From: an uncultured virus (IMG/VR IMGVR_UViG_3300023198_000928)
Taxonomy: Duplodnaviria > Heunggongvirae > Uroviricota > Caudoviricetes
IMG/VR virus record: IMGVR_UViG_3300023198_000928
DNA length: 64,000 nt
Reading direction: 5' to 3' (one strand)
Under the pieces are notes generated by a model. It ran no database searches. It worked only from the letters and a program-made list of their open reading frames with translations, and had not been told where the DNA came from. Below, one piece after another: positions 1 through 64,000 of the stretch. Made by a program: the position numbers and the translations under genes. The stretch's first letter is position 1; every line of letters starts with the position of its first letter.

Positions 1-29
1 AATTCACAACAACTACAATAATAAACCAC

Positions 30-59
30 GAGCGTCCTATAAGAAATTATGGGGCGCTT
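30..59 (+). other. stem-loop with GAAA tetraloop (possible terminator or RNA processing site)
   Basis: AGCGTCCTATAA-GAAA-TTATGGGGCGCT, a 12-bp stem with G-U pairs, about 20 nt upstream of the ATG at 78; only a weak U-tract follows. Confidence 0.5.
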
Positions 60-77
60 CTTAATTCAATAAACATT

Positions 78-1157
78 ATGGTAAAAAAAGGAACTTATTG
101 GGTAAAATCTTCTAGTATTGCATCTAATGTATTATCTGAAGGTTCTATCGTACAGACTGTTGTTAATGACAACGAACAAGTTATATGCTTAATTGATTCA
201 TATGGTAGATATAGTCTTAATAGAATACATTTTAGAAAAGCTGATGGTATTGAAATTTCAGCTCATAGACAAGGAATCACTCATGTTACTGATATTGTAA
301 TTGACGATATTAATGATCGAGCTATCTCACCGAGTAAGCATATAAAATTTACGGATCATAGTAATTCATTGAGATGCACTTATGGAGATGTAGTTGTTAG
401 ATTAAACGGACATCATAATTGTGTTAAAGAAGAAAGGAAAGGTTATATGTTTCAGATTACACAGGCTGACATGCATAATCCTAGAGGTAGTAAAAGTGCC
501 CTTCATATGAAAGATCAAGTAAAGACTATTATTAATTTAGGAGGATGGAGATTTGCTAATACTATAGAAAAGTTATGGTTTGAGGAAAATAAAAATCATA
601 ATAATAATATTAATCATATGCCTGTTGATAATGTGACAGTTTCTAGTACTAGAGACACACGATCACTTGAAGAGAGAAAACAATTAGAAAGAGCTCAGAC
701 AATGTTTCAAAATAGCGGTATTTTATATGATGCAGATGTTGAACGTGCTAAAAGAGAAATGGAATTAGAAAGAGCTATATCACCTGACACTATGGGTGAT
801 TTTCTTAGAGCAGATCCTTCTGGAGGTAAAGCTTGGGCAGGTGTTGATACTCATACTCCTAACGCTACACATACTATTGCAACAGATAATTCAACTATTT
901 TAAACTCAGATTGTGTAACTACTTCAAATACAGGTGATGTAACTGGAGGTAATCTTAGTATACAAAGAGGCACCGGTTTTATATCTGACCCTAATTATCA
1001 TTATAATTCTGGTTTTGACCATTTTAACTACAATAATTATAATTCTCTTGGAATAATTAGTACTAAAGATGACATTAAAAAAGATATTACTGATGTGAAA
1101 CTTCAAGAAGGATTTAATGTAGCTACGCCAAAACGAAAAATAAAACGATTAATTTAA
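78..1157 (+). CDS. hypothetical protein
   Basis: 359-aa ORF with AT-rich leader, 4 nt from the next gene; no recognisable motif. Confidence 0.8.
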   Translation: MVKKGTYWVKSSSIASNVLSEGSIVQTVVNDNEQVICLIDSYGRYSLNRIHFRKADGIEISAHRQGITHVTDIVIDDINDRAISPSKHIKFTDHSNSLRCTYGDVVVRLNGHHNCVKEERKGYMFQITQADMHNPRGSKSALHMKDQVKTIINLGGWRFANTIEKLWFEENKNHNNNINHMPVDNVTVSSTRDTRSLEERKQLERAQTMFQNSGILYDADVERAKREMELERAISPDTMGDFLRADPSGGKAWAGVDTHTPNATHTIATDNSTILNSDCVTTSNTGDVTGGNLSIQRGTGFISDPNYHYNSGFDHFNYNNYNSLGIISTKDDIKKDITDVKLQEGFNVATPKRKIKRLI

Positions 1158-1161
1158 GATT

Positions 1162-2103
1162 ATGAAAACAAAGACCATAAAAAAGATTATTAGTAAAAAA
1201 CTTAATGAATGGCTTGAAACTATTACTGATGAAAGGCTAAGAAGAGAAGTTAAAGATAATTTACTAGTTTCTGGAGGATGTATTACCTCTATGTTATTGA
1301 AAGAGGATGTCAATGATTATGATATTTATATTCAAAATATGGATGTTCTTAGACGATTAGCTAATTATTACTGTGTTTCTAAAGTATTAGATGGGAGATT
1401 AAAGGATACATATTTAAGGGAGAGATTTCCTTTTATATTTGATGTAGATGTTGAAAGAGGATTGGGAATAGAAGGTGTAGATGGAGAATATGCATCAGAA
1501 GCATTTGTTAGAATTGATAATCTCAAGGAGGACCAAATCAAGTTAGATATTCCGAGTGTAGGAGAAAAGTATAAAGTAGAGACAGAAGATTCTGAAGGAA
1601 AAAAACTTTATAATGTTGTGTTTTTATCTCAAAATGCTATATCTTTAAGCAACGATATTCAGATAGTATTACGATTTAACGGAACTCCTGAGCAAATACA
1701 TAAGACATTTGACTTTATTCACGCTACAAATTATTTTACATTTAAAGACGGCCTTGTACTGAACTTGGACGCAATGACTAGTTTAATTACTAAGGATTTG
1801 CGATATCAAGGTTCATTGTATCCTCTTACATCAATAATTAGAGCAAAGAAGTTTACAAATCGTGGCTGGACAATAGGAGCTGGAGAAATGTTGAAGATTA
1901 TGTTTCAGATTTCTGAATTAGATTTAACTGATATTAAAGTATTAGAAGAACAATTGATAGGAGTTGACATAGCATATTTCGGACTACTGATCGATGCGCT
2001 GAGAGTAGTACCTAAAGCTAAGATATCATCTCAGTATATTAATGGTTTGATAGATAAAATATTTAATGAGTATGACGGAGAGGAAGCTAAAATAGATAAT
2101 TAA
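1162..2103 (+). CDS. Pol-beta superfamily nucleotidyltransferase-like phage protein
   Basis: hSGG..DxD signature VSGGCITSMLLKEDVNDYDIY; downstream FDFIH and YPLTSIIR..KF..RGW motifs. Confidence 0.7.
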   Translation: MKTKTIKKIISKKLNEWLETITDERLRREVKDNLLVSGGCITSMLLKEDVNDYDIYIQNMDVLRRLANYYCVSKVLDGRLKDTYLRERFPFIFDVDVERGLGIEGVDGEYASEAFVRIDNLKEDQIKLDIPSVGEKYKVETEDSEGKKLYNVVFLSQNAISLSNDIQIVLRFNGTPEQIHKTFDFIHATNYFTFKDGLVLNLDAMTSLITKDLRYQGSLYPLTSIIRAKKFTNRGWTIGAGEMLKIMFQISELDLTDIKVLEEQLIGVDIAYFGLLIDALRVVPKAKISSQYINGLIDKIFNEYDGEEAKIDN

Positions 2104-2118
2104 TGTAAAAATGTAATT

Positions 2119-2373
2119 ATGGAAGTAAAGAAATTTAAAGCAAATGATGTATTAAGAGTAGAAAATAAACTTAGAAGTGGTAAAGCTACTGGTTACACAG
2201 TTACTTTAATACATAAAGTAGAAAAAGATTTTACTGTTATGACTATAAAACAAAAAATAAAAAATGAAGGAAAAGTTTTTTGGAAATGTTTTATACATAA
2301 TTATGACTCTGATAACACCGAACCTTTTGCAATTGTAGATGAGCAACATTTAAAACAACTTCACGAAGACTAA
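2119..2373 (+). CDS. hypothetical protein
   Basis: 84-aa ORF in a tightly packed operon. Confidence 0.7.
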   Translation: MEVKKFKANDVLRVENKLRSGKATGYTVTLIHKVEKDFTVMTIKQKIKNEGKVFWKCFIHNYDSDNTEPFAIVDEQHLKQLHED

Positions 2374-2375
2374 TT

Positions 2376-2609
2376 ATGAATTACGGAAAAGATAAAGAAA
2401 TAGTAGCAATTGATTTATTAGGTAAAAAGCTAAAGAAAGGTGATGATGTAGTTACGATTACACCCTATACTAAGCAACTTACTAAAGGCAAAATTTTGAA
2501 AATAATGCCTAAAACTGTGCATGTAGAATATGTTGCATATAGAACTAGTAATGGGAAAAATCACACAGCATATACTTATCGACCACATAATAAAGTAGTT
2601 AAAATATAA
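2376..2609 (+). CDS. hypothetical protein (small SH3/KOW-like beta-barrel)
   Basis: DLLGKKLKKGDDVV...GKILKIMPKTVHV pattern typical of small phage SH3-like proteins. Confidence 0.6.
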   Translation: MNYGKDKEIVAIDLLGKKLKKGDDVVTITPYTKQLTKGKILKIMPKTVHVEYVAYRTSNGKNHTAYTYRPHNKVVKI

Positions 2610-2614
2610 TCACT

Positions 2615-2818
2615 ATGAAATTTTCAAGAAAAGAAGAGCCTGAAATTATTACTTATCGAGGTAAAAAATATCGCCGAGGTAAACAAGTTGGAATAGGTCA
2701 ATTAAGTATTTGTAAAGGATGCCAATTTGATAATAATGAAACCGCTTGTAGGAAATACTCTGATAAATGTAATCCTTTGCCTAGAGGTCAAATGTTAACT
2801 TTTAAACTAATACGATGA
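2615..2818 (+). CDS. small Cys-containing hypothetical protein
   Basis: CKGC...C...C; ATGA overlap with the next gene. Confidence 0.65.
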   Translation: MKFSRKEEPEIITYRGKKYRRGKQVGIGQLSICKGCQFDNNETACRKYSDKCNPLPRGQMLTFKLIR

Positions 2819-3249
2819 AAACAATAATAGAATTACCTAACAGATTTCAAGGAAGAGCGTCTACTAAAGGCTTCAAATTCATGAAGATGCAGGAGAATGA
2901 ATGCGCTGCATTATTTAAAGTGTATACAGGTGATGCATATCATTACGAAGTATTTAAGAAAAAGCTTGAGAAAGTTTGCACTGATTTTGAAAATAGAATT
3001 TATGATGAGGATCAGTTAAAAGTTAAATACCCAAATGATAATGCTTTCGGTAACTGGGCTTGGACATGTATTGATAGAGCTGAGGCCGTGATTAAATTTA
3101 TTAAACTAACAGCTAAAATTACTAATAAAGCAATAGAAGACGAGTATAGTTTAGAATGCCTACATTTATGTCAAGAAGCAGAAGGTACAGGAATAGAGGA
3201 CATATGTGCAGATGGATGTATGTATTTTAATCCGAATACTAAGAAATGA
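2815..3249 (+). CDS. hypothetical protein
   Basis: 144-aa ORF with YPNDNAFGNWAW motif; ATGA overlaps on both sides. Confidence 0.75.
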   Translation: MKTIIELPNRFQGRASTKGFKFMKMQENECAALFKVYTGDAYHYEVFKKKLEKVCTDFENRIYDEDQLKVKYPNDNAFGNWAWTCIDRAEAVIKFIKLTAKITNKAIEDEYSLECLHLCQEAEGTGIEDICADGCMYFNPNTKK

Positions 3250-3626
3250 GTAATTTTGAATATAGGTGGACTTGTAAGGATATAGATAGTAATATAGATA
3301 CCTTTAAAGATGAACTTAGAGATCATTTAATGGATGTTATTGATGAAATATCCCCAATTATATCTTATGATGATAAACTTAAATTCATTAATAAAAATAT
3401 TAAGGATAATTATATAGTTTATTATGTAGATATGTTTGAACGGCTAAGAGAACTAAATTCTGATATGAGAGAAGCTGCAGAAGATCAACTTACACAAAAG
3501 ATAACTCAAATTGAGGAGCTAGAAACAGCTGTTCAAGCTTTAGAAGAAGAACTAGAGAGCGCTAAAGGGGACATAACTGATCTAGAAGATACAATAACTG
3601 ATTTAGAAAACACTATAAATTCTTAA
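3246..3626 (+). CDS. acidic coiled-coil hypothetical protein
   Basis: C-terminal heptad repeats (ITDLEDT-ITDLENT). Confidence 0.75.
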   Translation: MSNFEYRWTCKDIDSNIDTFKDELRDHLMDVIDEISPIISYDDKLKFINKNIKDNYIVYYVDMFERLRELNSDMREAAEDQLTQKITQIEELETAVQALEEELESAKGDITDLEDTITDLENTINS

Positions 3627-3628
3627 AT

Positions 3629-3895
3629 ATGAAAGATAAAAACAAGCACCCGAAACAACCGTCAAAACAACCAGTAAAACAGCCGACAATGAATGTAATT
3701 ACAGGTGATGAAGGAGAAAGAGATCGACCTGCTTTTAAGATTAATCCTCAACCTCCAATAGTATATAAAATAGATGCTAGTAAAATAACTTCTCTAGAGG
3801 ATGTTAAAATTATTTTTGAACTGCTTAATTTGGTATTCACTCCTCAAGATGATGAGATGTATGATAAAGTAAAGCATTTACTAAAGCCTGTATAA
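3629..3895 (+). CDS. hypothetical protein
   Basis: 88-aa ORF with xKQP repeats at the N-terminus. Confidence 0.7.
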   Translation: MKDKNKHPKQPSKQPVKQPTMNVITGDEGERDRPAFKINPQPPIVYKIDASKITSLEDVKIIFELLNLVFTPQDDEMYDKVKHLLKPV

Positions 3896-3923
3896 TAATG
3901 TATTAACCTTAAAATAAATAGAT

Positions 3924-4190
3924 ATGGAAAGACCTTCAGAATTTTATGATTTAAACTTACTAGTAGTAGTAGAAGATTGTGTAGAATGTGATAGTGATGG
4001 CCAATGGGTTGATTTCTATTTTGATGTGTCAACTATTGTTGGGTGGTATATACCTCTTGATTTAATTACTGGAAAGCCTTCAACTACGGCTATTAATGTA
4101 TTAATTCCGGGAGATGAACTAACTATTAGACAGAATAAAAGAATTAAAAACTATTTATTGAAATACTGCTACGTACATAGTAGCGCTTAG
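3924..4190 (+). CDS. hypothetical protein
   Basis: 88-aa ORF in operon. Confidence 0.65.
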   Translation: MERPSEFYDLNLLVVVEDCVECDSDGQWVDFYFDVSTIVGWYIPLDLITGKPSTTAINVLIPGDELTIRQNKRIKNYLLKYCYVHSSA

Positions 4191-4194
4191 AATC

Positions 4195-4455
4195 ATGAAA
4201 GTAAAAAATATAGTACAAACATGTGGTGCTTGCCCATCACAATGGGAGGGAACTATTGAAGATGGTAGAATGTTTTACGCTAGATATAGATGGGGAACTT
4301 TAACCATTCAAATAAGTAAAAAGCCTACTAATGATGTATATGATGCAATGGACGAAACCCTTTATAGTAAGGAGATAGGTAATGAATATGATGGTGTTAT
4401 GTCACAAGCTGATTTAATGGAAACTATGGTAAAAATTGGATTTTCTTTTAATTAA
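4195..4455 (+). CDS. hypothetical phage protein
   Basis: TCGACPSQWEG...FYARYRWG motif, resembles a recurrent small phage family. Confidence 0.75.
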   Translation: MKVKNIVQTCGACPSQWEGTIEDGRMFYARYRWGTLTIQISKKPTNDVYDAMDETLYSKEIGNEYDGVMSQADLMETMVKIGFSFN

Positions 4456-4465
4456 ATATATAAAT

Positions 4466-5140
4466 ATGGAAAAATTAGTAACCTTCGGGGAAGCAGTCCT
4501 GGCTTTAGAACAAGGAAAACGAGTAGCGAGAAAAGGATGGAACGGTAAAGGTTTATTTATTATTAAACAAGTTCCTGCTACGATTGGTTTAGACATTGTA
4601 CCTAATATGCAGAGTTTGCCTCAATCAGTTAAAGACACGTTTAAAAATAGAGGATTAGCTAGCGTTGCAATTAAGTCGCCGGATAAGAAAGAAGGTATGG
4701 AAGGGATAACTCCTGCAGAACCATTTTCTTTTATTCAGTATAAGAACCAACTATGTATTGTTTATCCTAATAATGTACTTTTTGGTTATAGTGCTAGTAC
4801 TAGCGATGCTTTAGCTGAAGATTGGGTGATATTAGACCCTGATTTACCTAAACAAGATTTGAGAGAGGAAGTACCTGTTATTGGACTTAGATTTGGTGAA
4901 GCTATTGAGAATTTAAGAGCTGGAAAAACATTAACTAGGATAGGTTGGAATGCGTCAGATATGTGGTTATATTATGTACCTACAGCGAAGTATAAAACTA
5001 TGACTGATGCTGCTAAAGAGGCATTTGGAGATACAGTTAGTTATCGAGAATATTTAGCACTTAAAACAGCACAAGGTGATGTGGCTACTTGGAGTCCTAG
5101 TAATACTGATGTGTTTGCTACTGATTGGGTAGTACTTTAG
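4466..5140 (+). CDS. tandem DUF2829 / Tad2-like nucleotide-signal sponge protein (two domains)
   Basis: two copies of FGEA..L..GK...R.GWN ... (W/Y)S.S..D..A.DWV; likely start is the ATG at 4466 rather than 4436. Confidence 0.8.
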   Translation: MEKLVTFGEAVLALEQGKRVARKGWNGKGLFIIKQVPATIGLDIVPNMQSLPQSVKDTFKNRGLASVAIKSPDKKEGMEGITPAEPFSFIQYKNQLCIVYPNNVLFGYSASTSDALAEDWVILDPDLPKQDLREEVPVIGLRFGEAIENLRAGKTLTRIGWNASDMWLYYVPTAKYKTMTDAAKEAFGDTVSYREYLALKTAQGDVATWSPSNTDVFATDWVVL

Positions 5141-5141
5141 T

Positions 5142-5429
5142 ATGGCACGTAAAATCACAATTCAAAATATTAAGAATTTCATAATCGGTAATGCTAGATA
5201 CTTAGGTAGTAAAGCTAGACTTACCGATATGGTTCTTATAGAACAGGTTGCTTATAGATCTAGTAAATGTCCCGACTGTTTAACAGCTGGCCATTGCTTA
5301 GGTTCTTGCGAATGTAGCGTACCAGGTCGTTGGTTTGTAGATGCAACTTGTAACGAAGACAGATTCCCTGATTTAATGGATAAAGAAACATGGGAACAAT
5401 TTAAAATTGATAACAATATAGATATGTAA
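5142..5429 (+). CDS. Cys-rich metal-binding hypothetical protein
   Basis: CPDCLTAGHCLGSCECSVPG...C. Confidence 0.7.
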   Translation: MARKITIQNIKNFIIGNARYLGSKARLTDMVLIEQVAYRSSKCPDCLTAGHCLGSCECSVPGRWFVDATCNEDRFPDLMDKETWEQFKIDNNIDM

Positions 5430-5431
5430 TT

Positions 5432-6415
5432 ATGAAATATTTTTTAGACACTGAATTTTTAGAAGGAACTCAAAAAGAGATGAAAGGTAAGAATTTAATT
5501 ATTTTTGCAGCTTTACTATTTTTTATTGTAGGACTAGTAAGTATGTATGCAGCATTTGATGTTACAAGTTACATATATGCTATTGCAGCACTTTTATTAG
5601 GTATTATTTATATTGTTATTAGCAAGAAAATTTATTCTGATCCCACTATCAATTTAATTAGTATAGGAATGGTCTCTGAGGATAATAGAGAATTATATTT
5701 AATCAGTAAGGAGTTTAACATTAAAGAAGCTTGGTATAGATATCAGATTGGGAAGAAAAGAAAAGTTTATTGGATTAGAGAAAATGTACTTAAACCTATT
5801 CATGAGGATTTATCAAAAAGAGCAGTCGATGAATATAAAGGTATGGCTGATCCTTATTATGCCCTTGATTTAGAATTTAATTATATTAATTTTCAAAGAC
5901 TTGTTAAACAATTTGGTGAGACTAATAGTGATATAGCTGATAAGATTAAAGAATTTTGTGATTGGCCTGCTTGCGCTTTTGATTGTGATGATACTAAGAT
6001 GATGTGGCATGTACGTGATAAATATGTCGAAGAAGAATTAGCTAAGATGAATAATCCTACTATAATTGAAGATACTGAACCTATGTTTTACGCATATTTC
6101 GCTGATTATGATTGGGTTGCATTCTGTTGGTTATTTGGTAAGATGATTGATTTACCTAGTAATTTTCCTATGTACTGCAAAGATTTAAAACAGTTAATGG
6201 AAGAACACTTTATAATTACTGAAGACTTATTAGATTATTGTGAATCAGTTAAGAAAGTTGAAGGAAAATATCCTACTAACGAAACACTAAAATATGTGTT
6301 TAAGACTGAGAATATAAAGATGCATCCTTATTATCCTAAGAATAAAAATGCTCATGATGCATTATCTGACGCTAAATGGAATAAAGAATTATATGAATTT
6401 TTAAATAAACTATAG
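5432..6415 (+). CDS. DEDDh 3'-5' exonuclease (Rv2179c-like) with inserted transmembrane hairpin
   Basis: YFLDTEF, LISIGMV, ADYDWV, PMYCKDLKQ, HDALSDAKW; two hydrophobic helices at about aa 22-64. Confidence 0.8.
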   Translation: MKYFLDTEFLEGTQKEMKGKNLIIFAALLFFIVGLVSMYAAFDVTSYIYAIAALLLGIIYIVISKKIYSDPTINLISIGMVSEDNRELYLISKEFNIKEAWYRYQIGKKRKVYWIRENVLKPIHEDLSKRAVDEYKGMADPYYALDLEFNYINFQRLVKQFGETNSDIADKIKEFCDWPACAFDCDDTKMMWHVRDKYVEEELAKMNNPTIIEDTEPMFYAYFADYDWVAFCWLFGKMIDLPSNFPMYCKDLKQLMEEHFIITEDLLDYCESVKKVEGKYPTNETLKYVFKTENIKMHPYYPKNKNAHDALSDAKWNKELYEFLNKL

Positions 6416-6416
6416 T

Positions 6417-6809
6417 ATGAGTAAATGGAAACAATACCGAAGAAAGAGTATAAGTGAAATGATGACTTGGGAAGAAGGTGTAGATATGGATGGTATATCT
6501 GTAAGTGATGCAGACAAGGAAGCAGGAAGTCCTAAAGAAGGGGATATGATTGCTAGAAATCCTAAGAATCATAATGACATGTGGTTAGTAGCTAAGCAAT
6601 ACTTTGAAGACAATTTAGAAGCTATTAAAGATACAGCTACTTATAAAGATAGATTATTAATCGAGAGAGACGAGCTATCTGAGAAATATGAGAAGCTTGA
6701 CGCAGCGCTTAAGAACCATGAAGTTCCTGATTCGGCTGTATTTATTTTAAGTAAGCAACGCAATGTTATGCATGATTACTTACACATCTTAAATACCCGA
6801 CTTGACTAA
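6417..6809 (+). CDS. two-domain phage protein with C-terminal crAss001_48-like helical hairpin
   Basis: C-terminal YKDRLLIERDEL..K..KL...L..Q...M..YL.IL..R; N-terminal GDMIARNPKNHNDMWLVAKQYF domain. Confidence 0.65.
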   Translation: MSKWKQYRRKSISEMMTWEEGVDMDGISVSDADKEAGSPKEGDMIARNPKNHNDMWLVAKQYFEDNLEAIKDTATYKDRLLIERDELSEKYEKLDAALKNHEVPDSAVFILSKQRNVMHDYLHILNTRLD

Positions 6810-7243
6810 TGAAAACTACAGTAATAGTGGATATTGATGGAACGATATCTAGAGTTGGAGATAGACTTAAGTATTTACATGAAGAACCTAAGAATTGGGA
6901 TGCTTTTTATGATGCTTGTTTTGAAGATGAACCTATATTAGAAATGGTTGATTTAGTTAAATTACTATCTAATGAATATAGAATTGTATTCTGTACTGGT
7001 AGAAGAGAAAGTACGCGTAATCATACATTTGAATGGTTAGAATCTTATGGGCTATCTGGAGAATTATTGATGAGACCTAATGATGATTTTCGACATGATA
7101 CAATTGTAAAACCAGAAGTACTTAGAAAATCAGGTATCTTTAATGGGCAAATAGCATTTGTTCTAGAGGATAGAACTGCTATGGTTAATTATTGGAGAGG
7201 TGAAGGTGTAAGATGCCTACAAGTAGCTCCTGGAGATTTTTAA
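6809..7243 (+). CDS. HAD-family phosphatase (T4 PNK 3'-phosphatase domain-like)
   Basis: DIDGT motif I, CTGR, LLMRP.DD.R.D..VK, EDR, QVAPGDF. Confidence 0.85.
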   Translation: MKTTVIVDIDGTISRVGDRLKYLHEEPKNWDAFYDACFEDEPILEMVDLVKLLSNEYRIVFCTGRRESTRNHTFEWLESYGLSGELLMRPNDDFRHDTIVKPEVLRKSGIFNGQIAFVLEDRTAMVNYWRGEGVRCLQVAPGDF

Positions 7244-7254
7244 ATCCTATTAAT

Positions 7255-7458
7255 ATGAATGGTAAATTATTTGAATATTACCTTGGCAAAGCTGAGGCCT
7301 GGATACGATTATTTGTGTTCAGGTCTTGTCCCCAATGTGATAGTACTTCGCCCGAGGTTAAACATTGTAAAATATGTAATGGTAAGCCGATAGAAAAAGT
7401 GAGTTTTGTTAAAAGATACACATGGGCAAAATGGAAAAGAGCGAATTCTAAACCTTAA
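7255..7458 (+). CDS. small zinc-ribbon protein
   Basis: CPQC...CKIC; likely start is the ATG at 7255. Confidence 0.6.
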   Translation: MNGKLFEYYLGKAEAWIRLFVFRSCPQCDSTSPEVKHCKICNGKPIEKVSFVKRYTWAKWKRANSKP

Positions 7459-7464
7459 AGACCA

Positions 7465-7758
7465 ATGCTACATACTGATATAGAAATCTATTTAGATAAA
7501 GGACGTTTTATTAGATGGACTATAATGGCTGGACACTTTAGTCGTTATATTTTAAAAGACGCAAAAAAGAACTTAATTGCTGGTGGTGAACATATTGTTT
7601 CTCTTGAAGAATTATTAGACCACTGCGATAAAATTCCCGGATATTTAATTGATGAAGGAGTATTAGACCAAGATTGGATAGATTCCGATTGTATTACATT
7701 GATATATAATCCAAGGGAAAGAGATGAACAATTATTAAACGAACATAGATATGGCTAA
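7465..7758 (+). CDS. hypothetical protein
   Basis: 97-aa ORF overlapping the ligase start. Confidence 0.65.
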   Translation: MLHTDIEIYLDKGRFIRWTIMAGHFSRYILKDAKKNLIAGGEHIVSLEELLDHCDKIPGYLIDEGVLDQDWIDSDCITLIYNPRERDEQLLNEHRYG

Positions 7759-8836
7759 AAACAATTTAAACATACAATCATTACTTAACTGGAAACCTAA
7801 TTTATTAGATAATGATAAATCAGGAGTTATAATAGATTGGGAAGAAAGATTAACAGGAGTCGAGGACGGCGAATGGATAATATCCGATAAAGAAGATGGA
7901 GCTAGGATAGAATTATTAGAAGATGCTCGTGGAGTGAGTAGAGAATTAAAAACGCTCCCTAGTTTACAAGTGCAGACCATGGCAGAGCGCTTTACAGATA
8001 CTACAAAGCACGTAGGAGTTATAGAAGCGGAGTTTTATGCGCCGAATATGACATTCTCAGAAATCATTCACTTCTTTAAAACTGAAGATGTTACTTCTGA
8101 AAAGACTGTAGCTAAATATACTAAGCTCTGGGAGAAAAGTAAAGGAGATCCTAAGAAAGGATGGAGATACCCAGGACGTAGTGTTGAATGGCTTACAACT
8201 TGGCATGATGAGCTACAATTTTATGTATTTGATCACGTTTGGAACGACTCTGATGACAGAGGGAAATGGGATAGATATCAAGAATTGATGCGGTTATTTA
8301 AGAGAAATACACTTAATGATGCTAAGTTAATTAATCAAAGAGAGATTACTCATATAGATGAAGTATATCAAGCTTTTGATCAATCTGTTATAAATGGTGG
8401 AGAAGGTTTAGTAGCTTATAGAAAAGATGCTAAATATAAGAATGGTAGATATACTATTAATCAGGGACAGGCATTTAAGATTAAAGACTCTAACCGTGAT
8501 TACGATGGGACTATTACCGGCTTAAAAGAAGGTACAATGGTTAAAGATGGTGTTGCTAAAACTAAAAATAATTTTGGTAGAAGTAAAACCTCTCAGTTGA
8601 AAGATGATCGTATACCTAGCGGGATGTGCTCAGGATTTGAAGTTCGTATGACAGATGGGCGTGAACTAGTTGTTTCTTTAAATGGTTATAACCATGATGA
8701 TAGACGTGCTATGCTTAGAGTTCCAGAGGACTATGTTGGCTTAGAGATTAAGTTTACAGGAATGCCTCCTGTTAGTTCAAGACCTGATTCAGTACCGCGA
8801 CATTGCCACTACACTAAAGGAAACTTAAGATCCTAA
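7751..8836 (+). CDS. lig: ATP-dependent DNA ligase
   Basis: motif I KEDGAR, EAEFY, FYVFD, GEGLV, FKIK, and a C-terminal OB-like domain ending in PRH. Confidence 0.85.
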   Translation: MAKNNLNIQSLLNWKPNLLDNDKSGVIIDWEERLTGVEDGEWIISDKEDGARIELLEDARGVSRELKTLPSLQVQTMAERFTDTTKHVGVIEAEFYAPNMTFSEIIHFFKTEDVTSEKTVAKYTKLWEKSKGDPKKGWRYPGRSVEWLTTWHDELQFYVFDHVWNDSDDRGKWDRYQELMRLFKRNTLNDAKLINQREITHIDEVYQAFDQSVINGGEGLVAYRKDAKYKNGRYTINQGQAFKIKDSNRDYDGTITGLKEGTMVKDGVAKTKNNFGRSKTSQLKDDRIPSGMCSGFEVRMTDGRELVVSLNGYNHDDRRAMLRVPEDYVGLEIKFTGMPPVSSRPDSVPRHCHYTKGNLRS

Positions 8837-9450
8837 TGGCAAAGAAACTTCAAGAAAATTCGTTGGCTAACATTAAGCGTTGGCTGGATTTACCTCTGTA
8901 TTTACAGTATATAGAAGATGAGGAAACGTTAGATGCTATTATTATCATGACTGGTTTAAGTGAAGCAGAACTTAAAAATTCAAATTCTTTTAAGACTGAT
9001 AACTTAAGTACTCTTGACCCTAAAACAACTTTTCAAATAGATTGGTCACATGATGATGTTATATTTGTACAAGGCCCTACTGGAAAATTAATTCGTAAGG
9101 AAGTTACTATACACCATTATAGTGTACCTATTTCGTGGAGTACTCAATTAATAAGAGCTCTATTAAATATTAAAAATCCTGAGCTAGCAAAATATGGATA
9201 TAAGCTGTATAATATTAGTTCAGAGATCGGTGATTTTTATGTACCATTTACTAAACATTATTCTTTATACATTAATTATGATGCATATATGAAAGATGAT
9301 TATAAAAAGGTTAATGAAGGAATTATAAAAGGGATAGAAAATACTACCGAATATACTAAAGTATTGAATAATTCTACTAAGGCTGCAGTGATTAAAAAGC
9401 TGTATAATTCAGATTTGTATAAAAATGTTTTAAAACTAAAGAGAACATGA
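8836..9450 (+). CDS. hypothetical protein
   Basis: 204-aa ORF coupled to the ligase by TAATG. Confidence 0.75.
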   Translation: MAKKLQENSLANIKRWLDLPLYLQYIEDEETLDAIIIMTGLSEAELKNSNSFKTDNLSTLDPKTTFQIDWSHDDVIFVQGPTGKLIRKEVTIHHYSVPISWSTQLIRALLNIKNPELAKYGYKLYNISSEIGDFYVPFTKHYSLYINYDAYMKDDYKKVNEGIIKGIENTTEYTKVLNNSTKAAVIKKLYNSDLYKNVLKLKRT

Positions 9451-9734
9451 CAAGAGAAGATCAGTTATTAATAGTTATGTCTGAAGAATGTAATGAGGTA
9501 GGACAAAGAATTTCTAAAGCATTACGATTTGGATTAAAAGAAAAGCAGAAAGGTCAAGATGAAGATAATGCTCAGAGAATCATTTATGAATTTAGTGATT
9601 TAATAGCAGTATATGAAATGTTACGGGATGAGGGTTCTTTACCTTCTGTAACTACTTATAACCTTAATGTGAAGAAAGAACGTGTAGAGAAATATTTAAA
9701 ACTTTCTGAAGCACAAGGAAGATTAACTAAATAG
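9447..9734 (+). CDS. MazG-like nucleotide pyrophosphohydrolase
   Basis: EECNEVGQRISKALRFG...EFSDL (EExxE...ExxD). Confidence 0.75.
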   Translation: MTREDQLLIVMSEECNEVGQRISKALRFGLKEKQKGQDEDNAQRIIYEFSDLIAVYEMLRDEGSLPSVTTYNLNVKKERVEKYLKLSEAQGRLTK

Positions 9735-9741
9735 ATAAATT

Positions 9742-10260
9742 ATGACGAACTTAAATATAGATACTTTTAAAGTTACTTCTAGTATAGAAATAGTCGGAGA
9801 TTCCGATACTATACATTATGGAGAAAATAATGAAAGTGTTGCAGCTCCTCTATATTCATATAATACTGAAGATATTATTTCAGATTTAGTAAATGGAGAA
9901 AGCGCGACTAGAGTGAAAAGAGCATTGATGTTTATGAAACTTATAGAAATAGCTGAAAAAAGACAGATACATATAGCATATGATGATTATAGAAGCAATC
10001 TTTTTCAGAATAATGGTAGAATGGTTATTAGTGTTGAAGGCAAGATGAGTATGGTTCTTGCTATCAGCCCTCTTAAGAAGTCTATATCAATTTCTTTAGT
10101 AAGAATTCAACATCAGGAAATGAAAGCAGGAGTTGAAGATATGCCTGCATTTATGAAGAGGTACCCAGCTATTTATAAGGATATTACTACAGTTATATTA
10201 TTTGCTAATAGAGAATTTCCTAAGATGTTTAAATTAATGGATACAAAACCGTGGGAATAA
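9742..10260 (+). CDS. hypothetical protein
   Basis: 172-aa ORF in operon. Confidence 0.7.
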   Translation: MTNLNIDTFKVTSSIEIVGDSDTIHYGENNESVAAPLYSYNTEDIISDLVNGESATRVKRALMFMKLIEIAEKRQIHIAYDDYRSNLFQNNGRMVISVEGKMSMVLAISPLKKSISISLVRIQHQEMKAGVEDMPAFMKRYPAIYKDITTVILFANREFPKMFKLMDTKPWE

Positions 10261-10261
10261 A

Positions 10262-10624
10262 ATGGGAGAATGGTTATTAAAAGTATTATTAAAGATAGTA
10301 CTAAAGAGTATGAAAAAGGAGAATGTTCAAAAGACTTACATTGCTCAGTTAGAATATATAGCTGAGCAATTGTTTGGTTCTTATGATTACTTAGATTCTC
10401 CAGGAAAATTAGATAAGGAGTTATTTATTATAGGCTTTAATATTAAATATAGAAGCTCTATAGAAAACGGCAATCCTTATGACAAGTTAAATTCATTTTA
10501 CGCTAAGGCTCGTAATGGGGACAGATCTTTTATTAGAGATCCTTTTTACAGGCTAATGAGAGTAAATAGGGATAGGGAAACAAAGAAGTTAAAATACATA
10601 TTAGACAGAAATACAAATGGATAA
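10262..10624 (+). CDS. hypothetical protein
   Basis: 120-aa ORF in operon. Confidence 0.7.
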   Translation: MGEWLLKVLLKIVLKSMKKENVQKTYIAQLEYIAEQLFGSYDYLDSPGKLDKELFIIGFNIKYRSSIENGNPYDKLNSFYAKARNGDRSFIRDPFYRLMRVNRDRETKKLKYILDRNTNG

Positions 10625-11147
10625 TCATATAACAGCACTATTAAACTTATACAATGCGGAGGATATGGAAAGCCTTATGAATAGGTTTGATCTTAGTTTT
10701 AAATTTTCATCTAATAATTCTTTAAATATTACTAATAGAGATCCTCTTTATGCTAGTTATGCATCTTACTCATTTGTATATAATCTACCATTAAAAAAGG
10801 TACTAGATAAGTATGAATTTAGAGAAGAAGATAAAACTACTATTAAGAATATAGTTACAAGAAAGGTTCGTCAGCAGAGAATTTTAGCACAAATTAAAGC
10901 TAAAGGAATTGATATAATAATGAAATATATTGAAAAAACCTTTAAAATTGATGAAAAGCTAATTACACCTTCTGATATAATATGGCATGAATATAACAGA
11001 TTCTCAATAGGAGAGGCAATGTTTAACTATTCTGGTACAATTTCATATAAAGCTTTTGTAATAACTTCTCAATGCTATGTTACGCATGAGAATATGTATC
11101 ATCTTGTAACTGGTATACAAAATTATTATAAAAAGAAAGTAAAATGA
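10617..11147 (+). CDS. hypothetical protein, paralog of 11144..11725
   Basis: shared VTR+V+QQR.L ... IE.TFK.D..LI...DI.W motif. Confidence 0.75.
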   Translation: MDNHITALLNLYNAEDMESLMNRFDLSFKFSSNNSLNITNRDPLYASYASYSFVYNLPLKKVLDKYEFREEDKTTIKNIVTRKVRQQRILAQIKAKGIDIIMKYIEKTFKIDEKLITPSDIIWHEYNRFSIGEAMFNYSGTISYKAFVITSQCYVTHENMYHLVTGIQNYYKKKVK

Positions 11148-11725
11148 CAATCGGAAACAGAGTAAGAGAAGTAGAAAAGGAAATCCTTAAAATATATAAA
11201 GTAAAAAATGTTAAAGATTTTCAAGATACATACAGATTAAAGCTAACACTTGGAACAACTTATAATGGTAATGTAAGAGCTTACTTATCTCAAGTAGATC
11301 CATTTCATAAGCATTATACTAGAGTATCTAGCTGTGTAATGGAACTTGATGAATTAGAAGGAATACCTTCAGAACTTGATAAAAATAGTGAAAAACTTTT
11401 TAAAAGTATGGTGACTAGACGAGTTAAACAGCAGAGAGATCTAGAAGTACTTAGAGAAATAGCATTAGGTAAGATTTCTAAGTTCATAGAAAGTACTTTT
11501 AAGGTAGATCCTCGTTTAATTGATGATAATGATATCAAATGGGCTCAGTGGTCATATTTTACATTTTTAGGATATAATTTTGCCTTTACAGGTAAGTTTG
11601 TCGATAAGTCTTTTGAAGTTGAAGAATATGGGCATAAAAAATATGCGAGTATGTATAAAATGGTAGTAGATGTGAAGACATTTTATGAAAGAAAGGCGCA
11701 TATAAAGGGCGTAATTATTAGTTAA
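11144..11725 (+). CDS. hypothetical protein, paralog of 10617..11147
   Basis: shares the motifs above; ATGA overlap. Confidence 0.75.
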   Translation: MTIGNRVREVEKEILKIYKVKNVKDFQDTYRLKLTLGTTYNGNVRAYLSQVDPFHKHYTRVSSCVMELDELEGIPSELDKNSEKLFKSMVTRRVKQQRDLEVLREIALGKISKFIESTFKVDPRLIDDNDIKWAQWSYFTFLGYNFAFTGKFVDKSFEVEEYGHKKYASMYKMVVDVKTFYERKAHIKGVIIS

Positions 11726-11747
11726 ATCAATAGAAAAATCGTAAATT

Positions 11748-14066
11748 ATGATATCAAATGTCAAGTCTACAGACGGCATCGGTACTAATGTTTTGAAGAA
11801 AAGAATCCACGAAGGATCTGAATCTATTATGTTCAGCGTACTTCAGGAGACTCAATATATGTACCCGTACAAATCAGCTGTTCGTGAGATAGTATCAAAT
11901 AGTATTGATTCGGTTAACGAAAGAAATAATTCACTTAAAATCTTGAACGGAGATATAGAAGTGGAAGATATTTACATAGTTAAAGAGGGTACTGAATTCA
12001 AAGATTCTGTATTTAAGCCCGAGTACTATAATAAAAAATGGTTAAGCAATAATGATATGATTACCATATTATATGTTGAAGACTATAATGGAACAAGAGA
12101 TAGAATTAAATTTATAGATAACGGAGTAGGATTGGGCGGTAGTCGCTTATTATCCTATTTTAATCTAGGGTTTAGTAGTAAAAGGCTATCTAAATCACAA
12201 CTTGGTAATTTTGGACTTGGAGCAAAGTCTTTATTAGCCACAGGTGTTGATTATTATACAGTAACTTCCAGATATAATGGGAGAATGTATTCATTTAATG
12301 TATATAAAGATCATACAGTGCCAGTGATCGGTAAATTTAATGATGATGGTACTATAAATAATATAGAAATATTCGACGATAATGGAGAAGATGTTGAAAT
12401 ATTCTATCGAACTACCAAAGAAAAGAATGGTGTAATTGTCGAAGCTGAAGTTAAAAAGCATAGAAAGCAAGATTATGTCAACGGGATCAAAAATCAATTA
12501 GGTTTTATTGAAAATATCGAATTCAAAATGGCTGATAGTCATAATGCTAGTGGTTATAATGTGAATATCACTAATGAAGTATTATTTTCAAATGGTAGAA
12601 TAATTGTAGGAGATACAAATTATTATGCTGTACCTCAGATTTTATTAACTCCGGGAGAGAACTCAAATATCAGAATAAATTATGGAACTATATCTTTTGA
12701 TGAATTAGAAATGAAGAGGTATAGCGGTAATGTTTGTTTTGTGATGAATATTAATGAAGTGGATGTTACTCCATCTAGAGAGCACGTAATTTGGAATAAT
12801 AGAACAAGAGATGCTATTAAGAAAATGTTTATAGAAGCTCAGGAAACGGTGTCGGGATTCATTGAAGATAAGGTGTCGGGTGCAAAAACATTGCCTCAAC
12901 ATTACGCTTTGTTTGAAGGGTTCAAATCTAAGACTTCCAGTGATGGTTTGTCAGAGCTATATAAGATTGTAGATGTAGCTGAACTTGATTCTGTTTATAG
13001 AGGATTTTCTTTAGTAAAAGCGGCTAAGCAAATAGATACTAAGGGGTTAGATAAATCTTTTATATTTACAAGTACTCCATTTAAACAATATTATGCTAAT
13101 AGAGTTAATGATACTGTTTATAGTAGTGCTTTGACAAAATCTGGTATTGGTGATTTATATAGAAATTCTGATACTGTGGTATATATAGGTAATACTAAAT
13201 ATAAAAACTTAGCTAAATATGTTAATGTAGAATTTCCTACTAATAACTCAGATAGTATTAAGATTATTTATATGAAACCTGATTTATATGATGAATATAT
13301 CGCTAAAATTGAGAAAAGTAAAAAAGAGAAAGGCAATTTAAATGATTTAGTTGATAAAGCTTATATAAATAAAAGGTTTTCAGATGTACTAATCTATGAA
13401 GTTATTAGGTATGCTCAAAATCATCCTAGTAAAGTTTTATTAGAGGCTGATATAGATAAGACTAAACTTTCTAATATAGAAAAGGAAGAGGAGAAGTCTA
13501 AACAAGATAGGTATATGACTCCTGCTGAGAGAGCTAAATTAGAAGGAAAGGTTATAGGGTATTATCATGAGGGTACAAAACATTCTTATCGTAAATACTA
13601 TAATGAAGAAACTCTTAAAAATGAAGAGACAACTCCTTTAATTTATAACTTGAGTGATGATTTCTTTGGAGATTTATTTTCTGGATCCCAATACACTAGT
13701 TTTAGTAGTAGATCTGGTAATAGAAATAATTTTAATATTATAGGATTTGCTAATGAGAATTTTAAGAGATTCTATAAAATACCTGAAGTTAAACTATTAA
13801 GTGATGCTTTATATACTATTAGATTTGGAGTTTTAAAATTTACTGAATTAGGAGTTCTTTTACTAGATTCTAAATCAAAAAATTATATCAATAATAATTG
13901 GACTAATTTTAAAACAAATGATTCTTTATTATCAGGGGCATTTAAATTTTTACACAATGTGCATGCTACAACAGATATTGAACACTCGGACCATAAAGAT
14001 AGGGTTGCTGGTATAGTAGATAACTATAGAAAAAAGCAGAAGAAGTATTTAGAAAATGAAAAATAA
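11748..14066 (+). CDS. rIIA: rIIA-like protein with N-terminal GHKL ATPase
   Basis: REIVSNSID, DNGVGLG, GNFGLGAKS, DVTPSRE; immediately upstream of an rIIB-like gene. Confidence 0.8.
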   Translation: MISNVKSTDGIGTNVLKKRIHEGSESIMFSVLQETQYMYPYKSAVREIVSNSIDSVNERNNSLKILNGDIEVEDIYIVKEGTEFKDSVFKPEYYNKKWLSNNDMITILYVEDYNGTRDRIKFIDNGVGLGGSRLLSYFNLGFSSKRLSKSQLGNFGLGAKSLLATGVDYYTVTSRYNGRMYSFNVYKDHTVPVIGKFNDDGTINNIEIFDDNGEDVEIFYRTTKEKNGVIVEAEVKKHRKQDYVNGIKNQLGFIENIEFKMADSHNASGYNVNITNEVLFSNGRIIVGDTNYYAVPQILLTPGENSNIRINYGTISFDELEMKRYSGNVCFVMNINEVDVTPSREHVIWNNRTRDAIKKMFIEAQETVSGFIEDKVSGAKTLPQHYALFEGFKSKTSSDGLSELYKIVDVAELDSVYRGFSLVKAAKQIDTKGLDKSFIFTSTPFKQYYANRVNDTVYSSALTKSGIGDLYRNSDTVVYIGNTKYKNLAKYVNVEFPTNNSDSIKIIYMKPDLYDEYIAKIEKSKKEKGNLNDLVDKAYINKRFSDVLIYEVIRYAQNHPSKVLLEADIDKTKLSNIEKEEEKSKQDRYMTPAERAKLEGKVIGYYHEGTKHSYRKYYNEETLKNEETTPLIYNLSDDFFGDLFSGSQYTSFSSRSGNRNNFNIIGFANENFKRFYKIPEVKLLSDALYTIRFGVLKFTELGVLLLDSKSKNYINNNWTNFKTNDSLLSGAFKFLHNVHATTDIEHSDHKDRVAGIVDNYRKKQKKYLENEK

Positions 14067-14125
14067 AACTAGGCCTTTGCCTAAAACAATAATAATTAAT
14101 ATCTTTAATAAATTAAATTAACATT

Positions 14126-15352
14126 ATGATTACAATTAGCGTAGTAAAAGTAGACAACAAAGAGTATTTTAGAGGAAAGATTGGAAAAGAAGTTTACAAT
14201 GTATTAGTTTCACCTGAAATGAGAGAATTGTTGACTAACGCACAAGAAAAATTGACCACTTGTGAAACATTCGAAGAAGCTCAAGTAGTACTTACTGAAA
14301 CGTTTGAAGCTACAAACAAAGACCGTATCGCAGAAGATTCTGCTTTAGAAAGTGTACTTGGTGATGACCTGTTCTTAAACAAAAAGACCGGTAAATACCA
14401 TGTAAAATTGGACAACAAAATTGCCAAGAAACCTATTCATGACTTTTTCGTGAACAAAATGATTGAAGCTAATGATAAGGGGTTAAGCCCTCGTCCTTGG
14501 TTAATCTTTTGGGTTCGTTTAATGAGAAATGACCTTTACAGTAGCAGTTCTACTAAAGTTCAAACTTTGGTTAACTACCTTAAAGCTCAATATACTTGTA
14601 ACGAAACTGTTGAAAAGTATGAAAAAGAAGGATATTCTAACGAAGTATCTAAAGAAAAATCAACTTTTGACCAAATCAGTATTACTGAGGAAGGAATTTT
14701 AGCTGCTTTTAAATATGTTCAATTATCTGACACTAAATATTCAGTGGAAAAAGATGAGAAAACTGGCGAACAAAAGATTGTTGAGAAAGCTCGTTATGAA
14801 AGAAAACTTGAAGTAGATGAAAATTCTGGTAAAGTGATCAAAGATGAGTTAGATTTACCTACAATTAGTGAAGAATTTGTATTTTATCCTCCAGTAATGG
14901 GTAGAACAGGTGGAAATCCATTTACTTGTGCTGATCTTGCTAATATTAGTGATGAGTCTCCAAAAGGACATATCATTAAAGTTGGTAAAGTTCATGAATT
15001 AGCTAAAGGATTTACTCAAGTTAACACTAATGACGATAATTCTTGTGTACCAGGTCTTCACTTAGGTGGACACTATTATGTAAGAGGTTATGGTGGAAAA
15101 ACTAATTACTTATTAGATTGCTTAGTAGCGCCTGAAGATATTGGAGCTGTATGTGATGTAACTAGTTATGGTTCTGATGGAGCTATTAGATGTCGTAGAT
15201 ATATGACTGTTGGAGCTCACTTTGTAGTAAGTAAAGGTATGTATCACCCTTCTAAATATGCTCAATTATTAGATGCTGAGTGGGATGTTATCAAAGCTGA
15301 GATTATTGACAAGCTTGGAGAACAAATTAAAGACGCTGAAGCAAAACTTTAA
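14126..15352 (+). CDS. rIIB: rIIB-like protein
   Basis: FWVRLMRN, ITEEGILAAFK, SCVPGLHLG, VAPEDIGAV, AIRCRRY. Confidence 0.8.
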   Translation: MITISVVKVDNKEYFRGKIGKEVYNVLVSPEMRELLTNAQEKLTTCETFEEAQVVLTETFEATNKDRIAEDSALESVLGDDLFLNKKTGKYHVKLDNKIAKKPIHDFFVNKMIEANDKGLSPRPWLIFWVRLMRNDLYSSSSTKVQTLVNYLKAQYTCNETVEKYEKEGYSNEVSKEKSTFDQISITEEGILAAFKYVQLSDTKYSVEKDEKTGEQKIVEKARYERKLEVDENSGKVIKDELDLPTISEEFVFYPPVMGRTGGNPFTCADLANISDESPKGHIIKVGKVHELAKGFTQVNTNDDNSCVPGLHLGGHYYVRGYGGKTNYLLDCLVAPEDIGAVCDVTSYGSDGAIRCRRYMTVGAHFVVSKGMYHPSKYAQLLDAEWDVIKAEIIDKLGEQIKDAEAKL

Positions 15353-15364
15353 TCCTTAAACTAA

Positions 15365-16183
15365 ATGACTGTATATTCTACAAAAGATAGTAAAATGATT
15401 TTGGAAATGATCCGAAAAGCTCAAAAAGGCGACTCTAGAGCAGAAGGAGATTTGATAAAACATTATACTGTCTATGTAGATTATATGATAAAAAGGTATT
15501 CTAAAAAGACCGAGATTAAAGATGATGACGATTTAAGATCATATATTAATCTCGGTTTATTACTTGCAATTAGAAAATTTAATCCCGATAAGAATACTAG
15601 ATTTATATATTTTGCTCATACGTGGATGAAAAAGAATATATTTTTAGGAGATCTTGATTATAGATTTATTAGATTGCCGGTTAATCAGAAAGTATTTTAC
15701 GAGAAATATAAAAAGATTAACACTAGAAGACAAGATATACTTTATAATCCGACTATTCTTGATATTGAGGAATTAAATGAGTTGTTTAAAGAAAGTAAGG
15801 AATCGAAAAGATTTGTTGTTATCTCTAACACCTCTACTGAATATTTTACAGATTTATCTTTTTATAATGAGGAAACAGGATTCCATGAAATGTCTGAAAG
15901 TACATTATTTCATGAAAATATTAAAAGTTTAGCCGAATCAGACCATAAATTAACTAATGAGGTACTTAGAAATAATATAAATGACGTACTTAAATCTTTC
16001 AATGAAAAAGAAGTTTATATAATTGAACATCTCTTTGGATTGAATGGGAAGGAACCCATGAATTCTGAACAAATTGCTATAAATTTGGACGTTACTAAGG
16101 TGAATATAACATTCACAAAGACCAGGGTTATACGGATGTTGCGACACGCTTCATTTAGTAACCAATTACTTAACGGAATTTAA
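15365..16183 (+). CDS. sigma70-family RNA polymerase sigma factor
   Basis: region 2 (KGDSRA...DL...NLGLLLAIRKFNP...RFIYFA..W), RFIRLPVNQ, and region 4 HTH (IIEHLFGL...EQIA..LDVT...IRMLRH). Confidence 0.9.
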   Translation: MTVYSTKDSKMILEMIRKAQKGDSRAEGDLIKHYTVYVDYMIKRYSKKTEIKDDDDLRSYINLGLLLAIRKFNPDKNTRFIYFAHTWMKKNIFLGDLDYRFIRLPVNQKVFYEKYKKINTRRQDILYNPTILDIEELNELFKESKESKRFVVISNTSTEYFTDLSFYNEETGFHEMSESTLFHENIKSLAESDHKLTNEVLRNNINDVLKSFNEKEVYIIEHLFGLNGKEPMNSEQIAINLDVTKVNITFTKTRVIRMLRHASFSNQLLNGI

Positions 16184-16195
16184 AATTAAATAAAC

Positions 16196-16870
16196 ATGGC
16201 GAAAAGGAAACTAGCTACCTCTGCGGTAGAAGTATTTTACGTTAAAGGCGAAACAGTCGAAATTGCTTTTAAAGCTTTTAAAAACGAATATAGTCTAGAT
16301 AATTTCTTTCTAGATGAAAATGAAATTAGACTTACTAAAGAAGATATCAATTCCGGTAAAATTCTTGTTAATTCGAGAAAATTATTCGGTCAGTATTTTA
16401 ATAATAAGTTATCTGAATATGCAGTAAAAGCAGCATTATATAACAAGAAACCTATTCTTAAAGACGACTCTAGAATTATTCAACATAACATTATTATTAA
16501 AGGTACTAAAAAGTGGGTTACTACTAATGCTTTTGTAACTGATGGAAATGAGGTTATTAAAAGAGAAGTTGGTACAAAAGAAGATGCAAAAGGAATTGCA
16601 GATGAACTTAGCTTGGAGCATAACAGAACTATTAATGTTGTAGTATCTAAGGATCTAGTAGATAGCGATGGAGTTATTTATATTGCTGAATTTATTCCTG
16701 CTGATTTTATTGATGATACTAATGTATATGTATTTTGGAAATATAAAACTACTATTACTGAAGTAGAGGAAGATGACCTAATAGATGAACATACGGAAAA
16801 AGATGATCACGGCCAATTATCTATTAAAGATACTTTACAAGAATACGCTGTCTATAAATTACTTACTTGA
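16196..16870 (+). CDS. hypothetical protein
   Basis: 224-aa ORF in operon. Confidence 0.75.
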   Translation: MAKRKLATSAVEVFYVKGETVEIAFKAFKNEYSLDNFFLDENEIRLTKEDINSGKILVNSRKLFGQYFNNKLSEYAVKAALYNKKPILKDDSRIIQHNIIIKGTKKWVTTNAFVTDGNEVIKREVGTKEDAKGIADELSLEHNRTINVVVSKDLVDSDGVIYIAEFIPADFIDDTNVYVFWKYKTTITEVEEDDLIDEHTEKDDHGQLSIKDTLQEYAVYKLLT

Positions 16871-16872
16871 TC

Positions 16873-17886
16873 ATGAAAAAAAGTGATGATAACTTAGTAA
16901 TTATTGACGCTGATTCTATCGTATATATTGTAGGATATGAATTATCTGATATGAGATTAGAACCACTTGGACTAATAAAGCTTGACACATTTATAAAGGA
17001 TATTCTTATTGTAAATGTAGCTAAGCAATATTTAGGCTATTTTGGTGGTAAGGGACACAACTTTAGAAAAGACATTGCAATTACTAAAGTATATAAAGGT
17101 AATAGAGCAACAGAAAAGCCTGAATGGTTTGACTATTGGGAACCGATTCTTAAAAAACATATGAAAGAAGTATGGGGATTTGAGGAATGTTTAGATATTG
17201 AAGCAGATGATGCATGTTGTATTGCTGCTAATAAATACAGAGACTTTTATAACAAAATTATAATCGCAACTCCTGATAAAGATTTATTACAGATACCAGA
17301 ATGTTGGTTCTTTGATTATACTAAAAGAGTGCTTGTTTATTGTGAAGAGAACACAGCAGCTTATAAACTGTGTAAGCAATTAATTTTAGGGGACAGTACT
17401 GATAATATTCCTGGCGTACAGGGAGCTGGAAATGCTGCTGCAAACGCAGAGGTATTACTTATCCAGGAGAAGGGATTAGATCTGAAAAACTCTATACAGC
17501 ATATAAAGGATTACTACTTAAATTGGTATACTGAAGTTGTTAAAGATAAGCAACATAAAAAACAGGAAGCTGCATATCTTAAGCAATATAAGGTAGATAA
17601 TGATTTAAAAAGATTAACAAAGCAATTAAAAAGTGACGCTTTAAAAGATTTTAAATTAGATACATCCATGATTTGGGATGAAAAACAAGTAGATACATAC
17701 TTTAATGAGCAATACGGACTAATTAAATTATTAGATACTGAAAAAGAAGGATTAGAACATGGTTTTAAGATGACTTTACCGATAGTAGAAGATAAGATTA
17801 ATTGGGATGAGGTAATAACTGTATATGATGATGATGAAGAATTATTTGATGAAGATATAGATCCAGAATTTATTGAAAATCTTTAA
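16873..17886 (+). CDS. 5'-3' exonuclease / flap endonuclease (T7 gp6 / T4 RNase H-like)
   Basis: IDADS, NFRK..YKGNR, EADD, DKDLLQIP, GDSTDNIPGVQG; acidic tail. Confidence 0.9.
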   Translation: MKKSDDNLVIIDADSIVYIVGYELSDMRLEPLGLIKLDTFIKDILIVNVAKQYLGYFGGKGHNFRKDIAITKVYKGNRATEKPEWFDYWEPILKKHMKEVWGFEECLDIEADDACCIAANKYRDFYNKIIIATPDKDLLQIPECWFFDYTKRVLVYCEENTAAYKLCKQLILGDSTDNIPGVQGAGNAAANAEVLLIQEKGLDLKNSIQHIKDYYLNWYTEVVKDKQHKKQEAAYLKQYKVDNDLKRLTKQLKSDALKDFKLDTSMIWDEKQVDTYFNEQYGLIKLLDTEKEGLEHGFKMTLPIVEDKINWDEVITVYDDDEELFDEDIDPEFIENL

Positions 17887-17908
17887 TTCTATTAAAACGA
17901 TAACGAGG

Positions 17909-18906
17909 ATGAAGAAATTAAATTTAAGTAAATGTAAAACAAATGAAGAAGTATGTAGATTAATATCAAAAAGGGTTAGCGAATCAAGTTATGAAGATTT
18001 ATTAGAACATGTTAATGATAGATTTGTAAATCAAGAAGAAACAGCAAAAACTATTTATACGGGATTATGTATGAATATGAATGTATTTTTAAGTGGGCCG
18101 GGAGGTTATGGAAAATCTGCTCTTATCATGTTTATATTAGAATATTATAATATACCATATCATTCTATAGTAGGTTATAAAGACATGCCTGTAGATGCAT
18201 TATTGGGGATTCCTAATATGGAGAAACTATTAAAACAAAGTGAATATGAGATTGATTTTACTAAGTCAATTTTTTATAAACCTGGGGTTTTAATAGGAGA
18301 AGAGTTTACAGATATTTTACCTAGCACGGCGGCAGCTTTGAAGGATATTTTAACTGAGCGTGGATATAGAGGTAAGAATGGTAAAGTAGAATCTCTTATT
18401 GGATGTATGATCATTGCAGCTAATAAATCAGCTAAGGAGATAGCAGATGATAGAACTAAAAAAGCATTTTATGAAGAAAGATTTCCGTTACAAATTGAAG
18501 TTACTTGGGAATCCTATACATCTTATGATTATTTACAACTGTTAGAAATCAAATTTCCTGAAGCAGATGGAGAATTACTTTATTTTATGTCAAAATTATT
18601 CGAAGATAATCATGAAAATCATAATAATACGTTATCACCTAGAATAGCTATAGATATAACTTCTGTATACCTTAAAAAGGGTGTTGAATTTATTAAGAAT
18701 TTCGCTATTAATACTTCTGCTATAAGCAAGATTGAAATTGAAGCAAGAGTAGAGTATAATAAAGGGACTTTAAGTGATTCGATAGATGAGTTATTTGAGG
18801 TTATCAATCAAGTTAAAACTGCCAAAGAGAAATATTTTTATGTTCTATATGCAAAAGATGTATTGAGTAAATTACCAATGGACGATTCAGTTCTTGTTAT
18901 GATAAC
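17909..18906 (+). CDS. MoxR-like AAA+ ATPase (3' end lost in gap)
   Basis: Walker A GPGGYGKS, Walker B IGEE, LKDILTER, IAANK, ERF, SPR. Confidence 0.8.
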
Positions 18907-19006
18907 NNNNNNNNNNNNNNNNNNNNNNNNNNNNNNNNNNNNNNNNNNNNNNNNNNNNNNNNNNNNNNNNNNNNNNNNNNNNNNNNNNNNNNNNNNNNNN
19001 NNNNNN
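18907..19006. other. assembly gap (100 N)
   Basis: run of exactly 100 N, a typical placeholder of unknown true length. Confidence 0.98.
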
Positions 19007-19669
19007 AATGCAGACCAGTTCAAATATAAAGAACTCTATGAAATGTATAGAGAGGGAACCGGGGATTTGACTAATGATTTTTTATTATTTAACAGTATTT
19101 TTAAAACCTCTATTGATAAAGAAGTATCTAATATTAAAAATTATGGTGATATTGTTAGGACTGTAGGAGTATCTAATTTAGTGTCTCCAGATCTTGGTTA
19201 TAAAATATCTAGTAAATCTCTTAATGTAAATTACAATAAAGAAATATCAGATATTAGTGATAAAAAGATTTATGTGCTTCAAGATTGTACTGTTTCAATG
19301 AAAAGGTATGATGGACATTTAAAGATGATAAAAGGTTTTATACTTAATCAAGCTTTTAAAAATGATTATGAAGTCGTTTGGTTATTAGTAAATGATAGAA
19401 TAATCGATGAACAGGTCTTTAATAAAGATAATTTAAATGAAGTAAATTCTAATAATATGTTTTATGGTATAAGGGTGAATACATCTAAAATACTAACAGA
19501 AGATAGATTTGCTCATAAGAAAGTTATTATTATTACAGACGGAACCGATCAGTTTAATTTTGAGTTTAATACAAAAACTACACAAGTTAATATGATCAGT
19601 TTTAACGATAATGTTGAACTAAGAAATATAATAGCAAATCATGGTAGATTTTTCAAAATCACGAGGTAA
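19007..19669 (+). CDS. vWA-domain protein (5' end lost in gap)
   Basis: MIDAS-like YVLQDCTVSM and IIITDG; follows a MoxR ATPase. Confidence 0.7.
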   Translation, partial: NADQFKYKELYEMYREGTGDLTNDFLLFNSIFKTSIDKEVSNIKNYGDIVRTVGVSNLVSPDLGYKISSKSLNVNYNKEISDISDKKIYVLQDCTVSMKRYDGHLKMIKGFILNQAFKNDYEVVWLLVNDRIIDEQVFNKDNLNEVNSNNMFYGIRVNTSKILTEDRFAHKKVIIITDGTDQFNFEFNTKTTQVNMISFNDNVELRNIIANHGRFFKITR

Positions 19670-21122
19670 TCTATTAAAGAAACTTCATAGTTTAGAAAAG
19701 GATACTTCGGTATCTGATAAACTTACTATAATAAATAATCAGGAAGATTCTTTACACGGTCTTAATATTGACCAAGAAGTTATGGTAAAGGGAATGATAG
19801 AATACTTAAGTGGTAAAACAGTTCTTGATTACTATTTAGTTCAAGGAAGTGGAGGAACCGGTAAAAGTTTTTCTGTACGAAGGGCTTTACAAGGGATAGA
19901 TCCTCAGCAAATCATAGCGGCGGCGCCTAGTCATTCAGCTAAAAACGTTCTTAAGAATTTCTTAGGGAAAAATTATACTGTAACGACAATAGCATCATTG
20001 TTAGGAAAAAAGATATCGTTTGATAAAAAAGGAAAGCAAATATTGGTAAAAATACCAAGAATTACTCCTCCTATTATTAACAAACAAATAATTCTTCTTG
20101 ATGAAGGTTCTATGATTGATGATGAAACTGCTGAAGAGATATTAAGCCATATAAAAACAGGAAAGAAACTTCTTGTAGTATTAGGAGATTATTGTCAATT
20201 ACCTCCAGTAGGTCAAGAATCAGATTCTTTGTTCTTTGAAAATATATCTGTGGAACTTACAATTCCTATGAGATTTACAGGGCCAATTTATTCGATTACA
20301 ACTTATATAAGGGAAGAAATAATTAAAGTAAGAAAAGGATTAATTCCTTCTCTCTACATTTTAAATATTAAAACCAATAGAATAAGTGACATTGATGAAT
20401 CAGGAAGTGGTTATATTTTTCTAAACTCTATTAATTCTGTAATTACTGCAGCTATTAAACGATTTAAAATGGGTAAAGGTACTCAATATGTTCGTGTTCT
20501 GGCTTATAGAAATAAAACTATTGATAGAATTAATATGAGAATTAGAGAAGGGTTATTTGGTAATAATCCTGATCAGTTTGAAGTAGGTGAAATGCTTATT
20601 AATACAGGAGGATATTCTTTAGATCGAGGTAAAAAATATAAATCAATAATAACAAATGGGGAGCTATTTGAAATTAAGCGTTCTAGAGATGTTATTGGAC
20701 CATATGATATTCCTTGTAAACAATTATATTTTAAAGGTAGAAAATTTGATGTACCTATTTTGACAGTATCATATGCCGGAAGAAAAACGTATGATGATAC
20801 TTTAGATAGACTCGTCAGATCAGCTAGTAATAATCATTCATTGTGGGGAGACGTGTATAAATTTAAAGAATCGTTCTCATATTTCAATTATAGTTATTCT
20901 ACAAGTATTCATAAAGCACAAGGAAGTTCTATCTCACATGTATTTATTATAGAGGAAGATATTTATGCCACTAGATCCACTAGCGTAAAGGAGAAGTTAC
21001 AATCAATGTATGTAGCCGTATCCAGAGCAGCTTTTAGAGTCTATATTTATAATAAATCTGTGAAGCCTGATAATTCTTTTTTGAACGTTGATTATTTAAA
21101 AAAGGATATTGATGATGAATAA
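19641..21122 (+). CDS. SF1B helicase (Dda/RecD-like)
   Basis: GSGGTGKS, AAPSHSA, LLDEGSM, GDYCQLPPV, SIHKAQGS, YVAVSRA. Confidence 0.9.
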   Translation: MVDFSKSRGNLLKKLHSLEKDTSVSDKLTIINNQEDSLHGLNIDQEVMVKGMIEYLSGKTVLDYYLVQGSGGTGKSFSVRRALQGIDPQQIIAAAPSHSAKNVLKNFLGKNYTVTTIASLLGKKISFDKKGKQILVKIPRITPPIINKQIILLDEGSMIDDETAEEILSHIKTGKKLLVVLGDYCQLPPVGQESDSLFFENISVELTIPMRFTGPIYSITTYIREEIIKVRKGLIPSLYILNIKTNRISDIDESGSGYIFLNSINSVITAAIKRFKMGKGTQYVRVLAYRNKTIDRINMRIREGLFGNNPDQFEVGEMLINTGGYSLDRGKKYKSIITNGELFEIKRSRDVIGPYDIPCKQLYFKGRKFDVPILTVSYAGRKTYDDTLDRLVRSASNNHSLWGDVYKFKESFSYFNYSYSTSIHKAQGSSISHVFIIEEDIYATRSTSVKEKLQSMYVAVSRAAFRVYIYNKSVKPDNSFLNVDYLKKDIDDE

Positions 21123-21576
21123 AACTGATTTAGAATTTAGGTTAGAACATTTGAATAAATATGCTATTATTGATGAGCCTTGTACTGTTGTAATTAGAAA
21201 TAATTCTAGACTTCAGATGGATGATTTATATACAGCTGATGGACACCATAGATGGATAATAAATTTAAAAGCAGTCTCTGCCGAGAATTTAGTATTGATA
21301 AAGGCGTTTGTAGCTCAAGGATCCTATTTAACATATGAAGATGTAGGGCCATTACTAATGAAAGGAGCTATCTGGGAAGAGCAGATTACAGTTGATTCTG
21401 ATTTACCCTCGAAGGGAGAAGAGGTTATCGCTGTATTTGGAATGGTTGATGAAATATTGAGATGTACTAATATAACTCTAATTCCTAGAGAACAGCCTAG
21501 AATATATTTATATGCTTGTGATGTGTTAGATGAGTTAACAGAATTTGAACGAATAATACAAGAATCTAATGAATAG
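21109..21576 (+). CDS. hypothetical protein
   Basis: 155-aa ORF between the helicase and polymerase, overlapping both. Confidence 0.75.
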   Translation: MMMNKTDLEFRLEHLNKYAIIDEPCTVVIRNNSRLQMDDLYTADGHHRWIINLKAVSAENLVLIKAFVAQGSYLTYEDVGPLLMKGAIWEEQITVDSDLPSKGEEVIAVFGMVDEILRCTNITLIPREQPRIYLYACDVLDELTEFERIIQESNE

Positions 21577-23713
21577 AAGAAAAGTTTACATACATAGTAA
21601 AGATAGAAATTATTTAACTGAAGAATATATTGATCTATTTGAAAATGCGAATGCCGAACTCTATGAAGGAGATTGTCATGTATTGCAAAAATTTTTAGAT
21701 AGTAATAATGTTTTACAATTAGATACGGAAACTAACGTTACCGATAAATATACTGAACGAGAACTTTATGTCGTCCAATTAGGTGACTATAAAGGAAGAG
21801 AGCAGCATATATTCGATATAACGGATATTGATAAAGATATTGATGAAATGCTTATTGAATTATTTAAAAGTGAGACCAAATTTATTGCTCATCATGCGAA
21901 ATTTGAATATACAGTTTTATATAAGCACTATAATATCTATACAAAGAATTATTTAGATACTTTTTTGGCGTCGAAACTGATAACAGCAGGATTGGATGTG
22001 CCTAAAGGATACAACAGCTTATCAGGATTGCTATTGCAGTTATTTGGTATTGATGTGAGTAAATCAGAACAAACAACGTTTACTGGAGAAATGATGACTC
22101 CCGAGCAATTGCTTTATGCTGATACAGATGTATTATACTTAGGACAGTTATTAGATAAGATGACTCCATCGTTAAAGAAATGGAAACTTATTAAATGCTT
22201 TAAGTTAGAAAATGCCTCTATTAGACCTATCGGTGATATGACTATTAATGGTGTTGAAATTGATACTGAAGCTCTTGATGAGAATATTGTGAATTATGAT
22301 AAACGAGCTGGCAAAGCTAAGCAGGAGATGATAAATGCGTTCACTAATGATAATGCTAAGGGAGTTCAGGAGAAACTTAAGAAATTAAACGTTATACAAG
22401 CAGAGGATGAAGTAATTATTAATTGGAATAGTAGTGTTCAAAAGAAGGCTATTTTAGGGTATTTATATCCTGACCAAACGATAACTACGACAGCTAAGAC
22501 AGCACTCACCAAACTTGAAAAAACGATCGATAATCCTAAGTTCCTTACAATGTATCTAAATGGTGATTATGAGGGGTTAAATAGCATTCTTATAAGCCGA
22601 CATATGCAGTTTTTAAAGGATTCTGGTATGATGATTATGGCAGGCAACCTAAATCTTAATTTTAACTCTCCAGCACAGTCTTTAGAGTTCTTTAAGATAT
22701 GGTATCCTCAACTGAAAAGTGTAGGAGTTAAACCTCTGAAAAAATTGAAGAATCCAGTAGTAATGGCCTACAAGAAATACACTAAAGCGAGCAAGCTAGT
22801 TACCTCATTTGGTAAGAAGATGCATACGTTTATAGAAAATGATGGTAGGATCCACGCTAACTTTAATTCTTTAACAGATTCGGGTAGTAGAATGAGTAGT
22901 AATAGACCTAATCAACAACAAGCACCAAGTACCGAAGAATATAGAAGAATCTATGTTCCTAGAGACGGGTGGAAATTAGTTGATTCAGATTATGCTAGTA
23001 TGGAATTATTCCTAGCTGCTGATTTGTCGCAGGATAAAAATCTACTTAGTGCCATTGCTAAAGGTTATGATTTACATAGTTACAGTGCTTATCAAATATT
23101 TGGTCAGAAATGGCTAGATGCTGGAGGAAGTGCTACACCTGTAGGGAAGCCTACTACTAAAGCAGCCAATATACTACGTAAGAAGTCTAAAGGAGCAAGT
23201 TTTAGTCTTCTATATGGTACTGGTGTAAGCGCATTTAGCGAAAATAATGATATGGCGCTTGCTGAAGGTAAGAAGATCATTGCTGCATATTACGCAGCGT
23301 TTCCGGAGTTAGCCGCGTTCTTTAAACAATCTGGAGAAGATGCTCTAAAGTTTAAGTATATAAGAGAACCTTATTTTAATAGAGTGAGATTCTTTAATAA
23401 ACCTAAAAATGGAATGGAAGTATCTCATATTAAAAATGCTGGTATGAATTATAAACCTCAATCTTCAAATATGTCAATTATGAAATATGCTTTATGTTTA
23501 ATGAAGAAGTATATTGAAGAAAATGATTTAGATGATAGAGTTAAGATTCTTATGAGCATTCATGATCAGGGAGTTTGTGAAGCTAGAGATGATTATGCTG
23601 ATAAATGGGCAGTAGTTCAAACCTCGCTTATGGAGAAAGCAGCTAAGTATGCTATGCCAAATGGAGAGATTAAAGCTGAGTCAGAGATTTTAGAACATTG
23701 GACAAAAGGATAA
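21569..23713 (+). CDS. polA: family A DNA polymerase with 3'-5' exonuclease
   Basis: ExoI LDTET, ExoIII YADTD, GRIH, SRMSS..PNQQQ, motif A DYASMEL, motif B RKKSKGASFSLLYG, motif C IHDQ. Confidence 0.95.
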   Translation: MNRRKVYIHSKDRNYLTEEYIDLFENANAELYEGDCHVLQKFLDSNNVLQLDTETNVTDKYTERELYVVQLGDYKGREQHIFDITDIDKDIDEMLIELFKSETKFIAHHAKFEYTVLYKHYNIYTKNYLDTFLASKLITAGLDVPKGYNSLSGLLLQLFGIDVSKSEQTTFTGEMMTPEQLLYADTDVLYLGQLLDKMTPSLKKWKLIKCFKLENASIRPIGDMTINGVEIDTEALDENIVNYDKRAGKAKQEMINAFTNDNAKGVQEKLKKLNVIQAEDEVIINWNSSVQKKAILGYLYPDQTITTTAKTALTKLEKTIDNPKFLTMYLNGDYEGLNSILISRHMQFLKDSGMMIMAGNLNLNFNSPAQSLEFFKIWYPQLKSVGVKPLKKLKNPVVMAYKKYTKASKLVTSFGKKMHTFIENDGRIHANFNSLTDSGSRMSSNRPNQQQAPSTEEYRRIYVPRDGWKLVDSDYASMELFLAADLSQDKNLLSAIAKGYDLHSYSAYQIFGQKWLDAGGSATPVGKPTTKAANILRKKSKGASFSLLYGTGVSAFSENNDMALAEGKKIIAAYYAAFPELAAFFKQSGEDALKFKYIREPYFNRVRFFNKPKNGMEVSHIKNAGMNYKPQSSNMSIMKYALCLMKKYIEENDLDDRVKILMSIHDQGVCEARDDYADKWAVVQTSLMEKAAKYAMPNGEIKAESEILEHWTKG

Positions 23714-23850
23714 TGGAAACTACAGAAACAACAAACAGTTTACGCTCTTGTGATACCTGTGGAATTAATTCTGGAAATTTATATATTCTAGATAATGGAG
23801 AGACATATTGTATTAATCATATTAAAATAAAATACAATGAGAGTAATTAA
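23713..23850 (+). CDS. 45-aa zinc-finger-like protein (below the ORF-track cutoff)
   Basis: TAATG-coupled to polA; METTETTNSLRSCDTCGINSGNLYILDNGETYCINHIKIKYNESN (CxxC...CxxH). Confidence 0.65.
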   Translation: METTETTNSLRSCDTCGINSGNLYILDNGETYCINHIKIKYNESN

Positions 23851-24031
23851 AGACAGTGATTTTGGTGATGTAACGCTAGAATATAAAATGCTAGATCTTG
23901 ATGGGACCAATTTAGAAGAGGTCGTACAAGTGACTAGTGATACAGGTGAATTTCTCGGGAATATTTTTTCTGTTCCTATTGAAGATGTGACTGAGAGAGA
24001 TATTAACGATAATTGTAGTTATGCGGCATGA
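23837..24031 (+). CDS. small acidic hypothetical protein
   Basis: 64-aa ORF with ATGA overlap to the next gene. Confidence 0.6.
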   Translation: MRVIKDSDFGDVTLEYKMLDLDGTNLEEVVQVTSDTGEFLGNIFSVPIEDVTERDINDNCSYAA

Positions 24032-24780
24032 GTAGTATATTATTAGAGAATCTACAGAAGGCGTTAAATCAGAAGATTATAAATGCTGAACAAGCAATGT
24101 ACCTTATTTATTTAAATAGTGGTTTAGATTATCCTATCAAAAAACTTAGCTTAACAAAATTAGTAGCTCTTAAATATGTCCATAATAATAAAGTGGATAA
24201 GCAGTTATTTAGTGAGATAAGTAATAGAAGTGGAATGTCAGGGACTATTAAAGCTATTTATAAGTATCCATTATCTCAAGAAGTAGTAATACATTTAACT
24301 AAACTTTTATGTGTAACTGTTCCTGGGACTAAGAAGATTCAATTTCCTAATGAAGATGATTCACTGGAGAATACAGCTAATAAATTTTTAGCTAAAGAAG
24401 GTTTAATAGCACATCATTTTATAATATTCTTATTCTTATTTCCTATAAAAGCAAAAACCAATAGAAAATGGGAAAGACATTTCTTTGGTAGTCGTATTTA
24501 TAAGGGAGCAAGAATTAGAGTTAGAAGTAAAGCTACTGGGACACTTTTTAGGAAGGCAGTAAAAACTAGGGATATGGGAGTATTCCTGTATGGCACTTAT
24601 TTGTATATGCAATCATGCATTCAAGAGGATAAAGCTTATGTAAAAACAATAAAAAATTACATGGCTGAATTTGAAGATTGGTATGATGAGGCAGAAGATC
24701 TAATTAAAAACGCTAAAAACATTAAAGAGCTTTTTAAAAGAAAGTTTTCTGATGATGATAGACTAAATGTAACATATTAA
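24028..24780 (+). CDS. putative replication initiator / helicase-loader-like protein
   Basis: coupled to the DnaB-like gene; C-terminal YVKTIKNYM..FEDW resembles replication-initiator C-termini; function inferred mostly from context. Confidence 0.4.
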   Translation: MSSILLENLQKALNQKIINAEQAMYLIYLNSGLDYPIKKLSLTKLVALKYVHNNKVDKQLFSEISNRSGMSGTIKAIYKYPLSQEVVIHLTKLLCVTVPGTKKIQFPNEDDSLENTANKFLAKEGLIAHHFIIFLFLFPIKAKTNRKWERHFFGSRIYKGARIRVRSKATGTLFRKAVKTRDMGVFLYGTYLYMQSCIQEDKAYVKTIKNYMAEFEDWYDEAEDLIKNAKNIKELFKRKFSDDDRLNVTY

Positions 24781-25859
24781 TGAGTAGTATATTTTCATTA
24801 TTTAAAGATTCCTTATTAGATTTTGTGGATCTTAACAATAAGTATAATCTTAGATATCCTCTAGAAAAAACCGGAGCAGTGTTTAATAATTATACTAGAG
24901 GAGATTTTATTATAATTGGAGGAAGAAAAACATCCGGAAAAAGTTCATTATTAATGAATAATTATGTAATTTCACCTATAGTTCAAAAAATATCAGCTAA
25001 AAGAAATGACACCCCTTTTGATGTAAAAGTAGTTTACATTAATACCAGAAAATCTGTTAAGAATATAATGGAGAGACTGATAGTAAACTATTTATCCTAT
25101 AAAAATAATGGGACTAAGTTAGGAGTACCATCGTTATATGGGTATGAAGGGAGACATCAATATATGTCGTCAAAAGCTTCTAAAGGCCATATAGCAAAGA
25201 CTATGGGAGTTTTTGATACCTTTGTTGATAGAGGATTTCTTAATGTCATTACTTCTAGAAGAACAATTTTTGAAATAGAAAATATTATACGAACTACGAT
25301 GGACGAGTACGGTACATTAGATACCGAAAGTGACACTTTTACATACGATAAAGAATATATTAACTTGATACCAATTATATCTATAGATGATACATCAGGC
25401 ATTTCAGGCGAAACTGGATCTTCTCTAGGTAGAGCAGAAACAGGACATTTGATAGGCCAGAAATTAAAATCTTTGGCTAAAATCTATAATATAATCGTTG
25501 TTCTAGCAGTCCCTTCTCTTTCTTTATTTAGAAAATTTGAAGGAGTACATAGAAGTTCTGTTGATGAAATATATCCGTATAATATTTATGCAGACAGAGT
25601 AGCAATAATGCATAATCCACAAGAAACTAATGATAAGCAAGCTTTAGGACTTGCAACGGAAGATTTTATAAGTCCTAATACAGGGATATGTTATCTTCGT
25701 ACGATCTTTATTGCAGCCAATTATATGGGTCCTAGTGGGTTAGTATTTCCTTTATTTCTATATCCTGAAAATGGATTTATAATGGAGTTACCTCCAGGAG
25801 ATGATGAGGAGATAGGAGTATTTATAGACCTTGTTAATATAGACAGAATTAAAAATTAA
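24780..25859 (+). CDS. DnaB/RecA-fold helicase-like protein (degenerate motifs)
   Basis: Walker A GGRKTSGKSS, Walker B IISIDD, LKSLAKIYNIIVV, ADRVAIMHNP. Confidence 0.7.
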   Translation: MSSIFSLFKDSLLDFVDLNNKYNLRYPLEKTGAVFNNYTRGDFIIIGGRKTSGKSSLLMNNYVISPIVQKISAKRNDTPFDVKVVYINTRKSVKNIMERLIVNYLSYKNNGTKLGVPSLYGYEGRHQYMSSKASKGHIAKTMGVFDTFVDRGFLNVITSRRTIFEIENIIRTTMDEYGTLDTESDTFTYDKEYINLIPIISIDDTSGISGETGSSLGRAETGHLIGQKLKSLAKIYNIIVVLAVPSLSLFRKFEGVHRSSVDEIYPYNIYADRVAIMHNPQETNDKQALGLATEDFISPNTGICYLRTIFIAANYMGPSGLVFPLFLYPENGFIMELPPGDDEEIGVFIDLVNIDRIKN

Positions 25860-25874
25860 GACCATTTAAATAAA

Positions 25875-26663
25875 ATGACAGTAAAAAGTAAAAAAGCAGC
25901 TGAAAAATCAGTTGAAAAGACCGAGACCACTGCAACTACTGCAGTAATGACCACAGACGTAGCATTAGAAAAAGAAACTTCTTTAGTTAATATTCGCGAA
26001 GAAGTTAAAGACATGGAAACATTGCCTAGTAGAGAATGGGCAAATTCTATTGATATGGCTAGAACTTTAGATGAGAAGAAAATGTTTGCAGTTCAAATGA
26101 TCCAATCCGGATTATTACCTACCTCATTAGCATCTAGAGATAATTTAGAAGATGAGGATTTCAGAGATAAAGCTATTGGAGCAGTAATCGCCGTAGTAGA
26201 ATATGGTAGAGAATTAAATATTACTCCTTGGGTAGCACTTCACGGAATGCACGTAGTTCAGGGTAAAGTAGTTATGGGAATCCATATGTATACTGGCCTA
26301 GCTCTTAAAAATAATATCTTAATTAATGTTGTAAAAGATTATGCAAGAATTACTAATAAAGAGGGGAAACTAGTTGATCGCATCACTGAAGTTGAGATTA
26401 CTAGAAAACATGCAGCATTCAACGATATGGTTAAGACTTATACATTTACCAAGCGTTGGACCGATATTACTAAAGCAGAACTTCATACTAAGGATAATTA
26501 CAAAAAAATGCCTGCCTTAATGATGAGAACCAGATGTATCGTAGAAGCACTTAGATTATACGCTTCTGATATATTTATGGGTACATTCGAGACATCTGAG
26601 ATGTTGGATGTAAATAATAGAACCTATGAGCTTAACGCTGATGGGAGTGTAAAGAAATACTAA
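25875..26663 (+). CDS. RecT-like ssDNA annealing protein
   Basis: YGRELNITPW.AL.GMHVVQGK; DNYKKMPALMMRTRC..EALR..SDIFMG. Confidence 0.75.
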   Translation: MTVKSKKAAEKSVEKTETTATTAVMTTDVALEKETSLVNIREEVKDMETLPSREWANSIDMARTLDEKKMFAVQMIQSGLLPTSLASRDNLEDEDFRDKAIGAVIAVVEYGRELNITPWVALHGMHVVQGKVVMGIHMYTGLALKNNILINVVKDYARITNKEGKLVDRITEVEITRKHAAFNDMVKTYTFTKRWTDITKAELHTKDNYKKMPALMMRTRCIVEALRLYASDIFMGTFETSEMLDVNNRTYELNADGSVKKY

Positions 26664-26681
26664 TATTTAAATAAATAAATA

Positions 26682-27356
26682 ATGAGTGAAGATTCAAAAA
26701 ACAGTACAGTCGCAGAAACAACAGGACCTAGTATCCTTAATTTCTTTGACCAACAAGCGTCGTCTTCAGAATTAGGCGAAGGAGTTCACGAGAGAGTTAA
26801 ACTTGTTTCTATCGATCCTGAACATAGGAGAGATAAAAATGATAAAATTATCAAAAAACAGCTCTTCTTAAAATTTAAAAAGTTTGATAAAGAAGGAGTA
26901 GATATAGGAGAAATAGACATCTCTTTCTTTATGATTGATGCTTCAAAAGATACAGCAATCACTAATTTACATATGTTTTTATCTCAAACTATGGAAATTT
27001 TGAGTATCTTTCTACCTGAGGATGAGATAACTAAGAATTTTGACCCTTTATCAGTGCTATATGACGCTGAAAAAGAAACTCGAAAAGAGGAAGAAGTGAT
27101 CAAAGATTATACATATGATATGATCAAAAAGAAGGTTCTTAAGAAAGGTTCTTTATTTACAAAAGTAGAGAAATCAATCTGTAGTCAATTTACAGAGCTT
27201 CTTAAAGATAAGATAGGTTTTAAATCAAGTGCTTTCAGATTAAAGTTAGAAAAGCAACAAGATACTAACTATGTTCAAATACCTAGATATGATAGATTTG
27301 TAGAAAAGTCTAATGTAAAGAAAGAGAAGTCTGTTTTATATGTTAATGCTAAATAA
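26682..27356 (+). CDS. putative ssDNA-binding protein, paralog 1
   Basis: similar to the downstream gene; lies between the annealing protein and primase. Confidence 0.45.
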   Translation: MSEDSKNSTVAETTGPSILNFFDQQASSSELGEGVHERVKLVSIDPEHRRDKNDKIIKKQLFLKFKKFDKEGVDIGEIDISFFMIDASKDTAITNLHMFLSQTMEILSIFLPEDEITKNFDPLSVLYDAEKETRKEEEVIKDYTYDMIKKKVLKKGSLFTKVEKSICSQFTELLKDKIGFKSSAFRLKLEKQQDTNYVQIPRYDRFVEKSNVKKEKSVLYVNAK

Positions 27357-27364
27357 TTTAAGAA

Positions 27365-28093
27365 ATGAGAAATTTAACAAATGTATTTTTAGAGACAGCT
27401 CCATCACGATTTAAGTTGCCTTTCGGAATTAATGAAAATATTATATTAAAGAGAGTTGATAACGAAATTCGTAGGGATAAGAATGGGCTTAAAATTAACA
27501 AGAACTGTTACATGACTTTTGCAGCAGTGGATGTTGAAGAGAATAATAAAATACTAGCAGAAACTACGTTTAGTTATTTTAATATAGATAAGCCAGTTTT
27601 CGCTACTAAGAATTTTATTAATCAATTTAATCAGATAATTCAAATATCTCAAGCAGTTATTCCTGCCGATAAAGTAAATGATGCTTTAGAGCCATTACAG
27701 TTAGCTTTAGGAGAAGAGATTGAATTATTTACTGAGATTCAAAAGTCTCCATCAGCAACTGCTAAACTGACAAAGAAAATAGCAGAACTTCAGAAAAGAG
27801 TTGTAGAAGAATTTATTGCCGCTATTACTCCATATACTAATGAGAACAGTGAACTAGTTAATTTACTAGTAGTTACTGGTACTAATGGACAATTCTTAAA
27901 TCTTCCTAGAGAGGATAAAGGATTCATTTCTAAAATGGAGGGTGGTCGTAAACTTTCTATTGACTCTAAGTATGTGAGATGGCATGATAATAAAGATAAG
28001 AAAGAGAAATCGAAAGCTGATGACATTGGAAATGATGAGATTTTAGAAGAAGAAGAAATATTAGTAGAGGATGATAATGAATTAGATATCTAA
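27365..28093 (+). CDS. putative ssDNA-binding protein, paralog 2 (acidic tail)
   Basis: strongly acidic C-terminus DDIGNDEILEEEEILVEDDNELDI; replication context. Confidence 0.55.
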   Translation: MRNLTNVFLETAPSRFKLPFGINENIILKRVDNEIRRDKNGLKINKNCYMTFAAVDVEENNKILAETTFSYFNIDKPVFATKNFINQFNQIIQISQAVIPADKVNDALEPLQLALGEEIELFTEIQKSPSATAKLTKKIAELQKRVVEEFIAAITPYTNENSELVNLLVVTGTNGQFLNLPREDKGFISKMEGGRKLSIDSKYVRWHDNKDKKEKSKADDIGNDEILEEEEILVEDDNELDI

Positions 28094-28104
28094 ACATTAT
28101 TATT

Positions 28105-29160
28105 ATGAATCTAACTAAAATATTTCTTCAGACACGGAAAACGCTATCTGAGAAACTATTTGAACAAGTTAGTTCATATGACATCTTTTGTACCTTCATT
28201 GGAGGAAATATTAAAGTGGGAAAGACTATTCTAAGTCCGATAAGGAAGGATAATCGTCCCACTTTTATTTTATTTGTGCCTGAAGATAAAGATGAGGTAT
28301 TTTTTAAAGATTTTGCATGGGTAGGTGGAAATGTATTTAAATTTGTAAAATTATATGCTTTATACCACGAAAGTCTAAATTTAAGCTCTAGAAGAGATAT
28401 AATTCACTATATTGATGAAAGAATGGGTATTGGACTTTTTGATGATGTTAAAAAGAAGAAAATAGTTCGAAGAGTTTTAGACAAATCTTTTTATGCTTCT
28501 AAAAGAAATATCAGATTTAAATCAAGAGCATTTACTACTAGAGATTTAGAATATTGGAAAAATTACCACATTGATGAAGAAATTCTAAAATATTTTAATG
28601 TAAAGTCAGTTCATAAACTATTAAATGAAGAAGATGAAGTAGTTTATACTGTTTCTCAAAGGAACTTAACTTTCGCTTATATAATCTATAATAAAATAAA
28701 ATTATATAGACCGGAAGAATGCGCTGAGTATAAGTGGAGAAATACTTGTCCTGGGCATTATATCCAGGGAATACAACAAGTTTTAAAGCAGAAATCAGGT
28801 AATAAAAAATTAATAATTACAAAATCACTTAAAGATGTGATGGTTTTTTATAAATTTTTAAGAAATGAATATGATGTGATAGCCCCTCATAGTGAGACAT
28901 ATATATTCACTCCTAAGCTTCTTAAACTGTTATATTCTTTATATGACGAAATTATCATTATATTTGACTATGATTTAGCAGGAGTACAAGGTGCTAACCG
29001 ATTACGAAAATTAAACCATAGATTTAGATATACATTCGTATCAACAAAACGAGTGAGAGTGAATGGAAAAATACAAGTCATTGATAAAGATATCTCTGAT
29101 TATGTAGTTGATAGATCGGAACATCAGATTAGGGAACATTTAAGAGAGATAGGTTTATGA
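28105..29160 (+). CDS. DNA primase (crAss-type TOPRIM)
   Basis: SPIRKDNRPTF, FKDF..GG, KLYRP...KW, LIITKSLKDVM, FDYDLAG, KDISDY. Confidence 0.85.
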   Translation: MNLTKIFLQTRKTLSEKLFEQVSSYDIFCTFIGGNIKVGKTILSPIRKDNRPTFILFVPEDKDEVFFKDFAWVGGNVFKFVKLYALYHESLNLSSRRDIIHYIDERMGIGLFDDVKKKKIVRRVLDKSFYASKRNIRFKSRAFTTRDLEYWKNYHIDEEILKYFNVKSVHKLLNEEDEVVYTVSQRNLTFAYIIYNKIKLYRPEECAEYKWRNTCPGHYIQGIQQVLKQKSGNKKLIITKSLKDVMVFYKFLRNEYDVIAPHSETYIFTPKLLKLLYSLYDEIIIIFDYDLAGVQGANRLRKLNHRFRYTFVSTKRVRVNGKIQVIDKDISDYVVDRSEHQIREHLREIGL

Positions 29161-29384
29161 TAGAAGATGGTAAGATAGATGAAAATATAATAGATGAAAC
29201 ATTAGATTCTTTATTAAAAATGCATTCTATTTCACCATCACTATTTTTTAAAACATATAAATCATTACCTATTAATCTTTTTTGTGAAATTGAAAGATTA
29301 TCAATGTCGAGATCAACTCTTTATAAAGATCGATGTACTAAGGCTAGTACTGTTGCAGACTATTTTCATAAGAGTGTAAAATGA
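29157..29384 (+). CDS. hypothetical protein
   Basis: 75-aa ORF with ATGA overlap. Confidence 0.55.
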   Translation: MIEDGKIDENIIDETLDSLLKMHSISPSLFFKTYKSLPINLFCEIERLSMSRSTLYKDRCTKASTVADYFHKSVK

Positions 29385-29409
29385 ATAATAATTAATAAAT
29401 AAGAGAATA

Positions 29410-29823
29410 ATGAAAAACAAATTTAACATTGAAGACAAGCATGTAGAAAGTGCTATCGTACAAGAGATTTACTTTAGAGCAGGATTTAAAACAACAATCT
29501 GTACTCTAATGCTTGACACTGGATTTGAAGTAGTAGGAAGCCATACTTCATTTTTACGTAGTAATTCAGAAGAAGAATTAATTAAAACTAAGGCCCTTGC
29601 TAGAGATAAGGCTAAAGAAGATGCAAGAATTCATTTAGAAAGTATCAACCATTGGCAAGCTGTATTGGAGCAAGTGAAATTAGAGAAGGATAAGAAAGAA
29701 GCAGAAGCTGCGTTAGCTGCAACTAAGGGTCCTGCAGAAGATGCTGGCCCTGCATTAGAACCTGTTCCTTCAAATCCTCCAGCTTTTGATGATTCTAATA
29801 CTCCGTTAGCTGAGACTAAATAG
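29410..29823 (+). CDS. N4 Gp49 / Sf6 gp66 family-like protein
   Basis: TTICTLMLDTGFEVVG...ALARDKA pattern; Pro/Ala/acidic tail. Confidence 0.6.
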   Translation: MKNKFNIEDKHVESAIVQEIYFRAGFKTTICTLMLDTGFEVVGSHTSFLRSNSEEELIKTKALARDKAKEDARIHLESINHWQAVLEQVKLEKDKKEAEAALAATKGPAEDAGPALEPVPSNPPAFDDSNTPLAETK

Positions 29824-29907
29824 TAATCTAAGTAACTAATAATTGGAAAATAATTGGTATATTAGTAATAATCAATATGATAGCCTAGTGCTATAGATAA
29901 AGAAGAT

Positions 29908-30492
29908 ATGATAAATGAAAAATCTATTTTTATTCTAGAAATCCCAAATTGGCCAAATAAAGTAAAAATCGGTACTAATACTACAGAATTTTATACTATG
30001 AAGGACAATTTACCAAAGGCCCATGACGGAGCTACCCTGAAAAAGTTTGGTAAAAAGCTATACTACATTAATAGTAAAGGGAGTCGAATCATTAAAAACT
30101 CTAATTCAGTAGGGAAACCTAAATATTGGAATTTAAATGGTCAGGCTTTCTATAGCGCAAATATTCATTGGGCCACTAGATCAAAAATAGTAGGATTTTA
30201 TCATAAATATTTTATGAAGTATATAAAAGAGCAATTAAAGGAACCTTTTCCTTCATTTCTTTCTTATAAACTTAATATGAGTATAGTTATATACGATGTC
30301 TTTACTAATTACACTCCGGATATTACAAATATGTGGATTTTAGCAAAAATGTTAGAAGATGCAATAGTTTCTGCTAAGCTCTTAAGGGATGACAGTCCTG
30401 AGTTTAGACGTAAAACTAGCATCGAATATCAGTTTATTACAGATCCAACTAAGAGAAAATTATTAGTTACTTTTGAATATAAAAAATATTAA
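29908..30492 (+). CDS. RusA-like Holliday junction resolvase
   Basis: PDITNM...KMLEDAIV..KLLRDDS. Confidence 0.75.
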   Translation: MINEKSIFILEIPNWPNKVKIGTNTTEFYTMKDNLPKAHDGATLKKFGKKLYYINSKGSRIIKNSNSVGKPKYWNLNGQAFYSANIHWATRSKIVGFYHKYFMKYIKEQLKEPFPSFLSYKLNMSIVIYDVFTNYTPDITNMWILAKMLEDAIVSAKLLRDDSPEFRRKTSIEYQFITDPTKRKLLVTFEYKKY

Positions 30493-30493
30493 T

Positions 30494-30817
30494 ATGAACG
30501 ATAAACTACCAGTATATGCAGAAAATGAGTCAATGAGTAATACAGGTAGATTAGGAATGTATTATTTCTTTTGTGATGAAATTCACGAAGATGGTAAAAC
30601 AATTCCTTACGGCGAGATAATACTCAAAGTATCTACCATACAAATATTAAATATTTCTATTGAGATAATAGATCATGAAAAGATAGGCACTGAAGAAGCA
30701 TATGGTGAAGCATTTTTACGATTAATTGAAAATATCTCCTCACAATTTAATATCAATCACATAGATTACAGTTATGAAAACACAAAAACGAGTTTTAAAA
30801 AATCAGCCCCTAACTAA
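30494..30817 (+). CDS. hypothetical protein
   Basis: ORF with likely start at the ATG at 30494. Confidence 0.6.
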   Translation: MNDKLPVYAENESMSNTGRLGMYYFFCDEIHEDGKTIPYGEIILKVSTIQILNISIEIIDHEKIGTEEAYGEAFLRLIENISSQFNINHIDYSYENTKTSFKKSAPN

Positions 30818-31334
30818 GGCGGATATAGAACAAGTTCTAGGAGCCGGCGGAAGAGCTGTTACCTTGGGACGCATGCTTAATAATGAGCAATATTCATATA
30901 AAATCAAAGCTCTTCTATATTCAAAGGGAAAAGTAAGTGCTAGAGGCTTTTTATTAAATAACGACATTTTTAACTTACCACTCGGTAAAAAAGACCCTAA
31001 AGGAGTCATCCTAATAGATTCTGATGTAATGGGAATTTTAGAGAGATATGAGTTATCTGATTCGTTAGCAGCAAAAGGAGATGGGTTAACAGCATTTTTA
31101 GTTGATAATAGTGATACATTATATAAAGTTTTATCAGAATTTGATAGTGATAAAGCGATTAGTGAGGAAGAATACGTACAAGTATTTAACTTAGTGTATA
31201 ATGAAATTTCATCTAAGTTAACAGGAATGTTTATTAGCGATTTTATTTCAAAAGATCCTAAGTTATTATCAGCGATGACTGCTATTATAGAAAAGAAAGA
31301 AGAGAAAGAAGAAAAAGAAGATATTAAAGAATAA
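30774..31334 (+). CDS. hypothetical protein
   Basis: 186-aa ORF, last gene of the + strand arm. Confidence 0.75.
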   Translation: MKTQKRVLKNQPLTKADIEQVLGAGGRAVTLGRMLNNEQYSYKIKALLYSKGKVSARGFLLNNDIFNLPLGKKDPKGVILIDSDVMGILERYELSDSLAAKGDGLTAFLVDNSDTLYKVLSEFDSDKAISEEEYVQVFNLVYNEISSKLTGMFISDFISKDPKLLSAMTAIIEKKEEKEEKEDIKE

Positions 31335-31394
31335 GCATAATTAACACTTTTTCTAAGGAAGTGATGTTTATTATTTATTTATTAGTAATTACAT

Positions 31395-31441
31395 AAGAGG
31401 GACATTTCGCATTAATTTGTGATTTGTCCCTCTTTTTTTTT
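31395..31441 (+). terminator. intrinsic terminator at the convergence of the two arms (possibly bidirectional)
   Basis: AAGAGGGACA...TGTCCCTCTT 10-bp outer stem with inner TCGCA/TGTGA stem, followed by a T-run that touches the stop codon of the - strand gene. Confidence 0.85.
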
Positions 31442-34400
31442 AATCCTCTTGGAATATACTAGAAGTCATAAGTGTGATAGACTTATAAGGACCGCTAAGT
31501 TTTTTACCTACATTATGTAATGCTGTCATATAATCTTCAGCTGATACCTCATCTCCTGATATCAAAGCTTTAGGAGCTATCAGAGATACATCTACTATCG
31601 ATTTTACTGCTCCGGAAGCAATAGAAGCAGATATAAGCATAGAAGAATTTCCTGTAAGCACATCTGTTAAAGACTTCATTAAAAATACGTCACCAGTGGC
31701 CATCATCCATCTGTCGTAAGCTAATCTCGCAGCTTCATTACTTCTGCTCTCATCATCGAGACCGTAATTGAATATACCCCATGCCGCTGCTGAAAGAGTA
31801 CCCCATACAATCAGATCTCCAAATAAAGTACTGATATTTTTCTTCTGCTTATCATTAAGAGTACCTTTTTGGAATACAGCAAATTTATGCTCTGCAGCCT
31901 GTCTGGCCATAGATTGAATAGTGTATACAATACCTTCAGTAGGCTCTCCCTCAAAGCTCATACGATATCCGTGCTCAGCATCAGGGTCCTCTACTCTCTT
32001 AAGTCTAGACACAGATCTATTCTCATCAGCTGTCATAGGTTTTTGAAAATATCTAGGAATTTTAGCAAATAGCCATGTTCTCATTTTAGATAGAAAGCTC
32101 ATCCAAGTATAATAAGTGGCTAATGATTTCGAAGATTCATCTAATGAAGAATAAACCTCTACTATCATCTCTTTTATATAATTAGCTTCATATCCTGTCC
32201 ATGCTCTTTTAAGTTTTCTTTTCTCAATTTCATCATTAAAAGTTCCTGTCAAGCCATTTCTCTGATTAGCCATCTCTTCTTTAGTAGCCGCGTACATTTT
32301 TTTAGCTTTAATCTTTTCATCTGCATTATGTTTAGAATCAAAAAATCTTTTATCCTTTTTCTCATCATATTGTAAATTACCATTTTCATCTAAAGAATGT
32401 GCTTCAAAAGAACCCTGCTCCATCATATATGCTAGCATTGTTATTCTTTGCCAATTTTCTAACATCATTTTATTTGCAATCATTAAATGTCTACTTTGAA
32501 ATAAAGACTTTTTCTCTAATTGGTTTAATAACTGTTTTAAATTTTTAGTATCTGAATTAGTAATACCATATACTCTATCAATAGCATACATTAAATCCTT
32601 TTCTTTTTTAGTCCCTACAGTCACTAGCTTAAATGCTTTAGTGTAGCTAGCAAGGCTAAACTCACGTTGACCATTAAACATCACTCCATATAATTTATCT
32701 CCTATATAGTTAGAAGCTGTAACCATTGGATTAGTAAATGTCTCTAGCAATGCTTGACTAACTGTACCGGCGATAGCTGCATGTGTAGCAAACTTATTCA
32801 ATACTTTAATTCCTGTAGATCTCTCGTCACTTTCTTTATGATTAATCACACGGCGTTGTATTAGAGTAAGAGTATCAATTAAATGGTGATATGAAACTCC
32901 TCCACTGATACCTTCAAACCTTTTTATATTATAAAACATTGCTCTACCAAAGGACGACACATCTCTATAATGGTGAGAATCTAACGCTGCAATAGCAAAA
33001 TTATCTAGTACATTTTCAAGGTTATCCTCTATACGGTCTAGTGGTTTATTTTCAGCACCCTCTACCTCCTGGCCTTGCTGATCTATACCTAAGATTTTAC
33101 GTCTAGCAAATGTAAAGTTGTCCTTAATGGAATCAGAGTCCTTAGTATATTGAGCTATAAATTTACTCTCAACAGAGAATTCATTATCTACAGTATTCTC
33201 TTTTAAATCAAAGAAAGTAGTATCTAATCTCATCTTAGAAAAAGTATCTTTAAATTGTTTATGAAATGAAGTATCTTGTCTATAACTCATATGAGATTTA
33301 GGCATTAAAGGCATCCATCCTTCTTTCATAAATGGTTTTTTAAATGAAGAAAGTACGGAGAATTTTTTAAATGATCTTTCTGCAAAAGCTAAATAATCTT
33401 TCTCTGCTTGAGCTAAACTATGATGATTAGAAGGTTTTAATCTAAACGCTGTAGCTCTCTTTGTATTATCATTTTGATAAAGATTTTTAAATATTACTTT
33501 TCCACTTGAAGAAAAATAGTCTATTACACCACTTCCACCATAATAATCTTTTAAAGCTGTTAAATATTTAGTATGCTCATTTTTATATGTAAGGTAATCT
33601 TCATTAATATTTCTAGAACTATCTAAAATTTTTCTATTGAAAGACCCTTGATACATATTACTAGACTTTGATGTAGCTACTAAAAAATTATTAGCAAACG
33701 TAGTGTTTTTAGGACTAGTAGTATAATTAAATCCATGTAAGTACATTATAATATTATCTGTTAAGGCCCATAAATCACTATTAATTCTTGAATCTACAGT
33801 CGCATATACATTCTCTGTTAATGAAATTCTAAAATCATGTAATCTTTCTAATAAGGCTTCTTTATTTTTATGATCTCCATAATTATCTACAATGTCCTTC
33901 AATAATTTCTGACGTTTTCGTGCTGTTTTATTACCTATAGCGAATAATTCTCCTGTTCTCACTAAATCACTTTGAGACATATTTAAATACTCTCCTAAAG
34001 AAGTAATAGGATTATTCATATAAGATTTAGTCTCAAATAATTTAGGATCTTTTAATAAAGCCTCTATTTCTGGAGCTAATTTTTCCCCCGCCAATTTCAT
34101 TTGTTGTAACATAATCTTAGTCATAGCTAGTACACTACTCACATCATGTGGTTGAGGTAAGCTATTTTTAGCAAATTCAGAATTAGACACTACCATACTA
34201 ACTTGGAAATTCTTATCTAATTTTTTCTGTAAGGCCATCATAATCCCAGCCTTAATCAATCTCATATTATAATTAGTATTTTCCCAAACAGTTGTCGGAC
34301 TTAATGACTTAGCCATTTTAGTACTTATATAATTACCAAAAATATTTCCTCTATTATCTCCTTCAAATTTTAATCTACGTTCTCTATCATGATTTAATAT

Positions 34401-37400
34401 TATCATTCTAGTCTCTCCCGTGATTTTATTTTTAAGCATAGATACTCCACTAAATTCCAAACCTAACGAAGCATTAGAAGACATTTTTATAAATTCATAA
34501 CTATTAGAATCAGTTCCATCAAGAAGTGCTCTCATTGCATATCCTTTATCCCTTGATTTTAATATTGAGTCTTGAGTTGATGAATCTCTATCTAGCTCAT
34601 AGAACACTTTTTCAAGGTCCGCTTCTACGTTTCTAATATCTCTACGATCTTTTAGTAATCCTTTTATATAGGCAATAGATGAATCTTTATCATGGATATG
34701 TCCAGGCAAAGTTACTTTTACAAATCCTGCAAGAGTTACTCTTAGGCCATTTCCACCTTTCTTTCTAGATTTCATACCTAATTGATCTAACACCTTATCG
34801 TACATTGCATTTCCACTACTGCTTTTTCTAGTAGCATTTATTGCATTTTCATAAATTGTTCGTGCCTCTTCATCTAGGTTATCCTTTATATCAATATTAT
34901 GATTTCCTGAAGCTTTATAAATAGTGTCCATTGTAGCTGATGCTGCAGATTCAGTACTTAACAGAGATGACTGTACGCCTTCTTTTTTGAAATGAACTAA
35001 TAATTCTGCCGATACATCTGTAACCCCTTTAGAGACAATAGTTGTAGGCTGATATAATAATTTATCATCATGATCTAATACATCTTCTACTTTATATGAC
35101 CCATCTGGTTGTTTTACATCTACAGATTTACCGCCAACAGGACCGTGTAATATATTTTCTACATAGAATATTGAGCTAGGACCTGACTCTATACCAAGTT
35201 CCATTAGAAGAATTTTATATAGAGATGTTTGAATACTAGCTTTCATTTTAGAATTATCGCTATATGATGACATAACTCCTTCCATTCTAACTCCAGCGTT
35301 ATAATCCCACCATAATACCTTTCCAGTTTCTTTAGTTTTATAATCAAAGATATGAGCCTTTCCATTTCCATCCACTACAATTAAATCAATCGTACCGGCG
35401 ACTCCAAATGTTTTACTACCTAATTTTACTTCAGGCATAATTACTATAGGCCCTGGTAAATCTTTAATTTTCTTAACTACGCTCTCTTTAACTAGCTTTA
35501 AAAAATCTCTTGCATAAGCTAAGTTCTTATCTTCCATAGCTTTAAGTAAGAAATCAAAACTCTCTACGAAATCATTATATTCTGGGCTACCTTTCTTATC
35601 AGCGATTTTATCTAAAAAATTAGTTTGAATATAAGAAGAAAAGACATCTCGCCCTTTAGTCATCTCATTAATAATACTCTCAGAAAAATGTAGGTAACCT
35701 CCTTGTTTTTTAGATTTACCACCAACAGCATCACTATTAGCAAAATTAAGTGCTCTAAAATAAAATTCAGCTAAATTATGTAAATATGTCCCTTCATTGG
35801 TTTTAAATTCAAATATTTTCTTTAAATCTTTTTTATTCTTTTTAAATGTACCGCCGGAATACCCTGAAATATACTTTCCTTTCATCCAAGCAACACTTTC
35901 TTCCAGTAACTTTTCTTCTATTTCTATAGGTGTTCCTTTTAAAGTCTTTTTTCTGGCATCTGTAAAATTTTTCCATGCTTTACGAGCTGCATAATCATCA
36001 GCATTTCCTTCATTACTGAAATTAGTAGTTAAGAAATGAGTAGTTCTATCTAATAATTCTCCATCTACTATATAATTAGCCTCATCTTCAGTTAATTTAA
36101 CTCCTTTTGAACTTTTTCTAATTATATCAGCTGTAGTAATTGCTTTATTGGTAACTGAGTATAAAGCAATAGCTTCATTTTTAAACATATTTAAATAGCC
36201 TTCAGCCTTGTTCAATAGCATGTTATTTGTTAATATATTTCTAGGAGTATCCCAATCTTTTAATTCATATGTAGCGGAAGAATCTAGCTTACCATCTATA
36301 TTGTATCTATTTCCTTTACCATCTGTTAAAATAATTACTCCAGGTCGAATAGATCTAATGAAGTTTCTAGCCATTAATCCATTAAATAAATCTCTTGATG
36401 TTGATTTAGGAATGAAAAAGTTCTTTAGATTCTCTAAATTCTCTACTGAAATATTATCATATAATGGACTTGGGTTATTATCATATGAGAACCTAGCAGC
36501 AATATTAAACATATCTGAAATAGTAGAATTCAAATTAAATCCTGCCTCATAAGATTTTATAGTAGTATTATTAGTAAGATTTATTAAAAATGATTCTGTA
36601 AATTCTGAAACAGTTTCTCCTATATCTATATAATCTTCTTCTATCTTAGCATCGATTATTTTAGCAGCTTTCATTCCTATAGAATCTACAAATACTTCTT
36701 CAGCAATATCATCCTTACTGAACTCTATTGCTCCTAATCCATATACTTGAGCATAATCAAGCATCTTTTGAGGATATTCTTCTTTAATTTTATTTAGAAG
36801 AGCACCATGAGCTGTAGGATTATTATTCTTTAACCATTTCATATAAAAATGCCCGAACTCGTGAAACATTGTTCCCGAATCAAATTTATTTATATTCAAT
36901 ATTATCTCATCATTAAGTATAAATCCTTTCTTAGTAGAGAATGACCTGCCGTAGGTTTGTTGTATCTCCGCTGAGCTTAACATACTTACATTTAAATTAG
37001 GTACTACTCGTTTAAATACCTTAATAATTTTATTTGCTATATCGAATTTCGCTGCGTTACTAGGAGTTTTTATCTTATTAAACGTCTTACGTTCATCCTC
37101 AGATAAATAAGCATTCAAAAATAGAGATGATTCATCTATTTCGGATACATTAGTAAGAATATTATCCTGCATCTCAGTACCTATAATATGATCGACGGAA
37201 TTTGTAACCTTTACAATATTTGGGCCCAGTCTATAGTCAGATATATGACTAACATCAGTGCCTGGAGACTTTAAATTTTTATTATATCTGCTGACAGCTT
37301 TAGAAACTATTTCAGGATCGATCCCTGAAGAGAATGCTACGTCAAATCCTCTATGTAAGGCTGATATGATAAGAAATTCTAATCCTTCATTATACATATC

Positions 37401-37937
37401 CATTTCTTCATTAGCATATCCTTGACCGTCAGATTTAGTAGGACTTTTTTCAAACAATTTAGATACAACTTTTCTTGCATCCTTTATTTCTTTATCCCCA
37501 ATTACTATAAAATCATGATTCTTAATATTAGTAAGTGACTTCACATCTCTGGTTTCTGCAATAATTTTAGTGCTATTTGAAGGATATTCACTTAATAATT
37601 TACTCTTATTCTTAGTAAAATAATTTTCTGATATACCTTTAAATAAATTAGCTCCGGATCTACCTAGTTTGTCTAATACCTCTTTATCAGTGATATTAAT
37701 ATTCTTTAATCCTTGTGTAGTTGTTTTTTTATTATTTGAAAAAATATAGCTTGCTCCTTTACTAAATACATCAGTATTAGCATCTAACTTAGCTGAATTA
37801 GGAGTTCTAGTATTCTGTTCAAAAGTAGATACTTTAGTAGTAGTATCTGATAATTGAGCTATACTTTTAGCACCGTATTTAGATACTAATCTAGGGTTTA
37901 TCCCACTATTTACTTTAATTGCTACACTACACTTCAT
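31440..37937 (-). CDS. giant putative virion cargo protein with zincin and PD-(D/E)XK nuclease domains
   Basis: HEFGH...EE (36849-36863); GTYLH...PEVKL...AGTIDLIVVD...IFDYKT...QTSLY; hydrophobic helices near the C-terminus; adjacent to the RNAP gene. Confidence 0.8.
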   Translation of the reverse strand: MKCSVAIKVNSGINPRLVSKYGAKSIAQLSDTTTKVSTFEQNTRTPNSAKLDANTDVFSKGASYIFSNNKKTTTQGLKNINITDKEVLDKLGRSGANLFKGISENYFTKNKSKLLSEYPSNSTKIIAETRDVKSLTNIKNHDFIVIGDKEIKDARKVVSKLFEKSPTKSDGQGYANEEMDMYNEGLEFLIISALHRGFDVAFSSGIDPEIVSKAVSRYNKNLKSPGTDVSHISDYRLGPNIVKVTNSVDHIIGTEMQDNILTNVSEIDESSLFLNAYLSEDERKTFNKIKTPSNAAKFDIANKIIKVFKRVVPNLNVSMLSSAEIQQTYGRSFSTKKGFILNDEIILNINKFDSGTMFHEFGHFYMKWLKNNNPTAHGALLNKIKEEYPQKMLDYAQVYGLGAIEFSKDDIAEEVFVDSIGMKAAKIIDAKIEEDYIDIGETVSEFTESFLINLTNNTTIKSYEAGFNLNSTISDMFNIAARFSYDNNPSPLYDNISVENLENLKNFFIPKSTSRDLFNGLMARNFIRSIRPGVIILTDGKGNRYNIDGKLDSSATYELKDWDTPRNILTNNMLLNKAEGYLNMFKNEAIALYSVTNKAITTADIIRKSSKGVKLTEDEANYIVDGELLDRTTHFLTTNFSNEGNADDYAARKAWKNFTDARKKTLKGTPIEIEEKLLEESVAWMKGKYISGYSGGTFKKNKKDLKKIFEFKTNEGTYLHNLAEFYFRALNFANSDAVGGKSKKQGGYLHFSESIINEMTKGRDVFSSYIQTNFLDKIADKKGSPEYNDFVESFDFLLKAMEDKNLAYARDFLKLVKESVVKKIKDLPGPIVIMPEVKLGSKTFGVAGTIDLIVVDGNGKAHIFDYKTKETGKVLWWDYNAGVRMEGVMSSYSDNSKMKASIQTSLYKILLMELGIESGPSSIFYVENILHGPVGGKSVDVKQPDGSYKVEDVLDHDDKLLYQPTTIVSKGVTDVSAELLVHFKKEGVQSSLLSTESAASATMDTIYKASGNHNIDIKDNLDEEARTIYENAINATRKSSSGNAMYDKVLDQLGMKSRKKGGNGLRVTLAGFVKVTLPGHIHDKDSSIAYIKGLLKDRRDIRNVEADLEKVFYELDRDSSTQDSILKSRDKGYAMRALLDGTDSNSYEFIKMSSNASLGLEFSGVSMLKNKITGETRMIILNHDRERRLKFEGDNRGNIFGNYISTKMAKSLSPTTVWENTNYNMRLIKAGIMMALQKKLDKNFQVSMVVSNSEFAKNSLPQPHDVSSVLAMTKIMLQQMKLAGEKLAPEIEALLKDPKLFETKSYMNNPITSLGEYLNMSQSDLVRTGELFAIGNKTARKRQKLLKDIVDNYGDHKNKEALLERLHDFRISLTENVYATVDSRINSDLWALTDNIIMYLHGFNYTTSPKNTTFANNFLVATSKSSNMYQGSFNRKILDSSRNINEDYLTYKNEHTKYLTALKDYYGGSGVIDYFSSSGKVIFKNLYQNDNTKRATAFRLKPSNHHSLAQAEKDYLAFAERSFKKFSVLSSFKKPFMKEGWMPLMPKSHMSYRQDTSFHKQFKDTFSKMRLDTTFFDLKENTVDNEFSVESKFIAQYTKDSDSIKDNFTFARRKILGIDQQGQEVEGAENKPLDRIEDNLENVLDNFAIAALDSHHYRDVSSFGRAMFYNIKRFEGISGGVSYHHLIDTLTLIQRRVINHKESDERSTGIKVLNKFATHAAIAGTVSQALLETFTNPMVTASNYIGDKLYGVMFNGQREFSLASYTKAFKLVTVGTKKEKDLMYAIDRVYGITNSDTKNLKQLLNQLEKKSLFQSRHLMIANKMMLENWQRITMLAYMMEQGSFEAHSLDENGNLQYDEKKDKRFFDSKHNADEKIKAKKMYAATKEEMANQRNGLTGTFNDEIEKRKLKRAWTGYEANYIKEMIVEVYSSLDESSKSLATYYTWMSFLSKMRTWLFAKIPRYFQKPMTADENRSVSRLKRVEDPDAEHGYRMSFEGEPTEGIVYTIQSMARQAAEHKFAVFQKGTLNDKQKKNISTLFGDLIVWGTLSAAAWGIFNYGLDDESRSNEAARLAYDRWMMATGDVFLMKSLTDVLTGNSSMLISASIASGAVKSIVDVSLIAPKALISGDEVSAEDYMTALHNVGKKLSGPYKSITLMTSSIFQED

Positions 37938-37952
37938 AATTTAATTTTTATT

Positions 37953-40900
37953 TTAACAAACTTTATCAACCCAATCTGAGTCCTTTAATGAGGTAACTAC
38001 TGATTTCAATGTATTATTATATTCCCCTTCAGATACATTAAGTTGAACTCCCGTATCTCCTAGAACAAGCTTTCCTGCTTTTGCTACAACATATCCTAGT
38101 TCTTTAGTTTTAGTAGGAAACTCAACTACCATTGAATAATCTTTAAATAAATTTCCACTATTACCCACTTTGTATACAATTGTATCCAATTCTCGTCCTT
38201 TAACTTTTATCTTACTGACCGCATGTTTTTGATTAATGAACCCTTTTCTAAGTAATTTACTATTAACAAGAATATTAGATTGAGAAGATCCTTCTTTTCC
38301 TAATCCTTTAACTACCAATTGTGGTCTCTTATTAACTGTTTTAACTTCTAAATGAGCTTCTTCAAATTTAGTTAAAGAATTCATAAGTATCTTAACATTC
38401 TTTTTATTTCTAGTAATATCTATTCGTTCTAATCCTCCTGGAGTTGTTGTAATATTAAATGCAAAAGTGTCGTTGAAAAATGTTCCTTTATTTTCTCCAG
38501 CTTTTCTAGATACACCTAACTTTTTTAATAAATTATTAAATACATCCATTCCTCCAACAGTCGCTTGTTCAGTCTCACTACTTAAGCCATTATTTAAAAT
38601 ACCATAGAATATTGCTTCATCATCCATGTTATCTATTGTATTAATAATATTAACTATCTGTTGTTGCATATCAGTGAACGAGGTTGTATTTAAAGGATTA
38701 TTATCTTTAGTAACTCCTACTTTAAATGCTGGTATAAGAATTCTTCTTGAACCTGCCTGAGCTGGATGTATATTCTTAGCGTCGTGATATTTTTTATAAG
38801 AGTCATCTACAGACCATTTATCACTGATATTTTTCACTTTTATTATAACATCTGCTGCACCATCTATAACAGGGGCCTCCAAACTAATTATAGGATCTTC
38901 TAACATGGCTTTCTTATCATTATCAAATATAGTACTTATTTTTTTAGATACTTGAACATCCATAGAGACTGTTTCAAATTGATCATTTAAGAAATTCATC
39001 ACTTTCTCATTTTCAAGCATTCCCACATTATATAATCTATGTCTTCTTAAATTACGCCCACTAATATTTTGAATTAAATGACCTTTTAAGAATAAAGTAG
39101 GATTTTGAGCCATAAGAACTGCTCCAGGAATAGCTATTAAAGATCCTTTATATAATACCATATACTTTTCATATCTAATATTTTTAAAAGCTTCAGTATC
39201 TTTAGTGGTAGAAATTTTTGATTTACCTACATAAGCTAATATTCTTACATCTTCACCTCCATAATCAGCAGTAAAACCTACTTGTTTACCCATCTTTCTT
39301 AAATCTTCCTGTAAATTTTTTGGTACATAAGCAAAAGCATCATCCTCTATAATTTCAGCTATAGTAGTAACAGGTAAAGCCTCATTAGCATAAGCATCAA
39401 AAATTCTAAATGCAGGCAATGTAGGAGCTGTACCAAAAAATAATTCTCTCTCCATTAATTTAGCCGGTAATTTATATACCTGTCCTCTTGTATGGGTAGA
39501 AGTAATTTGTGGTTTAGTAATACTTTTATCTAATAGTAATTTTGCTCTAGAATATGACTTAAGATCCTCTTGATCCTCATTACTTCTCTCACCAAGTAAA
39601 TTCATAGCCTCCTGTAAACTTTCTTTATCATCTACATCATACTGCTCTGCAATGTCTACACCATGATCCTCAGCACCGGCCTTAGCTCGTTTACGTTTTC
39701 CTATCAATTCATGAGTAGCTCTAGTTTTCACATTATTAGTGATTATATCTTTAGATACATCAGTTTCAGGTATAAATTTATTATAATCCTCATTAGATAA
39801 AGTATCTAAGAAAATACCAAGAGATTCATTTACTTCAGTGAATAATTCTATCATTGAACCTTTTTTTATTTCTCCATTACTTACAATTAAAGCATAAGAA
39901 CTTAAATTTTTATAAAGCTCTCTCTTTAAATTATCAAGTTTAGTCAGTCTTTCTACATCTTCTAACTTACCTTCTTTTCTTAACTGATCTAATCTAGATT
40001 TAGGAGTAACAGTTTTTAATTCTTCTATACCTTGATGTATTACCGCCGCTTCTATTTTATCAACATTAGCGTGTTTTAGTTTAGGTATAGATAATATAGG
40101 GTCAGTAGATAAGAATGATCTGGTAAAAACCATAGAATCTAATGCAGCATTGCTATATGACCCACCTTTAAACTCTTTATATAATCTAATCTGTTGAGTT
40201 AAGTAAGGTCCAAAATTTTTCACAAACTCAGCTCTATCATCAGGAAATGCTAGATTTACTTCAGAATAAGAATAGTTATTAACACCTTCTTGTTCTACTA
40301 CAGTTCCACTTCTGGTTTTACCATCCTGACCTTTTTGTTGTAAGAATTTTTCAATTTTTAATCTATTTACATAAGAATTTGCTCCTTTATACGCTTTTTC
40401 TGTTTTATTATCTTTACCAGTTATAGCCTTTAATATTGCATTAGTTTTAAATAAATGAGGCATTCTATACTTCTCAGTTTCATATACACTTTTAAATAAT
40501 GCTCTAGATTGAGGGTGTAAAAATATCATTACATCAGGATCAAACACTTTACGAGCAGCTCTCTCCCTAAAGCCCGCTTCTTTAGATTTAGGTTTTTGTG
40601 CTTTTTCTTTCTCAGCTAGTCTTAGTAATATATTTGGATTAACTCCTTTTCCTTTAGCATCATCAAGAATTATAGCTTGGTATAAGGCATCAGCATCTAA
40701 ATTTCCAAGAATCTTATCAAGTTTAAATGACTCAATTTCTGAATTTTCATTTAAGCTTCTTAATGCTCTAAATTTATTAATCGAATCGCTAATATCTAAG
40801 ATCTTTTTTAAACTTGTAATAGCGTCCTGATTACTATCAGCAGGATATTTAATCTTTAACTTTTTAATACTAGATGTAGTTAAATAAGTAGTTTCTAATC

Positions 40901-43900
40901 TTCCTTTTTTAGCATAAAACTCTACTAATAAAGCTGTTACTGCTTCATCATGTAAAAAATCAATTATTGTATCAGGAGAATATCCTAATAACATTAAGGT
41001 ACTTATAACTGGATTAGTGATATTATTTGCTCTAATCTTACCTAATATAAGTTCTTTTGCATTATCCGTAGCCGCAGTTAAAAATTGTGACTGCATATCA
41101 TTACTCAATTGTTTAGTTAAGATATTGACATAAGCTTTTTCAACCTTAGCAGGATATGCTTTTAAATGTTTTGTAAAGGCCTTTAGCGGATTCTTTGAAT
41201 TACGAACTCCTTTAGTAAGTTCTATACCTAATAAGCTTTCAACTTTATCAGCAAACATTATTCTAACATCTTCAGTATATTCAAGCACTCCGTCTTCTGA
41301 CATGTTCTCAAGAGTAGATTTAAGCTCTCCCTCAACTAATTTTACTAATGTAGAAACTGCGTCTTTATCAAATTTCTTCCCTCCCTCTAATAGTTGTTTA
41401 AGAGGTCCTTGAACATCTTTAGAAGATTCTACCGCATCAAATATTTTAAATCTATCTATATCTGCAAAACCTGTTCTTGTTTTTTCTACAGTTTTAAAAT
41501 CAAATCCATCTTTAGTCTTTATTCTTTTATTAAACACTAAATCATTTTTAAAATAGAATGGATGTAGATCTCCCTCTTGAAAAACATCTTTATAATAATT
41601 GTCATAATTAATCTTAGAAGACTGAATACCGGAATTTATCTTCAATACATTTGCATACATTCCAATTCCTTCCTTACCTTGAGCATTCAATTCCTCATAA
41701 TAAAGATTTGGCATATAATTCTCTCCAGACATTGTAATATTAGCATCAGAAAAATCAGGGGTAGCTTCTTCTTCTCTAATTTTTTCAAGTATTGGTCCAA
41801 ATAAACTTAAAGATACCGGAGTATTAATCTCCATTGCAGCATTTACGTTTGAAAGAGATTCAAATATTGATCCGCTAATTACGTTAGATATTATATTCTC
41901 ATATCTAGCATGGATTTTTCTCTTATATCCACTAATTATTTTAGCCACCTCTTCACGAGATATTCTTGTATTTTTAGCTCTATTTAATTTTAATCTTAAA
42001 TCATCTATTTTTTTAGTATTACCTTCTTTAATAGCTTCTGCTAAATCCGCTTCTCTTCTTTCTATAAATAAATTAGAAGTTCTTCTATATTCTGAAACAG
42101 AGGTAATAACATGGGTCTCAGTACTTTTAATCTCTTCTTTGTAATCCTCAAATAGAGCATCATAATCAAATCCTTTTCCACCTTCGAAATACTTCTCAAC
42201 TTTATATATTTTACCATATTTATCTATAGTTTGAGTAAGTACACTTAATGTATCGATATCTAAATCTCCTCCCGTATTAACTAAATGTTCTGTAGGAGCA
42301 AACGTAGCATTTCCTTGTGAATCCATAAATTCAACAACCTGTCCTGTAAATCCTGATTGTTTAGATTGTCCTGGTATACGTGTCATTACTACTCGTAAGG
42401 ATGTAATAAAATTTTCAGCAAGAATATTCATATGCTCTACTCTAGCTGATTTAAGCTTAGCAGTTACCCACGCTAGGCCAGCTTCACTAATAGTATCTCC
42501 TTTCTCAGTTCTACTTAAATGATCATAAATTTCTTTAGCATAAGGCTGATTTTCTCTAGCTATATTACGAGCATAAATTCTTAATACTTGTTCAGTGTAA
42601 TGAGTAGTGCCCGGTAACATCGGAGCATATGTTTTTCCTGTATAATAATTATCTTTAAACCACTCTCTTGTAGCAATAGATACATCATTAGAATTACCAT
42701 AATAAATAATCTCATATAAACTAGTACCTTTTTCTATTCCGAAAGCAGAGGCATTAAATGTAGGTGTAACTACTTCAGGATGAGTCATCTCCCATTTAGA
42801 AGTATCATCATCATTTTTCATTTGGGTCTCTATCAATAATAAAGCTTTTGCCTTATCAACTTGATCTTTAGGCTGTTTCGTTAGAATAGATCTGTAGTAA
42901 TTTCTATACGCATCAGTATCCTTTAAATTTTCAATTGTACCATCTCCAGCATCTCTATAAACATCATACCATCTTAGACTATAGTTTTCAGTAAGATCCT
43001 TAGCTATAGTTCCATTTTTAATCAAATCTTCTAGGACTATTTTATTATCAGCGATCATCTCTTCTAGATACCACTTAAATACAACTTGAGGAGATTTATT
43101 ATGAGTTAAAACTACAAGATCATTATCCTTTATGCTATCATAATTGTCATCAGTAATTGAAGGATCAACTACTACATCAGGAGTCCTAACTACTCTAATG
43201 GTATTTTCTTTATTAGATAATAACCTAAAGATGTTCTCTCTAGTACCAGCTTTAACTATTTTACCATTTAACTCTATTGAATCATATGGAATCATTCCTT
43301 TTATAACACTGTCTATTTGATTATCATCTTTTATATCACTTAATGTCACTACATCCCCTTCAAAATATTTTAATTGTTCTGCATTAAGTTTTAAAGCTCC
43401 ATCTATAAAACCAGCTCTACCAACTCTACGAGGGCTTCCATCAAGATTATTAGGTAAAGAGTATATATTTACCGTTTTATGAGTTGCTGATACTACTCCT
43501 ATAAATCCTGACATTTTCATTTTAACAGTATCCTTAAAATAAGCTGCTCTAAGTGTAGCCATAACCTTATTCTGTACAGCCGGAGTATCTAGAGAGAACA
43601 TAGTCTCTGTTTCTCCTTGAGCATTTTTCTCACCTTCAATTATTTTCTTAATAAGTAAGGAATCAACTTTTTCATTAAATGCTAGACTAGCCATTTCAAT
43701 AATACTTTTTCTTAGTACTAATTCAAAAGCTTCTAGTTGACCTGGAACTTTCTCATATTGTTTTGTAGAGAAATCACCGATTCTAAGATTATTAATTATT
43801 TTGTTATAGATAGGGGCACCTCCGTGTTCTTCTTGTACAGACTCTCCAACATCTGCCATATCATTACCTAGTTTATACCTGTTCAATTCCATCTTACCTG

Positions 43901-46900
43901 CCATAGCATTCTGTAAGGATTGTGAAGTAACATTACTTAATCCTCCAAAAGAGGTAGCATTTACTAATTGAGATAATAATGATATCGTAGCTCCTCTATG
44001 AAGATTACCTGAAACATCAGAATCATGAGCTTTTGTTAATACCTCAAATGTAAATTCATTACCTGTATAATCAATTACTGGCTCAATAGTATTTTCAGAA
44101 GTAGAGAATACCTCATTATATTTATTAAACTTTTTATGACCTGTTTTTTGATTAGATGGTACGTTAATATACCCTACAAAATCAAATGCATTTTCAGGAT
44201 GCTCTCTCATAATTTCTACTATAGTATCCCATACTGCGTCTGCTGCTGCATCTGCTTTTCCAGGAGATAGATTAGGATCGTGAGAAAACCCTCCCAATTG
44301 TTCAAATAACTCATGCATATTTTTTGCAGTAATACTTCTAGTCAAATTAATTGCTGAATCGTAATATGACATATTAGGATTTTTAAATTGAATAGCTGTA
44401 TTCATCTTTTTAAATACGTTATATAATTCAATACTACCAAGTTTTCTCATCTGCTCTGTAGTGAATGCATTTTGAACTGATTTTTTCTGAAGTACTTGTC
44501 TGAATTTATTATATTCAAATGTAGTAGTCACAGTTTTTAAAGCTTCTTGATTATCTGTATTAAAAGCACCAATTTTATTTCCTCTACCATGCTGCATCAT
44601 TCTACTTAGCAATGGATGCATGAACTGTATAGCATCAGAATTATCTTGATTCTTATTCATCTCACTTAGGATGTTTACATAAGAAGAAGGATCTGTTACT
44701 GTTATACTAGGTATAAAATCAGGCATAGTCACTAACTTAGAATTTTTAAGTGCTTTATAATGTCTTTCAATCTTCTTTACAGTTAATCTATTATCATATA
44801 CATCATGTTCTATATGAGATGAAGTTACTTCAACTGGTATCGAATCCGAAGAATTCTTAATCATTTTAAGATTTGATATATCAATAATATCGGGCATTAT
44901 CTCATTTATAGCTTTAAATGCTGCACGTTTCTCAGGGTCGGTTGTACTATTAATCAAATTATTTAACCCTTCCGTAGAATTATAAAATATTACATCATCA
45001 CCAAAATTAATCTTCATTAAGATCCCTTTATTTGGTAAATCCTTTTTTACTGAACCATTAGTAAATTCAGCCAATACTCCTATACCGTGAAGTTCATCAA
45101 GAGTTTTGTTTTTAAGTGCTTTAAAATCATACTTAGGTCCAGAAGAAGTAATAAATCTATCAGCATGCTGTAAAATATTATCTTTATGAGAATCTCTTTT
45201 CATTCCTACTAAGGTTGTTTTCTGCATATAAGAAGTACCCCTAGTAAGCTCTGATTGTGCACGTTTAAATTGATACTGTAGCATTATATGAACTTCTTCA
45301 AATACACTTCTAACCCCAGAATCTACTAAAGAATAATATTGATCCTTAGTATACGCATTAGTCCCATTCTTAGCTCCTTCTTTAGTATCGTAGAAAGTTC
45401 CAAAATATGACTCATCACCTAAGGTAAGTACCTTAAGAGCATTTCCGTAAATACCATTGATTAAAAAGAATCTATCATAAAATTCATCAGTATCTTGAAT
45501 AATATTATCTCCAGAATTACTGTTTGCTTGTTTTAAATGAGTTTTAATATTTCTAGAATCAACCTCTAACCCTTTAGTTATATTTGTTCTATTTTCAACT
45601 AGATAATCTTCTACTATTTTTTTTGCAGTATCTTTATTACTAAAAGCTTCAGCTCTAATTCCTACGTGAGGTTTTAGATATAAAGTATCAGGCTCATTTT
45701 TAAATGTTATATAATCAGCATGTTTATCCATATCAGCATCAGAATACTGAAGTGTATCAGGATCAATTTTAATTCTTCCTAATAGCTTATTCACATCTCT
45801 GGTCATATCTCCCCCTTTTTCAATATTTGCAGGAGTTAATAACCAAGTTCTAAGCTCATTCAATGCTTTAATTCTTTTCTTATCTCCTTCAAGAGTTCCT
45901 TCGATTCTTCTAAAATCACCTACAACAACTTCTCTTAAAGATTGAAAAGTTACTCTCTGTAATTCATTGTATTTATTTTTTTGATATGATATATAAGCCT
46001 CTATAAGTTTATCCTTAACCCCTTCATTAGTGCTCAATAAATTTTCTTCAACAAAAACCTCATGTAAAGTTGCATTAGATTTATCTGAATAATTAGTAGG
46101 CTGTACAAAAAACTCTCTACCGATTTGTTTAGGACCTTGAATAAAACCTGCCAACATTGCATGCTCTACCCTTATTTTTAAATCCCAATCACTCATTCCA
46201 ATTGACTCTCCTTCTTTAATAGTAGGAGTTTTCAACAAAGTATCCCCTAATTTAGCTCTTGGAATAGCAGAATGTTTACTATAATATACTTTATTACCTT
46301 CTTCGTCTATTATACCTTGATCTATTGGAGTATCTTCTAAAAATGGGTTATATGATAAATCAGTACCTCTATTTACATTCTTAGTATAATGATTAGTGTA
46401 TTTAATTTGAGTACGGAGATGGGTATCCCTATTAGGAGTAGTCGTAGATGGATAACTTTTCCCTGCAATACGAATATTTTTATTACTATCCACTCCAAAA
46501 ATTGTTGAGATAATCCCTTGATTTCTTCCTATCAATTCTTCACTTGGAGCAATGATAGCAAAATCCTGTTGGTCAAATGCATCAGCCTCTGTCTTAGGGT
46601 CTAATTTATATCTTTGTTTTTTCTCCTTTTTATTTGCTGCAGCGATAAGTACTAGTCCTTTCATAGTATCTACTATTGCTTGCTCAGCTTCTTTAGCCTC
46701 ATATGCTTCAGTAAATGCATTAACTATATCGTCGAATGTTTCCTCTAGTCCCAGTGCTTTAGCTAATTCTCCTACTCCAGGAGTACCGTCTCTACCGTCT
46801 AAAGTTTTAAAATCATTAATATTGGTTAAAATTCCAGATGTTAATGGTATTCTTATAGAAGTTTTTGTTGAAGTAATCAATTTCGCTAAATGTTTTTTAG

Positions 46901-49001
46901 TATATCCATCATCCACTAATAAACCAGCAAATCCTTCATTAACAATAATACTATCTGTTCCTTCAGATAATTTTTTTGTAGTGGTAATTCGACCCTCAGC
47001 CTGTCTAATATATCTGACATTATCTTTATTAGTTAACGCTGTAGTAAGGCTAGTAATAACATCTACATTAAAATTACCTCCACTAACCTCTTTTCCTTTA
47101 TTACCCGCAGTATAGATTGATCTTACACCTTTTTCATCTTTATCATTAAACACATAATAATATAATGATCTAGCAATCCTAGCTTTATCTGTTTTATCAT
47201 TATTCTCTCCACCCATCTTTCGTAAAGTCTCTCTAAAAGATTCCTCAGTTTTTCCAGCATCAATTAATCTAGGAGCTATAACTAAATAATCAGATATAGT
47301 AAGTCTACGCCCTAATACTATTTCATCGCCTTCTATATCTACCGACCTTAACATCGGAAATATACTATTTACAAATTGAGAAGATGATTCGATAGGACTT
47401 ATAAAACTATCAATAGATGAAACATTCCTTTTATTAGAGGTATTATATTCATAGCGGGACAATGGAGTAAGTTCTTTACTATTCCCTCGATTATCTCTAT
47501 AATGTAGAATTCCATCTGCTTCAGTTCTATAGAATTTATTTGGTAATAGTTCTATATCATTAGGAGCTAACTCTTCTTTTATGTCGTTATATAAAGGAGC
47601 TACCTCTACTTCAAGAAAAGTGCTTATTCTTTCTTCCGGTGTTATTTTATTTAAAATATCTTCAAATAATTTTGCAGTAGGTTCATGACTGGAAATAGTA
47701 TAAAGAAGGTCCTTAAAGGAATTTTCAATACTAGTATTCTTAGTAACCGCTGTATGAGTATTTTTACGGTACCTAACTAGATCTCCTGATTGCATCTTAG
47801 TTAATTTACCAGAATCTATAGCATATGTCGCAAAAGCTGTTTTAAATGCTGTATCAAACTCTGAAGCAAAGATTCTAGTAAATTGTGCAGTACTCATAGG
47901 TACAGTATGAATTACTTTGTCAATATTTTCATTAAGCTCATATATAATATCTATATCTCCTCCCATTGGAGGTACCTTAGTCATTAAATTATCAACTATT
48001 CTTTTTCCTACAGTTAAATCAGGAAGAGATTCTCCAGAAATTTCATCTATAAATCCTCTAACTACATTATTATGCTGCTTAGTAAGATCGTCTGAAATTG
48101 CAATAGTACCAGCAATACTAGTTATTATAAAATCAAACTCAGCTGAAAATACCTCTTCAAAATATAGTTCTTGAAAATTATTTTTATTAATAGTTAAGTT
48201 ATGTTCAAAATCTCCATCTGGGTATTTATTATTTCTAGCTATACTTCTAGCTCTGTCTGAGATTGATTTTTTCAGAGCTGCTAATTCATTATGTACATCA
48301 GTTCTGAACCCTTTTCCAGATCCTGCTTTACTATCTAATAATACTGCATTAATCTCATTAGTAACCTTCTCAGTAAATTTCTTACTTATTCCACTCATAT
48401 TAGGAAAATAAGTCTTTAGAAATCCTCCCCACATATCAGGAGAACTAGGATCTATATCTTTAGTTAAAGCTATTCTATCACTTCTCTTATGAAGCATTTC
48501 ACCAGCTTTAGACATATCATATGTAGAAAACTCAATTATTCTTGCCTTAGTTCCAATTTCAGATTTTGAAGTTTTACTTACTCTTCGTTTAATATTATAA
48601 TTACTAGCAATTCCTACAGTACCTAAACTAGTGTTATTTTCTCTAATAGTAGTCACCATTTTACTAGTTGACTCAAACCCAGGAATTTTTCTAAGGCTAT
48701 TTAAGCTATTGATACTAAGATGCTCAGGTAAGTTATTATCAGGAGAAAGCATTATTCCCTTTATTTCAGAAAGAGTATTAGCTTTTGTTAATAATAATTT
48801 AGCCTTTGGGGTAGCTGATAAGTAAGCTTCAATATAAGCTGTAACAAAACTTTCACTAAATTTCTGTCCTCTTATACCCTTTAATAAAATATTTCCATAT
48901 TGAATTAATCTAGCATCAGGAGTTGTGTTATTAGCTCGTGCTATTCTTGAAGTGAACTGTTTTACCTGTTCAAACGATTTTATACTACAGCCGTCTTTCA
49001 T
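37953..49001 (-). CDS. giant single-chain two-barrel (crAss-type) virion RNA polymerase
   Basis: TRIPGQSKQS followed by catalytic GGDLDID (DLDID at 42252-42266); GKEGIGMYAN; SQFLTAATDNAKELIL. Confidence 0.88.
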   Translation of the reverse strand: MKDGCSIKSFEQVKQFTSRIARANNTTPDARLIQYGNILLKGIRGQKFSESFVTAYIEAYLSATPKAKLLLTKANTLSEIKGIMLSPDNNLPEHLSINSLNSLRKIPGFESTSKMVTTIRENNTSLGTVGIASNYNIKRRVSKTSKSEIGTKARIIEFSTYDMSKAGEMLHKRSDRIALTKDIDPSSPDMWGGFLKTYFPNMSGISKKFTEKVTNEINAVLLDSKAGSGKGFRTDVHNELAALKKSISDRARSIARNNKYPDGDFEHNLTINKNNFQELYFEEVFSAEFDFIITSIAGTIAISDDLTKQHNNVVRGFIDEISGESLPDLTVGKRIVDNLMTKVPPMGGDIDIIYELNENIDKVIHTVPMSTAQFTRIFASEFDTAFKTAFATYAIDSGKLTKMQSGDLVRYRKNTHTAVTKNTSIENSFKDLLYTISSHEPTAKLFEDILNKITPEERISTFLEVEVAPLYNDIKEELAPNDIELLPNKFYRTEADGILHYRDNRGNSKELTPLSRYEYNTSNKRNVSSIDSFISPIESSSQFVNSIFPMLRSVDIEGDEIVLGRRLTISDYLVIAPRLIDAGKTEESFRETLRKMGGENNDKTDKARIARSLYYYVFNDKDEKGVRSIYTAGNKGKEVSGGNFNVDVITSLTTALTNKDNVRYIRQAEGRITTTKKLSEGTDSIIVNEGFAGLLVDDGYTKKHLAKLITSTKTSIRIPLTSGILTNINDFKTLDGRDGTPGVGELAKALGLEETFDDIVNAFTEAYEAKEAEQAIVDTMKGLVLIAAANKKEKKQRYKLDPKTEADAFDQQDFAIIAPSEELIGRNQGIISTIFGVDSNKNIRIAGKSYPSTTTPNRDTHLRTQIKYTNHYTKNVNRGTDLSYNPFLEDTPIDQGIIDEEGNKVYYSKHSAIPRAKLGDTLLKTPTIKEGESIGMSDWDLKIRVEHAMLAGFIQGPKQIGREFFVQPTNYSDKSNATLHEVFVEENLLSTNEGVKDKLIEAYISYQKNKYNELQRVTFQSLREVVVGDFRRIEGTLEGDKKRIKALNELRTWLLTPANIEKGGDMTRDVNKLLGRIKIDPDTLQYSDADMDKHADYITFKNEPDTLYLKPHVGIRAEAFSNKDTAKKIVEDYLVENRTNITKGLEVDSRNIKTHLKQANSNSGDNIIQDTDEFYDRFFLINGIYGNALKVLTLGDESYFGTFYDTKEGAKNGTNAYTKDQYYSLVDSGVRSVFEEVHIMLQYQFKRAQSELTRGTSYMQKTTLVGMKRDSHKDNILQHADRFITSSGPKYDFKALKNKTLDELHGIGVLAEFTNGSVKKDLPNKGILMKINFGDDVIFYNSTEGLNNLINSTTDPEKRAAFKAINEIMPDIIDISNLKMIKNSSDSIPVEVTSSHIEHDVYDNRLTVKKIERHYKALKNSKLVTMPDFIPSITVTDPSSYVNILSEMNKNQDNSDAIQFMHPLLSRMMQHGRGNKIGAFNTDNQEALKTVTTTFEYNKFRQVLQKKSVQNAFTTEQMRKLGSIELYNVFKKMNTAIQFKNPNMSYYDSAINLTRSITAKNMHELFEQLGGFSHDPNLSPGKADAAADAVWDTIVEIMREHPENAFDFVGYINVPSNQKTGHKKFNKYNEVFSTSENTIEPVIDYTGNEFTFEVLTKAHDSDVSGNLHRGATISLLSQLVNATSFGGLSNVTSQSLQNAMAGKMELNRYKLGNDMADVGESVQEEHGGAPIYNKIINNLRIGDFSTKQYEKVPGQLEAFELVLRKSIIEMASLAFNEKVDSLLIKKIIEGEKNAQGETETMFSLDTPAVQNKVMATLRAAYFKDTVKMKMSGFIGVVSATHKTVNIYSLPNNLDGSPRRVGRAGFIDGALKLNAEQLKYFEGDVVTLSDIKDDNQIDSVIKGMIPYDSIELNGKIVKAGTRENIFRLLSNKENTIRVVRTPDVVVDPSITDDNYDSIKDNDLVVLTHNKSPQVVFKWYLEEMIADNKIVLEDLIKNGTIAKDLTENYSLRWYDVYRDAGDGTIENLKDTDAYRNYYRSILTKQPKDQVDKAKALLLIETQMKNDDDTSKWEMTHPEVVTPTFNASAFGIEKGTSLYEIIYYGNSNDVSIATREWFKDNYYTGKTYAPMLPGTTHYTEQVLRIYARNIARENQPYAKEIYDHLSRTEKGDTISEAGLAWVTAKLKSARVEHMNILAENFITSLRVVMTRIPGQSKQSGFTGQVVEFMDSQGNATFAPTEHLVNTGGDLDIDTLSVLTQTIDKYGKIYKVEKYFEGGKGFDYDALFEDYKEEIKSTETHVITSVSEYRRTSNLFIERREADLAEAIKEGNTKKIDDLRLKLNRAKNTRISREEVAKIISGYKRKIHARYENIISNVISGSIFESLSNVNAAMEINTPVSLSLFGPILEKIREEEATPDFSDANITMSGENYMPNLYYEELNAQGKEGIGMYANVLKINSGIQSSKINYDNYYKDVFQEGDLHPFYFKNDLVFNKRIKTKDGFDFKTVEKTRTGFADIDRFKIFDAVESSKDVQGPLKQLLEGGKKFDKDAVSTLVKLVEGELKSTLENMSEDGVLEYTEDVRIMFADKVESLLGIELTKGVRNSKNPLKAFTKHLKAYPAKVEKAYVNILTKQLSNDMQSQFLTAATDNAKELILGKIRANNITNPVISTLMLLGYSPDTIIDFLHDEAVTALLVEFYAKKGRLETTYLTTSSIKKLKIKYPADSNQDAITSLKKILDISDSINKFRALRSLNENSEIESFKLDKILGNLDADALYQAIILDDAKGKGVNPNILLRLAEKEKAQKPKSKEAGFRERAARKVFDPDVMIFLHPQSRALFKSVYETEKYRMPHLFKTNAILKAITGKDNKTEKAYKGANSYVNRLKIEKFLQQKGQDGKTRSGTVVEQEGVNNYSYSEVNLAFPDDRAEFVKNFGPYLTQQIRLYKEFKGGSYSNAALDSMVFTRSFLSTDPILSIPKLKHANVDKIEAAVIHQGIEELKTVTPKSRLDQLRKEGKLEDVERLTKLDNLKRELYKNLSSYALIVSNGEIKKGSMIELFTEVNESLGIFLDTLSNEDYNKFIPETDVSKDIITNNVKTRATHELIGKRKRAKAGAEDHGVDIAEQYDVDDKESLQEAMNLLGERSNEDQEDLKSYSRAKLLLDKSITKPQITSTHTRGQVYKLPAKLMERELFFGTAPTLPAFRIFDAYANEALPVTTIAEIIEDDAFAYVPKNLQEDLRKMGKQVGFTADYGGEDVRILAYVGKSKISTTKDTEAFKNIRYEKYMVLYKGSLIAIPGAVLMAQNPTLFLKGHLIQNISGRNLRRHRLYNVGMLENEKVMNFLNDQFETVSMDVQVSKKISTIFDNDKKAMLEDPIISLEAPVIDGAADVIIKVKNISDKWSVDDSYKKYHDAKNIHPAQAGSRRILIPAFKVGVTKDNNPLNTTSFTDMQQQIVNIINTIDNMDDEAIFYGILNNGLSSETEQATVGGMDVFNNLLKKLGVSRKAGENKGTFFNDTFAFNITTTPGGLERIDITRNKKNVKILMNSLTKFEEAHLEVKTVNKRPQLVVKGLGKEGSSQSNILVNSKLLRKGFINQKHAVSKIKVKGRELDTIVYKVGNSGNLFKDYSMVVEFPTKTKELGYVVAKAGKLVLGDTGVQLNVSEGEYNNTLKSVVTSLKDSDWVDKVC

Positions 49002-49010
49002 CTTTATATT

Positions 49011-52000
49011 TTATAAGTAACATTTCTTTTTATTCTTTAGAGCATCCTCTAAAACAGTTTTATTTGCAAGCTCTTCAGCGGTTTCATAAGAGTATCCCAT
49101 CATTTCAATGAATCCCTCTATAAACTCATCAGATTGTACATCATGATCAGGTCCCATATCTTCTATATAAGGAGCTAATTCTAATACATAAGCTTCAGTT
49201 TGTTCTATATCTATAGGACCGTAGTTAATATACAAATTATTAACCATATTATAGTAAGCATTTTGAGATTCTAATGTAGAAGCCTCTTCATCAATACGAG
49301 GAATAGATTCTGCTGCATTTTGTCTTACAAGAGCTAATCTATTAACTATTGCTTTTTTATAATTATTCATATAATCTACAAAAGGCTGTCTATCAGTATC
49401 TTTTTCAGCTATTACAGCTTCGATAGCTTCTGTTATTTCTTTTAATTCATTAGGTAATTCCTCTGTAACAAGAAGGTACAATCTCTGTGGAGAATATTCA
49501 CCATTTGCATAATTAGTAAATGTCTCCATAACTGGAACTGAATATTTATCCGTTGATTTTTCAGCTTCAGATTTAGCTTTATCGAAATAATTAGGATTCG
49601 ATTTAATATCTTCTAGTATAGAATCAGCAGTATGATATCCATATGAAGTTACTACCAATGTTGGCGTCTTCATATCAGTTGCTGTAGTCTTCAATATATT
49701 AGGATACTTTTTAATAAATATATCATGAATTTTTCCTGCATTTAAAGTATTAGAATCATTCATCATAATGCTCGGCTTAACTTTAAAGTTAGCAACTTCT
49801 GCAGCTTCTTGAAAGTTCTTCAAAAATCCTGGAGTACCTTTTTCCAACATATCATTAATATTAATTACATATACCTCATATCCTTTAGGCCTATGAAAGA
49901 ACATTGAAGAAGGATATTGATTATTCTCTGAAAGTTTATTTTGAACCTCATCTCCGAAAGCATATGAAAAATCTTCTATTAATTTAGAAACTGTACCATT
50001 CTTTAATCGAGTAAGTACATCTTCTACATTTTTTCTCATTTCAGCATTATCCCCTATATAATTATTCGCATCAGTTACTAATCTATCTCCAAATGCAGCT
50101 AAATTAGGTCCTATATCAATAGTTCTTTTTTGTGTTTTTGCAGTGAAAGTCTTTTTGCCCTCTACTTGTAGGAAAGCCCCAAATTTAAGCTGTAATGCTA
50201 GTGAAAACCAAGATGGGAATTCTCCAAATTTAACTGCAGGATTTTCATCTTTAATTTTCTTAAGTGTCAAGAATTCTGGAATTAGATGTACTCCTACAAT
50301 TCCAAGAGCGGAATCTATAGTACCTGAATCATCGACTATATCTCTACCGGCATTTAAATCTTCACCACTTTTTATTTTCTTAGTTATTTCACTATTACTC
50401 ATATTCTTACTACTATCTTGAGAATAAAATGTAAATAACTCTCCACTTACAGTATTTCCAGCTCTTCTAGAAACTAATCCACTTTCTCTTTTAGTACTTG
50501 CAAATATTGTAGGGACTAATTTAATTCCTTTTGACATTAACTGATCAACAGTAAGTCCAGTATCTTTACTATAACCACTTTCACCACTTCTAGCTATAAG
50601 GTGCTTTTTAAAGTCTTCTCCAAGAGAGATATCTAGCACACTATACTTATTCGCCTTATTAGTATTTCTAGGATCTCTGGCTAAATCTCCTCCTTTTTTA
50701 ATAAATTTTTTCACCTCTGCAGTAGCTTTTTTACTAACTATTTGAGGACCAATTATAGTATCTCCTCTAGCATTAGTAAATGTAAGTACAGCAATAGTGA
50801 ATGGAGCTTTTTTAGTTTTTACGGATAAAAATCTTACCCCGACTTCATCTACCTTAAATTTATTACCCTCAGAAAAATTAAATAATTTCAAAGCTTCCTC
50901 AGTTTCTACTAATGGATAAGGTTCTCCTCCTTCAAAATTTGCAGTAAGTGCTTGCTTAGCATTGGCAAATAAGTTTTCATTGGTTCCTGTAATCATATGA
51001 GTACCACCAGTCTCGTTATTTCTTCTTTTAATAAAATCTTCTATTGTTCCCTTTATTTGTCCATCAATAGTATTCCCAATATTTTTAAATCCTCTAACTC
51101 CTACTTTATTAGGATTTTGTACATTTCCGTTATTATCAGCTTTATAGAAAACTTTATTGAATAACTCTTTAAGCTCTAAGATATCTCCCCACTCTTCTCC
51201 AAATAAAGCACCACCATTCTCAGAACTATTAATTTTAGCAATAAGTTCCTTGTCTAACGATACTATAGCTGCTCTAATTTTAGTTTCACTTGAAGAATCT
51301 ACTTTAGAGCCCATATATCCTTCTACACCTAATTTTACCAATAATTGATTTAATCTTGCATTTGGTTCAGTTTCTATATTATCATCATGATCATCATCTC
51401 GTGTTCTATTCTTAGCCTCTCGCAATAAAGCAGCCGTACGAGCCTTATTAGTAATTCTTTTAAGTTCTTTTATTGCAGACTCAGCTGTATACTTATCAAA
51501 TATAGGTGCCAATATATCTTTAAACCCATCTACGGTACCTTGATCAGCTTTATTAAGATTATTAATAATAGTAGTTAACTCAGATGAATCAAAATCTTTT
51601 ATCCTTGTTTCATAAACTCCAAATAATGGATCAGTATCTCCCTTATTAAACTCAGCACGTTGAGTTAATTTAGTATTTTTAATATATGCTTGTAGTCCTA
51701 TTACAGAATTGAATGCATTAGTAATAGCATCCTTTTCACCTTTATCTAAATTATTTATAATATCGTAATCAACATATGTAGAATCTCCTTCTCCTTCTTC
51801 AGCTTCTTCTCTAGTCTCTTCAGTTTCTTCATCCTCTTCTATAGATTCTTCAGCCCTTTTTTGTTCGGCTAATTTTATGCTATCAAGTATTAGTCTTTCT
51901 TTTAACGCTAATTCACCAGGAGTATCAATATCAGGCCCTGATTTCTTAAACATATCTAGTAACAGATTGTCGTACACATTAGCATTCTTTCCTGTAAGTG

Positions 52001-55000
52001 TTTCTGTTACAGATTCTACTAATTCCTCAACTGTTATTTTAGACCCTTTTATATTACCGGCTAACATAGGTAAAGTAAGTTCTGTCATCCTTGAAGCTGT
52101 TCTAATCATTACTGTAGAAAGCTTTAACATATCTGTTCTATCTTGGGCCTCAGTAGATGACACATCATTAAACATAGCAACTATTTCCTCCAATTGATTT
52201 ATAATACTAACATCAAGGCTAGTAGCTAAGTTATTTATAATATCTTCAAGATTTTCTAGTATAGTATTTCTAGCATCTGTATTAGCAAGATCTGAGGTAA
52301 GAATACCTTGAGCTTCAGTTAAGAAACTACCATATAATGCTTGCTCAGCCTCATTCATATTAGCAAATATATCAACAACAGTAGGAGGATAAAAAGCACC
52401 TCCAGTAACGTCTGTAAACTTAGATATTAAATTATTATATTTAACTGCCGGATCAGTTGTTAAAGTTATAGAAGATAGCCCATCTACAGGTTTTTCAGCT
52501 ACTACTTCTTCTGCAGCTTCAATACCCTCGAACATCTCTAAATAGTTTTCTCTAACTTTCTGTTTTGCTGCAGAATCTAATTTAGAACTAGGTAAAATAA
52601 CCTGATTTTTAGGCATTTTCTTAGCCTTATTTCCGTCTGGAATATTTATATCCTCACTTTTAACTACTATATGTACGAAATCAAATGCTCTAGTAAGCGC
52701 TGTATTTAATGCTTTTGAAGTTGCTTCTAAACCATTTAATGTTTGTTCTTTTACTACACCAAAAGGATGTTTAGGCATTTCTGCAAATACATAGTTTGCT
52801 TCTGAACCACCTATTTCTGAAAAAGGAAGTACTGTAAAAAATTCACTATAGCCCTCTTCTTCCATTAATTGTTGCATAGCTGTATTCCCTTGTTCAAACT
52901 GTGCTTGAGACTCTGGGGCAATCAATACATTAAATGTTTCAGGTATCGCGTCTTCCGCTAAATTCTTATTTACTGCAATAGTCTTATCTATATTATTTTT
53001 AATATTTGCAATTATTGTTGCATCATTTAGGATAGAATCAAACTCCTTACTAGAATCTTCCTCACTGGCTTTAATAATATTCGCACCATAGTATTTTCCA
53101 TTAGCTTCTCCATATTTCATACCTTTTTCAATAGTAATATCCAATGAATAAGTATCTGGAGATAAAGATTTTTCCATAGTTGCAATACTATCAACTAGAT
53201 AACTATTTCTAGCTCTAAAAGAGTAATCTAAATATGATAATGAAAATACTTGAGTAAGATCTACTGAGCCATCTAAAGGCACCCCATTAATTACAGATAC
53301 TTTTCCAGATTGACTAGGATCACCCATTAATATTAGTGAAATCGGATTTAAAGGATTACCGTACTTAGCATTAAAATCAGTTAATAAATTATCTATATTT
53401 TTAAGTTGTGGTGTACCCTTATTGTCACTAACTCTTGCATCTATATATGTAGCCTCATCTATAACTATTGCACTTGTTGTCAATAATTTTTCTCTTGCAA
53501 CATTTACACCATCTTCATCAGTAAGGTCACTCCTCATAGCCTCTTTAAGTAAATTTTCTAAATCATCTACTTCTAGACCTCCTGCAAATTCTCCTGCCAT
53601 ATCTCCAATAGACTTATCTATAATCTTTACTTGAGACTCGTTATTTGATACAGGAATAATAGATAAATTTTTAATTCCTCTATCTGCAAGAATTTCAGTA
53701 CCTATCTTCATACCAGCGTTAATAACGGCAGTAGATTTTCCTGATCCACCCATACCTATTACGAAAGTAGCTTTTATAGCATGATCTGGATTTTGAGATA
53801 AATAACTATCAACATTAGCTTTATATAGTGGTGAGAATACATAAGCTGCGGCATATTTAGCAGTATGCTCTTGAGCAGCTAATAATACTGTATCACTAGA
53901 TTTTGCATTCTCCATATCCCTTTTCAATTTAGCATAAAAAGGAGTAAAGTCTGTAGTAATAGCACCTAACATAATTGCAGCTGCTCTAATTTCTCTAGAG
54001 GTTTTTGCTTTATTTTTAGTTAATGAAGTATATTTATCTATAAAAAGATTCTTTATATACTCATCAATATCTGCTAATAGATCATCTTTTTCGTAATCTA
54101 TGGCTTCAATAGCGTCAGGAAGATCTTCAGGGTTTCCATTATAAATTTCAAATAATGCATTCTCTATCGCTATATTTAAAGCACCTAAATCTGTACTTGC
54201 TATATTATCAGCATCATCATAAATCTCTTCGAAATCATCAATCTTAGATGCTACTACTTCTTTAAGATATCTATAATTAGGGTCTTCTAATAAATCTCTA
54301 TAGATCGAGTATGTTTCCTCTATCTCAGCTGTCTTGAAACTAGTATATGGAAGATGGGAAGCACTTTTATCTACCACCTTCATTAATTCTTTCGCTTTTT
54401 TTAATACCCATTTAGAAGCAGTTAACGCCAACATTCCTTCCATTCTTAATCTAGAACTACCTTCGTCATTCTTTCCAATTACACTATTTGGTACAATAAT
54501 ATATTCACTTTTTAATACTTTAGTAAAAGCAACGTAGTCATCTAAATTAGCTAGTTGTCGAAGTCCTGAATCAGGAGAGTCAAAGAAATCAAATAACGCT
54601 TTTTCATCTGGCTTATAAATAGAAACTTCTCCAGTTGAAAGATCAAGTGCTGTTCCTCCTAAAAGATCTCTAGTGTATTTATATTTTTCAGTGATTAGTT
54701 TATCATCTTCAGTAAGTAGCCTCTCATCCATATCTAGAATTTCGTCTAATTTTATAGGATCATATAAGAAGTCTACAAAAAAATCTGAAGTATAAGTATA
54801 ATCTTTATATGCATGAACTTCTTGCTCAGTATCTGAAATTTCTCCAGGCTGATATTCAAAATCTATTATATCAATAACATTCTTTCTTAAAGAAGACATC
54901 ATTGTTACTCTATGTCTTAAAGTCCAGTCTTTTAATAAGTCCCCTATAGCCTCTTTTATTTCTATTTGATCAAGGATAGAATCAGTTTGTTTATAATCAT

Positions 55001-58000
55001 GTTTAGTTATTTGGTTTCCCATAGTACTATTAACTAAATCATTTATTTCTGAAATACCTAAGTCTACTAAATCTATAGGTAATAATTCTCCAGTAGCTGT
55101 AGCTCCTTTAAATAATGATCTAATATCTCTAGTTAATCCAATACTATTAGGATCAAATGATATATTTTTAGTGTTAGCATCATTAACCGCTCTTTTAAAA
55201 TTATTTACATATCCAGGAATTATATTTAAAGCATTTGAAGTTATAGGAGCATCCGTAGAGCCTTGTAACTTATCTAGAAATTTTTTCCCTACACTCTCTA
55301 CTCTTCCTTCTTCATCTAATATTGGTATATAAGCATTTTTAATATCCTTTCTAATTGAATTAAAGAATCTAATCATTTCACTGTCTTCAATTAAAGAATC
55401 TTGTAAATATTCATTCATTAATGCATTACCATTCTCTGATTCATGTTTAATGATTTCTCTATAAACTGCAAACATAGACTCATTAGTAGCCACTCCATTA
55501 GCTGGATTTATTTCAAATACTGAATTAGGGTTTTTAATATCAAATAAATCAGCTGCATCATCTAAATTTATGTCGCCATATAATTTATTCATCTTATCAA
55601 CCACTTTTTTGCTTATAAACCCAGTATTATCTTTATAAATTTTATGAAGTTCATTTAATTCTGCTTCAGATGTTCCCTCAATAGCGTCAACTTTTGTCTC
55701 AATCTCAGAAGCTTTTAGTATTCTAAATTCATTTTGTCTAGCATCTTCTAATGCTCTGAACCTCATCTGAAAAAGTTGATCTTTAAGTGGAGTATCTCCT
55801 AAATGCTCGTATTTTTTATCTCTATTATATTTGCTACCTAAAATAGTATTATCATAAGTTTCATTCTGCATTAAGTAATACTCTGAAGCGGAACCATTTG
55901 CAACAGCTCTAATTTTTCTATAGATATTAAACATATTACCTACATCCTCTTTAGTCACTTTGTCAGATAACTTTACTTCTGCTTCTAAACGTGCTAATAA
56001 AGAATCTTGATCTTCAGTCTCAACTTGACTATCTACCTTAGGAGTTTTACTAATAGTTTGATCATCTGTTACAGCAGTATTAGATTTATTTTGAATATCT
56101 ATCTTAGCTTTTAAATCTTTTATTTGTTTATGTTTTCTATCTAGCTCAACCTCAAACTTTTTAAACTCTTCCGGAATTCTATCATTAACTTCTTCCTCAT
56201 TAAGCTGATCCATTTCACTATATACAGCTAAAGAAATTCCTGTTTTATTATGTAATTCTATCAAGCTTCCCATTAAATTGGAGAAATCTTTTCTTATAGA
56301 ATTATTATTTACATATTCCTTTAATTGATCGCTATCACGCATCCTTAATGTAGCTTGCCCAAACATCCCTCTATGCATAAAAGTATCTATAACATTGATA
56401 TCATGTAGATAAGTATTATACACCATATCACTAAGGCTCTCCATATCTTCTCCTTGAACTAAAGGCTCAAACATCTCCTCTACTTTATTATAATCAGTGC
56501 TTAAATTATTTGGACCTAACTCTCCATTAGTCTTCATTTCTTTAAGTACATCAACAAGCTCTTCTTTTTTACCAGCCATTAAAATATCTGTTACAGAACT
56601 TGTATTAGTTATAGGATTTAAAGCAACCTTATTTCCAACCATACCCATAGGACCACCAATAGCACCAGCAACTCCTGAAGTAGCGTATCTTTCTACAGCA
56701 TCTTCAAAATACCCAGGATCAAATATCGACATATATCTTCCCTTACCTGCTTCGATGGCATTATTCATAAGGTATCCATAAGCAGATGCAACTTGTTTTA
56801 CTCCATCTTGGAATAATTCTTCAGTCATCTCTTCTAGACCCTCTTGTCTAGCTGCATACATCCATTGCTTAGGAGGAAGTTGCTTAGTAAATTTTCCAAA
56901 TACATTGCTAACAGCTTTATGAGCTCCTTTATATGCGGCCAGGGCTTTTTGCTCCATTGTTTTCTTACTGGCGGCTGTTCCTGCAGCTGTTGCTTTATTT
57001 GTTATTTTATCGAATGCTGTTTTTATACCTGTTTGTTGTTCGTTTGTTATAGCTTTTTTAATACTTTCTCGTACAGCTTTAGCCTCATAATCTCCAAATA
57101 TATAAGATGCATATTTAGTAGCTTTCCACATAGCAATACCCATAGCTCCAGTAATCATAGAAGCTTCAGTAGTAGTATAACCATTCTCTAATGCCTCATT
57201 ATATGAATCTTTCACGGCCAATGCTGTCAGAGTACCACGTACTGCGATTTCCGCCGCTCTTTTCTCTGCTTGAGCTAATGCTTTACCCGTCAAGCCTTTA
57301 TTAACAATACTAGGAATAGATCTACCTGCCTTACCTAAGGCTCCTGCCATGGCTACTTGTAGGGCTACATCAGCTGTAGTAGATAAGGCTGCTTCCAGAC
57401 TCCCAAAGAATCCGTCTTGTATAGCCTCCCTAGTCATTGATGTATTATATTGCTTAGCCTGTATACCTTTAGTTGTAAGCCATTTATATGCCTCACTAGA
57501 CTCTACCGTTAAATCATCATTTGAAAGTTTGCTTGTAATACCATATGCGCCTGCTATCGCCGCTCTAGATAATTGAATAGATGTATCTAGCATATTAACA
57601 GCCATATTGATAGGTGCCTTAACTAAAATCTTAGCATAATCAAGTACACTATCCGCTTCAAGTTTATTATTTTTAAGTACTCCATCTAATATACTACCGG
57701 TTTCAATATCCCATTTAGAGACTACTTGATCATTTCTTACATCTACCTCACTACCTGTAGCTTCGTCTAATACTTTACCATCATATATAGCATTAAAATA
57801 AAGGCCATTAACTCCTTCATTAGGATCTAAGTTATAAAAAGCATCAGAATAAGCTAATCCACCAAATGAAGGATCTGATTCCTCTAACGCTTTAAGTGCT
57901 TCAGGAGAGTAATCAATAGTTTCATATGAATGACTACCATCTGCATCAGTCTTTCTAATTTTAATTTCTGAAAAGTTTTCTCTGTAATCTTTAGTAGGAT

Positions 58001-58505
58001 TAGACCAATCTAGACCTTGCATTACAGTTCCGGCCATGTTAGTAAATCTCATAGTAGCATCAGCTCTAAGAGAAGATAGATCATCTCGTACTAATTCATA
58101 TCCAGATACTGATTTTTCATAATTCCCTAATTGAAATTGAGAATATTCCTTTTTACTATTATTATAGTCTTGTTCAAATTTATACTCAGCATCAGAACCA
58201 TACCTAGTAGAATAAGCTTTTTGAATATCTTCATCTTTCCAGTATTCTTCTTTAGACTTGAAATCATTAAATCCTCCAGCACCATATAACTCCATTAAGT
58301 TATCAGTACTAAGAGCAGGTTGTTTCATCCTAGTTAAGAAATAATCCTCCTTATCTCCAGATAAATCTTTTGAAGTGGATTCTTCTATCTGACTACCATC
58401 AATACCTCCGTTATCTACTTCTTTAGACAGCGCCTGTGATTGAGGACTAGTTACTATATTCTCTCCCTGTTCTACTTTTTCTATGGTATCTGTATTATTT
58501 GCCAT
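49011..58505 (-). CDS. giant putative virion cargo protein with central SF1 helicase domain
   Basis: GMGGSGKST, IVIDEAT, LMGDPSQ, SFRA, GGSEANYV, NTALTRA; Ala/Gly-rich hydrophobic N-terminal region. Confidence 0.8.
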   Translation of the reverse strand: MANNTDTIEKVEQGENIVTSPQSQALSKEVDNGGIDGSQIEESTSKDLSGDKEDYFLTRMKQPALSTDNLMELYGAGGFNDFKSKEEYWKDEDIQKAYSTRYGSDAEYKFEQDYNNSKKEYSQFQLGNYEKSVSGYELVRDDLSSLRADATMRFTNMAGTVMQGLDWSNPTKDYRENFSEIKIRKTDADGSHSYETIDYSPEALKALEESDPSFGGLAYSDAFYNLDPNEGVNGLYFNAIYDGKVLDEATGSEVDVRNDQVVSKWDIETGSILDGVLKNNKLEADSVLDYAKILVKAPINMAVNMLDTSIQLSRAAIAGAYGITSKLSNDDLTVESSEAYKWLTTKGIQAKQYNTSMTREAIQDGFFGSLEAALSTTADVALQVAMAGALGKAGRSIPSIVNKGLTGKALAQAEKRAAEIAVRGTLTALAVKDSYNEALENGYTTTEASMITGAMGIAMWKATKYASYIFGDYEAKAVRESIKKAITNEQQTGIKTAFDKITNKATAAGTAASKKTMEQKALAAYKGAHKAVSNVFGKFTKQLPPKQWMYAARQEGLEEMTEELFQDGVKQVASAYGYLMNNAIEAGKGRYMSIFDPGYFEDAVERYATSGVAGAIGGPMGMVGNKVALNPITNTSSVTDILMAGKKEELVDVLKEMKTNGELGPNNLSTDYNKVEEMFEPLVQGEDMESLSDMVYNTYLHDINVIDTFMHRGMFGQATLRMRDSDQLKEYVNNNSIRKDFSNLMGSLIELHNKTGISLAVYSEMDQLNEEEVNDRIPEEFKKFEVELDRKHKQIKDLKAKIDIQNKSNTAVTDDQTISKTPKVDSQVETEDQDSLLARLEAEVKLSDKVTKEDVGNMFNIYRKIRAVANGSASEYYLMQNETYDNTILGSKYNRDKKYEHLGDTPLKDQLFQMRFRALEDARQNEFRILKASEIETKVDAIEGTSEAELNELHKIYKDNTGFISKKVVDKMNKLYGDINLDDAADLFDIKNPNSVFEINPANGVATNESMFAVYREIIKHESENGNALMNEYLQDSLIEDSEMIRFFNSIRKDIKNAYIPILDEEGRVESVGKKFLDKLQGSTDAPITSNALNIIPGYVNNFKRAVNDANTKNISFDPNSIGLTRDIRSLFKGATATGELLPIDLVDLGISEINDLVNSTMGNQITKHDYKQTDSILDQIEIKEAIGDLLKDWTLRHRVTMMSSLRKNVIDIIDFEYQPGEISDTEQEVHAYKDYTYTSDFFVDFLYDPIKLDEILDMDERLLTEDDKLITEKYKYTRDLLGGTALDLSTGEVSIYKPDEKALFDFFDSPDSGLRQLANLDDYVAFTKVLKSEYIIVPNSVIGKNDEGSSRLRMEGMLALTASKWVLKKAKELMKVVDKSASHLPYTSFKTAEIEETYSIYRDLLEDPNYRYLKEVVASKIDDFEEIYDDADNIASTDLGALNIAIENALFEIYNGNPEDLPDAIEAIDYEKDDLLADIDEYIKNLFIDKYTSLTKNKAKTSREIRAAAIMLGAITTDFTPFYAKLKRDMENAKSSDTVLLAAQEHTAKYAAAYVFSPLYKANVDSYLSQNPDHAIKATFVIGMGGSGKSTAVINAGMKIGTEILADRGIKNLSIIPVSNNESQVKIIDKSIGDMAGEFAGGLEVDDLENLLKEAMRSDLTDEDGVNVAREKLLTTSAIVIDEATYIDARVSDNKGTPQLKNIDNLLTDFNAKYGNPLNPISLILMGDPSQSGKVSVINGVPLDGSVDLTQVFSLSYLDYSFRARNSYLVDSIATMEKSLSPDTYSLDITIEKGMKYGEANGKYYGANIIKASEEDSSKEFDSILNDATIIANIKNNIDKTIAVNKNLAEDAIPETFNVLIAPESQAQFEQGNTAMQQLMEEEGYSEFFTVLPFSEIGGSEANYVFAEMPKHPFGVVKEQTLNGLEATSKALNTALTRAFDFVHIVVKSEDINIPDGNKAKKMPKNQVILPSSKLDSAAKQKVRENYLEMFEGIEAAEEVVAEKPVDGLSSITLTTDPAVKYNNLISKFTDVTGGAFYPPTVVDIFANMNEAEQALYGSFLTEAQGILTSDLANTDARNTILENLEDIINNLATSLDVSIINQLEEIVAMFNDVSSTEAQDRTDMLKLSTVMIRTASRMTELTLPMLAGNIKGSKITVEELVESVTETLTGKNANVYDNLLLDMFKKSGPDIDTPGELALKERLILDSIKLAEQKRAEESIEEDEETEETREEAEEGEGDSTYVDYDIINNLDKGEKDAITNAFNSVIGLQAYIKNTKLTQRAEFNKGDTDPLFGVYETRIKDFDSSELTTIINNLNKADQGTVDGFKDILAPIFDKYTAESAIKELKRITNKARTAALLREAKNRTRDDDHDDNIETEPNARLNQLLVKLGVEGYMGSKVDSSSETKIRAAIVSLDKELIAKINSSENGGALFGEEWGDILELKELFNKVFYKADNNGNVQNPNKVGVRGFKNIGNTIDGQIKGTIEDFIKRRNNETGGTHMITGTNENLFANAKQALTANFEGGEPYPLVETEEALKLFNFSEGNKFKVDEVGVRFLSVKTKKAPFTIAVLTFTNARGDTIIGPQIVSKKATAEVKKFIKKGGDLARDPRNTNKANKYSVLDISLGEDFKKHLIARSGESGYSKDTGLTVDQLMSKGIKLVPTIFASTKRESGLVSRRAGNTVSGELFTFYSQDSSKNMSNSEITKKIKSGEDLNAGRDIVDDSGTIDSALGIVGVHLIPEFLTLKKIKDENPAVKFGEFPSWFSLALQLKFGAFLQVEGKKTFTAKTQKRTIDIGPNLAAFGDRLVTDANNYIGDNAEMRKNVEDVLTRLKNGTVSKLIEDFSYAFGDEVQNKLSENNQYPSSMFFHRPKGYEVYVININDMLEKGTPGFLKNFQEAAEVANFKVKPSIMMNDSNTLNAGKIHDIFIKKYPNILKTTATDMKTPTLVVTSYGYHTADSILEDIKSNPNYFDKAKSEAEKSTDKYSVPVMETFTNYANGEYSPQRLYLLVTEELPNELKEITEAIEAVIAEKDTDRQPFVDYMNNYKKAIVNRLALVRQNAAESIPRIDEEASTLESQNAYYNMVNNLYINYGPIDIEQTEAYVLELAPYIEDMGPDHDVQSDEFIEGFIEMMGYSYETAEELANKTVLEDALKNKKKCYL

Positions 58506-58515
58506 TGTATCTATA

Positions 58516-60771
58516 TTATTGAACTAAAAGCATCGCTGTATTTGATAAAGTTACTTTGCTAAAACTAGTCATATCATTAATTCCTTCTTTCCAAGCTTCA
58601 TTGTATTTCTGTAATTGGGCAACCTCTCCAATTTTTTCTCCTTTGATAGCTGCTATTCTACCTATATCATTTGCTCTAATAAATACATTGAATTTTACAG
58701 GATCATTAAACCAGCCTGTATCAACTCCATTTGTATCTTCTAAGAATTCTTCTTCTTTATCAGTTGTATCTTTAACCAATTCACCAAGTTTATCTTTTAT
58801 ACCAAATTTTCTACCGTCTCCTATTATTCCAACAATAAATACAGGTTCTAAACTAACTGGCTTATTTCCAAATATAGAAGTAATGTAGATCTCAGCTGCT
58901 TTAATAGTTTCTACAGCTGCTTTAGCTCTGATAAATCTATTATTTGCTTTTTCACCACCACCTTTAGCTTCTTCTCTATACTTCTCAACAGTTGCAGCAT
59001 TACCACTTTGTACCCAGTCCTGATATTTCTTATAATCATTTTGTGCAGTAGGATTAAGATTTCCAGGTAATAAATCACTAGCTGGTGTAGTTATTTTATC
59101 TCCATGAGTGCTCATAACTTTAATAAAGTCTTCTCTAGATTTCATCTTAACCTTAGCAAGTCCTTTAGCTTTTCCATGAACAAATTCACCATTACTAAAT
59201 GGAATTAATGCCATATGAACAGGTTTGTTTGGGTCTAATGAAGTATGATCACCAAAATAAGTACTTACATCAGTACTACTACCTAGTAATTTTTTAAAGT
59301 CTTGTCCCTTTTCAGAAAATATTGTAGAGGTATCACCTTGTTCATCAAGTATTGAATTAGATAATAATTTATTTTGTTTTTTATCTGTAATAGTCGCTTT
59401 TGGATCTTTAACTATATTTAAGGCTCCAGTTGAAATAGCTCCTCTAACCATTGGCATATTAATATCAATTACCCTAGTCTCTCCATCTACATCAATTTCA
59501 TCACCTATAGTATATTGTTCTATATTATTACCTTTAGTGAATGCCATATAATTAGCAACACCTAAATTAGCATTTGCTTTAAAAGTAACTTCACCTGTAC
59601 CACCTCCACCTTCACTATCGCTACCAGATTTTTTCTTAGGAGCATCTAAAATTTTAGAGACTAATAATGCCTTTATTCCAATATCTATAAATTGCATCCT
59701 TTCTTTTGGGGTCTCTAATGTATTTAAATATGCTTTACTTTTATTATTAGCTAGAAATTCTGCTCGCAAAGATGCTACTAAAATAGATCTATCTGCAGCA
59801 CTACTCATTACATCATTAAATAATGAATCAGCAGCTTTTCTTACGGCTATTTCAGTACTACTATTAGTGTCTTTTAAATCTTTTAAATCTCCAGAATAAA
59901 AATCAGCCCCTTTCATTATATTATCAAGACCTCTAGACCAAACACCAGTATCACCATCCATTTTTCCAGTAGCCATTTTACCGTCATTTAAATGAATCTG
60001 CCCTTTAGTCCTGTCTATAGAATACTGAAGATAATCTTTCTTACCTTTAAAATATCTATCAAATACTGTATTTTCTCCTAAAGCTCCCGATTGCATAAAT
60101 TCTTGAACTATACTATTATCTCTAGAATAATCATAATTACGTTTCCAGGTAGATACATCACCTATCTTCATTATTTGATATTTATCGGTATTATTAGCGT
60201 AGTCTTCTAGAGTAACTTTAGCTACTTCAGATCTACCAGTCTCTTCGGATTTTCTTTGTACCATAACATTACCTAAAGAAGAGATAGCATATACTTGTCT
60301 GTCTTCGTCTGTTATAGATTTATCGGCAATATCAAATTCCTCTTTTTCAGATTTTAATGATGATTCAAGCATGATACCTTTGTTAACAATGGCCTGGTGC
60401 ATTATTTGGGCATCTGGAGTAGAAAGCCACTCAATACCGTTTTGTTTTATAGCGCCATAATATGCTTGTTGGTCTTGTTGAAACTCAGCATTAGCAGCAT
60501 CTCTAGAGCTTTTTAAACCACCTGTCAACGCAGTAAATCCTTCTATTTTTGGAGGTTTAGTAGTTCCTGATTTCTTTCTACTACTAGCAGTAATTCTAGC
60601 ATTCTTTTCTCTGGCTTTCTGTTCTAAGAGCATTAATTCATATGGGTCATCTCTCCAATCATATCCAGCACCAAAAGCACTTACTCCTCCTGATTGGAAT
60701 TTCTGTGTTCCATTAGAAGCATAAGTGCGTTTACCATACATTAATATTCCGGCTATTTTTCTTTTACGCAT
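58516..60771 (-). CDS. putative virion cargo/ejection protein
   Basis: 751 aa, cysteine-free, N-terminal KFQSGG, in the cargo operon. Confidence 0.6.
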   Translation of the reverse strand: MRKRKIAGILMYGKRTYASNGTQKFQSGGVSAFGAGYDWRDDPYELMLLEQKAREKNARITASSRKKSGTTKPPKIEGFTALTGGLKSSRDAANAEFQQDQQAYYGAIKQNGIEWLSTPDAQIMHQAIVNKGIMLESSLKSEKEEFDIADKSITDEDRQVYAISSLGNVMVQRKSEETGRSEVAKVTLEDYANNTDKYQIMKIGDVSTWKRNYDYSRDNSIVQEFMQSGALGENTVFDRYFKGKKDYLQYSIDRTKGQIHLNDGKMATGKMDGDTGVWSRGLDNIMKGADFYSGDLKDLKDTNSSTEIAVRKAADSLFNDVMSSAADRSILVASLRAEFLANNKSKAYLNTLETPKERMQFIDIGIKALLVSKILDAPKKKSGSDSEGGGGTGEVTFKANANLGVANYMAFTKGNNIEQYTIGDEIDVDGETRVIDINMPMVRGAISTGALNIVKDPKATITDKKQNKLLSNSILDEQGDTSTIFSEKGQDFKKLLGSSTDVSTYFGDHTSLDPNKPVHMALIPFSNGEFVHGKAKGLAKVKMKSREDFIKVMSTHGDKITTPASDLLPGNLNPTAQNDYKKYQDWVQSGNAATVEKYREEAKGGGEKANNRFIRAKAAVETIKAAEIYITSIFGNKPVSLEPVFIVGIIGDGRKFGIKDKLGELVKDTTDKEEEFLEDTNGVDTGWFNDPVKFNVFIRANDIGRIAAIKGEKIGEVAQLQKYNEAWKEGINDMTSFSKVTLSNTAMLLVQ

Positions 60772-60837
60772 ATCTCTAGATTATTATATTATATAATACG
60801 CAAAATAAACATTAAAACACAATATTAAAAGATAATG

Positions 60838-63800
60838 TTATGTAACTTCCCTTTTTGTGTATCTAGTATTTATTGACGCAATATCAGACTCGAAATTTTC
60901 TGGGTTATAACCCTCAGTCTCCATAAACTCATTTTTAATAGACTTGGCTTTTAAAGGATCCTTATCTACTTCCATTGCTTGTTTAAATCTAGTTGCATAA
61001 TCCATGTCCCAGACACTCTTCTTCTTAACAACGTCTGTATACATATCAGCTAATTTTCTATTTTGATTCGCCGTAATAAATTCTTGTGCATTACCAGCAA
61101 ATTGATTCATAATCCTACCTTGCTGTTGCTGTTGTTTCTGATGTTTAGCAGCTAGGTTTGCAACTCTCTGTTGAGCAAATTGTAAATTTCTTCTATTAAT
61201 CTCTTGAGAGTTAATATTCATTGCATTAATTGCACCAGCTTGATTAGCATTCTTAATATCTCTTGCTTGATCTCTTCTTCCTTGTTGGAATTTTGCATTC
61301 TCTGCAACTAATCGCTGTTTTTGATGAGCCGCTTGATTATGATATCGTCTTGCCAATTCTCCAGACATTGTAGGATCAGAGGATTTTTGTCTCGGGGATT
61401 GATTTATCTGTGACATATACGCAGAAAGCCCTGGCAAGTTTGTTATACTGCCTGCTTGTGCCACGGGAGCTTCAATATTTCTATATGGAGATGCTTCCTC
61501 AAATATTTTATGTTTAGTAAATAAATCTGATGGTTTAATATTTTTAAACATTCCCATCATTCGTTCAAACTTAGTAGGATCTGCTACTTTCATACCAGCA
61601 AGATCAGATCTTAATTGATCGTATTTATCTCTAATAGCTTTGGCTTCTGCCTCATTTCTAGCTTTCTTTAACTCCTCTTTCTCTAGTGCTGTAATCTCAA
61701 GAGTATCTACCTGTTTAGCAGTAGGATCTACTGGTGTAGTATCTGCGGGATTTTTATTTGGGTCTGCTACAACTGGATCTAGCTTCTCAGTCACCACTGG
61801 ATGTAATAATGTACTATAATCCCATGCTGGTACTTCAGGGTTTCTTAAAACCGTACCTGCACCATAAGGATTTTCTGCTGATTGTTGAGCTTCAGCCGCT
61901 GCTTGTCTTTCTCTATAAAGACGTGCCTCTTCTGCTTCTTGCCAATCTTTACGTTGAAAGTTACTACGGGCCTTAATCATTCTTTTTTGTCCAGCAGGAG
62001 ATGTATCTAGATTAACTCCACCTTCCTCTATAGGCTTAGTCAGATAATCTCCGAACCCTGACCAAAAATTAGACCACCAATCACCTTGCCCTTTAGCAGT
62101 TCCTGTCTGAGCTTTTATAACCCTTCCAGAATTATTATAATATAAAGGACCATTAACAAATCTTCCTCCATCACGTTTCTTTTCATTTCTAGGTTTAAGA
62201 TTTACTGTTTTAGCACGTGCTTCTTTAGTTCTCATACCTTTTAAAGATCTTCTCAATTCAGTAATAGTAAACTCTTCCATCTGCTCTTTAGTAAACTTTC
62301 TTCTCTTAAACTCAGCAATTACTTCTTTCTCAGTCATATCATAGTCATACTTACTACCACGAATTACATCTGTAGTAAGAGCTGCTTTAATCATTGCTCT
62401 ACCAGCTCTACCATTTCTAGGAGCTATAAATTCAGTAACAGATCCTGCCTTTCTAACCAAGCCTGCTGTAGCATCTTTTCCTTTTTTGGCTGATCCTTTT
62501 AATTTACCTAATCCTTTCTTTATCAAAGATTTTGATTTAGGTACTAACTTTTTACTTTTCTTAGTTTCTGTTTTAATACTAGTCTCTAATTTTTCAAGAG
62601 CTTTCTTTTGAGTTTTAGTAGCTACCCCAGCTTCATTATTAGCTGTTTTTGGTTGAGCTTTTATTTGATTTTCTAAATCTTTTTTATTCTTTTTAAATCC
62701 TGCTATCTTCTTTTCACTCTCTGATTTCTTAGCTTTTAATTTAGGAGCAGCTTTAGGAGCCTTTACAGCACCTTTACCTAATCCTTTTTTTATTACTCTT
62801 TTTCCACCTATAGCACCATGAACTTCTCTAACCTGTTTTTTCTCAGTCTTAAGAATTTTCTTTCTTTTAGCCGTAGTTTCTGCTATTCTACTTTTTCTTT
62901 TAGCAATAAGTTTAGACGCTCTTTCTCTTTTTAAAAGACCTTCATCTGTTGATTGTTTTTTAGTTATTGCTTTTTTCCTTTTAATATTATCAGCTTTAAT
63001 TTTATCCCTAGTTGTATCATAAGTATCCTCTACTTTCTTAATTTTTGCTTTAGTTTGTTTTTTTAAATTTTTAAGATCTTCCTGTTTAAAAATATTTTGC
63101 TGTTTAGGATCATATCCTTTTGGCTTACGACCAGGTTTAGGGGCATATTTTTTATTTATAGCAGCTAATCCTTTCTTATGTTCAGCTCCCACTTTTTGTC
63201 TATTGCCTTTCTTAGCAACTAAAGCAGTTTTATATTCTCCAGTCCTTTTTTTATTAGATGCGGCAATATTTTTCTTAGCATCAGTACCTATCTTTTTATA
63301 CCCGGCAGTCCCTTCAAGTTGTTTTTTATGAGCAATCAACGAAGTTTCCCTCTTTTTCACATCCTTCTTAACCACAGGAGCTTTAGTGGTAGCTTTTGTT
63401 TTCTTTAAAGTAAGGGCATCTCTTTTTCTAGTACCTCTACCTGACATAACACCAATCAATGATTGAGTAAGCATTGCAGCTGTTCTATATTCATCAAGTC
63501 CCCAATCTTCTTTACTAAAAAGTTTTTGCCATTCTGCTCTAGCTGTTGCATCTATCATACCGCCTAACATAGCAATATTTACAGCTTTTCTTATCATTTT
63601 ACCCGTACCACTAGCTTTACTGAATTTTCCAGCAAGACTTACAGGAGCTAAAGCAAATACTTCTACAGCCTCTAATCCAAGGCGTACTCCAACATTTTTT
63701 ATTATATCACCTGTAGATGCTCCAGCATGATAATCACCGGCCGCTCCAAATGCAGTAGCCATTAATCCTCCTCCAATATTTACAGCTGCTCCAGGAATTG

Positions 63801-64000
63801 CTCCAATACCGGTAGCCTTTGCTCCCATTGCAGCAAAAGAAGATAATAAATCCGTACCTAATTCAGCTAAATGATAACTATTTGCAGTAGTCCATTCAGG
63901 AATATCCTCAGGAACCATATTATCTTTTATCTCTTGTACCTGTTCATCCGTAGCTCCATCATCAATAAGTTTGGAACCTTTATCATTTCCTTCTTTTTCT
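60838..64000 (-). CDS. putative virion cargo/ejection protein (5'-truncated by the window end)
   Basis: frame stays open from the ATG at 63918 to the window edge (EKEGNDKGSKLIDDGATDEQVQEIKDN-M); Gly/Ala hydrophobic helices, Lys-rich tract, Q/N-rich coiled coil. Confidence 0.65.
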   Translation of the reverse strand, partial: EKEGNDKGSKLIDDGATDEQVQEIKDNMVPEDIPEWTTANSYHLAELGTDLLSSFAAMGAKATGIGAIPGAAVNIGGGLMATAFGAAGDYHAGASTGDIIKNVGVRLGLEAVEVFALAPVSLAGKFSKASGTGKMIRKAVNIAMLGGMIDATARAEWQKLFSKEDWGLDEYRTAAMLTQSLIGVMSGRGTRKRDALTLKKTKATTKAPVVKKDVKKRETSLIAHKKQLEGTAGYKKIGTDAKKNIAASNKKRTGEYKTALVAKKGNRQKVGAEHKKGLAAINKKYAPKPGRKPKGYDPKQQNIFKQEDLKNLKKQTKAKIKKVEDTYDTTRDKIKADNIKRKKAITKKQSTDEGLLKRERASKLIAKRKSRIAETTAKRKKILKTEKKQVREVHGAIGGKRVIKKGLGKGAVKAPKAAPKLKAKKSESEKKIAGFKKNKKDLENQIKAQPKTANNEAGVATKTQKKALEKLETSIKTETKKSKKLVPKSKSLIKKGLGKLKGSAKKGKDATAGLVRKAGSVTEFIAPRNGRAGRAMIKAALTTDVIRGSKYDYDMTEKEVIAEFKRRKFTKEQMEEFTITELRRSLKGMRTKEARAKTVNLKPRNEKKRDGGRFVNGPLYYNNSGRVIKAQTGTAKGQGDWWSNFWSGFGDYLTKPIEEGGVNLDTSPAGQKRMIKARSNFQRKDWQEAEEARLYRERQAAAEAQQSAENPYGAGTVLRNPEVPAWDYSTLLHPVVTEKLDPVVADPNKNPADTTPVDPTAKQVDTLEITALEKEELKKARNEAEAKAIRDKYDQLRSDLAGMKVADPTKFERMMGMFKNIKPSDLFTKHKIFEEASPYRNIEAPVAQAGSITNLPGLSAYMSQINQSPRQKSSDPTMSGELARRYHNQAAHQKQRLVAENAKFQQGRRDQARDIKNANQAGAINAMNINSQEINRRNLQFAQQRVANLAAKHQKQQQQQGRIMNQFAGNAQEFITANQNRKLADMYTDVVKKKSVWDMDYATRFKQAMEVDKDPLKAKSIKNEFMETEGYNPENFESDIASINTRYTKREVT

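Follow-up and report, generated by a model that had tools for sequence, protein, structure and literature searches.

Cysteines at the facing ends of three giant cargo proteins of a divergent crAss-like phage suggest a head-to-tail linked chain

[quoted passage not shown] In the DNA of an uncultured virus (IMGVR_UViG_3300023198_000928; the whole 64,000-nucleotide stretch that we analysed is referred to as the window), three consecutive giant genes encode proteins that together contain only 4 cysteines in 9011 residues (0.04%), which raises the question of why these four were kept and why each of them lies at an end where one protein faces the next. The three genes, here called A, B, and C, lie on the minus strand, as do all other features of the window for which coordinates are given below. 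Gene A (49011..58505) encodes a predicted P-loop NTPase/helicase-like giant cargo protein of 3164 aa (351.9 kDa), whose sole cysteine, Cys3162, is the third residue from the C-terminus (...KKKCYL; codon 49020..49022), i.e., at position -2. Gene B (37953..49001), whose product of 3682 aa (414.3 kDa) is a probable homologue of the two-barrel, crAss-type virion RNA polymerase, has only Cys5 (MKDGC; codon 48987..48989) and Cys3682, its last residue (...DKVC; codon 37956..37958). The product of gene C (31440..37937; 2165 aa, 244.5 kDa), in which we recognised an HExxH motif of the zincin type and a region resembling PD-(D/E)XK nucleases, has Cys3 (MKC; codon 37929..37931) as its sole cysteine. Neither of the outer ends, the N-terminus of A and the C-terminus of C, carries a cysteine. 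The first-pass annotation of this DNA had described these three open reading frames (ORFs) with four cysteines at their neighbour-facing ends, and we found this description to be exact, both by counting and by direct translation, in which all four codons read as cysteine.

Such an arrangement is rare on any simple expectation. Upon placing the four cysteines uniformly over the 9011 positions, we obtained a chance of 2.4e-11 for all four to fall within 5 residues of the four inner termini. In a control set of 271 ORFs of 100-999 aa, drawn from the window and from the phage loci fetched for comparison, cysteine made up 1.09% of the residues overall, and it occurred among the first 8 residues in 5/271 ORFs and among the last 4 residues in 9/271. 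The plus-strand genes of the window mostly contained 0.4-2% cysteine (range 0 to 6%). With 0.04% against 1.09% in the control, A, B, and C display the cysteine suppression of ejected phage proteins, a trait described in PMC11445570. The available part of that paper states that N4 gp50 and its relatives lack cysteine, in line with what the first-pass annotation had stated for the N4 virion RNA polymerase; it explains the suppression in Schitoviridae by the passage through the oxidising periplasm and regards the few cysteines of gp72 homologues as probable errors of annotation or sequencing. The window proteins share with N4 gp50 and DEV gp71-gp73 the character of giant virion RNA polymerases or ejection proteins with near-total cysteine suppression, but differ from the Schitoviridae proteins, which keep no terminal cysteine. 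The virion RNA polymerase of Schitoviridae is a single-subunit, T7-like enzyme and not a two-barrel one. Upstream of gene A, two further minus-strand ORFs of 751 aa (58516..60771) and 1026 aa (60838..63918) likewise contained no cysteine, and both were without a match in Pfam and PHROG; the former is likely another cargo or virion protein that stands outside the chain discussed below.

The probable assignment of B as a crAss-type polymerase draws on its catalytic block. Residues 2246-2250 (DLDID; 42252..42266), directly after RIPGQSKQSGF, form a DxDxD metal-binding motif that lines up with DFDID (GSDFDIDK) of phi14:2 gp66 (PDB 6vr4) and with the corresponding stretches of crAss001 gp50, DAC15, LMMB, crAss002, and Fpv1; this DxDxD block is common to the Crassvirales polymerases, and D2246, D2248, and D2250 are invariant in 24 B relatives. 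In blastp searches against a tiny database, to which the E values refer, B matched gp66 with 27% identity over 262 aa (E 6e-4) and LMMB with 33% over 78 aa (E 1.8e-5), and B was 41% identical to crAss002 gp33 over 70 aa. Aligning the three family alignments with phi14:2 gp65, gp66, and gp67 by hhalign gave a best probability of 27%, a PDB profile search with B yielded no match, those with the profiles A1-A3 yielded chance-level matches only, and a single-sequence AlphaFold2 model of B 1496-2695 had a mean pLDDT of 34.7, too low for a fold search. The A and B proteins of the window had no Pfam or PHROG match; a Walker A motif (GMGGSGKS) and DE motifs were read from the sequence and alignment of A, and PF13401/PF13245 were found in some A relatives. 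In C, the HExxH motif (residues 359-363, HEFGH; 36849..36863), with H359, E360, and H363 invariant in 21 sequences, is the one expected of a zincin metalloprotease, a domain that has been reported in phi14:2 gp65, while the region around it matched no Pfam family at E <= 0.01. A weak PD-(D/E)XK nuclease match (residues 816-926; 35160..35492) was obtained with PF12705 (E 0.0027, under the curated cut-off) and with the PHROG 298 exonuclease (E 8.6e-7).

The terminal cysteines were kept in relatives of all three proteins. Among the relatives of A, a cysteine one to four residues from the C-terminus was present in 13/13, forming an invariant column with Cys3162, and it was the sole cysteine in 12. 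Identities for the 13 were 28-44% by BLASTP, apart from a single local match of 23% that covers 9% of the query, and 21-39% over the alignment. Cys3 or Cys5 was found in 19/21 relatives of C, as the sole cysteine in 14, and the remaining two sequences begin ~16 residues later in the alignment. All four close B proteins, the window's own B included, have exactly two cysteines, one at position 4-5 and one at the last or next-to-last residue; across 24 aligned B relatives, the column of Cys5 is nearly invariant (at least 90%) and that of Cys3682 is invariant. The outer ends were again free of cysteine, at 0/13 N-termini of A and 0/21 C-termini of C. Two expectations of the first-pass annotation were thereby borne out in distant relatives, namely that the terminal cysteines are enriched and conserved, and that they are reciprocal, being confined to the ends turned towards another giant protein.

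A metagenome scan yielded one related locus, of 14.8 kb. At metagenome locus L001, the A homologue ends with ...KRCNF and the B homologue starts with MANC, each of these being the sole cysteine of its ORF. The A/B junction of L001 is out of frame, unlike that of the window, where a 9-nt spacer (49002..49010; AATATAAAG) with a single TAA is followed by B in the frame of A; the 15-nt B/C spacer of the window (37938..37952) contains a second in-frame TAA. The A homologue of L001 is itself broken by an in-frame TAA, with no cysteine at the break, which would contradict the terminal-cysteine rule if it were a true split. A viral contig collection that was searched with B, with the C alignment, and with the B alignment yielded no relative, and megablast and tblastn with window B found no match among GenBank phages; the named Crassvirales were not reached in this way, and the window proteins are too diverged from the phage records for tblastn.

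A broader view of the polymerase was obtained by phmmer with the B core against 1.84 billion representatives, which, together with the four close B proteins, gave 57 proteins of at least 1800 aa. A cysteine stood among the first 8 residues and another among the last 4 in 47 of these 57, of which 37 had exactly two cysteines, and a cysteine lay within the last 10 residues in 55/57, whereas internal cysteines amounted to 0.025% (46/186,038 residues). One or both terminal cysteines were missing in 10/57 representatives, which look like truncated sequences. The exact position of the terminal cysteines varied between representatives, as did the residues flanking them.

The same pattern was found in named Crassvirales. 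In 8 named genomes, a facing cysteine pair was present at 12/12 of the junctions that were visible whole, one of which, in crAss002, requires the start of gp33 to be shifted to Met33. In phi14:2, g067 ends in its sole cysteine, the two cysteines of g066 are Cys3 and Cys2179, and that of g065 is Cys3; in crAss001, gp47 has its sole cysteine at -2, gp50 has Cys5, Cys1334, and Cys2404, and gp49 has Cys5 only. DAC15 and IAS virus obeyed the rule as well. Both phi14:2 (gp67/gp66/gp65) and crAss001 (gp47/gp50/gp49) resemble the window in having a three-protein set with the polymerase in the centre and the same cysteine pattern, while the window trio, at 9011 aa, is ~1.5 times larger than the trios of phi14:2 (5398 aa) and of crAss001 (6102 aa). 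The crAss001 proteins gp47, gp50, and gp49 have masses of 262.5, 276.9, and 154.5 kDa, ~694 kDa in sum. The positions are not rigid, with the C-terminal cysteine of crAss001 gp50 at -8 and the nearest cysteine in cr10_1 at -10, and the exclusion of other cysteines is leaky in some lineages (13 in total in the B ORFs of IAS virus, 8 in a 4070-aa protein of LMMB). Gene order, along which the first-pass annotation had read the pattern, does not set the pairing: A is encoded on the opposite strand in crAss001, DAC15, and IAS virus, and in crAss001 its gene is not adjacent to B.

Fused and split forms of these proteins bear on which cysteines belong together. The fused A+B protein of Fpv1 (gp33, 4401 aa) has one cysteine, at -1, and the next gene begins with MAC. 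Similarly, the A+B protein of cr50_1 (4774 aa) has no cysteine at its N-terminus or near the fusion point (~residue 1700-1890), it ends with ...KECE, and the next gene begins with MQC. Fused orthologues hence lose the junction pair, as the first-pass annotation had predicted. The 4070-aa protein of LMMB, in which B is joined to the C-terminal part of C, has Cys3 and no C-terminal cysteine. These fused proteins carry the same domains in the same order within one chain, with a peptide bond instead of a cysteine pair, as opposed to the three separate genes and two cysteine pairs of the window. For the opposite case, a B protein split in two, we compared short B forms (B1) and second-half proteins (B2) as individual sequences rather than as same-genome pairs: among eight short forms of 2442-2511 aa, seven have cysteine as their last residue, with alignments to window B that extend to residues 2534-2609, while the eighth (P0064) aligned only to window residue 1871 and has its cysteine at -2, and five separate proteins of 1140-1478 aa align to B 2592-3434, start with M[AK]C, and end in cysteine. 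The unsplit B of the window has no cysteine at the split point. At the level of these predicted proteins, the comparison demonstrates that cysteine pairs are present where genes are split and absent where they are fused. No scheme other than head-to-tail pairing has each fusion remove, and each split add, exactly one complete pair.

A precedent for such a pair exists in an unrelated phage. The first-pass annotation knew of no description of this mechanism, which no longer holds, since one pair has been published: in the pre-ejectosome of cyanophage A4, a disulfide between gp27 Cys1715 and gp26 Cys5 was seen by cryo-EM, as reported in PMC12002296. In the record of Anabaena phage A-4L, these are the sole cysteines of a 1717-aa protein (at -2) and of a 1114-aa protein (at position 5), and we found the gp27 chain in PDB 9k3a. 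The large ejection proteins gp27 (upstream) and gp26 (downstream) are, like A, B, and C, encoded by neighbouring genes, and their cysteine positions (-2 with 5) match those of the A/B junction (-2 with 5) and the B/C junction (last residue with 3), which would make the window pairs, by analogy, head-to-tail pairs of the gp27-gp26 type. The systems differ in that A4 has a single pair and no RNA polymerase and belongs to another family (Saffermanviridae). Blastp of A, B, and C versus A4 gp26-gp29 gave no match at E <= 0.01, so the likeness is one of mechanism and not of family. Furthermore, in the available part of the A4 paper (PMC12002296), the bond figures as a detail that stabilises a folded pentameric ring, not as a chain, a terminal rule, or a substitute for a peptide bond. 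As the ring that the A4 disulfide holds together is folded and lies in the capsid, a role in threading is not implied by this precedent. For Crassvirales, our literature search found no description of a linkage by terminal cysteines, and the word "cysteine" occurs 0 times in the main texts of PMC10172136 and of the phi14:2 preprint. According to PMC10172136, in the part available, gp47, gp49, and gp50 of crAss001 are virion cargo, as identified by mass spectrometry, that must partly unfold to exit, and the crAss001 virion does contain disulfides, both within its tail and, at the portal vertex, in the dimer of gp57. Packaging in the virion and ejection of the polymerase are known for the relatives of phi14:2 and crAss001.

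Based on the distribution of cysteines across these proteins, we consider it probable that A, B, and C are joined head to tail by terminal disulfides into a cargo chain of ~1.01 MDa. In this reading, a divergent crAss-like phage would carry the three as giant cargo in its virion, and they would, like other ejected phage proteins, have been purged of cysteine, each keeping one at every inner end. Cys3162 of A would pair with Cys5 of B, and Cys3682 of B with Cys3 of C, most likely as disulfides that form in the assembled or released virion, and the resulting covalent A-B-C chain of 9011 residues (~1.01 MDa) would act as a polyprotein. Because the links lie at the extreme ends, such a chain would be nearly linear and could pass the portal and the tail as a single thread, partly unfolded, leaving in a fixed order and at a 1:1:1 ratio, whereupon the reductants of the cytoplasm would release the three enzymes. 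The disulfide identity of the links, the timing of their formation, their role in threading, and the release by reduction are what we infer from this pattern. On the other side, the virion is assembled in a cytoplasm that is reducing, and anaerobes are numerous among the hosts of crassviruses, which speaks against a disulfide chain.

A link of a different chemistry would suit this setting. The first-pass annotation had named a metal clasp as an alternative to the disulfide, and facing terminal cysteines that hold the proteins together via a shared metal ion, or via other thiol chemistry, would fit reducing or anaerobic conditions; disulfides and metal bridges are, moreover, indistinguishable from sequence alone. 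Two thiols by themselves, however, make a poor metal site, and further ligands are scarce: among the 47 B representatives with cysteines at both ends, a histidine lay within 12 residues of the N-terminus in 2/47 and of the C-terminus in 1/47, and the flanks are unconserved. The analogous A4 pair is a disulfide, and we regard a metal or other thiol link as unlikely, and less likely than a disulfide. A single Cys4 metal knot that gathers all four ends was ruled out, since the count of terminal cysteines follows how many proteins make up the set, with 2 in sets of two, 4 in sets of three, and presumably 6 upon a split of B. Alternatively, the terminal cysteines might bind other partners, such as the capsid interior, the portal, other cargo, or another copy of the same protein, with the facing layout as a by-product. 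Lone C-terminal cysteines with no visible partner do occur in other cargo-like proteins (at -1 in an 861-aa protein of LMMB and at -7 in crAss002 gp30), indicating that terminal cysteines may also have other partners, and the separation of the A gene from B in crAss001 points the same way. Yet partners of this kind would not account for the cysteine-free outer ends of A and C in all relatives (0/13 and 0/21), for the loss of both cysteines upon fusion and the matching cysteines at both new ends upon a split, or for the direct pairing of the facing ends in A4, which renders this reading quite unlikely.

Readings without any link between the proteins fare worse. The N-termini of B and C are alike (M-x-K-C-S/T-I/V), as might be expected if the cysteines served as a signal for processing or targeting or were left over from the cleavage sites of an ancestral polyprotein. 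We consider this very unlikely, as cleavage would be needed by the fused forms alone, yet these are free of cysteine at the fusion point, whereas the separate genes, which require none, have kept theirs over very deep divergence, with flanks that vary apart from the cysteine. Two specific candidates were rejected, a lipobox- or prenylation-type signal (no hydrophobic leader, and a C-terminal spacing of 0 to 4) and an intein-like or ligation chemistry (no conserved domain beside the cysteine). Finally, the three ORFs of the window share one frame and are separated by spacers of merely 9 and 15 nt, which could hint at a constraint on the junction DNA, e.g., translation coupling or stop read-through into a polyprotein, if not at chance. 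Given the probability of 2.4e-11 under uniform placement, the recurrence of the pattern in phages with no detectable DNA similarity and with A on the other strand, and the variation in exact cysteine position and neighbouring residues, chance or a DNA-level constraint is hardly credible. A read-through polyprotein was rejected in view of the two in-frame stops at the B/C junction of the window, the out-of-frame A/B junction of L001, and the opposite strand of A in crAss001; a DNA motif at the junction was rejected in view of the varying cysteine positions and flanks and the placement of A on the other strand in some phages.

Returning to the disulfide chain, we tentatively suggest a wider notion, which we see as possible rather than probable: that in crAss-like phages, and independently in cyanophage A4, a terminal cysteine pair may stand in for a peptide bond, with the two being interchangeable in evolution, and that it may serve the redox-gated delivery and activation of a thread of at least 1 MDa, made of separate proteins, the polymerase among them, that are stapled end to end. 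Such a thread would traverse the tail in a fixed order, would survive the oxidising periplasm, and would be cut into working enzymes only by the reducing cytoplasm, and lineages could shift freely between fused genes and cysteine-stapled split genes. If true, the cysteine pair would constitute a redox-gated switch for both delivery and activation.

For crassviruses, whose protein cargo of ~0.7-1 MDa, with the infection-starting polymerase as a part of it, has to be packed and injected, the rule offers a physical model for order and stoichiometry. It can be stated simply, as each break between giant cargo proteins comes with one cysteine per side and each fusion with none, and it would explain why the other cysteines were purged from the giant proteins. 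It also connects the crassviruses with an unrelated cyanophage in which the bond was seen. At a practical level, the rule aids in the correction of gene starts, as for crAss002 gp33.

We translated the three giant minus-strand ORFs that lie closely packed in the window, A (P-loop/helicase-like; 49011-58505; 3164 aa, 351.9 kDa), B (putative virion RNA polymerase; 37953-49001; 3682 aa, 414.3 kDa) and C (zincin/nuclease-like; 31440-37937; 2165 aa, 244.5 kDa), and counted only four Cys in 9011 residues: Cys3162, the sole Cys of A (...KKKCYL), Cys5 (MKDGC) and the final residue Cys3682 (...DKVC) of B, and Cys3, the sole Cys of C (MKC). These match exactly the four reported in the first-pass annotation, and each codon it had assigned to them translates to Cys. 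The strongly non-random placement of these residues was confirmed, as all four lie at most 5 residues from the four inner termini (p = 2.4e-11 under uniform placement). A control set drawn from the window and the retrieved phage loci (271 ORFs of 100-999 aa) had Cys in the first 8 residues of 5 ORFs and in the last 4 residues of 9. The two minus-strand ORFs upstream of A (751 and 1026 aa) contain no Cys, whereas its share in most products of the plus-strand genes is 0.4-2%. A, B and C also share one reading frame across spacers of 9 nt (49002-49010) and 15 nt (37938-37952), which is probably coincidence because the second spacer contains a further stop and because A and B are out of frame in L001, a related metagenome locus.

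Because Pfam and PHROGs gave no match in A or B, and megablast and tblastn gave none among GenBank phages, the identities of the three proteins rest on motifs and weak pairwise matches. The block RIPGQSKQSGF...GGDLDIDT of B aligns with the catalytic block (...RIPNQGQSS...GSDFDIDK) of phi14:2 gp66, a solved two-barrel polymerase (PDB 6vr4), as well as with crAss001 gp50, DAC15, LMMB, crAss002 and Fpv1; the pairwise matches of B to phi14:2 gp66 (27% over 262 aa, E 6e-4), LMMB (E 1.8e-5) and crAss002 gp33 (41% over 70 aa) are weak but appear consistent with this alignment. C carries HEFGH at 359-363, an HExxH motif that is invariant among relatives, together with a weak PD-(D/E)XK signal, and a zincin protease is reported for phi14:2 gp65 in a preprint (10.1101/2020.03.07.982082). 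Walker A and DE motifs are present in A, some relatives of which have AAA/helicase Pfam domains. Converging on gene C, an arrangement also seen in phi14:2, is a plus-strand replication module that fills the other half of the window and encodes a family A DNA polymerase, a ligase, a helicase, a 5'-3' exonuclease and a member of the N4 gp49 family. Judged by its genes, the virus appears to be a crAss-like phage, divergent from known ones, in which the gp67/gp66/gp65-type cargo module is enlarged.

Within the clade of the window, each of the 13 A proteins carries a Cys that precedes its C-end by 1-4 residues, and 12 of them have no other in ~2900-3250 aa; Cys3 (once Cys5) is present in 19 of 21 C proteins, with the N-end Cys being the sole one in 14 of the 21; and the four close B proteins each have exactly two, one at position 4-5 and the other at the final or penultimate residue. 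No Cys was found near the N-end of the 13 A proteins or near the C-end of the 21 C proteins. The two C relatives without Cys3, P0022 and P0023, begin MTVEQFGAK and MTVEKYGAK at points that correspond to residue ~17 of the remaining 19 in the alignment, ~16 residues late, and their starts are probably mis-called. In L001, the sole related DNA locus, the A homologue ends ...KRCNF and the B homologue starts MANC. This A homologue is broken by one in-frame TAA (4975-4977; ...YAME*NGSGGEG...) beyond which homology continues in frame, with no ATG after the break and no Cys at it; possible explanations of the TAA are sequencing error, a pseudogene, read-through and a genuine split.

The pattern extends through the wider B family. 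A phmmer search with the B core against 1.84 billion representatives, supplemented with the four close B proteins (including that of the window), yielded a set of 57 proteins of at least 1800 aa each. Cys occurred at both ends (first 8 residues and last 4) in 47/57, exactly two Cys being present in 37 of those, and within the last 10 residues in 55/57, at an internal Cys frequency of 0.025% across the set; the 10 exceptions mostly look cut at one end. In an alignment of 24 sequences, down to 17% identity, the C3682 column was invariant and that of C5 nearly so. Among named crassviruses, phi14:2 has the last residue as the sole Cys of its A-type g067, only Cys3 and Cys2179 in the B-type g066, and only Cys3 in the C-type g065. 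For crAss001, these are a sole Cys at -2 (counted from the C-end) in gp47, Cys5, 1334 and 2404 (-8) in gp50, and only Cys5 in gp49; for DAC15, a sole Cys at -2 in _61, Cys5, the last residue and three internal Cys in _63, and Cys4 and 619 in _62. All three types follow the rule in IAS virus, the A-type with more internal Cys. Its polymerase gene (KJ003983, L010:15812-24794) reads as a pair of overlapping ORFs, of 837 and 2159 aa, and ambiguous bases occur close to the break; the cause is probably the sequence quality of this unannotated record. Since crAss001, DAC15 and IAS virus encode A on the opposite strand, protein ends and not gene neighbourhood carry the Cys rule: of the arrangement A-Cys/Cys-B-Cys/Cys-C in gene order, as originally read, the facing ends stand and gene order as their basis does not.

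Fusions and splits bear on the pairing. Fpv1 gp33 (4401 aa) joins A and B, with the gp66-like part starting near residue 1780-2000; it has a single Cys, at -1, and the following gene begins MAC. The A+B protein of cr50_1 (4774 aa) has no Cys at its N-end or near the fusion zone (~1700-1890), ends ...KECE and is followed by a gene that begins MQC. LMMB has a different order, in which a 1957-aa protein ending ...SFSCM precedes a 4070-aa protein that begins MSC, combines B with the C-terminal part of C and is without a C-end Cys. In crAss002, gp32 ends ...SFVCS. The annotated gp33 (MN917146, L008:17088-17186) starts MVLDYS... with its first Cys at 35; Met33 would give MSCTPSN, the MSC matching the start of the LMMB orthologue, and the annotation probably places the start 32 codons upstream of the true one. 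Apparent split forms of B were collected as separate proteins, not paired by genome. Of eight relatives of 2442-2511 aa, seven have alignments to window B that reach residues 2534-2609 and have Cys as the last residue; the alignment of the eighth, P0064, stops at residue 1871, and its Cys is at -2. Five separate proteins of 1140-1478 aa align to B 2592-3434, start M[AK]C and end in Cys. The unsplit B of the window has no Cys at the split point. Thus, every protein break appears to carry Cys on both sides and every fusion neither, and head-to-tail pairing is the only scheme in which each fusion or split removes or adds one whole pair. The pairing put forward in the first-pass annotation was hence supported by each comparative test run (conservation, reciprocity, fusion and split).

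We consider it rather likely that the facing Cys form disulfides in the assembled or released particle, linking A, B and C into a chain. With links at the extreme termini, such a chain would stay nearly linear and fit a narrow channel, the loss of all other Cys would preclude wrong pairing and periplasmic oxidation, and reduction in the cytoplasm would free the three enzymes. According to PMC11445570, N4 gp50 and DEV gp71 are without Cys, and the ejection operon of Schitoviridae shows Cys suppression as a conserved feature, explained by passage through the periplasm. PMC10172136 describes crAss001 gp47, gp49 and gp50 as virion cargo that needs partial unfolding for exit, in an order likely set by packing and mutual interactions. 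It locates disulfides to the virion tail and, at the portal vertex, to the gp57 dimer, and its main text never uses the word cysteine. The accessible part of the phi14:2 preprint notes fused polyproteins and the zincin domain, with no mention of cysteine or disulfide.

A terminal Cys pair, gp27 Cys1715 with gp26 Cys5 of cyanophage A4, is described in PMC12002296 as a disulfide resolved by cryo-EM; in the A-4L record, gp27 (1717 aa; chain in PDB 9k3a) has the sole Cys1715 and gp26 (1114 aa) the sole Cys5, and blastp found no similarity of A4 proteins to A, B or C. The initial impression that no description existed accordingly gives way to one such pair in an unrelated phage and holds for Crassvirales within the open-access library searched; the papers covered describe neither a chain of several links built around the polymerase of crassviruses nor an exchange between Cys pair and peptide bond. 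Because the A4 bond staples a folded ring, a bond that merely stabilises the packed cargo, instead of serving threading, is a live alternative. A metal clasp, initially offered alongside the disulfide, is less likely, as His is nearly absent near the termini, the residues flanking the terminal Cys vary, and the number of Cys rises in step with that of the proteins; the disulfide is favoured. Another partner, a processing signal, chance and a DNA constraint were each rejected. The window represents an unusually large, clean instance of the pattern.

Further terminal Cys occur in cargo-like proteins upstream of the giant genes, as a lone Cys at -1 in an 861-aa LMMB protein (L005:5576-8161) and at -7, in an RCGG context, in crAss002 gp30 (L008:6393-8066). 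No N-end Cys is visible in their neighbours, and these proteins may form homodimers or have another partner. The A-4L ejection protein gp28 (L009:25321-28497) has only two Cys, a CxxC at 1036/1039, ~20 residues from its C-end. In the window, ~1.6 kb and three small ORFs separate the end of gene C from an N4 gp49/Sf6 gp66 family protein (PF13876; 29410-29823, plus strand), and the family also occurs near the polymerase genes of LMMB and crAss002. Elsewhere on the plus strand, a 224-aa protein (4466-5140) strongly matches PF11195, a Tad2-like domain (Thoeris anti-defence 2; E 1.3e-37), and a 272-aa protein (15365-16183), which matches sigma-70 region 2 and HTH_16 weakly, is a possible sigma-like factor of the phage.
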